A stretch of 32,000 nt of DNA from Candidatus Syntropharchaeum caldarium (GCA_001766815.1 LYOS01000001.1:120001-152000); one strand, 5' to 3'. Numbered from the stretch's first letter, positions 1-32,000 are shown. Made by a program: numbers and translations. Notes: generated by a model not told the origin, from the letters alone.

Positions 1-86
1 TCACCACATTCAACAGATTTTTCCACTTCAAATATGTTGAATGCTTCATCCACATGGCTCAGGTATCTTTCAAGTTCACCTTTCAT
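1..86 (-). CDS. N-terminal fragment of a hypothetical protein (runs off left edge)
   Basis: A minus-strand ATG (86-84) opens the frame MKGELERYLSHVDEAFNIFEVEKSVECG.., which is still open at base 1. It lies 19 nt downstream of the 106..507 gene on the same strand. Only 28 codons are visible and no motif is recognised. Confidence 0.25.
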   Translation of the reverse strand, partial: MKGELERYLSHVDEAFNIFEVEKSVECG

Positions 87-105
87 CTTGTTTAAGCCGC
101 CTTTT

Positions 106-507
106 TTACTTTAAGAGTTTGCTCCATTTATAAAATGTGATCAGCATCAGGAAGTATGCTATCAGCGTAACAACCAGATCAATATCATGGAGGTTTGGAC
201 CGATGTTACGATATACAAAACCAATGATATGTGCGAATAGCTTGAGCAGCGATAGAATTGCGAGAAGTCCCATTCCCACCACAAAAAATATAAATGTCTG
301 AATCTGGCCGGTTGCTTTCATCGATTTGTATGTGATGTACATGATTGCGATTGTAATCTGTGCGATGATAAAATGCAACAGCGCAGATCCCGCATGTCCA
401 ATTCGTGTATGAATTATCTCCTGTGCCATGGCCACGGGAAGTCCGGCAAAGATCAGGATGCCAATCACCACCGCGGCTATTATGGCTCTATTCTCCCCCA
501 CTTTCAC
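106..507 (-). CDS. small integral membrane protein (about 4 TM helices), function unknown
   Basis: 133-aa ORF with four long hydrophobic stretches (IIAAVVIGILIFAGLPVAMA, LLHFIIAQITIAIMYI, FIFFVVGMGLLAILSLL, LVVTLIAYFLMLITF). No family was recognised. Confidence 0.6.
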   Translation of the reverse strand: MKVGENRAIIAAVVIGILIFAGLPVAMAQEIIHTRIGHAGSALLHFIIAQITIAIMYITYKSMKATGQIQTFIFFVVGMGLLAILSLLKLFAHIIGFVYRNIGPNLHDIDLVVTLIAYFLMLITFYKWSKLLK

Positions 508-568
508 ATTAATCTATTTGTATTAGATTGTATATAAAATTTGATGATGGGATACCCGTCTTCTCCTG

Positions 569-2091
569 TAATTTCCAATATTCCCAAATAATTAGGCACT
601 AGAAAAATAAATTACCTCATAAACTCTCTTTTTCCAGGAAAAAGCAAGTATTGTATTACGGAAAATATTTATATTATAATGCCTAATTGACCATTATGAG
701 CTTCATCAGATACAAGAAGTTCGGGAACAAAGAATATGCTTACGAGGTAACATCTTACTGGGATCCTGAAAAGAAGAAGCCGAGGCAGAAAACAAAGTAT
801 CTGGGAGTTGTTGTTGACAAGGAGAAGAAAATATTCAAGAAAAAGAGGAGAGAGAAGTTAATTCTAGATTTTGGTGATACTTATTTTCTCAACCAGTTCA
901 TTAATAGAGTAACATTCTTTGAGAACATTAAAAAAGATATGTTTCTTGCACTCATCTTCTACCGATTGTGTTATCCATCTGCAATGAGGTATGCAAGGAT
1001 GTGGTATGATGGCAACATAGTCAGGAAGTTCTTTGATGTTGATATAAGTTCACAAAGAATAAGTGAATTTCTTGAGGAGATTGGTGATGAAAGCATCCAG
1101 AGGGAATTCTTCAAAGAATACATCAGACAGATAACACCCTCAGAAGGAATAGTAATTGATACAACTGCTCTTCCAAACCAGATAAATATCCCAACATCAG
1201 CATGGGGATGGCATAACGAGGAAATAGAGAAACAAATCAAGTTGTTGCTTGTTATTGACAGGAGTACATCACTTCCTTTGTTTTTCAGGTATATTGCAGG
1301 TAATATTGTTGATGTGTCAACCCTCAAGGCAACTGTGGAGGAGTTAAAGAAGTATGGTGTATCAAGATACTTCGTCATTCTTGATGCAGGATTCTTCTCT
1401 GAAGAGAATATAAAGGAGCTTTACAATGAGGAAATACAGTTCCTGATAAGGCTACCCTCCTTAAGGAAGCTGTACAAGAGGCTTATTGTTGAGGAATCCA
1501 GAGAGTTAGAGAGTTACAGGAATGCTGTAAGGTATGGGAGAAGAGTACTGTTTGTAAAGCAAAGAGAAGTTGAGTTATTTGGTAAAAGAGTTTATGCTTA
1601 TGTTGTACTTGATCCTGAAAGAAAGGGAAGAGAGATGAGAAGAACTCTGCTTAAGGTAATGGATGAGATTGAAGAGGGCGAGGAAGAGGAGATGGAATAC
1701 ATTTTGATGAAGAAAGGGATAATGATTCTCATTTCCTCTTCTGAACTGGATAGAGAGAATGTAATATCTTTGTATTACACAAGACAGATTGCAGAAAAGC
1801 TGTTTGGCTTTTCGAAGGATGATCTGAACCTGCTTCCTTTGAGAGTGCATAAGGAAGAGACGCTGAGGGGCTACCTGTTTCTGCAGTTCGCTTCACTTGT
1901 TGTTTATTCACTGCTGAAGAGAGAATTAGGGAGAGATTACACTGTGGAGGAGATTCTGCTCACCTTAAGGAATCTGAAGTGTAAGGTGTATGAGGATGAG
2001 ATTATTGTTCAGGAATTAACCAAGCAGCAAAGGAAGATTTTTGAGAGGTTTGGTATCATGGTGCCTAAAAGGGTGGGGATTTAAGAATTTC
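569..2091 (+). mobile_element. Insertion sequence (IS4/IS1634-like); boundaries approximate
   Basis: A single transposase gene sits between the 106..507 gene and thi4, so the element must lie within 508..2117. Only an imperfect inverted repeat was found, with the 8-bp core ttaggcac at 592-599 and gtgcctaa at 2061-2068 and about 20/31 matches overall. No clear target-site duplication was seen. Confidence 0.35.
696..2084 (+). CDS. IS4/IS1634-family DDE transposase
   Basis: The track ORF starts at TTG 687; the first ATG is at 696. Candidate DDE residues lie in VIDTTALPN, FVILDAGFFSEEN and YYTRQIAEKLFGFSKDDL. The last motif is an exact Y(2)R(3)E(6)K signature typical of IS4-type transposases. 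The N-terminus (KKFGNKEYAYEV..WD.EKKKPRQK.KYLG) resembles archaeal IS1634-like transposases. Confidence 0.85.
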   Translation: MSFIRYKKFGNKEYAYEVTSYWDPEKKKPRQKTKYLGVVVDKEKKIFKKKRREKLILDFGDTYFLNQFINRVTFFENIKKDMFLALIFYRLCYPSAMRYARMWYDGNIVRKFFDVDISSQRISEFLEEIGDESIQREFFKEYIRQITPSEGIVIDTTALPNQINIPTSAWGWHNEEIEKQIKLLLVIDRSTSLPLFFRYIAGNIVDVSTLKATVEELKKYGVSRYFVILDAGFFSEENIKELYNEEIQFLIRLPSLRKLYKRLIVEESRELESYRNAVRYGRRVLFVKQREVELFGKRVYAYVVLDPERKGREMRRTLLKVMDEIEEGEEEEMEYILMKKGIMILISSSELDRENVISLYYTRQIAEKLFGFSKDDLNLLPLRVHKEETLRGYLFLQFASLVVYSLLKRELGRDYTVEEILLTLRNLKCKVYEDEIIVQELTKQQRKIFERFGIMVPKRVGI

Positions 2092-2117
2092 ACTTACCTC
2101 TGCCCACATAAATTGGT

Positions 2118-2882
2118 TCATTGCTTTTTCACTTCATCTGCGATCTCTGCGGCTTTTCTACCAGAAAGAAGCATCCCTCCAAATACGGGACCCATGCGAG
2201 GTGAGCCGATAACTGCGTTTGCAGCCATACCAGCGATGATAAAACCTGGATAAACCTCCTGTGTATTCTCAACAACCGCCAGCTCTCCCGCCTCTGCCCA
2301 CATCGACCGTTCACCCCTGACAACAAGCGCATCTGTGCCAACCTTCTTTTCGATGATCCTTGCAACCTCTGCTGCGTGCCCTGTCGCATCGATCACAACA
2401 TCTGATGCAATCGTCATAGGATCGACATGGAGATTTGAAAGCTCAACAGCACTCCAGTTTATAACGATTCCATGAATCCTGCTCTTATCTCGAATTACAA
2501 CATCCTCAACGCTTATGAGATTGAAGATACGAGCTCCAGCTTTGATGGCCTTTGAGGTAATCGTTGAAACAGCCTCAATTGCATCTGCAAGGTAATACCC
2601 CTCCTTGTAGTGGGTACAGTCCACACCAAATTCATCGAGAATCTCTTTTCCTGCTTCCTGCACAACGATCTGGTTGAACATCATACCTCCTCCCCACATA
2701 CCACCGCCGACACTGAGTTTACGCTCAAATACCGCCACTTTTACGCCCTTTTTTGCAAGATAGAAGGCAGCAACCAGTCCTGCAGGTCCTGCACCAACCA
2801 CAGCCACATCAAGCACCATCGAATCGATGAAATTCTTCATGTAGCTTTCAGTTATTGCCCTTGAGATCAAAACCTCATCCAT
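2118..2882 (-). CDS. thi4: thiamine thiazole synthase (Thi4 family)
   Basis: 254 aa with the FAD/NAD dinucleotide motif [21 protein letters not shown], followed by [17 protein letters not shown] and [11 protein letters not shown]. These are characteristic of archaeal Thi4. Confidence 0.9.
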
Positions 2883-2904
2883 CTCTTAAGCTCCTTAAAA
2901 ATGA

Positions 2905-3012
2905 TACCGGGGGCGGGACTCGGACCCGCGACCTTCAGATATCTCAGGTTTCAGGCATTCACATCTTAAATCCCTATGAGTCTGACGCCCTAACCAACTA
3001 GGCCACCCCGGC
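2905..3012 (-). tRNA. tRNA with CAU anticodon (elongator Met or Ile2) carrying a ~34-nt intron at the canonical 37/38 position
   Basis: Reverse complement folded by hand. Acceptor GCCGGGG/CCCCGGT (G1-U72) with discriminator A. D arm GCCT..GGGC. Anticodon stem TCAGA/TCTGA with loop CU-CAU-A. T arm GCGGG-TCCGAGT-CCCGC. The intron is about 2941-2974 (GGGATTTAAGATGTGAATGCCTGAAACCTGAGAT). The anticodon stem lacks the three G-C pairs of an initiator tRNA. Confidence 0.85.
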
Positions 3013-3035
3013 TCAAATTCATCATGGCAGGACGC

Positions 3036-3042
3036 TAAATAA
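3036..3042 (-). promoter_or_regulatory. candidate TATA box for the tRNA(CAU) gene
   Basis: On the minus strand TTATTTA lies 24-30 nt upstream of tRNA position 1 (3012), which is the usual archaeal TATA-to-start spacing. Confidence 0.35.
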
Positions 3043-3074
3043 GGTTTGTGGTCAGATGTGCATGGATATCCGAG

Positions 3075-3989
3075 TCAGAAGATCTCTACCCCATCATCCA
3101 TAGGATCGACTATCTCTTCCCCGCTCGTTGCATCCACCTGCATAAAACCTGTATTCCCTTCGATCTCCCAGATCGGAAGATACAGGAGATAGGATTTAAT
3201 GTTAACATCCTCTTTCGCAGGTTTAAATACTCGCTGCTCTGAGATTATTGCATCTGCCGAACTCTTATCAAAAGTCACGGTCTTTGAGTTCTCTGCAATC
3301 ACATCATCGATAGCAGTTTTGTCAAGCGAGGAGTCATCAACTTCCACTGGCTCAATTATCGCCTCGTCCTCGACAACACGCTCAAAAAAGTTTTCAGGTA
3401 GACTTTTTTCAAGCATTCGTCCTGTGATCCCATTAAAATAGATCTTTCCTTCCCCTTCAAATTCAATCGGGCGTGAGGCACCATAGAGTACGCTTCTGAA
3501 GGTATACTCGAAGCACCAGATCGGGATGTACCTGAGCTGTACGCCTGTAACCACATTGAAGTTTTTATCTGCAATTCTGAGTGCCTCAGCCCTGTCAACC
3601 TTGATCGGAAATGTTAAAATTGATTTTGGCACACGTTCAGTATCGATCACAAAATCTGAGCCTTCAATATTTGTGATAACCGCCATTCCAACTTCACGCG
3701 CGAACTTCTCACGATCCCAGATAATCAATTTATCTGAGTCTCTCTGCTGATCATCCTCGATCGTTCCTGTCGTAACAAGTAGAATCTTTCCATCAACCAC
3801 GTCACTTTTGTTGCGGTAGTGATTCACCTCTTCTGCCGTCACTGTGTCTGTAACTTTCAGGGCAATAAGAAGTCGCTTTTCATCCTGCTCTGCAATTAGA
3901 TCAAAGTCATAGTCGGTTGAGTCTTCGACTCTGTAACCGGCTTTTCTGAAAACCTCTTCAAGAACCTTGGTGCCTTTTTTCCCACCCAT
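3075..3989 (-). CDS. hypothetical protein with N-terminal restriction-endonuclease-like (Mrr-type) domain
   Basis: 304-aa ORF. The first ~100 aa (FRKAGYRVEDSTDYDFDLIAEQDEKRLLIALKV...ILLVTTGT) follow the Mrr_cat-like pattern of Gy.v....D.giDlia......l.v..K.. ...vtt. The C-terminal 200 aa are unrecognised. Confidence 0.55.
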   Translation of the reverse strand: MGGKKGTKVLEEVFRKAGYRVEDSTDYDFDLIAEQDEKRLLIALKVTDTVTAEEVNHYRNKSDVVDGKILLVTTGTIEDDQQRDSDKLIIWDREKFAREVGMAVITNIEGSDFVIDTERVPKSILTFPIKVDRAEALRIADKNFNVVTGVQLRYIPIWCFEYTFRSVLYGASRPIEFEGEGKIYFNGITGRMLEKSLPENFFERVVEDEAIIEPVEVDDSSLDKTAIDDVIAENSKTVTFDKSSADAIISEQRVFKPAKEDVNIKSYLLYLPIWEIEGNTGFMQVDATSGEEIVDPMDDGVEIF

Positions 3990-4028
3990 ACTACAACTAT
4001 ATTAATGAAGTAGATAAAAATATCCCTG

Positions 4029-4763
4029 ATGTTGGAATCTGTTCAGGGTAATCCATCGCCAGCGATCTCAAAGATTCGAGATGCAATATTCAATGTTACC
4101 TTTGATCCCTGGGAAAAAGAAGGAAAAGTAATTGTGAATGTTTCTTATGTTAATTCGGATGACGTTGAGCGTGTACTTGAAATATACAGACTTGTTGATC
4201 GGTTAAACATAAGCATCAGTCCATACATAAAGATTCTTGATGAGGCCGCTGATAATAAGGTTGGGATAATGACCATCTGCAGTATAACAATAGATGGTAT
4301 CCTGCTGAAACATGGTATCTCAATAAACCCGGTAGGAGGCGGAGTGCTCTATGTTGAGGCGGCACGGGGCGTGCGATTCACAGATTTTCTTAAATACGAG
4401 AGTACCACGATAGATCCGCTCGAAACACTTACTGGCATGGGTTTAACCTCGATCACGGACGTCATAAAGACGGGATCTGGAAAAATACTCGCCAATATCC
4501 GGGAAGCCCCTATGATTGTAAAAAGTGATGTCGAGCGCCTGCTCGAGAAGATAGCACATTCAGGACTCAATGGCGTACTTGAGGTGGGGGAGCCCAATAG
4601 AGACCTTTTCGACATTCCGATGGAACGGGATCATTTTGGTATCGTTATTGCGGGCGGTATCAACCCACTTGTTGCAGCAGCTGAAACCGGAATCCGGGTT
4701 GAAAACCACGCGATAAGTGGTATTGTTGAGATTTCAGAGATGGAGAGGATCTCAGATGTCTGA
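4029..4763 (+). CDS. NrpR regulatory-domain (DUF128/NRD) protein without an HTH
   Basis: 244 aa. The motifs TICSITIDGILLKHGISINPVGGG, SGKILANIREAPM and GGINPLVAAAETGI match my recollection of the NrpR nitrogen-repressor regulatory domain. No N-terminal winged-helix is present. This is a recalled family resemblance, not a search result. Confidence 0.55.
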   Translation: MLESVQGNPSPAISKIRDAIFNVTFDPWEKEGKVIVNVSYVNSDDVERVLEIYRLVDRLNISISPYIKILDEAADNKVGIMTICSITIDGILLKHGISINPVGGGVLYVEAARGVRFTDFLKYESTTIDPLETLTGMGLTSITDVIKTGSGKILANIREAPMIVKSDVERLLEKIAHSGLNGVLEVGEPNRDLFDIPMERDHFGIVIAGGINPLVAAAETGIRVENHAISGIVEISEMERISDV

Positions 4764-5034
4764 TGATGTGAAAGCTGATCTCTATGAAAAGACTGAACGT
4801 TACTGCAGGATGCTTGCAGATGCACTGGAGTCGCTCAGGGTGACACCCATGGGTGAGTCGATGAAGGACGTGGTGGATGAGTTCAGGACGATGGCTACTG
4901 CTTATTACAGAGATGGAATTCACTTCAGGGATGCAGAGGATTGGGTAAATGCACTCATCTGTTTCACCTATGGTCATGGTTGGATTGATGCAGGCGTGCG
5001 TCTCGGGATCATGGAGTGTGATTCATCATGTTAA
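4756..5034 (+). CDS. DUF357-family protein
   Basis: The track ORF begins at 4717, but ATG 4756 (MSDDVKADLYE..) overlaps the upstream stop as ATGTCTGA. The motif YYRDGIHFRDAEDWVNALICFTYGHGWIDAGVRLG fits the DUF357 consensus (Y..Dg..f...gD.vnAl...sY..GwlDag..lG). Confidence 0.6.
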   Translation: MSDDVKADLYEKTERYCRMLADALESLRVTPMGESMKDVVDEFRTMATAYYRDGIHFRDAEDWVNALICFTYGHGWIDAGVRLGIMECDSSC

Positions 5035-5765
5035 AAAGTAAAAAACGTGTTACGATGTTGCTTGACAAGGGAATCGGTCTGCGATCTCAGCGAGATCTGC
5101 TTGACACCGCGGCGCCGTATATCACGCAGGTTAAGATCGGGTGGGGAATCGGAAATGTTCTTCCAGAGGAGATCCTGAAAGAGAAGATTGCACTCTACAG
5201 AGAAGTGGGTATTATCGTCTCTCCAGGAGGCACGGCACTTGAGAAGGCAATTCTTGAAGATAAAATCGATCAGTTCTCCCTGTGGCTCAGGGAATCAGGT
5301 TTTGATGCAGTCGAGGTCAGTAACGGTGTTGTTAAGCTTGATGAGGATGAAAAATGCGACCTCATCAGGGATTTCAATAAAAAAGGGTTTATTGTGCTCT
5401 CAGAAGTGGGGAGTAAAGACCCGCTGCGGGACCACTCGATCTCGATCAAAGATAGGGTTGAGGCCACTCGTGCAGAACTTGATGCTGGAAGTCAGAAGGT
5501 TATTGTTGAGGCCCGTGAAGGTGGTAAAGGAATAGGATTCTTTGATAAGAGTGGCAGCGTGATCTCGCATAAGATATCAGAATTTCTGGAGTGTGTTGAC
5601 TGGAGAGATATCATATTTGAAGCACCACTGAAAAATCAACAGGTATTTTTCATAAAAAAGATCGGAGTGGACGTTAACCTTGGAAACATTGCTCATGATG
5701 AAATCCTTTCGCTTGAAACGCTGCGAAGGGGTTTGAGGGGAGATACGTTAAAAATATCTGGTTAG
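5028..5765 (+). CDS. comA: (2R)-phospho-3-sulfolactate synthase (coenzyme M biosynthesis)
   Basis: 245 aa. The sequence LLDKGIGL...DLLDTAAPYITQVKIGWG, FDAVEVSNG and SEVGSKDP is typical of the ComA family. The start overlaps the DUF357 stop (ATGTTAA). The gene ends in TAG. Confidence 0.85.
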   Translation: MLKSKKRVTMLLDKGIGLRSQRDLLDTAAPYITQVKIGWGIGNVLPEEILKEKIALYREVGIIVSPGGTALEKAILEDKIDQFSLWLRESGFDAVEVSNGVVKLDEDEKCDLIRDFNKKGFIVLSEVGSKDPLRDHSISIKDRVEATRAELDAGSQKVIVEAREGGKGIGFFDKSGSVISHKISEFLECVDWRDIIFEAPLKNQQVFFIKKIGVDVNLGNIAHDEILSLETLRRGLRGDTLKISG

Positions 5766-5837
5766 GTATATGTGGAATGAATTTCTGAGGTAAAAATTAT
5801 TAAGGTTAAAGTCCCATACTTATCGAGGTGATTGAAT

Positions 5838-5996
5838 ATGAGTCTTGAAGAGCTTGTTAAGAAAGTGACGGCAAAGGATCTCAAAGCGGAGGCAAAAAAG
5901 AGGGATATAAAACTTGGAAGGTGCCCAACCAAGATGGACATCGCAAAAAAGCTTCCTCTTGAGGTTCTCGAAGAACTTGCCTCGAAGAAGGAGTGA
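5838..5996 (+). CDS. 52-aa HeH/SAP (Rho-N-like) domain protein; not in the ORF track
   Basis: ATG 5838 is preceded by the strong SD GAGGTGA 7 nt upstream. Translation: MSLEELVKKVTAKDLKAEAKKRDIKLGRCPTKMDIAKKLPLEVLEELASKKE, stop TGA 5994-5996. The pattern L..v....Lk.eAkkr.I.....tK.diakkL resembles helix-extension-helix/SAP motifs. Confidence 0.5.
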   Translation: MSLEELVKKVTAKDLKAEAKKRDIKLGRCPTKMDIAKKLPLEVLEELASKKE

Positions 5997-6182
5997 TCAG
6001 GTCCTTCTTGCGCCAAGGATGCTGCTCTTTTTTCTTGCAATCTTCCGCCGTATCGCGCCCTTTGAGTCGTAACGTTGGCAAGGGCCGGGTTTTTTATATT
6101 TTGCCTCGCCTTCAGGTACAAGTCGTATCTTTCCTTTCCTGTTCTTTATCTGAATCCACTGGATACTGCCTGTTTTACCCAT
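5997..6182 (-). CDS. 61-aa highly basic small protein, function unknown
   Basis: The track ORF (5997..6200) starts at TTG; the first ATG is 6182 (MGKTGSIQWIQIKNRKGKIRLVPEGEAKYKKPGPCQRYDSKGAIRRKIARKK..). It sits 15 nt downstream of pfdB on the same strand and is Lys/Arg rich. I believe similar small proteins occur in methanogens but cannot name the family with certainty. Confidence 0.5.
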   Translation of the reverse strand: MGKTGSIQWIQIKNRKGKIRLVPEGEAKYKKPGPCQRYDSKGAIRRKIARKKSSILGARRT

Positions 6183-6196
6183 TGAAAACACCCGAA

Positions 6197-6565
6197 TCAA
6201 ACTGCACTTGCACCCTGCTGCATGCTACCAATAGCTTGCTTCACCTGTTCCTGAAGCTGCTGCAGGCGCTTCTGAATTCGTTCCTCCTGTCTTTCAATCG
6301 TTTGCAGCCTCAGATCGAACGTCTCTCTCTTCTCGGTAAGATCTGCCTGTACACTTGCTTTATCTGATTTTATGAGTATTTCACCGACATTTCTGTATAT
6401 TACATCATCATCCCCGAGCTTTTCAAGTTCCTCGAGTGCACCTTCCGTCTCCTTCAGCATTATCTCAATCTGAGACTTCTGCATGGCAAGCGACTGTGCC
6501 TGCTGCTGTAGTTGCTGTAATTGTGCGATCTGATTCTGAAGCTGGGGGGATATTTCCTGATTCAT
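6197..6565 (-). CDS. pfdB: prefoldin beta subunit
   Basis: 122-aa coiled-coil protein (QLQNQIAQLQQLQQQAQSL...VIYRNVGEILIKSDK...LEKRLQTIERQEERIQKRLQQLQEQ) with the canonical prefoldin-beta layout. Its ATG shares one base with the pcc1 stop (TAATG). Confidence 0.85.
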   Translation of the reverse strand: MNQEISPQLQNQIAQLQQLQQQAQSLAMQKSQIEIMLKETEGALEELEKLGDDDVIYRNVGEILIKSDKASVQADLTEKRETFDLRLQTIERQEERIQKRLQQLQEQVKQAIGSMQQGASAV

Positions 6566-6810
6566 TAAACCTCACACTCCAATATATTTATCATATCTTC
6601 TGCAATCTTGACGAGCCTCAACCATGTATTTATCGATGCCCTCAGGCTCACGAGATCTTCTGCATCGATGGTAAGTCTCAAACCTGGATCATCTTTGATC
6701 AATCCAGTACATGAACGTTCCGATGGAGTTGTCATAACCTCAGGCTGTAATGCCCTGTATATAACCGATGCATCGGGGTCTGAAATCTCAAACTCAAGAT
6801 CTACTCTCAT
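6565..6810 (-). CDS. pcc1: KEOPS complex subunit Pcc1
   Basis: The track ORF extends to 6870, but the ATG at 6810 ([24 protein letters not shown]...[28 protein letters not shown]) overlaps the rpoP stop as ATGA. The 81-aa size and the A..i..al.pe...L.i.a.d..alRas.N..lrl pattern fit Pcc1/CTAG. Confidence 0.75.
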
Positions 6811-6944
6811 TCTGCTTTTACCGTCTTGACCATTGTGGGACGCTGTTTTATGAGGATGCGATGACCACAATAGCTACACCTGATCCCCTGTGACTCATAA
6901 TCTATCTCAACGAGATGTTTACACTTTGCACAGCAATATCCCAT
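6807..6944 (-). CDS. rpoP: DNA-directed RNA polymerase subunit P (Rpo12/RpoP); not in the ORF track
   Basis: Hand translation of the minus strand gives [45 protein letters not shown] (45 aa). It has the zinc ribbon C..C...(13)...C..CG.RIL.K.R typical of archaeal RpoP. It sits in the conserved rpoP-pcc1-pfdB order. Confidence 0.85.
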
Positions 6945-7016
6945 ATCAGACACCTGTAACTTATTCCTAACTATCACCCATCCATTTTATAAACCTTGCT
7001 GTGCCACACTTCTCTG

Positions 7017-7577
7017 ATGTCAGATAAAATACGAGCCTTCATTGCGGTGGATATGCCCATCGAGATACAGACCGCGATCAGAGACCTCCAGCAGGGATTG
7101 AATATCAGTGGGGTTAAACCCGTCAACCCATCCCTCATCCACGTAACGCTCAAGTTTCTCGGCGAGACACCTCAAAAAAAGATAGAAAAAGTTTGCAGAG
7201 TGCTTGATTCAATTGACGTGCCGCGTTTTGAGGTGCATGTTAAAGGTGTGGGCGTCTTTCCAAAACTGAAGAACCCGCGCGTTGTCTGGGTCGGGCTTGA
7301 GGATGATTCGAACCTCCAGCAAATTGTGGGTATGCTTGAGGAAGATTTATCAAAGCTCGGATTTGAGCGTGAAAGAAAGAAGTTCTCCTCACATCTGACC
7401 ATAGCAAGGGTCAAGCGGGCAGGAAAAGAGGAACAGTTGATGGTAGCAGATTTTGTGAGAAATAACAGTGACTTTAACGCTGGAACAGTTCTCATAAACG
7501 AAGTCAAGCTTAAAAAGAGCGTTCTAACCCCACAGGGACCGATATACTCGGACATTCATACAAAAGAACTTAAATGA
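7017..7577 (+). CDS. thpR: RNA 2',3'-cyclic phosphodiesterase (2H family, ThpR/LigT)
   Basis: Two H-x-T motifs at the expected spacing (HVTLKFLGE and HLTIARVK) and the IRAFIAV N-terminus. The track ORF starts at TTG 6996; the first ATG is 7017. The 3' end overlaps purL convergently by 8 nt. Confidence 0.85.
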   Translation: MSDKIRAFIAVDMPIEIQTAIRDLQQGLNISGVKPVNPSLIHVTLKFLGETPQKKIEKVCRVLDSIDVPRFEVHVKGVGVFPKLKNPRVVWVGLEDDSNLQQIVGMLEEDLSKLGFERERKKFSSHLTIARVKRAGKEEQLMVADFVRNNSDFNAGTVLINEVKLKKSVLTPQGPIYSDIHTKELK

Positions 7578-9870
7578 GCGACCTTGACCATGCTCTGGCA
7601 ATATCCTCATTTGAGAGCTCAAGAATGTCCTTTCCATCAGACGTTATCACGAGCTCCGAGCCTCCAACCTCCCCGATCACTTTTGCTTCTGTTTCTGAGA
7701 TGAACTTATCAAGGTATTTGCGCTCAACCTCAAGAACCCATCTTGAGTTTGACTCTGAGAATAAGAGATAATCGGGGCGCATTGAACCCATAACTCCAAT
7801 ATCAATCCTTGCACCGATCATAGAACCGATCACCATCTCGGATAGCGAAACCCCAAGTCCACCATCTGATAGATCGTGGCAGGATACGATCGCACCGGAT
7901 GCAATTCCATTGAGTATCTGATCCATCAGTGATCTAAGATGGGCGGGATCTGTTTCTGGAACGAGCCCACCGTCAACACCACGCATCCTTAGGTATGCAG
8001 AACCTCCGAGCTCAGATCTGGTCTCGCCAAGAATACAGAGTGCATTTCCCTCTCTTTTAAGATCTGAGGTTATAACAGAGCGTACGTCATCGATCAGGCC
8101 CACACCAAGTATCACAGGCGTTGGAGGTATTGGGCCCCGGGGTGTCTCATTGTAGAAGCTCACATTTCCCGATACAAACGGCACTCCAAGTCCTTTTGCC
8201 ATGAATCCAAGTCCTCTACATGCTTCTCTAAAAGCACCCATCCGATCTGGTTTTTCAGGATTTCCAAAGTTAAGGCAATCTGCAAATGAGTGTATACGTC
8301 CGCCGACCGCTGTGATATTTCTACAAACCTCGTCGATCGCAGAAGCAGCGCCCCAGAATGGATCAAGCTGTGTGAGTGCAGGATTTACATCAGATGCAAT
8401 CACAAGTCCCCTGAATGAGTCTTCGACCGGTTTTATCACCGCTGCATCCTGATGTGTCTCATATCCCAATCTACCCTCGATCGGTTTGAGGATCGTGGCA
8501 CCTCGCACCTCGTGGTCATACATGTGGATTATCGAGGCACGGCTACAGATATTTGCTGAGGATAGAAGTCCGAGAAGCATCTCTCCATAATCATCGGGTT
8601 CATCGAGCAGAAGCTCTGCGCCAGATGCGGTTGTGTGCCTCTCAATAACGGCACATTCACGCTCATAAACAGGAGGCGTCGTTAGAAGATCAAGATCCAG
8701 ATCGAGTATCATCTCGCCGTTATACCAGATTATAAGCTTTCGCTGTGGGATTGCACCACCAACAAGCGTTGCCTCAAGGTCCCACTTATCGAATATCTCA
8801 AATACTTTCTCCACATTGGAGGGAGAAACAGCAAGCATGAATCGTTCCTGCGATTCTGAGACCCAGATTTCCCATGGCGAGAGCCCCTCTTCTTTAAGCG
8901 GCACGTGATCAAGTACAATCTGTGCACCACATCCACCTGAATCTGCCATCTCGGTCACAACACAGGATAAACCCCCACCACCGAGATCCTTCATGCCATG
9001 CAACAGTCCCAGCTCGTTTACCTCAAGGCATGCGTGAATCAGTGGTTCTTTTGTGATTGGATCGCCAAGTTGAACCGATCCTATCGACGTCTCCTCAGAA
9101 CTCGAGTCAAGCTCACAAGATGCAAATGTCACACCGTGAATCCCATCCCGCCCGGTCCTGCCACCAACAAGTATCAATGCATCCCCTGGTTCTTTCACCG
9201 CGCTTCTTATGATATTCTCACGTCTCGCGATGCCCACACACCCCACATTGACGAGGCAGTTGCCGATATAACCCTCATCAAAGTACACCATTCCTGCCAC
9301 GGTCGGTATTCCAACCCGATTCCCGTAATCACTGATTCCCGCAACAACCCTTGATAGAAGGTACTTTGGATGTTTGACGCCAGGTGGAACTCTCTCATAA
9401 TCAAAATCAAGGGGACCAAAGAAGAGTGGATCGATGAGGGCGACAGGCTGTGCTCCCATGCAGACAACATCCCGCAGGATTCCACCGATACCTGTTGCAG
9501 CTCCACCATAAGGTTCTATTGCAGATGGATGGTTGTGAGATTCAAGAGCAAGGACGTAAGCATGATCTTTATCAAATTCAACGACACCTGCATCTTCTGA
9601 TATGATGAGGATATTCTGGGGAGCTTCAATTCCAAAGATGAACTCCTCAAGTGTCGATCTTGAGCTTTTATAACAGCAATGTTCAGACCAGTTCTGGGCG
9701 ATCGACTGAAGTTCTATATCACGAGGATTTCTATTTCTATCTTTGAAATAAGACTGTATCCACCGCATCTCATCAAGACTCAGGGCAAGCCCAAGTTCAT
9801 CGCTTATCTCCACAAGCTCGTCATCCGATGCTTCATTCAATCTGATCTCTTTTATGTAGTCGGGCATCAC
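7570..9870 (-). CDS. purL: phosphoribosylformylglycinamidine synthase subunit PurL
   Basis: 766 aa. The motifs IAQNWSEHCCYKS, ESHNHPSAIEPYGGAATGIGG, two AIR-synthase-like repeats and GGLSCVVTEMA are all typical of PurL. The start is GTG 9870 or the adjacent ATG 9867. Confidence 0.95.
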   Translation of the reverse strand: MMPDYIKEIRLNEASDDELVEISDELGLALSLDEMRWIQSYFKDRNRNPRDIELQSIAQNWSEHCCYKSSRSTLEEFIFGIEAPQNILIISEDAGVVEFDKDHAYVLALESHNHPSAIEPYGGAATGIGGILRDVVCMGAQPVALIDPLFFGPLDFDYERVPPGVKHPKYLLSRVVAGISDYGNRVGIPTVAGMVYFDEGYIGNCLVNVGCVGIARRENIIRSAVKEPGDALILVGGRTGRDGIHGVTFASCELDSSSEETSIGSVQLGDPITKEPLIHACLEVNELGLLHGMKDLGGGGLSCVVTEMADSGGCGAQIVLDHVPLKEEGLSPWEIWVSESQERFMLAVSPSNVEKVFEIFDKWDLEATLVGGAIPQRKLIIWYNGEMILDLDLDLLTTPPVYERECAVIERHTTASGAELLLDEPDDYGEMLLGLLSSANICSRASIIHMYDHEVRGATILKPIEGRLGYETHQDAAVIKPVEDSFRGLVIASDVNPALTQLDPFWGAASAIDEVCRNITAVGGRIHSFADCLNFGNPEKPDRMGAFREACRGLGFMAKGLGVPFVSGNVSFYNETPRGPIPPTPVILGVGLIDDVRSVITSDLKREGNALCILGETRSELGGSAYLRMRGVDGGLVPETDPAHLRSLMDQILNGIASGAIVSCHDLSDGGLGVSLSEMVIGSMIGARIDIGVMGSMRPDYLLFSESNSRWVLEVERKYLDKFISETEAKVIGEVGGSELVITSDGKDILELSNEDIARAWSRSLI

Positions 9871-9892
9871 ACATCATTAGATCTCCACCCTT

Positions 9893-10849
9893 TTAAAGGT
9901 GGCGAATCGATCTTGTGAGAATTAAAAGAATGAGAATCGCTCCAAAAATCTCAAAGCCAGGTTGTGCAGGTGTTTGTCCACTGCTACCACTCGTTGAGCC
10001 AGATGATGATGAACCAGAGCCGCTTATCCCCTCTTCTCTGATTACAACATCTTCAAGTTCGCCGATCCTGATCGTGGTGTTTCCAGGTTCGTTGCCGAGC
10101 GTTTCATCGTTAAGCGTGAAAGTAACCTCTGCTTCTTCGCCATGGTCTAATCTGATGGTGCTGGTAGATTCAACCTCAGTACCATCCACCATCAGATAGA
10201 CCTTCTCATCTTTCCAGTTACCTTTCCCCCCAAGATTGGTAACATTAACCTTGACTGTCACGCTCGATCCAACCGTCGATGGGTTTGGATCGATGGTGAG
10301 ATCGGAATACTGGTAATTGGTTGGTGGGTATAGCGTTGCCCCTTTCTCTGCATATACCGTGATATAAGGTGTTCTCCCAATTACCCTGCCTCCTGCATTG
10401 TTATCCTTTGCTGTAATCCTGAATCTGTATTCTCCCTGAAGATCTTCATCTGATGATATACCAAATGAGATGGTCGCGTATGTTCGCTTTGTCTGTGATT
10501 TATCATCGTTTGTCATGTAACTTGATGATGCGCTTGCTGTGAAGCTCTGTCCAGGAGGATAGGGTGGTTTTGTACCGACGAGTTCAAAGCTTATTGATGG
10601 TTTGTATTCATCCGTATTCAGATCTCTCGAGGTGGTTCCGCTTGCCTCTACATAGATCTTCACCGTGGATCCAAGCGGAAAGTGATCGTTGTAATGTGCT
10701 GAGTAGTTTTTATAGCCATAGACATCTGTGCAGACAACCGCAACAACTCCACCGTCTCCAACTATTCTATCTGATGCCGCGGCAGGTATCTGTGCCATCA
10801 GCAGGAGGATACCCAGACTGAAGATAATTGTGCGATATTTTGTGACCAT
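9893..10849 (-). CDS. secreted surface protein with CARDB-like domain and PGF-CTERM archaeosortase signal
   Basis: Signal peptide MVTKYRTIIFSLGILLLMAQIPAAAS. CARDB-like segment (VGSSVTVKVNVTNLGGKG...VYLMVDGTEV...AEVTFTL). A Ser/Gly-rich stalk follows, then PGFEIFGAILILLILTRSIRHL, which is the PGF motif plus TM helix plus basic tail. Confidence 0.8.
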   Translation of the reverse strand: MVTKYRTIIFSLGILLLMAQIPAAASDRIVGDGGVVAVVCTDVYGYKNYSAHYNDHFPLGSTVKIYVEASGTTSRDLNTDEYKPSISFELVGTKPPYPPGQSFTASASSSYMTNDDKSQTKRTYATISFGISSDEDLQGEYRFRITAKDNNAGGRVIGRTPYITVYAEKGATLYPPTNYQYSDLTIDPNPSTVGSSVTVKVNVTNLGGKGNWKDEKVYLMVDGTEVESTSTIRLDHGEEAEVTFTLNDETLGNEPGNTTIRIGELEDVVIREEGISGSGSSSSGSTSGSSGQTPAQPGFEIFGAILILLILTRSIRHL

Positions 10850-11001
10850 GATCTCACCATGTAAATATAAAGTTCCACTTTACATATAATATATGTTTCT
10901 ATTTATGAAAATAAAATATCCAAATATTGAGTATTTTATTGATAACATAAATTTAATGATTGCAGTAATAGATATAACCAATGAGGACAAGGTATAAACT
11001 T

Positions 11002-11312
11002 GCGGGCTAGTCCGGGGTGTTCGGCGTGCCCTGTAACTCGAAATCGTCGATATGCGAGGGACGAAGCTCCGGGAAGACGTTGTTTCTGCCACTTCAGCCT
11101 GGATCTCCAACAATGAGATCTCGTCCTGTAGGGCTGGCGGTGAGATGGTGGCTAACCGGAGGGTTTGTCATCACTTTTCGCCAGGGAGATCGGTCGAGGC
11201 CCGGAAGGGAGCAGGCTTACCCTGGACGTTCGGCGCTTACGGGGGTGCGAGATCGAGGCGGATTCCAGTCAAACTGGGTGGCAGAACAGCGGCGACCTGG
11301 GGCGTGCCCGCT
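11002..11312 (+). ncRNA. signal recognition particle RNA (archaeal 7S/SRP RNA)
   Basis: About 310 nt and GC-rich. The 5' GCGGGCUAGUCCGGGGUGUUCGGCGUGCCCUGUAAC resembles archaeal SRP RNA 5' domains. The helix-8 signature GUCGAGGCCCGGAAGGGAGCAGGC is present. The 5' GCGGGC (11002-11007) pairs with the 3' GCCCGC (11306-11311), followed by a T-rich tail. The ORFs 11017..11418, 11052..11330 and 10880..11113 over this region are artefacts. Confidence 0.85.
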
Positions 11313-11379
11313 TCTTCTCGTCGAATATAAAACCTTAAATAAGTCATCTATCACAAATATGTATGGGAAGAGGTATGAG

Positions 11380-11464
11380 GTCGGGATAGCCCAGCGGCCT
11401 AAGGCGGTGGATTGCTAATCCATTGTCCCATTGGGACACGAGGGTTCGAATCCCTCTCCCGACG
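11380..11464 (+). tRNA. tRNA-Ser (GCU)
   Basis: Hand fold. Acceptor GTCGGGA/TCCCGAC with discriminator G. Anticodon stem GTGGA/TCCAT with loop TT-GCT-AA. A long variable arm (TGTCCCATTGGGACAC) marks a class II tRNA. T arm GAGGG-TTCGAAT-CCCTC. Confidence 0.9.
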
Positions 11465-11482
11465 TAAGGAGAGTGCGTGAAG

Positions 11483-11980
11483 ATGGAAATACTGGAAAAC
11501 CCTGTTGTGTGCAAATACTTCAAGAGCCTGATCGGCGAAGATGGTCTGCGTGTACTTGAAAAGATGCCAGAAGATGAGATAACCGATGATAAGATCACAG
11601 AACTGGTCGGTCTTGATCTGAATACAGTAAGAAGGACACTCTATATACTGTATGAAAACAGATTGATGAAATATCGTCGGGAGAAGAGTGAAGACAGTGG
11701 CTGGCTCACATATTACTGGAAGATTGAACTTAACGAGCTTGATCGTGTAATAAAGGATAAAATTGAAAAATTTAAGACGATATTAAAGCAGAGATATAAG
11801 TACGAGACCGAAAATGTCTTTTATTCATGTAAATATCATTCAGTGAGGTTTGTATTTGACGATGCCGCAGAGTTCAGTTTTAAATGTCCATTCTGTGAGG
11901 AATCGCTTGATTACGAAGATAACACGCCGGTGATTGAAGCCATAGAAAAGAAGCTATCCGAGATGGGAAGTTTTGAGTGA
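11483..11980 (+). CDS. tfe: transcription factor E (TFE alpha, TFIIE-alpha homologue)
   Basis: Winged-helix N-terminus (ITDDKITELVGLDLNTVRRTLYILYENRLMKYRRE...GWLTYYWKI) and C-terminal zinc ribbon (YSCKYH...FKCPFCEESL). The track start is GTG 11477; ATG is at 11483. Confidence 0.85.
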   Translation: MEILENPVVCKYFKSLIGEDGLRVLEKMPEDEITDDKITELVGLDLNTVRRTLYILYENRLMKYRREKSEDSGWLTYYWKIELNELDRVIKDKIEKFKTILKQRYKYETENVFYSCKYHSVRFVFDDAAEFSFKCPFCEESLDYEDNTPVIEAIEKKLSEMGSFE

Positions 11981-12981
11981 ACAGAGCTGAGTGTATCGAG
12001 ATTTTACGCCAGACTGGCTGTAACAGTGATGTAATAGCGCATTCGATTGCCGTAGCCGATCTGGCACTTGAGATATGCGATATACGATGGAAGGATCTGG
12101 CAGATCGTGAACTTGTCGAGGCTGGTGCTCTCCTCCATGATATTGGCAGGTCAAAAACGCAGCAAATCGACCATGCAGTTATTGGAGTTGAGATCGGACG
12201 GGAACTGGGCCTTGATCCGCGCATTCTTCTGATCATTGAGCGGCATATTGGAGCGGGCATAACTCAGGATGAGGCAGAAGCATTAGGACTTCCTGCAAAG
12301 GATTATTTACCGGAGACGATCGAAGAGAAGATCGTTGCACACGCTGATAACCTCGTGGATGATACCACGCGGATCACATTTCATGAGCGAATAAAACAGG
12401 TGGAGGAAAGACTCACAGAAGCGCACGTCAATCGAATGATCAAGCTTCACAACGAGGTTTGTGGCAGGAGATTTGAGCCTGAGATATTTTGTGGTTACGC
12501 AAAGATCAATGACGTGAAGCAACTGATGAAAGAGATCGCAGATATTGCACAGAAACACAGTCTTGTTATACAGATCGTTGATGGAGATCTTGTGGCAGGA
12601 AAAGAACACGTGCGATCTGCTGTTTTTAAAGCGATCCGTTCAATGGATGCAGGAGAAGCGATCGCATCTTCTCTTAGCCTTGAGATCCTTTTATATCTTG
12701 CTGGAACGCGTAATATCAGCAAAGCCCTTGAGATTGGGGTTAAAGAGGGTGAAGGTAGGGTGTACCTCATAATAATCGGTGATGAAGTTGGCAAGGACGT
12801 TAAAGAAGAAATCTTTGAACTTTTGCACTTTAAAGAAGATGATTTTAGCAGATCCTGTGAGAATAAAGAGCAACTGATGGCGTTTTTTGGGATAACAGAA
12901 GAAGAGCTTGGCGTTGCAGGTGAGGATAAACTCGAGATGCTTGTCATAGAAAGGGGTGCACTCCTCGAGGTTCTTAAGTAA
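11977..12981 (+). CDS. HD-domain phosphohydrolase fused to KEOPS subunit Cgi121
   Basis: The N-terminal ~175 aa carry H..(n)..HD motifs (VIAHSIAV...GALLHDIGRSK...ERHIGAG...VAHADNL). The C-terminal ~150 aa align by eye with M. jannaschii Cgi121 as I recall it: IQIVDGDLVAGKEHVRSAVFKA...SLSLEILLYLAGTRNISKALEIGVKEGEGRVYLIIIGD against FQILNADVVATKKHVLHAINQA...SFWMEILVRASGQRQIHEAIKIIGAKDGNVCLICED. The GTG start overlaps the tfe stop (GTGA). Confidence 0.75.
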   Translation: MNRAECIEILRQTGCNSDVIAHSIAVADLALEICDIRWKDLADRELVEAGALLHDIGRSKTQQIDHAVIGVEIGRELGLDPRILLIIERHIGAGITQDEAEALGLPAKDYLPETIEEKIVAHADNLVDDTTRITFHERIKQVEERLTEAHVNRMIKLHNEVCGRRFEPEIFCGYAKINDVKQLMKEIADIAQKHSLVIQIVDGDLVAGKEHVRSAVFKAIRSMDAGEAIASSLSLEILLYLAGTRNISKALEIGVKEGEGRVYLIIIGDEVGKDVKEEIFELLHFKEDDFSRSCENKEQLMAFFGITEEELGVAGEDKLEMLVIERGALLEVLK

Positions 12982-13042
12982 TTCCTTCGAAATTTACCTC
13001 ATCTTTGTGAGAAGAGATGTCATCCTGCCAGAGCGATATTTT

Positions 13043-13666
13043 TTATATTCCATATCTATGCTCAATGGCGGCGATCTTTTGTTCCATAATCCATATCAGC
13101 TCTTCCTGGTTCTTTATCACTTCATCTATCGGTTTTCCAGACTTTAACTTTGTGCTGCTGCATTTCTTCATCGCCTCAACAACTCTTTTTCTCCTCAGAA
13201 ACTCTGTCGCAAGATGCTTATACTCATCTGCAACCTTCCCGGCCTTTTTATTGATAAGTGCGTCATATTTACTATTTATTTTATCCATCTGTTCAAAGGT
13301 CTCATGTAGCTTGTTAAGGAGTTCAGTCTTGGTGAATGGTTTTGTGATGTAGTTCTCAAACATCATGAGCAGCTCACCCTCTATGATATCCGGTGTGGGT
13401 GGAATCACGGTCATCATCGAGACAGGAATTGAACTGAGCTTCTTATCCGCCTTTATCGTTTTCAAAGTTACCCATCCATCCATTGGCTGCATCATAACAT
13501 CGAGAAGAATCAGATCTGGCTTCTCACGCGATTCATAGAGCTTTTGCAGACATTCAAGCCCACCACCTGCCTCCATCGTGTTATAACCGTCTGATTTGAG
13601 TACCTTCTTCACAGTCCATACCATGTCTTTTGTATCATCAACTACCATAACTGTTTTTTTATTCAC
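13043..13666 (-). CDS. response regulator (REC domain) with uncharacterised helical C-terminal extension
   Basis: REC motifs VMVVDD, phospho-acceptor region PDLILLDVMMQPMDG, and SMMT...KPF. The C-terminal ~85 aa are helical with no recognisable DNA-binding domain. The GTG start overlaps the kinase stop (GTGA). Confidence 0.85.
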   Translation of the reverse strand: MNKKTVMVVDDTKDMVWTVKKVLKSDGYNTMEAGGGLECLQKLYESREKPDLILLDVMMQPMDGWVTLKTIKADKKLSSIPVSMMTVIPPTPDIIEGELLMMFENYITKPFTKTELLNKLHETFEQMDKINSKYDALINKKAGKVADEYKHLATEFLRRKRVVEAMKKCSSTKLKSGKPIDEVIKNQEELIWIMEQKIAAIEHRYGI

Positions 13667-14466
13667 TTATTTCCCCCTGGTATCGTAAAATAGAACTTGC
13701 TTCCAACCTCAGGTGTGCTCTCAACCCAGATTTTCCCTCCATGTGCCTCAACGATTCCTTTGGCGATCGAAAGCCCCAATCCCGATCCACCGGTCTCATG
13801 ATGGAGGTATGTATCTCCTTCGTAGAAATGATCGAATATCTTTTCCTGCTCCTCTGCTGAAATTCCTATGCCATTATCTTCAACCTTAAAGAGCAGGTTC
13901 TGGCTGTTTGATTCATCTTTCTGCACCGACACCACGATCTTTCCCCCTTTTGGTGTGAACTTTATCGCATTGTGTATCAGGTTGTTCAGTACCTGTGTAA
14001 CCCTATCCCTGTCACAGACAAAATCTGAGACATCGCTCGAAATGCTTAGCTCAAGCTCATGTTCCCGCGTTTTAGCCAGACTCTTCAGGTCATCAACGAT
14101 TCCCCTGACAAGCTCTGGTATAAATGTAGGTTCACTATCAAGTCGAAGTCTGCCGCCATAAATGGCGGACATATCTCGTACATCCTGTACAAGCTTTATC
14201 AAACGTTCGATATTGTTTATGATCATCGAAAGACTCTCTCTCTGGTCATCTTCAAGATCACCGAAGGTCCCATCAAGAAGCATTTCAACATTATTTCGCA
14301 TAATTGCGAGTGGCGTTCCAAGCTCATGTGCAGTGATCGAGACGAAATCTGTCTTCATTCTATCAAGCTCCTTCAACTCCTCATAAGCCTTTGCAAGCCT
14401 CATCTTATCGTTTCGAAGGTCAATGGTCGCCATCTCTACCATCTGCTCAAGTTCCTCTTTATCCAT
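13663..14466 (-). CDS. soluble histidine kinase (HisKA + HATPase_c only, no sensor or TM domain)
   Basis: H box FVSITAHELGTPL, N box LNNLIHNAIKFT, G1 VEDNGIGI and G2 GSGLGLSIAKGIV. Only about 40 aa of coiled coil precede the H box. Confidence 0.9.
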   Translation of the reverse strand: MDKEELEQMVEMATIDLRNDKMRLAKAYEELKELDRMKTDFVSITAHELGTPLAIMRNNVEMLLDGTFGDLEDDQRESLSMIINNIERLIKLVQDVRDMSAIYGGRLRLDSEPTFIPELVRGIVDDLKSLAKTREHELELSISSDVSDFVCDRDRVTQVLNNLIHNAIKFTPKGGKIVVSVQKDESNSQNLLFKVEDNGIGISAEEQEKIFDHFYEGDTYLHHETGGSGLGLSIAKGIVEAHGGKIWVESTPEVGSKFYFTIPGGNK

Positions 14467-14777
14467 TCACATCCCCTTAAGTTGCAAGTTTATTCCGCTT
14501 CTCAAGCTCTACATCATGCTCTTTTAGAGCCGATGTTCTGTTCCCCCCACTGCATCTTCTCAGTAATTTCAGGTATGATAATTTTGTCAACCATCTTATA
14601 AAAATAGACGTGCAGACGTTGCGAACCAGGGATATAAGTTTGGTAGCAGATAAAATTTCCAAGAATCACATTTGCAGGATCGGGTAGCGGCGATGGTGTG
14701 ATTCAGGAGAGGCTGAAACTACGCTCAGGGTGTGATGAGTTCAAGTTAACTTTATTTTTTTAAAGGAAATAGTAAAG

Positions 14778-14786
14778 TTTATATAT
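14778..14786 (+). promoter_or_regulatory. candidate BRE/TATA promoter for the cohesin-dockerin cluster (first transcription unit)
   Basis: AAAG-TTTATATAT lies in an AT-rich intergenic region. No other TATA-like element occurs in the ~100 nt before ATG 15046. This implies a leader of roughly 230 nt. Near-identical to the element at 21394-21408. Confidence 0.35.
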
Positions 14787-14865
14787 GATAAATACATCAC
14801 ACTTACTCGAATTAAACAGAGTTAAAACATAAAAATTTGTTAACTGAACAATCGAGGTGGCATAG

Positions 14866-15033
14866 ATGGTAAGGAGTGAATTGAAATTTTACCGTATAAG
14901 GGATCTCTTACCATTTATCACTTCACCCAGTGGTATCCGCAGTCAGAAACTAAACAGCATGTCTTCCTCTCTTGCTTCGATCTGCACACCTTCAATCAAG
15001 GCCCATCTGCGGATACCACCTTCTACAGAGTAA
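14866..15033 (+). CDS. candidate 55-codon upstream ORF in the cluster leader (speculative)
   Basis: SD GAGGTG (14854-14859) lies 6 nt before ATG 14866. Translation: MVRSELKFYRIRDLLPFITSPSGIRSQKLNSMSSSLASICTPSIKAHLRIPPSTE. The stop TAA (15031-15033) overlaps the SD (TAAGGAG) of the 15046 gene. No recognisable domain, so it may be non-coding. Confidence 0.2.
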   Translation: MVRSELKFYRIRDLLPFITSPSGIRSQKLNSMSSSLASICTPSIKAHLRIPPSTE

Positions 15034-15045
15034 GGAGATGATTAA

Positions 15046-16581
15046 ATGAAAAGGGATGGAAATTTTTACGGTACACAGATCATGATAATTGCAATCTGTG
15101 TTATGATGGTATTTACAGTTGTTACGGTCACGGCGTCTGAATGGCCCCAGTTCCAGAAGGATGAGGTGAATACGGGTGTTTGCAATGATAAGATTCTTGG
15201 AAGAAGCGTTAGCTGGAACGTGATGACGCATACGAATACATATATGGCAGCGGGAGTCAATGTGGTTCCAGTTGTGGCGAATAACAACGTATATGTGCTC
15301 GACTGCGAGGGATACATCTGGAGCTTTGACGCAGTGACAGGGAATGAAAACGGTAACTGTTCCTATAATTCCAATGCAGACTTCCAGCTCTCAACGCCAG
15401 CTTATGGAGATGATAAGATCTTCTTTGCGATGAGTCGTGGAGATGAGAAAGGGTCAGTATTCGCTGTGAATGCAAACGATGTGAGCGATGAGATATGGAA
15501 TGTGACCGTTGATTCGACACAGCAGATAAACGTACCTATAACCTATGATAGCTATGATAGCGGCAAAATATATTTCGGCACATGGAACGGAACATGGAGC
15601 ACAACGGAAGGATGTGGGAGATATTACTGCCTTAATGCTGTGAACGGCAACGAGATATGGAACTACACAACAAGCACAGAGGGAAACGGCTACTACTGGG
15701 CTGGCGCGTGCATAATCGGTGATTACATCGTATTTGGAGATGATCTTGGGAATATCACCTGTTTGAATAAGAATACAGGCGCACTGGTGGATGTGAAGAA
15801 TATCAAAGATGAGGTATCAAACGCAAAACAGATAAGGTCGTCTGTAAGCTGCAATGCAACGTACCACAACGCAACCTGCGGTAGAGTGTACTTCACGGAT
15901 GGAAACTACACGAGTAGTAGTATTCACAGTGGAAGGTTATGGGCTTACGACATCAATACGAGCACGGGGACTCTGACATACGCGTGGAACAGAGAGATTG
16001 ACTTCTCAAGGTCTACACCGGTTGTTTATAAAAATCGGGTATATGTCGGGTGCGGTGATTTCCGTGTTGCTGGTAAGCTCTACTGCATCTACGAATCCGA
16101 TGGAACAGTTGACTGGAGTTTCACGGTTCCAACACTTTCTTCAGCCTGTAAACCAGGAGTTACGGCATCTCCTGTCCTATCGATCGATGGGGATGCTACC
16201 TACATCTATTTCACGGTAAACAGTGTAAATGGAAGGCTATACTGTATTAATGAAAGCGGTAGCGAACTCTGGTACTACGAACCACCGGAATCTGACCCGA
16301 GCGGCGAATACATCTCACAGGGCGCAGCGATCTACAAGAACACCGCAGGCGAGATGCGAGTATTCTTCGGAAACGACGCAGGGAAGCTTTACGCCCTCGA
16401 TGAAGGAATGTGCGGGGATGTGGATGGCGATGGTTTTGTGACAGGATTCGATTCCTACCTGGTGTACACACGAGATCTTGAGATCAGTCAATGGGCAGCG
16501 GATGTTGACTGTGATGGATTCATAACAGGTTTTGATTCCTACTTAGTATACACAAGAAATCTGAACTGCTGTGATGATTAG
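15046..16581 (+). CDS. secreted PQQ-like beta-propeller protein with C-terminal dockerin (gene A)
   Basis: N-terminal hydrophobic signal/anchor (IMIIAICVMMVFTVVTVTAS). Repeated propeller motifs follow (W.QF..D..NTG; NNNVYVLDCEGYIWSFDAVTG; GKIYFGT..; GRYYCLNAVNGNEIW; GKLYCIYESDGTVDW; GRLYCINESGSELW; GKLYALD). The dockerin at about 16405-16578 has two near-identical Ca-loop repeats, GDVDGDGFVTGFDSYLVYTRDL and ADVDCDGFITGFDSYLVYTRNL. The gene ends in TAG. Confidence 0.9.
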   Translation: MKRDGNFYGTQIMIIAICVMMVFTVVTVTASEWPQFQKDEVNTGVCNDKILGRSVSWNVMTHTNTYMAAGVNVVPVVANNNVYVLDCEGYIWSFDAVTGNENGNCSYNSNADFQLSTPAYGDDKIFFAMSRGDEKGSVFAVNANDVSDEIWNVTVDSTQQINVPITYDSYDSGKIYFGTWNGTWSTTEGCGRYYCLNAVNGNEIWNYTTSTEGNGYYWAGACIIGDYIVFGDDLGNITCLNKNTGALVDVKNIKDEVSNAKQIRSSVSCNATYHNATCGRVYFTDGNYTSSSIHSGRLWAYDINTSTGTLTYAWNREIDFSRSTPVVYKNRVYVGCGDFRVAGKLYCIYESDGTVDWSFTVPTLSSACKPGVTASPVLSIDGDATYIYFTVNSVNGRLYCINESGSELWYYEPPESDPSGEYISQGAAIYKNTAGEMRVFFGNDAGKLYALDEGMCGDVDGDGFVTGFDSYLVYTRDLEISQWAADVDCDGFITGFDSYLVYTRNLNCCDD

Positions 16582-16815
16582 GAGGCACAGATAGCGATGA
16601 AAGGTTGTTACAGGTTCGGAGGAGGCGGTTTTCCGTCCTCCATCTCCATTATTTCCAGTTATTTCAAACCATGGTTTAAAAGATCCGAGATGCACAGGGA
16701 TCTGCCCATGCGGGGTACTGTGGTGAGTGCATCAAAAAGAAGTGGTGCGGTGCAACACACTGGTACTCCCGTAAAGTGCTCAGGTGCTGCACCCACAACC
16801 ACAGGAGGAAAATAG

Positions 16816-19467
16816 ATGAATATAGGAAAGGAATATATAAATAGGTTTGGAAAAGGGATTGGCGCATCGCTTCTTGCGATGATAATGGTGCTTTCGATAG
16901 CAGTGGTGTTGAGCACACCTGCGAGCGCATTGCCTGTGCCGCCAGGAACCAACGGTATATACTGGCTGGAACCTGCTTCAAGCAGTGCACCGTACGGCGA
17001 CAGTGTAACACTCGATGTGTGGGTTAATTCCAGCATACCGCTCTTTGGAGGTACGTTTACAATAGAAACAGACCCTGACACGTGCGGCGAATTCGTGGTT
17101 GGAACATTCGATGACAACACAACTTATTTCGATATGGGGCACGCCATCATCGACGAGGAGAAGCATCGGCTGTTTATAGGCTACCAGACAGTAGGGTTTG
17201 TTGAAAGACCGCCCGGTCCTTACCACCTCGGCAGCTTCGAGATAAAATGCAACTCAACAAGTGCCTGCACAACAGACGTTGAGTACATACCAGATCTGCC
17301 AAACACCTACATAACAAACACATCGGGTAACTATGATACCGTGGAGCAGGACGCCACATTCGAATGCGAGGGACCACCAGTAATAACCGACTGGATGCAG
17401 TTCCACTACGACATTGCAAACACCGGGAACTCACCATCCAATGCACCAGACGACAACACCACGAAGTGGATCAGTGATAACATCGGCGCAGCGGCATCCT
17501 CACAGGCGATGATCGTCGGAGATAAGGTCTTTGTCTATGCTAATGATACGGTATATGCATTGAACAAGGCATCAGGTGCTGTGCTCTGGCAAACCTCAAT
17601 CCCGGGAGATACGCAAGGCTGGGGTTCATGGGCATCACCGGCATACGATGACGATATGCTCTTTGTAAGTGCAGGCTACAACCTAACGAAGCTAAACGCA
17701 ACGACTGGAGCAAAGTTACAGGAGATTGCATTCCCTGATGGTGGATACTCGTGTAACGGTGGTCCAACGGTTGCTGACGGCATGGTCTTTGCAGGCAGTG
17801 GTGGCGGTAATTACTATGCATTCGATGAGAACGATCTGAACACAGTTCTCTGGACATACGCAACTCCATCAGGAGGTAGTGCAGTTTCAACACCTGCTGT
17901 TGCTGACGGAAAGGTCGTGGTCGGCGAGATGACATGGGGTGGAGCATCTGTCTTATCCTGTATTGACGAGGCTACAGGATCCTTACTATGGTCAACCTCA
18001 CTCGTTGGGGATGTCGGCGGTTCTGCCGCAATCGATGCTATAAACAACAGGGTCTATGTTGCAACCTTCGTGGATTATATTGGCGATACCGGTAAGCTGT
18101 ATGCACTCGCTTTCGACACAGGAGCCATACAGTGGAGCGCGGACATAACCTATAGCGACTCAACACCAGCGATCTCAGGAGACTACATTTACGTCTCCGG
18201 GAGTGTTAATGCACCGGGTGTGACTTACTGCTTCAATCAGGCAGGCGCGCTTCAGTGGGATGTTCCCTGCGGAAGCTGGACAATGTCACCAGCGGTTGCA
18301 GACGGTAAGCTCTTCACTGGTAAGGTTGGAACGAACTGGGGAGCAGTAGATGGGATCTGTGTGTTTGATGCCCTGACAGGAGCACCAGTATGGTCAGACG
18401 ATGACGATGCAGGCTCATCACCCTCTGTTGCAGAGTCTGTTGGTATGGCAGTGAGTATCGGTAACGACGGTAAGGTCTATGCGTTCGGAACGCCTGAATC
18501 GGTTGATATATACGTTGAGCCAGAACTCACCAATATCGCACCGCAGGATCAGTTCGATGTTAACATCGTGATCGATCCGCACGGTATACCGATCTATGGT
18601 GTTGAGTACTACCTGACGTATGATACATCGATCGTCAGAGCTGAGTCCCAGGTGAAGGGACCGTTCCTTGGTCCGGCAAGTGATACGATCGTTGTTGTGA
18701 ACGAGATCGACCGCACGAACGGTATCGTCTCGTATGCCGAGACAAGAAAAGTACAGGGCGGTGTGACCGATCCAGGTGTCTCGTCTGTGATCCAGTTTAC
18801 AGCGATCGGACCTGCTGATACCTGCACAGACCTGAACCTGAGCGGTGTTATCATCGTTGATACAGGAAAGGAGCCAGTGCTATATGAGATCACGAACGGC
18901 AAAGCTTGCATAATTCTGAACAACCCACCAGAGGCAGCAGGATGCTCGAAGCACAGGATCAACAACGCACAGAAGAAGTTTGAGTGCCTTGCACAGCTCT
19001 GCTCAAATTCAACCGACGATGATGGTGACGATATCGTCTATATCAGATGGGCGTTTGGTGATGGTGAGTATGGGACAAGCGAAGGTCTTGGCGAGTGCCC
19101 GTGCAAGTTCCATTCCTACATCTCCTGGAACTGGGTGCCGTTCGGTGATCCAAACGGTGACTACGAGCCGTTCATCGTGAACCTGACGGTAACTGACAAC
19201 GGAGACCCACAGCTTGAGGATACCACCTCCTTCCCGGTAACGGTCTACATGGCAGGGGATGCGAACGGTGACGGCATGGTCAACATCATTGATGCGGTCT
19301 ATGTCGGTCTCAACTGGGGTGATACCTGCTCAGGTACAGGCTGCTGCGAGTACCTGTGGGCTACTGATGAAGACGCTGATGCTGCAGACCTGAACAACGA
19401 CTGCCAGGTGAACATCCTTGATGCAGTGATTGTCGGAACGATGTGGGGACACGAAGCCTGGTATTAG
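16816..19467 (+). CDS. secreted cohesin-like / PQQ-like propeller / cohesin / PKD / dockerin protein (gene B)
   Basis: SD GGAGGA 7 nt upstream. Signal peptide ..SLLAMIMVLSIAVVLSTPASA. A tentative N-terminal cohesin-like beta-sandwich. Propeller repeats (DKVFVYANDTVYALNKASGAVLW, GMVFAGSGGGNYYAFD, GKVVVGE..LSCIDEATGSLLW, NRVYVAT..GKLYALAFDTGAIQW, GKLFTG, GKVYAFG). Cohesin (FDVNIVIDPHGIPIYGVEYYLTYDTSIVRA). PKD (IRWAFGDGEYG...LTVTDNGDP). Dockerin (GDANGDGMVNIIDAVYVGLNWG ... ADLNNDCQVNILDAVIVGTMWG). The gene ends in TAG. Confidence 0.9.
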   Translation: MNIGKEYINRFGKGIGASLLAMIMVLSIAVVLSTPASALPVPPGTNGIYWLEPASSSAPYGDSVTLDVWVNSSIPLFGGTFTIETDPDTCGEFVVGTFDDNTTYFDMGHAIIDEEKHRLFIGYQTVGFVERPPGPYHLGSFEIKCNSTSACTTDVEYIPDLPNTYITNTSGNYDTVEQDATFECEGPPVITDWMQFHYDIANTGNSPSNAPDDNTTKWISDNIGAAASSQAMIVGDKVFVYANDTVYALNKASGAVLWQTSIPGDTQGWGSWASPAYDDDMLFVSAGYNLTKLNATTGAKLQEIAFPDGGYSCNGGPTVADGMVFAGSGGGNYYAFDENDLNTVLWTYATPSGGSAVSTPAVADGKVVVGEMTWGGASVLSCIDEATGSLLWSTSLVGDVGGSAAIDAINNRVYVATFVDYIGDTGKLYALAFDTGAIQWSADITYSDSTPAISGDYIYVSGSVNAPGVTYCFNQAGALQWDVPCGSWTMSPAVADGKLFTGKVGTNWGAVDGICVFDALTGAPVWSDDDDAGSSPSVAESVGMAVSIGNDGKVYAFGTPESVDIYVEPELTNIAPQDQFDVNIVIDPHGIPIYGVEYYLTYDTSIVRAESQVKGPFLGPASDTIVVVNEIDRTNGIVSYAETRKVQGGVTDPGVSSVIQFTAIGPADTCTDLNLSGVIIVDTGKEPVLYEITNGKACIILNNPPEAAGCSKHRINNAQKKFECLAQLCSNSTDDDGDDIVYIRWAFGDGEYGTSEGLGECPCKFHSYISWNWVPFGDPNGDYEPFIVNLTVTDNGDPQLEDTTSFPVTVYMAGDANGDGMVNIIDAVYVGLNWGDTCSGTGCCEYLWATDEDADAADLNNDCQVNILDAVIVGTMWGHEAWY

Positions 19468-19500
19468 AGTGGTTTAAAAACCACTCTTTTTTATTTTATT
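19466..19500 (+). terminator. hairpin plus oligo-T terminator after gene B
   Basis: AGAGTGGTTT-AA-AAACCACTCT forms a perfect 10-nt inverted repeat at 19466-19487. It is immediately followed by TTTTTTATTTTATT. Oligo-T tracts are archaeal termination signals. Confidence 0.55.
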
Positions 19501-19600
19501 ATGAGGTTTAAAAAATGGAGAAGGAAAACTTTGATGTGGATTATATCCTGGATAAAATGGCGAGTAGATTGGAAGTTGAGAATACCCTGACTCTGGGCTG

Positions 19601-19945
19601 CTATCTCTTATCATTGGACCAGAGAGCAGCATCAAATCTCATCGCTAATGCGAGGTATTCAGTATCATCATGGTCTGGACTTACCTTATTTGCTTCCTGC
19701 AGGAATCGTTCAAATTCCTGTCCTGGAATAATATCTATTCTTTCCTTTAATAAATTTACAAACTCGTTGAAATCATCCTCAGAAAGCGAAGATTTTGCTA
19801 TGATTTCATCCTTATGCTCTTCTAACTCTATAAATAAGAATTCAGGAGCAATTAGTTGGAGCCTTTCGGAAAACATCAGATCACATGTCTTGCTTCTGGC
19901 GATTATCGCTAAAAACAGGACGTTGGCATCCACGACCAGCAACAT
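19601..19945 (-). CDS. vapC: PIN-domain ribonuclease toxin (VapC-like), possibly truncated by an in-frame TAG
   Basis: MLLVVDANVLF.. carries the first acidic residue; later come IELEEH, DHDDTEYLALA and LWSNDKR. The gene lies 9 nt downstream of the antitoxin gene. The TAG stop is followed by 19 sense codons that still look family-like (see findings). Confidence 0.8.
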   Translation of the reverse strand: MLLVVDANVLFLAIIARSKTCDLMFSERLQLIAPEFLFIELEEHKDEIIAKSSLSEDDFNEFVNLLKERIDIIPGQEFERFLQEANKVSPDHDDTEYLALAMRFDAALWSNDKR

Positions 19946-19954
19946 CTTAAGATC

Positions 19955-20200
19955 TCACTTTAACCCAGGATACAGTTCTTTGTATCGTTCGTGTAATCCC
20001 TTGTTTATTTTTCTTCCGAGTTCCAGAGCATCCTTCTCGGTTAATGCGCTCTTAGATGCCATGGACTTTAACCTGGCTAATTTTGAAGCCTGCTCACGAA
20101 TAGCATCTCTTGCCACCTTTGACCAGTCTATAAATGATGTTTTATCCATCTCCTGCTTCAAATCCTCTGGTATCACAACCTTTATCTCTGCCATTCCCAT
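19955..20200 (-). CDS. vapB: VapB-like antitoxin (small helical protein upstream of PIN toxin)
   Basis: 81 aa, MGMAEIKVVIPEDLKQEMDKTSFIDWSKVARDAIREQASKLARLK...LTEKDALELGRKI. Assignment rests on position and size immediately upstream of the PIN gene, the typical type II TA arrangement. The fold was not identified. Confidence 0.6.
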   Translation of the reverse strand: MGMAEIKVVIPEDLKQEMDKTSFIDWSKVARDAIREQASKLARLKSMASKSALTEKDALELGRKINKGLHERYKELYPGLK

Positions 20201-20299
20201 CGCCTGTAACTATATTGATCACGTCTGCATAAATAATCTCTCATCGGGTGCGATCAATATCGCATATCAGGTTAACCTGGTAGGAATGGGAGGTGCTGC

Positions 20300-21334
20300 A
20301 TGTTAGCCCGGCCTGAGCAGTTTAAACCACGCACTGTCATATTTATCCTTCTGATCGGCTTGATGCTCCTATCGTTCATGATAACAGGTGCTGAGGCTGC
20401 CATCATTGAGGTTGTGCCATCAGATCAGGATATACATAAGGGTGAGGAGTTCACGGTAGATATCGTGGTTAGCCCGGGGGGAGGTGAGGTCTACGGTGTT
20501 CAGTATCTACTCGTATTCAACAAGAGCGTAGTAAAAGCAGAGACACAGGTTAAGGGTGGATTTCTGACATCGGATGGCAATGAGTCAGAGATCGTTGTGA
20601 ACACACTCAACAATACTGAAGGTTGGGTTGAGTATTCAGAGACGAGAATCAATACGACGGCTGGTGTAACGGCGAATGGGACGCTTGCAACCGTGACGTT
20701 TACAGCAACAGGTGATAAAGGAGCTTTATCATATCTGAACTTGAGTGAGGTGATCATGACAGATCTTAACTTCACTGCGATCGACTGTATGAGAGCAAAT
20801 GGTAGTGTAACGATCACAGAGAATGAGCCACCGGTTGCAAACGCAATTATCTATGATGATTACAATAATGTAGGCTCAAAACACCTCTGTAAGGTTTACT
20901 TCGATGGTTCAGGATCGCATGATCCAGATGGTGAGATCGCCTCTTATAGCTGGAGCTTCGGAGACGGTACGTATGATACGGATGTAACATGTGAGCATGT
21001 ATACGGATCCTGGAACTGGAATGGCACTGGTTATGAACCGTTTCACGCATCGCTCACCGTCACAGATGATGGGATTCTCCCGCAGGTGAACACGTCTTAC
21101 TTTGATGTGGTGGTCTATATTGCTGGTGATGCGAACGGTGACGGCACGGTGAATATCGTGGATGCTTCGATCGTTGGCTATGAGTGGGGACGGGTGTGTT
21201 CTCCGCCTGATGTGTGCTGGCGAGATCTTCCACAAGGAGCATGGGCAGACCGTGCAGATCTCAACAATGATCATGAGGTGAACATCCTTGACATGGTCAT
21301 CATCGGAACACGGTGGAAGGATACGGCATGGTAA
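20300..21334 (+). CDS. secreted cohesin / PKD / dockerin protein (gene C)
   Basis: SD GGGAGGTG upstream. Signal peptide (VIFILLIGLMLLSFMITGAEA). Cohesin (FTVDIVVSPGGGEVYGVQYLLVFNKSVVKAETQVKGGFL...ATVTFTATG). PKD (YSWSFGDGTY...LTVTDDG). Dockerin (GDANGDGTVNIVDASIVGYEWG ... ADLNNDHEVNILDMVIIGTRW). It is a paralogue of the C-terminal half of gene B. Confidence 0.9.
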   Translation: MLARPEQFKPRTVIFILLIGLMLLSFMITGAEAAIIEVVPSDQDIHKGEEFTVDIVVSPGGGEVYGVQYLLVFNKSVVKAETQVKGGFLTSDGNESEIVVNTLNNTEGWVEYSETRINTTAGVTANGTLATVTFTATGDKGALSYLNLSEVIMTDLNFTAIDCMRANGSVTITENEPPVANAIIYDDYNNVGSKHLCKVYFDGSGSHDPDGEIASYSWSFGDGTYDTDVTCEHVYGSWNWNGTGYEPFHASLTVTDDGILPQVNTSYFDVVVYIAGDANGDGTVNIVDASIVGYEWGRVCSPPDVCWRDLPQGAWADRADLNNDHEVNILDMVIIGTRWKDTAW

Positions 21335-21397
21335 TGAATAATAAAAAGCAGGTAAGTTTAAGATTAACTTAAATAAATAAGATTTAAAACAAAAAGG

Positions 21398-21408
21398 TTT
21401 ATATAAAA
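21398..21408 (+). promoter_or_regulatory. candidate BRE/TATA promoter for genes D-H
   Basis: AAAGG-TTTATATAAAA lies in the 127-nt AT-rich gap after gene C, about 55 nt upstream of ATG 21462. Genes D to H follow with gaps of 6-13 nt. Confidence 0.4.
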
Positions 21409-21461
21409 GAGGCTTGATGAATCGTATACTAAATTGATTAAAATGGTTGGAGGTAAGTGAA

Positions 21462-22250
21462 ATGATAAAGAGAATCATCGTTGTTTTTCTCATAGCAGGG
21501 ATTTTAATCGTCTCTTCTGTAACCTCTGCAGCAGGTACAGATGCACTGGTAAAAGTTGTACCGGCATCGATAGATGCATCTGTGGGTGACGAGTTCACGG
21601 TTGAGGTAGTCGTTGATCCTGCAGGTGCTGATGTTTACGGGGTACAGTACGATCTTGTCTTTGATCCGGCGGTGCTTCAGGTTGTAAATCAGACCGCAGG
21701 AGATTTCCTGAGCCAGGATGGCGCGAACACAATCGAGGTTGTAAACAGGTTCAACAACACCGCTGGTAAGCTTGAGTACGGTGAAACCCGAATGGGTGTT
21801 GAGGGTGGTGTGACAGACCCTGGTGTACTTACCAGAATCACCTTCAGGGTGGTGGGTGATCATGGATCAAATCTCAAGCTGGAAGATGTGATTGTGAGCA
21901 ATCCAGAGGCACAACCACTGGATATATCGGTTGAGGATGGAGTCTGTTTGGTTGGTGGAAACACGCCAGGTGCAACACTGACTGCGACCCAGACGGGAGG
22001 TACATCCATACCAATACCGACTGTGACCGTAACAGGGACTGCAACAACCGTGGTGACCGCAACCACGACGCCACCGGCAACCTCAACAACGCCCGAGAAG
22101 ACTGGTACACCTGTAGCCACACCCGTTCATACAGAAGAACCAGAATCAACCCCTGCTGCAACCACAACACCGAATACACCAGGCTTTGGTCTGGTTATTG
22201 CAGGAATCGGCATCATGATGATCGCATACGCGTTTAAGAGGAGGATTTGA
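21462..22250 (+). CDS. cohesin-only surface protein with Thr/Pro stalk and PGF-CTERM anchor (gene D; putative anchoring scaffoldin)
   Basis: The track start is TTG 21447; ATG 21462 follows the SD GGAGGT. Signal peptide MIKRIIVVFLIAGILIVSSVTSAAG. Cohesin (FTVEVVVDPAGADVYGVQYDLVFDPAVLQVVNQTAGDFL...ITFRVVG). T/P-rich linker (TVTVTGTATTVVTATTTPPATSTTPEKTGTP..). PGFGLVIAGIGIMMIAYAFKRRI at 22179-22247. No dockerin is present. Confidence 0.9.
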   Translation: MIKRIIVVFLIAGILIVSSVTSAAGTDALVKVVPASIDASVGDEFTVEVVVDPAGADVYGVQYDLVFDPAVLQVVNQTAGDFLSQDGANTIEVVNRFNNTAGKLEYGETRMGVEGGVTDPGVLTRITFRVVGDHGSNLKLEDVIVSNPEAQPLDISVEDGVCLVGGNTPGATLTATQTGGTSIPIPTVTVTGTATTVVTATTTPPATSTTPEKTGTPVATPVHTEEPESTPAATTTPNTPGFGLVIAGIGIMMIAYAFKRRI

Positions 22251-22256
22251 GTTAAA

Positions 22257-22946
22257 ATGCGAGAGATCCTCACCACTTTTATCGTAGCACTCTGCTCTAT
22301 CGGTGTTCTATCGGTATCAACAGCGCTTGGTGGACCGATTGTAAGCGTTGACCCTCCAGACCTCAACGGTTTAAAAGGAGAGACATTCACCGTAAATATC
22401 ACCATCGATCCACAGGGTGAAGCGATTTACGGTGCACAGTATGACCTTTACTTTGATCCAGCTGTGCTTCAGGTTGTAAGCCAGACAAAAGGTGATTTCC
22501 TGACACAGGACGGTGCAAGCTCGATCGAGATCGTGAATACGTTCAACAACACCATTGGTAGACTTGAGTATAGTGAGACGAGGATAGGAACATCCGATGG
22601 TGTGACTGGTGCAGGTGTGCTTGCCATGATCACATTCAATCTTACTAACTGCGGATCATCAGATCTTACGCTATCAAATGTGATTCTGGCAAACACTTCA
22701 GCTCAACCGATCTCAGGTGTCAGGCTCAATAATTCAACTGTTCATGGACTTATACGTGGAGATCTTGCCCCGTATCCAGATGGTAACTGTGTGTTAAATA
22801 TGGGAGATGTAATCCGTCTTTTAAATTACATACACGATGAAGAAAAGTATCCTGTCAACGAATATCTTGCTGATCTCAACCTGGATGGTGAGATCGATGT
22901 GGATGATGTGATGCTCCTGCTATCGTATGTGGGAGAAGAAGAATAA
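22257..22946 (+). CDS. secreted cohesin / dockerin-like protein (gene E)
   Basis: Starts 6 nt after gene D. Signal peptide, then cohesin (FTVNITIDPQGEAIYGAQYDLYFDPAVLQVVSQTKGDFL). The C-terminal dockerin-like module has a degenerate first repeat (GDLAPYPDGNCVLNMGDVIRLLNYI) and a canonical second repeat (ADLNLDGEIDVDDVMLLLSYV). Confidence 0.85.
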   Translation: MREILTTFIVALCSIGVLSVSTALGGPIVSVDPPDLNGLKGETFTVNITIDPQGEAIYGAQYDLYFDPAVLQVVSQTKGDFLTQDGASSIEIVNTFNNTIGRLEYSETRIGTSDGVTGAGVLAMITFNLTNCGSSDLTLSNVILANTSAQPISGVRLNNSTVHGLIRGDLAPYPDGNCVLNMGDVIRLLNYIHDEEKYPVNEYLADLNLDGEIDVDDVMLLLSYVGEEE

Positions 22947-22959
22947 AGAGGTGATTGAG

Positions 22960-24846
22960 GTGAAAAAGTTTGGAATGAAGGTTTTGACGGTTTTTATAGC
23001 CATAGTATGTGTATTGCAGGTTGTAACGATTTCAGTGGCAGCAGGACCGACCGTAACAATTGATAGCCTTGATGTATCCCCTGGTGCGATGTTCACGATC
23101 GATATAACGGTCGATCCACAGGGTGAAGCGATTTACGGAGTGCAGTATGACCTTTACTTTGATCCAGCTGTGCTTCAGGTTGTAAGCCAGACAAAAGGCA
23201 ATTTTCTGACACAGGACGGTGCAAGCTCGATCGAGATCGTGAATACGTTCAACAACACGCTTGGAAAGCTCGAGTACGGTGAAACACGGATGGGAGTGGA
23301 GAATGGCGTGACTGGCACAGGTACACTTGCACGGGTCACGTTTGAGGCTGTTGGAACCGGATCAATAGATCTCACACTCTCAAACGTGCTCTTAAGTAAT
23401 CCATCTGCTCAACCTATTGCTGGTGTTGTGCTCAGTGACGGCGTGGTCAATGTTGTGGAATCACAACCAAGTATGATAGATCTCACGCCAACCGCCCTCA
23501 GCATCCCTGATCCAATCTATCTTGACCATGACTACATAGTAGATGCAACAATCTCCAATCTTGAATCAGGTGATGCTTCATCCTTCAATGTCACGTTAAA
23601 GGCTGATGGGATGATTGTGGATGATAAAAGAGTTGACAGTCTTGCTGGGGATAGCGATATCACTGTGATCTTTAACTGGAAGCCAGCTACTATTGGAACC
23701 AGTACACTTCTTGTTGAAGTCGATCCAGATGATGAGATTGCTGAAACCGACGAGCTTAACAATACGCTGAGTGCAACCGTGGACGTAGTTGAAGCAGCAG
23801 GACCGACTGTTACGGTTGATAGCCTTGATGTATCCCCTGGTGAGACGTTCACGATCGATATAACGGTCGATCCACAGGGTGAAGAGATTTACGGAGCACA
23901 GTATGACCTTTACTTTGATCCAGCTGTGCTTCAGGTTGTGAGCCAGACTGCGGGCGACTTCTTGACACAGGACGGTGCAAGCTCGATCGAGGTCGTGAAC
24001 ACGATCAACAACACGCTTGGAAAGCTCGAGTACGGTGAAACACGGATGGGAGTGGAGAATGGCGTGACTGGCACAGGTGTGCTTGCCACGATCGAATTCG
24101 AGGCTGTTGAAACTGGATCAACCAATCTCACACTCTCAAACGTGCTCTTAAGCGATCCAAGTGCACAGCCCATTGCTGGTGTTGTGCTCAATAATGGGGT
24201 GGTCAATGTTGTATCAGGGACACCCACTCCAACCCCAACACCTACAGGAGGTGCAATCGTAACGATCCCTGACGTTGCAGCAACAGGAACACTCACAGCC
24301 CCGATCAGAATCGAGAATGTCACAGATGCAGGTGCAATCCATCTGACGCTCACCTATGATCCTGATGTTGTTATCGTATCAGGTGCATGCTGCAACTCAG
24401 ACTTTGACACACTATTCGCAAACACCGAGGACGCAGCAAGAGGATCTATCACCCTCATCGCATACCAGACCCAAAACCCAGGTCTGAACGGTGATGTACT
24501 CGTTGCAGACGTGACTTTTATGGTGGTTGGCTCGATCGGCTCGTCAACCCCGCTCAATCTGACGGTTACAACCCTGACCGATGCAAGTCCAGCGTGTAAT
24601 CCGATCCCCTACTCAGTCAGCAATGGAAGCTTCACGGTATTCTTAAACGGCGACGTGAACGGTGATGGCAGGGTCGATGCTGCAGACTGCATGTACCTTG
24701 CAAAACACCTGCTCGGGGTCTCAGGTTTTGAGACGATCGTTGAGGTTGCAGCAGATGTCAATGGTAACGGCGAGATCGAGGCATCAGACTGCATGTACCT
24801 TGCAAAGCATCTTGCAGGGATTGACGGATTTGAGGAGTTGAAGTAG
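22960..24846 (+). CDS. secreted cohesin / CARDB / cohesin / cohesin(type II) / dockerin protein (gene F)
   Basis: The track ORF starts at ATG 22927 inside gene E. GTG 22960 lies 5 nt after the SD GAGGTGA and gives a normal signal peptide (KKFGMKVLTVFIAIVCVLQVVTISVAAG). Approximate modules: cohesin 23041-23460; CARDB 23461-23796 (..FNVTLKADG..FNWKP..VDPDDEIAETDELNN); cohesin 23797-24216; TPTPTPTPT linker ~24220-24246; second-type cohesin ~24250-24640 (AGAIHLTLTYDPDVVIVSGACCNSDFD); dockerin ~24645-24835 (GDVNGDGRVDAADCMYLAKHL / ADVNGNGEIEASDCMYLAKHL). The gene ends in TAG. Confidence 0.9.
   Translation: MKKFGMKVLTVFIAIVCVLQVVTISVAAGPTVTIDSLDVSPGAMFTIDITVDPQGEAIYGVQYDLYFDPAVLQVVSQTKGNFLTQDGASSIEIVNTFNNTLGKLEYGETRMGVENGVTGTGTLARVTFEAVGTGSIDLTLSNVLLSNPSAQPIAGVVLSDGVVNVVESQPSMIDLTPTALSIPDPIYLDHDYIVDATISNLESGDASSFNVTLKADGMIVDDKRVDSLAGDSDITVIFNWKPATIGTSTLLVEVDPDDEIAETDELNNTLSATVDVVEAAGPTVTVDSLDVSPGETFTIDITVDPQGEEIYGAQYDLYFDPAVLQVVSQTAGDFLTQDGASSIEVVNTINNTLGKLEYGETRMGVENGVTGTGVLATIEFEAVETGSTNLTLSNVLLSDPSAQPIAGVVLNNGVVNVVSGTPTPTPTPTGGAIVTIPDVAATGTLTAPIRIENVTDAGAIHLTLTYDPDVVIVSGACCNSDFDTLFANTEDAARGSITLIAYQTQNPGLNGDVLVADVTFMVVGSIGSSTPLNLTVTTLTDASPACNPIPYSVSNGSFTVFLNGDVNGDGRVDAADCMYLAKHLLGVSGFETIVEVAADVNGNGEIEASDCMYLAKHLAGIDGFEELK
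23041..24216 (+). repeat. intragenic duplication in gene F: cohesin module repeated with a 756-nt period
   Basis: 23041.. (gcaggaccgaccgtaacaattgatagccttgatgtatcccctggtg..) aligns with 23797.. (gcaggaccgactgttacggttgatagccttgatgtatcccctggtg..). Similarity stays high through ..tatgacctttactttgatccagctgtgcttcaggttgt.. Confidence 0.85.
23731..24600 (+). repeat. diverged (~90% falling to ~70%) homologue of 30021-30881, directly upstream of the exact repeat
   Basis: By-eye alignment: 23731 aligns with 30021 (offset 6290). A 9-nt indel in the linker (TPTPTPTPT vs PPPPPP) resets the offset to 6281. The last ~60 nt before 24601/30882 are only about two-thirds identical. Confidence 0.85.
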
Positions 24847-25719
24847 AATAAGAAATGGTGAAATGTGTGAGGCGATTGATAGCGGTATTTTTAATCTCGT
24901 TATTTATATTCCCGTTGGTATCTGCAGATCTCAGAAAGGATCTCACAGATAACCTCCCTCTAAGTGTAAGATCTCCTTCTGGTACTGAGACCCTGATCTG
25001 CGGTTACCTGTTTGAGAGGGGATCTACAGGCAGTGTAAGGATCACAAACCTCAACACCAGTTTAAGCTGGGATGCAAGGCTACTTGAGTCAGAGCCAGAC
25101 TTCTACTACCTCTATCTCGATGAAATTGAGCTTAAAGCAGGAGATATGCTCAGGCTCAACGCAACCTCAGGTGATGAATCGGTCGTATTAATTCATACCG
25201 TAAACCAGAGTGAGATCGATGAGCATCTGGTGTGGCTTGATATCATCGAGGATCTTGCGATAACAGAGATCACAATACCAAACAGAATTACAAAAGATAT
25301 CAACACCACTATCCACGCCGTAATTGAGAATATTGGACTGATACCAGTCGTTGTACCCTTCAATATTACATTCAGCGTTGATGGAGAACTCATAACTACT
25401 ACCTCTTTTACAGAAGTTCCTTTAAACGCCAGTGAGAACTTTACCGTAGAATTTTATTGGACTCCTCTGGAATCCGGGATACACAACATCACAATCACTG
25501 TGGATCCGAATCATGAAATTATATCAGAGACGAATGAATCGAATAATCGAATGAAGAAAAGCGTGTCTGTTGCTGAACTACCTTCGTTTTATGTGCCACT
25601 GGACTTTCCCACGATTCAAGATGCGGTGGATAATGTAACAATTAACGGAACCACGATTTATGTCGCAAGCGGCACGTATAACGAGAATATAATGATTCAA
25701 AAGCAGATCACACTTCTGG
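24601..25719 (+). repeat. copy 1 of an exact 1119-bp direct repeat (period 6281 bp)
   Basis: Compared line by line with 30882-32000: no mismatch was seen. It covers the dockerin of gene F, its TAG stop, the 8-nt spacer and the first 288 codons of gene G. Confidence 0.95.
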
Positions 25720-28700
25720 GAGCGGATATGAATGATACAATCATAGACGGAGGTGGGAACGATACATTAAGGCTTTTTGCGAATAATTGTGTCATCAGAG
25801 GTTTTTCGATAATTAATGGGAGCACAGGTATAAAGATCGAATCCAATGGCAATAAAATCTTTGAAAATTGGATTTATAACAACTCCTGCGGCGTAAATAT
25901 CACCGGATTAAATAATACCGTTTATCATAATAATCTGAATAATGTTCAGAACGGATTTGATACCGGTAATAGTTCGTGGGACGATGGAAGGGAAGGAAAC
26001 TACTGGAGCGATTGTACCGGCGATGATTTCGATCTCAATGGGATTGTAGACACGCCTTATGAATGCGGGTGGGTAACGGATCGATATCCTTTAGTTTCTC
26101 CATATGTACTGCACAGAGACCCGGCAATCGCGTATCTCACTGTCCCCACATCTATTTATGTGAATGAAACGAATACTATCTTTGTGGGCATTGCCAATTA
26201 CGGCACTTCAGAAGTGGCAAGCAATCTCTCACTCAAACTCGGTGGCACTATTCTGAACATGACGATTTCTCTACCATATAAGAGCATAAACGCTGTTTAT
26301 TTCTGCGTGACTCCGAACCAGATGGGGACAATAAACCTAACAGCGGAGATAGAGGCATGCAATGAAGATTCAAATAGAGCAAACAACCGGATGAGCGTGA
26401 ATGTTACGGTAATTCCTTCGCCTTTTAAGCGCCTTTACAATTTTGATAACGAAACAACTATGGCGGAATATTATAAATATCAACTTCCTGAAAGCAGAAC
26501 GAATGCTCTGGATTACTTAGCAATGCAGCAGAATTCTGACGGCGGCATCGGTCAGGGTGGCTATTCGACAGATCTGGCTATTATAGCGGTATCATCTGCT
26601 GGAGAGAATCCGCAGGAGTTTGCGAGACTGAATTCGTCGCTTACAGATTATTTAAAAGCGCATCCGCCTCAGCATGACCTGACTTTAATATCTCGCTATG
26701 TGCTTGCGATTATCGCTTCTGGTGAGAATCCGCGTGATTTTGGTGGTAAAAACTATCTTGCGATGATTCAATCATTCTTCGATGGAGAACAGTTTGGAAT
26801 TGAGAAGAATATCGTGGATGATGCGTGGGCTGTGCTTGCACTTACCGGAGCAGGATATGGCAATGACACAGAAATTATGCGAACTGAAAGGAATTATATT
26901 CTCAGGTGTCAGAATGAGAGTGATGGCGGATGGCCGTATTTTGAGAATGGAACGAGCTCAATCGATGTAACTGCGATAGCATTAGAAGCTCTGGTTGCTT
27001 CTGGTATAGCTGTGGATAATAGTTCGATACAGAATGGCACGAAATATTTGGAAAAAAATCTTGTGAAGAATCAATGGGAAGAGGGGATGGGGCAGACAGA
27101 CCCACTGCCAGAATCCAATCTGAAAAATTATGCTCATTCAGTCCAGGCAATCGTTGCTGTTGGAGGGAATCCGATAGATGGAAGCTGGGATTATTCGCAG
27201 AGTGCAGCTACATACTACGGGATTGAAAACCCATACAACCCGCTACTTCTGCTCTTGGGACTCGAAGAGAAGTCGGGCGATTTTGAAGGTGGATTCGCGT
27301 TCACATTTAAAGATTCTTATCCCGAACCTAAATGGACATCAATGGCACTCCCCTCGCTGTTCGCAAAGCCATATCCTTCGATGTGCACGTATAGCCGGGT
27401 GCTATCAGACATAAAGCCCATTCATATAGGGACACGGGCTTGCTACACCAATGTTACAAATATTATCAATGCAACAATCAAGAACAACGGCGGGATATTC
27501 AACGTGAGTCTTCTTGTGGATGGTGCCGAGGTTGACCGCGCGAGAATTGTGGAGACGAATTCAACTGCATTATCGCGGGTGGAATTCAGATGGCTGCCAG
27601 AGAAAGAAGGGGAATATAACCTCACCGTTGTGGCAGATTCTGAGAATTCAATAGAAGAGAATAATGAGAGCAATAACTGCATCGGCCGCGTGGTCACTGT
27701 GACGAAGCCAGACCTGCACCCCAGGACAGAACTGCCAGCATTCTATGTCAATGTGACAAACAGAATAGAAACAGAAGTTTTAGGATACGGCGAGGGATTC
27801 AACGTATCGCTTCTTATAAATGGAAGCGTTGTAGATAAAGCCGAGAATATCAGCTCTTATGGCTTTAATAAAACAACGTTATACTGGAAGCCAAACCAAA
27901 CGGGTAACTACACTCTTAGACTCATCGCTGATTCGGAAAACGATGTATTTGAATCCGATGAGAAGAATAACACCATAGAAGAGAATGTCAGTGTAATACT
28001 GCCCGACCTATATCCTCAGAATATAAGCACTATGATACTGTACACCGATACCGAGAACATCATAGATGTCAGCATCAACGGCTCAGCAGAAGGATTTAAC
28101 GCGACTTTATTTGCAAACGGAACGATTGCAGATAAAATCGAGAACATTTCATCTTATAACGTGGCGAATATCAGTTTTTCGTGGAACCCCCTGCTGGCAG
28201 GTGTTTACAACCTCACAGTGATGGTAGATGCTGATGATGAGATAGAAGAGACGAACGAAACGAACAACAATCTGAGTCGTATTGTAACCGTAGAGAATCG
28301 AGAAGCGCCATACATAAAACTACTCGCTCCGATAGGTGGTGAATGCTGGAGCGGTGTGCAGACGATAAAGTGGAGTGCAACCGACCCGAACGGCGATGAA
28401 CTAATAATAAACATCAGCTACAGCCCGGATGCAGGAATAATGTGGCATCCAATTGCAAGCAATCTTGAGAACACAGGCTATTATAATTGGAGCACCGAGT
28501 ACATGCTGGATGGATATGATTATAAGGTAAAAGTAGAAGCATTTGATGGGAATTCTACCTCAGTGGATATCTCAAAAGATGTATTCACAATCTACAACAG
28601 GAGATCGTATGAGGGGGCACCAAGCTTCCATTATAATGCGGGTTTCTCACTCTCGGAAGCGCCGAATACGAATAAAACTGCGTGGATAACCGAAGATATT

Positions 28701-31127
28701 GGTGCATGCCCTTCCACTTCTCTTATTGTTGCCGATGGTAAGGTCTTTGTCTACTGCTATGACAGTGTGAAGGCACTGGACGAATTAAATGGCAGCACAG
28801 ACCTAAATGGCAGCACAAAACCCATCTGGAGCACATCCATAGATAAGGCTGTTTATGGCTCGTGGGCGACTGCGGCATACTACGACGGATCGGTATTCAT
28901 AGCTTCAGGAAATCATGTTTACCGAATTAGTGCTAAAGATGGAAAGATAGAATGGAGGTTCCAATTCCCTGATGGGGGGTGCAGTGTGAATAGTGGTCCG
29001 TGTGTTGCATACGGAAATGTATATGTGGGTTCATGGAACGGGGGGCACTATTACTGCTTGAATGACTCAACTGGAGAAATAAAATGGCAATTTCCTCCAA
29101 AAGGTGAAAAGAAACTGGATCACGCACAATCAACACCAGCAGCACATAACGGAATGGTCTTCTTCGGTGATTTTACAGGCGGACCGAAATCAAAGGTTTT
29201 TGCCGTTGATGGACTTACAGGTGAAGAGATATGGAATCAAACAGTTTCGTGGAGTGTCTGCGGCTCCGTTACGATTGCGCACAATAAGGTATACCTCATG
29301 ACATATAATTTCTATGGTTCAGGAGAGTTTTATGCACTCAATGAAAATAACGGAAGCATTGTCTGGCAACATACGATTGCAAGGTCCGATTCTACACCGG
29401 CGCATGCGTATGGAAACATCTATGTCTGTGGTGGATGCCCAGGTTATGAGCGGTGTAGAACATACTGTCTGAATGATGCAGACGGAGGAAACGAGACCTG
29501 GAATGTGCCTGATTGGGGGATATGGACATATTCACCGATGGTTGCAGATAAGAAAGTATTTATTGGTAAAGCAGAGGGACCGGGGATGGACAGTATGCTC
29601 CCAGCAGGGATGTCTGCTCGTAATGCCTTTACCGGAGAAGAGATATGGCGTTCAGATCTCGGCGGTGGTTCACCCGCGATTGTGCATGGGAGGGTATATA
29701 CCGTGGGGGGTGTTAATGCAACGGGCAGAGTTATCTGTTTCGGCTCTACAAACCAACCAGACCTCGAACTGAGTAATCTCACTACGGTTCCAAAGTCAGA
29801 TATCTATGTCGGTCAAAATGTTTCAATCAATGTGACACTCAGAAATATTGGCTCTGGTAACGCTTCTGCATTTAACGTTTCTTTACGAGTTAATGGTGAG
29901 ATAGAAGCGGAAAAAAGAATTGATGATGGACTTAATGTAAACGTTAGCATGCCTGTGAATTTCTCGTGGACTCCAGTAGAAGCTGGGGAGTATCTTATCA
30001 TCGTTGAAGCGGATTCGGATGATGAGATTGCTGAAACCGACGAGCTTAACAATACGTTGAGTGCGACCGTGGACGTGGTTGAAGCAGCAGGACCAAGTGT
30101 TACGGTTGATAGCCGTGATGTATCCCCTGGTGAGACGTTCACGATCAGTATAACCGTCGATCCGCAGGGTGAGGAGATTTACGGAGCACAGTATGACCTT
30201 TACTTTGATCCAGCAATCTTGCAGGTTGTGAGCCAGACCGCGGGCGACTTCCTGACACAGGACGGTGCAAGCTCAATCGAAGTCGTGAACACGATCAACA
30301 ACACCCTTGGAAAGCTTGAGTACGGTGAGACACGGATGGGAGTGGAGAATGGCGTGACTCGGGCAGGCGTTCTCGCCACGATCGAATTCGAGGCTGTTGG
30401 AACCGGGTCAACCGGTCTCACGCTATCAAACGTGCTCTTAAGCGATCCAAGTGCACATGAGATTGGAGGAGTCGTGCTGAACGATGGAGCGGTCAACGTA
30501 GCAGGGACGCCACCGCCGCCACCACCAGGTGGTGCGATCGTAACGATCCCTGACGTTGGAGCAACAGGAACGCTCACAGTCCCGATCAGAATCGAGAACG
30601 TGACAGACGCAGGCGCAATCCATCTGACACTCACCTATGACCCTCGTGTTGTCATCGTATCAACTGCGTGCTGCAACTCAGACTTTGACACACTCTTTGC
30701 AAACATCGAGGATGCAGCAAGAGGATCTATTACCATCATCGCATACCAGACCCAAAACCCAGGTCTGAACGGCAATGTGCTCGTTGCAGACGTGACTTTC
30801 ATGGCACTCGGCCCCATCGGATCATCGAGCACCCTTAACCTAGAGGTCACAACACTCACCGACGCAACACCAGAGTGCAACCCGATCCCCTACTCAGTCA
30901 GCAATGGAAGCTTCACGGTATTCTTAAACGGCGACGTGAACGGTGATGGCAGGGTCGATGCTGCAGACTGCATGTACCTTGCAAAACACCTGCTCGGGGT
31001 CTCAGGTTTTGAGACGATCGTTGAGGTTGCAGCAGATGTCAATGGTAACGGCGAGATCGAGGCATCAGACTGCATGTACCTTGCAAAGCATCTTGCAGGG
31101 ATTGACGGATTTGAGGAGTTGAAGTAG
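24855..31127 (+). CDS. giant (2090 aa) secreted multidomain protein: CARDB x7, NosD-like beta-helix, prenyltransferase-like alpha/alpha toroid, Ig-like, PQQ-like propeller, two cohesins, dockerin (gene G)
   Basis: Signal peptide MVKCVRRLIAVFLISLFIFPLVSA. Approximate modules: CARDB units recognised by (E/D)-x-N-E-x-NN endings (ETNESNN, SNRANN, ENNESNN, SDEKNN, ETNETNN, ETDELNN); beta-helix 25580-26110 (TIYVASGTYNENI..LLGA...IIDGGG...IRGFSI.NGSTGIKIE.SNGNKIFENWIYNNSCGVNITG); toroid 26500-27370 (LDYLAMQQNSDGGIG, ILRCQNESDGGWPYF, DVTAIALEALVASG); Ig-like 28305-28600 (VQTIKWSATDPNGDELIINISYSPDAG..W); propeller 28618-29757 (GKVFVYCYDSVKALDELNG, GSVFIASGNHVYRISAKDGKIEW, GNVYVGSWNGGHYYCLNDSTGEIKW, GMVFFGDF...VFAVDGLTGEEIW, NKVYLMT...FYALNENNGSIVW, GRVYTVGG); CARDB 29757-30080; cohesin 30081-30500; poly-Pro 30510-30527; type II cohesin 30530-30925; dockerin 30930-31115. 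Confidence 0.9.
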   Translation: MVKCVRRLIAVFLISLFIFPLVSADLRKDLTDNLPLSVRSPSGTETLICGYLFERGSTGSVRITNLNTSLSWDARLLESEPDFYYLYLDEIELKAGDMLRLNATSGDESVVLIHTVNQSEIDEHLVWLDIIEDLAITEITIPNRITKDINTTIHAVIENIGLIPVVVPFNITFSVDGELITTTSFTEVPLNASENFTVEFYWTPLESGIHNITITVDPNHEIISETNESNNRMKKSVSVAELPSFYVPLDFPTIQDAVDNVTINGTTIYVASGTYNENIMIQKQITLLGADMNDTIIDGGGNDTLRLFANNCVIRGFSIINGSTGIKIESNGNKIFENWIYNNSCGVNITGLNNTVYHNNLNNVQNGFDTGNSSWDDGREGNYWSDCTGDDFDLNGIVDTPYECGWVTDRYPLVSPYVLHRDPAIAYLTVPTSIYVNETNTIFVGIANYGTSEVASNLSLKLGGTILNMTISLPYKSINAVYFCVTPNQMGTINLTAEIEACNEDSNRANNRMSVNVTVIPSPFKRLYNFDNETTMAEYYKYQLPESRTNALDYLAMQQNSDGGIGQGGYSTDLAIIAVSSAGENPQEFARLNSSLTDYLKAHPPQHDLTLISRYVLAIIASGENPRDFGGKNYLAMIQSFFDGEQFGIEKNIVDDAWAVLALTGAGYGNDTEIMRTERNYILRCQNESDGGWPYFENGTSSIDVTAIALEALVASGIAVDNSSIQNGTKYLEKNLVKNQWEEGMGQTDPLPESNLKNYAHSVQAIVAVGGNPIDGSWDYSQSAATYYGIENPYNPLLLLLGLEEKSGDFEGGFAFTFKDSYPEPKWTSMALPSLFAKPYPSMCTYSRVLSDIKPIHIGTRACYTNVTNIINATIKNNGGIFNVSLLVDGAEVDRARIVETNSTALSRVEFRWLPEKEGEYNLTVVADSENSIEENNESNNCIGRVVTVTKPDLHPRTELPAFYVNVTNRIETEVLGYGEGFNVSLLINGSVVDKAENISSYGFNKTTLYWKPNQTGNYTLRLIADSENDVFESDEKNNTIEENVSVILPDLYPQNISTMILYTDTENIIDVSINGSAEGFNATLFANGTIADKIENISSYNVANISFSWNPLLAGVYNLTVMVDADDEIEETNETNNNLSRIVTVENREAPYIKLLAPIGGECWSGVQTIKWSATDPNGDELIINISYSPDAGIMWHPIASNLENTGYYNWSTEYMLDGYDYKVKVEAFDGNSTSVDISKDVFTIYNRRSYEGAPSFHYNAGFSLSEAPNTNKTAWITEDIGACPSTSLIVADGKVFVYCYDSVKALDELNGSTDLNGSTKPIWSTSIDKAVYGSWATAAYYDGSVFIASGNHVYRISAKDGKIEWRFQFPDGGCSVNSGPCVAYGNVYVGSWNGGHYYCLNDSTGEIKWQFPPKGEKKLDHAQSTPAAHNGMVFFGDFTGGPKSKVFAVDGLTGEEIWNQTVSWSVCGSVTIAHNKVYLMTYNFYGSGEFYALNENNGSIVWQHTIARSDSTPAHAYGNIYVCGGCPGYERCRTYCLNDADGGNETWNVPDWGIWTYSPMVADKKVFIGKAEGPGMDSMLPAGMSARNAFTGEEIWRSDLGGGSPAIVHGRVYTVGGVNATGRVICFGSTNQPDLELSNLTTVPKSDIYVGQNVSINVTLRNIGSGNASAFNVSLRVNGEIEAEKRIDDGLNVNVSMPVNFSWTPVEAGEYLIIVEADSDDEIAETDELNNTLSATVDVVEAAGPSVTVDSRDVSPGETFTISITVDPQGEEIYGAQYDLYFDPAILQVVSQTAGDFLTQDGASSIEVVNTINNTLGKLEYGETRMGVENGVTRAGVLATIEFEAVGTGSTGLTLSNVLLSDPSAHEIGGVVLNDGAVNVAGTPPPPPPGGAIVTIPDVGATGTLTVPIRIENVTDAGAIHLTLTYDPRVVIVSTACCNSDFDTLFANIEDAARGSITIIAYQTQNPGLNGNVLVADVTFMALGPIGSSSTLNLEVTTLTDATPECNPIPYSVSNGSFTVFLNGDVNGDGRVDAADCMYLAKHLLGVSGFETIVEVAADVNGNGEIEASDCMYLAKHLAGIDGFEELK

Positions 31128-32000
31128 AATAAGAAATGGTGAAATGTGTGAGGCGATTGATAGCGGTATTTTTAATCTCGTTATTTATATTCCCGTTGGT
31201 ATCTGCAGATCTCAGAAAGGATCTCACAGATAACCTCCCTCTAAGTGTAAGATCTCCTTCTGGTACTGAGACCCTGATCTGCGGTTACCTGTTTGAGAGG
31301 GGATCTACAGGCAGTGTAAGGATCACAAACCTCAACACCAGTTTAAGCTGGGATGCAAGGCTACTTGAGTCAGAGCCAGACTTCTACTACCTCTATCTCG
31401 ATGAAATTGAGCTTAAAGCAGGAGATATGCTCAGGCTCAACGCAACCTCAGGTGATGAATCGGTCGTATTAATTCATACCGTAAACCAGAGTGAGATCGA
31501 TGAGCATCTGGTGTGGCTTGATATCATCGAGGATCTTGCGATAACAGAGATCACAATACCAAACAGAATTACAAAAGATATCAACACCACTATCCACGCC
31601 GTAATTGAGAATATTGGACTGATACCAGTCGTTGTACCCTTCAATATTACATTCAGCGTTGATGGAGAACTCATAACTACTACCTCTTTTACAGAAGTTC
31701 CTTTAAACGCCAGTGAGAACTTTACCGTAGAATTTTATTGGACTCCTCTGGAATCCGGGATACACAACATCACAATCACTGTGGATCCGAATCATGAAAT
31801 TATATCAGAGACGAATGAATCGAATAATCGAATGAAGAAAAGCGTGTCTGTTGCTGAACTACCTTCGTTTTATGTGCCACTGGACTTTCCCACGATTCAA
31901 GATGCGGTGGATAATGTAACAATTAACGGAACCACGATTTATGTCGCAAGCGGCACGTATAACGAGAATATAATGATTCAAAAGCAGATCACACTTCTGG
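30882..32000 (+). repeat. copy 2 of the exact direct repeat (truncated by the window end)
   Basis: Identical to 24601-25719. It covers the dockerin of gene G, the spacer and the start of gene H. The antisense track ORFs 30890..31075, 31039..31227 and 31474..31674 duplicate 24609..24794, 24758..24946 and 25193..25393 exactly. Confidence 0.95.
31136..32000 (+). CDS. 5' part of a second giant-protein gene, identical so far to gene G (gene H; runs off right edge)
   Basis: 31136-32000 is base-for-base identical to 24855-25719, and the frame is open to the window end (288 codons). It is absent from the ORF track because no stop is reached. Confidence 0.85.
   Translation, partial: MVKCVRRLIAVFLISLFIFPLVSADLRKDLTDNLPLSVRSPSGTETLICGYLFERGSTGSVRITNLNTSLSWDARLLESEPDFYYLYLDEIELKAGDMLRLNATSGDESVVLIHTVNQSEIDEHLVWLDIIEDLAITEITIPNRITKDINTTIHAVIENIGLIPVVVPFNITFSVDGELITTTSFTEVPLNASENFTVEFYWTPLESGIHNITITVDPNHEIISETNESNNRMKKSVSVAELPSFYVPLDFPTIQDAVDNVTINGTTIYVASGTYNENIMIQKQITLL

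What the first reader, a model, noticed from the sequence alone, without database searches (positions are those of the whole stretch)
15046..32000. Archaeal cellulosome-like cohesin-dockerin assembly locus with non-enzymatic cargo
Eight consecutive plus-strand genes (A-H) all encode signal-peptide proteins. Together they carry roughly nine to ten cohesin-like modules and six visible dockerins (A, B, C, E, F, G), with an identical seventh implied for H if it is a full copy of G. Gene A is dockerin-only cargo, a PQQ-like propeller. Gene D is cohesin-only with a membrane anchor. B, C, E, F and G carry both cohesin and dockerin, so they can act as adaptors or polymerise. In bacteria this logic builds cellulosomes, but here I see no glycoside hydrolase, CBM, protease or heme-binding (CxxCH) module. 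The cargo is three PQQ-like beta-propellers, PKD and CARDB adhesion-type domains, a NosD-like beta-helix and a prenyltransferase-like toroid. Cohesin and dockerin modules are known to occur in archaeal genomes (for example Archaeoglobus), but their assemblies are functionally uncharacterised. A compact operon-like locus with an explicit anchor, adaptors and cargo is a good candidate for an undescribed extracellular or S-layer-attached multiprotein system, perhaps serving adhesion, aggregate or consortium matrix formation, or substrate capture.
Basis: partly seen in the sequence, partly recalled or inferred. Interest (0 to 1): 0.85.

Follow-up and report, generated by a model that had tools for sequence, protein, structure and literature searches.

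The report
Archaeal cohesin–dockerin surface-protein gene cluster
A butane/propane-oxidising archaeon (Candidatus Syntrophoarchaeum caldarius) carries an operon-like cluster of secreted proteins with cellulosome-type plug-and-socket modules; the kind is already known from methane-oxidising archaea, but this copy was swapped with an unrelated archaeon that has the same bacterial partner.

Summary
The domain calls hold. Genes A–G encode seven close-knit cohesins, two of a second cohesin type, one unresolved cohesin candidate (B N-terminus) and six dockerins in four classes. D carries a PGF-CTERM-like anchor.

Two claims fail:
- The genes are not consecutive. A minus-strand PIN/VapB-like toxin–antitoxin pair lies between B and C.
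- H is not a full copy of G. It matches G for 1,722 residues, then ends in a transmembrane anchor with no cohesin or dockerin.

The window is Ca. Syntrophoarchaeum caldarius. GenBank already labels E a cohesin protein. Cohesin/dockerin abundance in ANME archaea and their sulfate-reducing partners is published, with adhesion proposed as the role. So this is a new member of a known kind.

What I add:
- The cluster belongs to a large, strictly co-oriented family (78 metagenome loci).
- Its core is 80–94% identical in protein, and 87–91% in DNA including intergenic sequence, to Ca. Ethanoperedens thermophilum. PurL is at most 64% identical outside the genus, so this is horizontal transfer.
- The Ethanoperedens homologues are transcribed.
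- G is a chimera of H's cargo and F's cohesin–dockerin cassette.
- A's cysteine-framed dockerin probably docks on B's N-terminal domain, by gene adjacency and co-variation.

"Non-enzymatic cargo" remains unproven.

The parts
15046..16581 (+). Gene A (OFV68495.1, 511 aa): signal-peptide-like N-terminus, BamB/PQQ_2-type beta-propeller, and a C-terminal cysteine-framed dockerin (residues 451-511, nt 16396-16578). Cargo only.
   Evidence: PQQ_2 64.8 bits. Dockerin_1 21.3 bits, below the 22.9 cut-off. A profile of A-type dockerins hits solved dockerins at E 2e-14 to 1e-6. Accession.
16666..16735 (+). Conserved promoter-like or leader element upstream of B. It has a TATA-like TTTAAAA, then the inverted repeat AGATCC-N11-GGATCT, then a second conserved block GGGGTACYGTGGTRAGTGCATCAA.
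   Evidence: The 30-nt core is exact in L002, L009 and L053, each upstream of the equivalent gene. None is expected by chance in the window. The stem shows a compensatory change (AGATTC/GAATCT) in E50 and L053.
16816..19467 (+). Gene B (OFV68497.1, 883 aa): signal peptide; N-terminal all-beta 'Bn' domain (residues 39-195, nt 16930-17400; candidate receptor for A's dockerin); PQQ_2 propeller; coh1 cohesin (residues 568-707, nt 18517-18936); PKD-like domain; dockerin (residues 810-883, nt 19243-19464).
   Evidence: Pfam scan. The cassette aligns with C.
19601..19945 (-). PIN_2 toxin gene, truncated by a premature stop relative to the E50 orthologue (114 vs 152 aa).
   Evidence: PF10130 91.8 bits. 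83% identical to the E50 orthologue. Truncation shown.
19955..20200 (-). VapB/RHH-like antitoxin gene (81 aa).
   Evidence: NCBIfam VapB 25.6 bits, below cut-off. The E50 orthologue carries RHH_12 and is 94% identical.
20300..21334 (+). Gene C (344 aa): signal peptide, coh1 cohesin (nt 20399-20830), PKD domain, B/C-type dockerin.
   Evidence: Cohesin 30.4, PKD_4 41.1 and Dockerin_1 24.8 bits. 89% identical to E50 FHEFKHOI_00207.
21447..22250 (+). Gene D (267 aa): signal peptide, coh1 cohesin (nt 21537-21980), Thr/Pro-rich linker, PGF-CTERM-like anchor. This is the dockerin-less anchor.
   Evidence: Cohesin 50.2 bits; PGF-CTERM 17.6 vs 18.8. The tail matches the C-terminus of an ArtA-dependent S-layer glycoprotein at E 5e-4. 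C-terminal hydrophobic segment.
22257..22946 (+). Gene E (OFV68501.1, 229 aa): signal peptide, coh1 cohesin (nt 22338-22751), and an atypical dockerin whose first Ca loop has an insertion.
   Evidence: Cohesin 47.3 bits; Dockerin_1 19.2 bits, below cut-off. Hits PDB dockerin 2y3n_B at E 0.0034. GenBank name contains 'cohesin region'.
22927..24846 (+). Gene F (OFV68502.1, 639 aa): scaffoldin-like. Order is coh1 (nt 23062-23463), CARDB, coh1 (23812-24231), coh2 (24283-24642), F/G-type dockerin (24637-24843).
   Evidence: Cohesin 122.4 bits in 3 stretches; CARDB 65.6; Dockerin_1 53.2. 80% identical to E50 FHEFKHOI_00210.
24855..31127 (+). Gene G (OFV68503.1, 2090 aa): a chimera. Residues 1-1722 are H-type cargo: 'Gnterm' beta module, CARDB repeats, NosD-like beta-helix, alpha/alpha toroid (nt 26427-27434), an Ig-like domain and a PQQ_2 propeller. 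From about nt 30021 it carries an F-type cassette: coh1 (30105-30515), coh2 (30564-30923), dockerin (30918-31124).
   Evidence: Domain scans. Toroid model and Foldseek. Junction and mosaic identity.
31136..32000 (+). Gene H (OFV68504.1, 1966 aa; only 288 codons lie in the window). It has the same cargo as G but is anchored by its own C-terminal transmembrane segment. No cohesin or dockerin.
   Evidence: The visible part plus 255 nt upstream is 100% identical in DNA to G. Full sequence. Adjacent accession number.

Best explanation
This is a horizontally exchanged, operon-like cluster that builds a cell-surface protein network by cohesin-dockerin docking in the syntrophic alkane oxidiser Ca. Syntrophoarchaeum caldarius.

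Proposed mechanism (every binding step is inferred, none is shown):
1. All products are secreted.
2. D is held at the membrane by a PGF-CTERM-type anchor and offers one cohesin. H is held by its own transmembrane helix.
3. B, C, E, F and G each carry cohesin(s) plus a dockerin from one of four sequence classes. They can bridge or chain.
4. A, a propeller with a dockerin, is terminal cargo. It most likely plugs into the N-terminal 'Bn' domain of B, encoded by the next gene.

The cargo is propellers, CARDB and PKD repeats, a beta-helix and an alpha/alpha toroid. The most likely role is a cell-envelope or extracellular-matrix scaffold for the dense archaeon-bacterium consortia. This is the role already hypothesised for ANME cohesin/dockerin proteins.

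The modules evolve by cassette shuffling and inter-lineage transfer.
For: Shown:
- Domain content and order.
- Identity of the organism and gene products.
- Tight spacing of D through H: gaps of 6, -20, 8 and 8 nt.
- In 80 related loci, all 342 cohesin/dockerin ORFs are co-oriented. 57 of 78 metagenome loci hold at least 3. 40 of 74 complete cohesin-only ORFs end in a hydrophobic anchor.
- The same gene order, including the toxin-antitoxin pair, occurs in Ca. Ethanoperedens thermophilum E50. Protein identities are RHH 94%, C 89%, PIN 83% and F 80%. DNA identity is 87% over 2150 bp spanning intergenic sequence, and 91% for G's cassette.
- PurL from the same window is 79% identical within the genus and at most 64% identical to anything else. 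This gap supports horizontal transfer.
- The E50 homologues are transcribed at RPKM about 50-1400, in the range of thrS and aglB (PMC7175092 Table S3).
- Both organisms grow at 50 C in Guaymas Basin consortia with Ca. Desulfofervidus.

Evidence that the dockerins are functional binding modules:
- In the cysteine-framed family, helix positions 10-24 are 91% identical between the two repeats of one dockerin. They are only 20% identical between dockerins of different proteins.

Evidence for the A-to-B pairing:
- Bn domains almost always follow a gene that ends in a cysteine-framed dockerin.
- The two features co-occur in loci: 37 both, 28 neither, 9 Bn only, 6 dockerin only; Fisher p = 2e-8.
- Across 21 unique loci, r(dockerin, Bn) = 0.83, against 0.30 for the coh1 module of the same protein. 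The partial Mantel r is 0.82, p = 0.0005.
- Bn divergence tracks the dockerin's helix positions (r = 0.77) more than the interleaved Ca-loop positions (r = 0.42).

The adhesion hypothesis comes from the literature.
Against: - No binding, localisation or expression data exist for these S. caldarius proteins.
- The A and E dockerins, B's cohesin and D's PGF-CTERM are each below their Pfam cut-offs.
- Bn is not demonstrably a cohesin. hhalign probability is 3%, PDB hits are only weak (E 0.065 and 0.093), and the AF2 model has pLDDT 41.
- The dockerin-Bn co-variation could come from physical linkage, since the two segments lie about 0.2-0.7 kb apart.
- Loop positions are also more constrained than helix positions, which by itself lowers their correlation.
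- The beta-helix and toroid could be enzymes or ligand binders. The function could therefore be catalytic or nutrient capture rather than adhesion.
- Sharing the locus with E50 could reflect a shared habitat rather than a shared partner.
Confidence: 0.6

Rival explanations
1. The cluster is a cellulosome-like enzyme complex after all. The NosD/pectinesterase-like beta-helix and the alpha/alpha toroid of G and H would be glycan-active domains that remodel extracellular polysaccharide or the consortium matrix. The cohesin-dockerin modules would concentrate them at the surface.
For: - The beta-helix matches NosD (54.9 bits) and pectinesterase (22.5 bits), both below cut-off.
- Homologues carry Beta_helix and NosD Pfam hits.
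- Foldseek hits for the toroid model include GH76, GH105 and unsaturated glucuronyl hydrolase at TM about 0.5-0.56.
- Alkane-oxidising consortia produce abundant sugars (PMC13597711).
Against: - No glycoside hydrolase, polysaccharide lyase or CBM family reaches any threshold.
- The best toroid matches are terpene-cyclase-like proteins, transcobalamin and prenyltransferase, at E-values no worse than those of the GH hits.
- No catalytic motif was identified.
- The model has only moderate confidence (pLDDT 64).
- Most cluster genes (A-F) carry only binding-type domains.
Confidence: 0.15
2. The cluster is a surface capture platform for nutrients or cofactors. The propellers and the transcobalamin-like toroid would bind small molecules such as corrinoids or metals and hold them near the cell. 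This would parallel the dockerin-tagged substrate-binding proteins reported in ANME.
For: - Transcobalamin and intrinsic factor are among the top structural matches, at E 2.7e-4 and TM 0.4-0.5.
- Chadwick et al. report dockerin-bearing NikA/OppA and TroA binding proteins in ANME.
- The E50 neighbourhood has a well-expressed CARDB+DUF4430 protein.
Against: - Cobalamin_bind reaches only E 0.19.
- The window contains no DUF4430 domain, no ABC transporter and no substrate-binding protein.
- The fold match cannot distinguish transcobalamin from terpene cyclases.
Confidence: 0.08
3. The cohesin-like and dockerin-like modules here no longer pair. They would serve only as Ig-like spacers and Ca-binding stabilisers in ordinary surface or S-layer-associated proteins, and the clustering would reflect tandem duplication.
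For: - Several calls are sub-threshold (A, E, B).
- E's first Ca loop is disrupted by an insertion.
- Repeated duplication and shuffling is evident.
Against: - The two halves of each dockerin are kept near-identical, while dockerins of different proteins diverge to 20% identity in the helix. This pattern is expected for a maintained, specificity-determining interface.
- The division into anchor-only, cargo-only and adaptor proteins is conserved across 80 loci.
- Archaeal cohesin-dockerin pairs have been shown to bind (references 167 and 168 cited in PMC9012536).
Confidence: 0.1
4. The G/H arrangement (a 5.2-kb perfect repeat and a chimeric G) is an assembly artefact of the metagenome-assembled genome. 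For example, two strain variants could have been laid out in tandem. This affects only that part of the finding.
For: - G and H are 100% identical for 1722 codons plus 255 nt upstream. That is unusual for a short-read assembly.
- No G-like cargo-plus-cassette protein was found elsewhere. All homologues (P0206, P0207, P0209) are H-like with a transmembrane tail.
Against: - Both proteins are in the deposited record with consecutive accessions.
- At the junction, H and F share only a few identical bases. G = H up to ...GATTCGGAT, and G = F exactly only from nt 30018. A k-mer-driven false join is therefore unlikely. This is inferred, because H's DNA beyond nt 32000 was not visible.
Confidence: 0.2

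Closest known systems
Non-cellulosomal cohesin/dockerin proteins of ANME archaea (Timmers et al. 2017, PMC5244752; Chadwick et al. 2022, PMC9012536)
   Same: - The host is a syntrophic, alkane-activating archaeon.
- It has many secreted cohesin and dockerin proteins.
- It has scaffoldin-like proteins with one dockerin and several cohesins (F has 3).
- There are no cellulases.
- The proposed role is adhesion or matrix formation.
- Direct homologues occur in ANME-1, ANME-2c and Syntropharchaeales MAGs.
   Different: - The host is Ca. Syntrophoarchaeum, a butane/propane oxidiser, which those surveys did not cover for this trait.
- Those papers list domains per protein. They do not describe a conserved co-oriented cluster, the embedded toxin-antitoxin pair, the Bn/cysteine-framed-dockerin gene pair, or transfer between archaeal lineages.
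- None of the dockerin-tagged substrate-binding proteins they highlight is present here.
Bacterial cellulosome (Clostridium/Acetivibrio thermocellus type)
   Same: The logic is the same: cohesin-dockerin plug and socket, an anchoring protein, multi-cohesin scaffoldin or adaptor proteins, dockerin-tagged cargo, internally duplicated dockerins consistent with a dual binding mode, and gene clustering of the scaffoldins.
   Different: - No glycoside hydrolase or CBM is present.
- The anchor is PGF-CTERM-like or a transmembrane helix, not SLH or sortase.
- Most proteins carry both cohesin and dockerin.
- The cargo is propellers, CARDB, PKD, a beta-helix and a toroid.
- The host is an archaeon.
Cohesin/dockerin 'adhesins' of syntrophic sulfate reducers, including HotSeep-1 / Ca. 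Desulfofervidus (Murali et al. 2023, PMC10553843)
   Same: - The module types and the consortium context are the same.
- Inter-clade transfer of cohesin/dockerin modules is noted there.
- High expression is reported in some partnerships.
- Both S. caldarius and E50 partner with Ca. Desulfofervidus.
   Different: - Those proteins are bacterial.
- Whether they pair with the archaeal modules is unknown and was not testable here.
- One protein labelled Thermodesulfobacteriota (P0024) has a near-identical F/G-type dockerin. It sits on a 2.6-kb contig, so binning is unreliable.
Archaeoglobus fulgidus cohesin and dockerin proteins (Bayer 1999; Haimovitz 2008, as cited in PMC9012536)
   Same: They are archaeal, non-cellulosomal cohesin and dockerin modules with experimentally shown binding.
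   Different: There are only a few isolated genes in A. fulgidus. No multi-gene cluster, anchor or multi-cohesin scaffoldin has been reported there.

Membership tests
Cohesin domain (Pfam PF00963) | Sequence matches the family HMM above the gathering score (24.1 bits) | tested here: met
   C 30.4, D 50.2, E 47.3, F 122.4 (3 stretches), G 83.9 (2 stretches). B scores 22.4, just below, but its cassette is 45% identical to C's.
Cohesin domain (Pfam PF00963) | B residues 39-195 ('Bn') is a cohesin | tested here: inconclusive
   An iterative HMM search converges on cohesins. However, hhalign probability is 3%, the PDB profile gives only two weak hits, both cohesins, at E 0.065 and 0.093, and the AF2 single-sequence model has pLDDT 41.
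Cohesin domain (Pfam PF00963) | Binds a dockerin in a Ca-dependent manner | not testable with these tools
   No multimer prediction or experiment was available.
Dockerin type I (Pfam PF00404) | HMM match above the gathering score (22.9 bits) | tested here: met
   Met for B 25.0, C 24.8, F 53.2 and G 52.3. Not met for A (21.3) or E (19.2). The A-type family profile hits solved dockerins (4fl4, 4uyp, 1ohz, 2ccl and others) at E 8e-9 to 1e-6. E hits 2y3n_B at E 0.0034.
Dockerin type I (Pfam PF00404) | Two tandem Ca-binding loop-helix (F-hand) repeats | tested here: met
   All six show two D-x-[DN]-x-[DN]-G...D loops. E's first loop has an insertion. Repeats of the same dockerin are 73-91% identical in the helix for A-type and F/G-type dockerins.
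Cellulosome | Dockerin-bearing glycoside hydrolases or other carbohydrate-active enzymes as cargo | tested here: not met
   No GH, PL or CE family is above threshold in any of the proteins. Only a sub-threshold pectinesterase-like beta-helix and an unspecific alpha/alpha toroid are present.
Cellulosome | Substrate-targeting CBM on the scaffoldin | tested here: not met
   No CBM Pfam hit.
Cellulosome | Scaffoldin with multiple cohesins plus a cell-anchoring protein | tested here: met
   F has 3 cohesins and a dockerin. D is a cohesin with a C-terminal anchor. The anchor type is PGF-CTERM-like, which differs from SLH or sortase.
PGF-CTERM / archaeosortase A substrates | C-terminal PGF motif, hydrophobic helix and basic tail, preceded by a Thr/Pro-rich linker | tested here: met
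   D ends ...TTTPNTPGFGLVIAGIGIMMIAYAFKRRI. It matches the C-terminus of an ArtA-dependent S-layer glycoprotein at E 5e-4.
PGF-CTERM / archaeosortase A substrates | HMM above the cut-off, and an archaeosortase encoded in the genome | tested here: inconclusive
   PF18204 scores 17.6 against 18.8. E50 has an exosortase-family gene.
ANME-type non-cellulosomal cohesin/dockerin repertoire | Secreted cohesin/dockerin proteins, with scaffoldin-like members, in a syntrophic alkane-oxidising archaeon and with homologues in ANME genomes | tested here: met
   Homologues are named Methanophagales, Ca. Methanospirare, Ca. Methanogaster, Syntropharchaeales and GB50.
PQQ-dependent dehydrogenase | Match to the PQQ alcohol dehydrogenase family model at its cut-off | tested here: not met
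   TIGR03075 scores 43.6 bits against a cut-off of 480. The BamB models are also far below their cut-offs. Only the generic PQQ_2/BamB-like propeller is supported.
Type II toxin-antitoxin (VapBC-like: PIN + RHH/VapB) | Adjacent small antitoxin and PIN toxin genes on one strand | tested here: met
   PIN_2 scores 91.8 bits. The antitoxin matches VapB at 25.6 bits, below its cut-off of 60. The E50 orthologue is annotated RHH_12. The window's PIN carries a premature stop.

The most novel reading that the evidence does not exclude
The cluster would be a mobile 'surface code' exchanged among syntrophic alkane-oxidising archaea that share a habitat and partner (S. caldarius and E. thermophilum, both with Ca. 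Desulfofervidus). Its hypervariable but internally symmetric cysteine-framed dockerins would pair with a previously unrecognised, cysteine-bearing receptor domain (Bn) that standard cohesin models do not detect. This would be a new cohesin-dockerin-like pair type. Its rapid co-diversification would set which proteins, and perhaps which cells, can be wired into a consortium matrix.
Probability: 0.2. Interest if true: 0.75.

Novelty: new member of a known kind. Interest (0 to 1): 0.5.

Why it matters
What ANME-type cohesin/dockerin proteins do is an open question, raised in Timmers 2017, Chadwick 2022 and Murali 2023. This locus turns it into a small, testable set: 9 cohesins, 1 candidate receptor domain, 4 dockerin classes, 2 anchoring modes and one specific predicted pair (A's dockerin with B's N-terminal domain).

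The near-identity of the core cluster in two distantly related archaea that both partner with Ca. Desulfofervidus suggests that surface-assembly genes move between consortium-forming archaea. Both organisms exist as enrichment cultures, and one has a closed genome and a transcriptome. If the proteins mediate aggregate formation, they would be handles for studying or manipulating alkane-oxidising consortia.

Tried and rejected
- **Exact-protein contig look-ups.** D and P0001 are not on record, so H's DNA and the downstream genes could not be read.
- **Genome-collection scan with D.** It gave only one relative, L001. The source genome itself was not retrieved.
- **Viral-contig scan with the C/B cassette.** It returned only 22-residue PKD motif matches, so there is no evidence for a viral vector.
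- **Flanking genes as synteny markers.** The window's histidine kinase, response regulator, TFE, HD-CGI121, PurL and CARDB genes have no homologues in any related locus. The two-component system next to A is therefore not a conserved regulator of the cluster.
- **Distance-matrix comparison of the other module slots.** For g3-g7 across 10 unique loci, all correlations fell between 0.26 and 0.77 with no outlier. No further pairs could be predicted.
- **AF2 of B's N-terminal domain.** The single-sequence model was too poor to search with.
- **'Gnterm' module.** There is no Pfam family. 7 of 20 members match CarboxypepD_reg weakly. The PDB profile hits are irrelevant.
- **ORF 19515-20306 (+, 263 aa).** It has no family hit and is antisense to the toxin-antitoxin pair, so I treated it as spurious.
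- **PQQ-dependent enzyme reading of the propellers.** Rejected.
- **Heme or electron-transfer role.** Rejected, because no CxxCH motif is present.
- **Literature search for the six OFV accession numbers.** Nothing found.

Full report
**What is in the window.** Bases 1-15000 carry ordinary archaeal genes: Thi4, NrpR, ComA, prefoldin, Pcc1, LigT, PurL, TFE and HD-CGI121. There is also an IS transposase and a two-component pair.

From 15046 onward there are eight plus-strand ORFs:
- A 15046-16581
- B 16816-19467
- C 20300-21334
- D 21447-22250
- E 22257-22946
- F 22927-24846
- G 24855-31127
- H from 31136, running off the window

They are not strictly consecutive. Between B and C, on the minus strand, lie a PIN_2 gene (19601-19945, 91.8 bits) and a VapB/RHH-like gene (19955-20200). 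The 263-aa plus-strand ORF at 19515-20306 is antisense to this pair and has no family hit, so I treat it as spurious.

**Domain check.**
- Pfam Cohesin is above its gathering score in C, D, E, F (three stretches) and G (two stretches).
- Dockerin_1 is above its score in B, C, F and G. CARDB, PKD_4 and PQQ_2 are also above theirs.
- Four calls are below cut-off: B's cohesin (22.4 vs 24.1), A's dockerin (21.3 vs 22.9), E's dockerin (19.2 vs 22.9) and D's PGF-CTERM (17.6 vs 18.8).
- B's cohesin-PKD-dockerin cassette aligns with C's at 45% identity.
- A profile built from A-type dockerins hits solved dockerins at E 2e-14 to 1e-6.
- E's dockerin hits dockerin 2y3n_B at E 0.0034.
- D ends in PGF, a hydrophobic helix and KRRI, after a Thr/Pro-rich linker. 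This tail resembles the C-terminus of an ArtA-dependent S-layer glycoprotein.

My own module map gives:
- seven closely related cohesins ('coh1': B568-707, C34-177, D31-178, E28-165, F46-179, F296-435, G1751-1887);
- two cohesins of a second type ('coh2': F453-572, G1904-2023);
- six dockerins in four sequence classes, defined by loop positions 10/11: A is GF/GF; B and C are II-IL and IV-IL; E is MG/VD; F and G are AA/AS.

All eight proteins have a signal-peptide-like N-terminus by a hydrophobicity heuristic. None has a CxxCH motif. The observation therefore stands, apart from 'consecutive' and the H inference.

**H is not a copy of G.**
- The protein search with G's cargo region returned a 1966-aa S. 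caldarius protein, P0205 = OFV68504.1. Its accession directly follows G's (OFV68503.1).
- It is identical to G for 1722 residues. It then continues with an extra CARDB-like stretch, a Gly-rich linker and a transmembrane helix ending in RRRRR. It has no cohesin and no dockerin.
- Homologues from other organisms end the same way: P0206 at 88% identity, P0207, and P0209 from Ca. Methanogaster. The membrane-anchored form is therefore the standard one.
- G is a chimera. It has H-type cargo up to about nt 30021. After that it carries an F-type cassette (end of CARDB, coh1, coh2, dockerin). The junction lies inside a conserved CARDB motif.
- The cassette is a mosaic. It is 90-98% identical in DNA to the F homologue of another archaeon through most of its length, and 100% identical to the window's own F over the last 200 nt.
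- The G and H copies are 100% identical in DNA wherever H is visible, including 255 nt upstream of the start codon.
- A perfect repeat of this length in a metagenome-assembled genome needs read-level confirmation. A k-mer artefact at the junction looks unlikely, because H and F share only a few bases there. That is an inference, since H's DNA beyond nt 32000 was not visible.

**Organism and prior knowledge.**
- F is 100% identical to a protein of Candidatus Syntrophoarchaeum caldarius on a 492-kb contig. A, B, E, G and H also match that record exactly.
- GenBank already names E 'secreted protein containing Cellulosome anchoring protein, cohesin region domain'.
- Timmers et al. 2017 counted 52-80 cohesin and 44-149 dockerin domains in ANME-1 and ANME-2a genomes and proposed a role in cell contact.
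- Chadwick et al. [quoted passage not shown] It describes scaffoldin-like proteins with up to five cohesins, S-layer+dockerin proteins and dockerin-tagged substrate-binding proteins.
- Murali et al. 2023 report cohesin/dockerin adhesins in the sulfate-reducing partners, including HotSeep-1. They also report expression in partnerships and inter-clade transfers.
- The kind of system and its hypothesised role are therefore known. None of the six accession numbers appears in the searchable literature.

**The locus is shared with Ca. Ethanoperedens thermophilum by horizontal transfer.**
- F's second-best hit, at 80% identity, lies on a 1,920,273-bp contig named 'Methanoperedenaceae archaeon GB50'.
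- The gene lengths in that locus match FHEFKHOI_00204-00218 in Table S3 of Hahn et al. 2020 one for one. That paper reports a 1.92-Mb closed genome. The locus is therefore Ca. E. thermophilum E50.
- The E50 gene order is: [863-aa CARDB/DUF3344/PKD/dockerin] - PIN(-) - RHH(-) - C-like - D-like - E-like - F-like.
- Protein identities to the window are RHH 94%, C 89%, PIN 83%, F 80%, E 64% and D 47%. For B, only the C-terminal cassette matches, at 41%.
- DNA identity is 87% over an unbroken 2150 bp. This stretch covers B's dockerin, the intergenic DNA, the toxin-antitoxin pair and C. DNA identity is 91% for G's cassette.
- As a baseline, PurL from the same window is 79% identical to another Syntrophoarchaeum and at most 64% identical to anything else. 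No Methanoperedenaceae protein appears in the best 120 hits.
- Surface proteins that are more similar across classes than a core enzyme is within a genus indicate recent horizontal transfer. The direction is unresolved.
- Both organisms come from 50 C Guaymas Basin enrichments and form consortia with Ca. Desulfofervidus.

**Expression.** No data for S. caldarius were accessible. In the Ethane50 transcriptome the homologous E50 genes are transcribed:

| Gene | RPKM |
|---|---|
| B-position gene (00204) | 827-1402 |
| F homologue (00210) | 269-309 |
| D-like (00208) | 110-126 |
| C homologue (00207) | 81-105 |
| E-like (00209) | 47-59 |
| thrS (comparison) | 336-396 |
| aglB (comparison) | 207-241 |

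**A large conserved cluster family.**
- A metagenome scan with the C/B cassette returned 78 loci.
- I mapped modules with HMMs built from the window. Every one of 342 cohesin/dockerin ORFs lies on the same strand as the C-like gene.
- 57 of the 78 loci hold at least three such ORFs.
- 40 of 74 complete cohesin-only ORFs end in a hydrophobic anchor.
- Recurrent architectures are X-coh1-PKD-dockerin, coh1-dockerin, coh1-(Gnterm)-coh2-dockerin, coh2-PKD-dockerin, and runs of anchored coh1 proteins.
- Loci L004, L006, L008, L009 and L068 share the window's A-then-B order. L008 and L068 also carry a G/H-like gene downstream.
- A Methanosarcinales MAG (L001) has B'-C'-E'-D'-F' without the toxin-antitoxin pair.
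- An exhaustive search with C found 445 representatives at E <= 1e-30. About 60 of the best 150 are single full-length cassette matches at the C-terminus of proteins of 320-1500 aa. The rest are multi-PKD proteins.

**Evidence that the dockerins work as binding modules.** A's dockerin belongs to a subfamily framed by invariant cysteines (CGD...W-AADV...NCC). Within this subfamily, helix positions 10-24 are 91% identical between the two repeats of one dockerin. They are only 20% identical between dockerins of different proteins. A maintained, specificity-determining, two-fold-symmetric interface would give this pattern. It matches the dual binding mode known from cellulosomal dockerins, which I state from general knowledge.

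**A predicted pair: A docks on B.**
- B's N-terminal domain ('Bn', residues 39-195) has no Pfam match.
- Its relatives number 55 domains in the loci. None overlaps a coh1 or coh2 hit. They sit at the N-terminus of the large X-coh1-PKD-dockerin proteins.
- Wherever the upstream gene is visible, it almost always ends in a cysteine-framed dockerin.
- The two features co-occur in loci: 37 both, 28 neither, 9 Bn only, 6 dockerin only (Fisher p = 2e-8).
- Across 21 unique loci, the pairwise divergence of the upstream dockerin correlates with that of Bn at r = 0.83. It correlates at only 0.30 with the coh1 module of the same protein.
- The partial Mantel r is 0.82 (p = 0.0005). The reverse control gives 0.05.
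- Bn divergence follows the dockerin's helix positions (r = 0.77) more than the interleaved Ca-loop positions (r = 0.42).
- Caveats: the two segments are physically adjacent, so linkage contributes. Loop positions are also more constrained, which lowers their correlation.
- Whether Bn is a divergent cohesin is unresolved. Iterative searches drift into cohesins. The only two PDB hits are cohesins, at E 0.065 and 0.093. But hhalign gives 3% probability, and the AF2 single-sequence model is unusable.
- The same approach on the other module slots gave no signal.

**Cargo.**
- The propellers are generic BamB/PQQ_2-type. The PQQ-dehydrogenase model is far below its cut-off.
- G/H's beta-helix matches NosD and pectinesterase models only below cut-off.
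- The toroid domain, scanned alone, passes SQHop_cyclase_C (29.6 vs 26.1).
- An AF2 model of the toroid (6-sequence alignment, pLDDT 64, pTM 0.72) matches several alpha/alpha toroids about equally, at TM 0.4-0.56. These are single-domain squalene-hopene-cyclase-like proteins, terpene cyclases, transcobalamin, farnesyltransferase beta, alpha2-macroglobulin and GH76/GH105 enzymes.
- The fold is confirmed, but its function is open. 'Non-enzymatic' is therefore not established.
- G and H carry 76-80 N-glycosylation sequons, as expected for archaeal surface proteins.

**Most likely mechanism.**
1. All proteins are secreted.
2. D (lipid or membrane anchor) and H (transmembrane helix) are fixed to the cell.
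3. B, C, E, F and G bridge through four dockerin specificities and at least three cohesin types.
4. A docks on B.

The result would be a surface-attached protein network carrying adhesion-type domains, most plausibly part of the envelope or matrix of the archaeon-bacterium consortium. The parts list, the conservation, the transfer and the transcription of homologues are shown. Every binding step and the physiological role are inferred.

**Verdict.** I rate it a new member of a known kind, with useful new detail: cluster conservation, inter-lineage transfer, the chimeric G, and a specific testable pair.

Noticed in passing
window 19601-20200 (-): A PIN_2 / VapB-RHH-like toxin-antitoxin pair is embedded in the cluster on the opposite strand. 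The same pair sits at the same position in E50 (83% and 94% identity), and homologous pairs occur in 12 of 78 metagenome loci. Its divergence usually parallels that of the cluster (RHH 37-47% vs C-like 41-45%). L053 is the exception, with RHH at 96% but C-like at 44%. The window's PIN has a premature stop (114 vs 152 aa).
   Followed up: partly
window 16666-16735 (+); L002 3266-3295; L009 1746-1775; L053 736-765: A 30-nt element upstream of B is exactly conserved in four loci. It consists of TATA-like TTTAAAA followed by the palindrome AGATCC-N11-GGATCT. In E50 and L053 the palindrome reads AGATTC-N11-GAATCT, a compensatory change. A second conserved block is GGGGTACYGTGGTRAGTGCATCAA. This could be a promoter with an operator, or a leader hairpin. 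It is conserved even where the N-terminal half of the downstream gene differs.
   Followed up: partly
window 16396-16578 (A's dockerin); alignment A4: This is a cysteine-framed dockerin subfamily (CGD...W-AADV...NCC[CDG]) with invariant Cys at both ends and an invariant Trp. It is common in the related loci. B's N-terminal Bn domain family has four invariant Cys. Whether these form disulfides or bind metal is unknown.
   Followed up: partly
window 24930-25262 (G residues 26-136) and the start of H: The 'Gnterm' beta module has no Pfam family. It recurs 82 times in the related loci, usually between coh1 and coh2. 7 of 20 members match CarboxypepD_reg weakly. It also occurs at the N-terminus of E50's 343-aa cohesin protein and of the ANME-2c homologue P0209.
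   Followed up: partly
window 24600-25719 vs 30881-32000: There is a perfect DNA repeat (unit 6281 bp) that includes the last 255 nt of F and G, the 8-nt spacer and the 5' end of G and H. It is consistent with unequal recombination between the CARDB/dockerin cassettes, or with an assembly problem.
   Followed up: partly
window 19468-19500: Directly after B's stop codon lies a hairpin, GAGTGGTTTAAAAACCACTC, followed by a T-run. It looks like a terminator.
   Followed up: no
window 13043-14466 (-): A histidine kinase and response regulator pair is transcribed divergently from A, with a 579-nt spacer. No homologues occur next to the cluster in any related locus, so a dedicated regulatory role is unsupported.
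   Followed up: partly
window 687-2084 (+): A DDE_Tnp_1 transposase (IS element) lies 13 kb upstream. The E50 neighbourhood also has a DDE-domain gene a few genes upstream of its cluster (FHEFKHOI_00198).
   Followed up: no
window 9893-10849 (-): A separate 318-aa CARDB-containing protein lies next to PurL, outside the cluster.
   Followed up: no
L002 1-2826 (E50 FHEFKHOI_00201-00203): Upstream of the E50 cluster is a 912-aa CARDB+DUF4430 protein expressed at RPKM 536-702. From my own recollection, DUF4430 is related to cobalamin-binding proteins. This may be relevant to the transcobalamin-like fold match of the G/H toroid.
   Followed up: no
P0024: A partial protein labelled Thermodesulfobacteriota has a coh2 module and a dockerin nearly identical to those of F and G. 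It could show sharing with the bacterial partner lineage, or a mis-binned 2.6-kb archaeal contig.
   Followed up: no
window 22927-22975: F's first ATG overlaps E by 20 nt. The E50 orthologue is 13 aa shorter, and an internal Met (residue 17, MKVLTVF...) gives a more typical signal peptide. F's true start is therefore uncertain.
   Followed up: no
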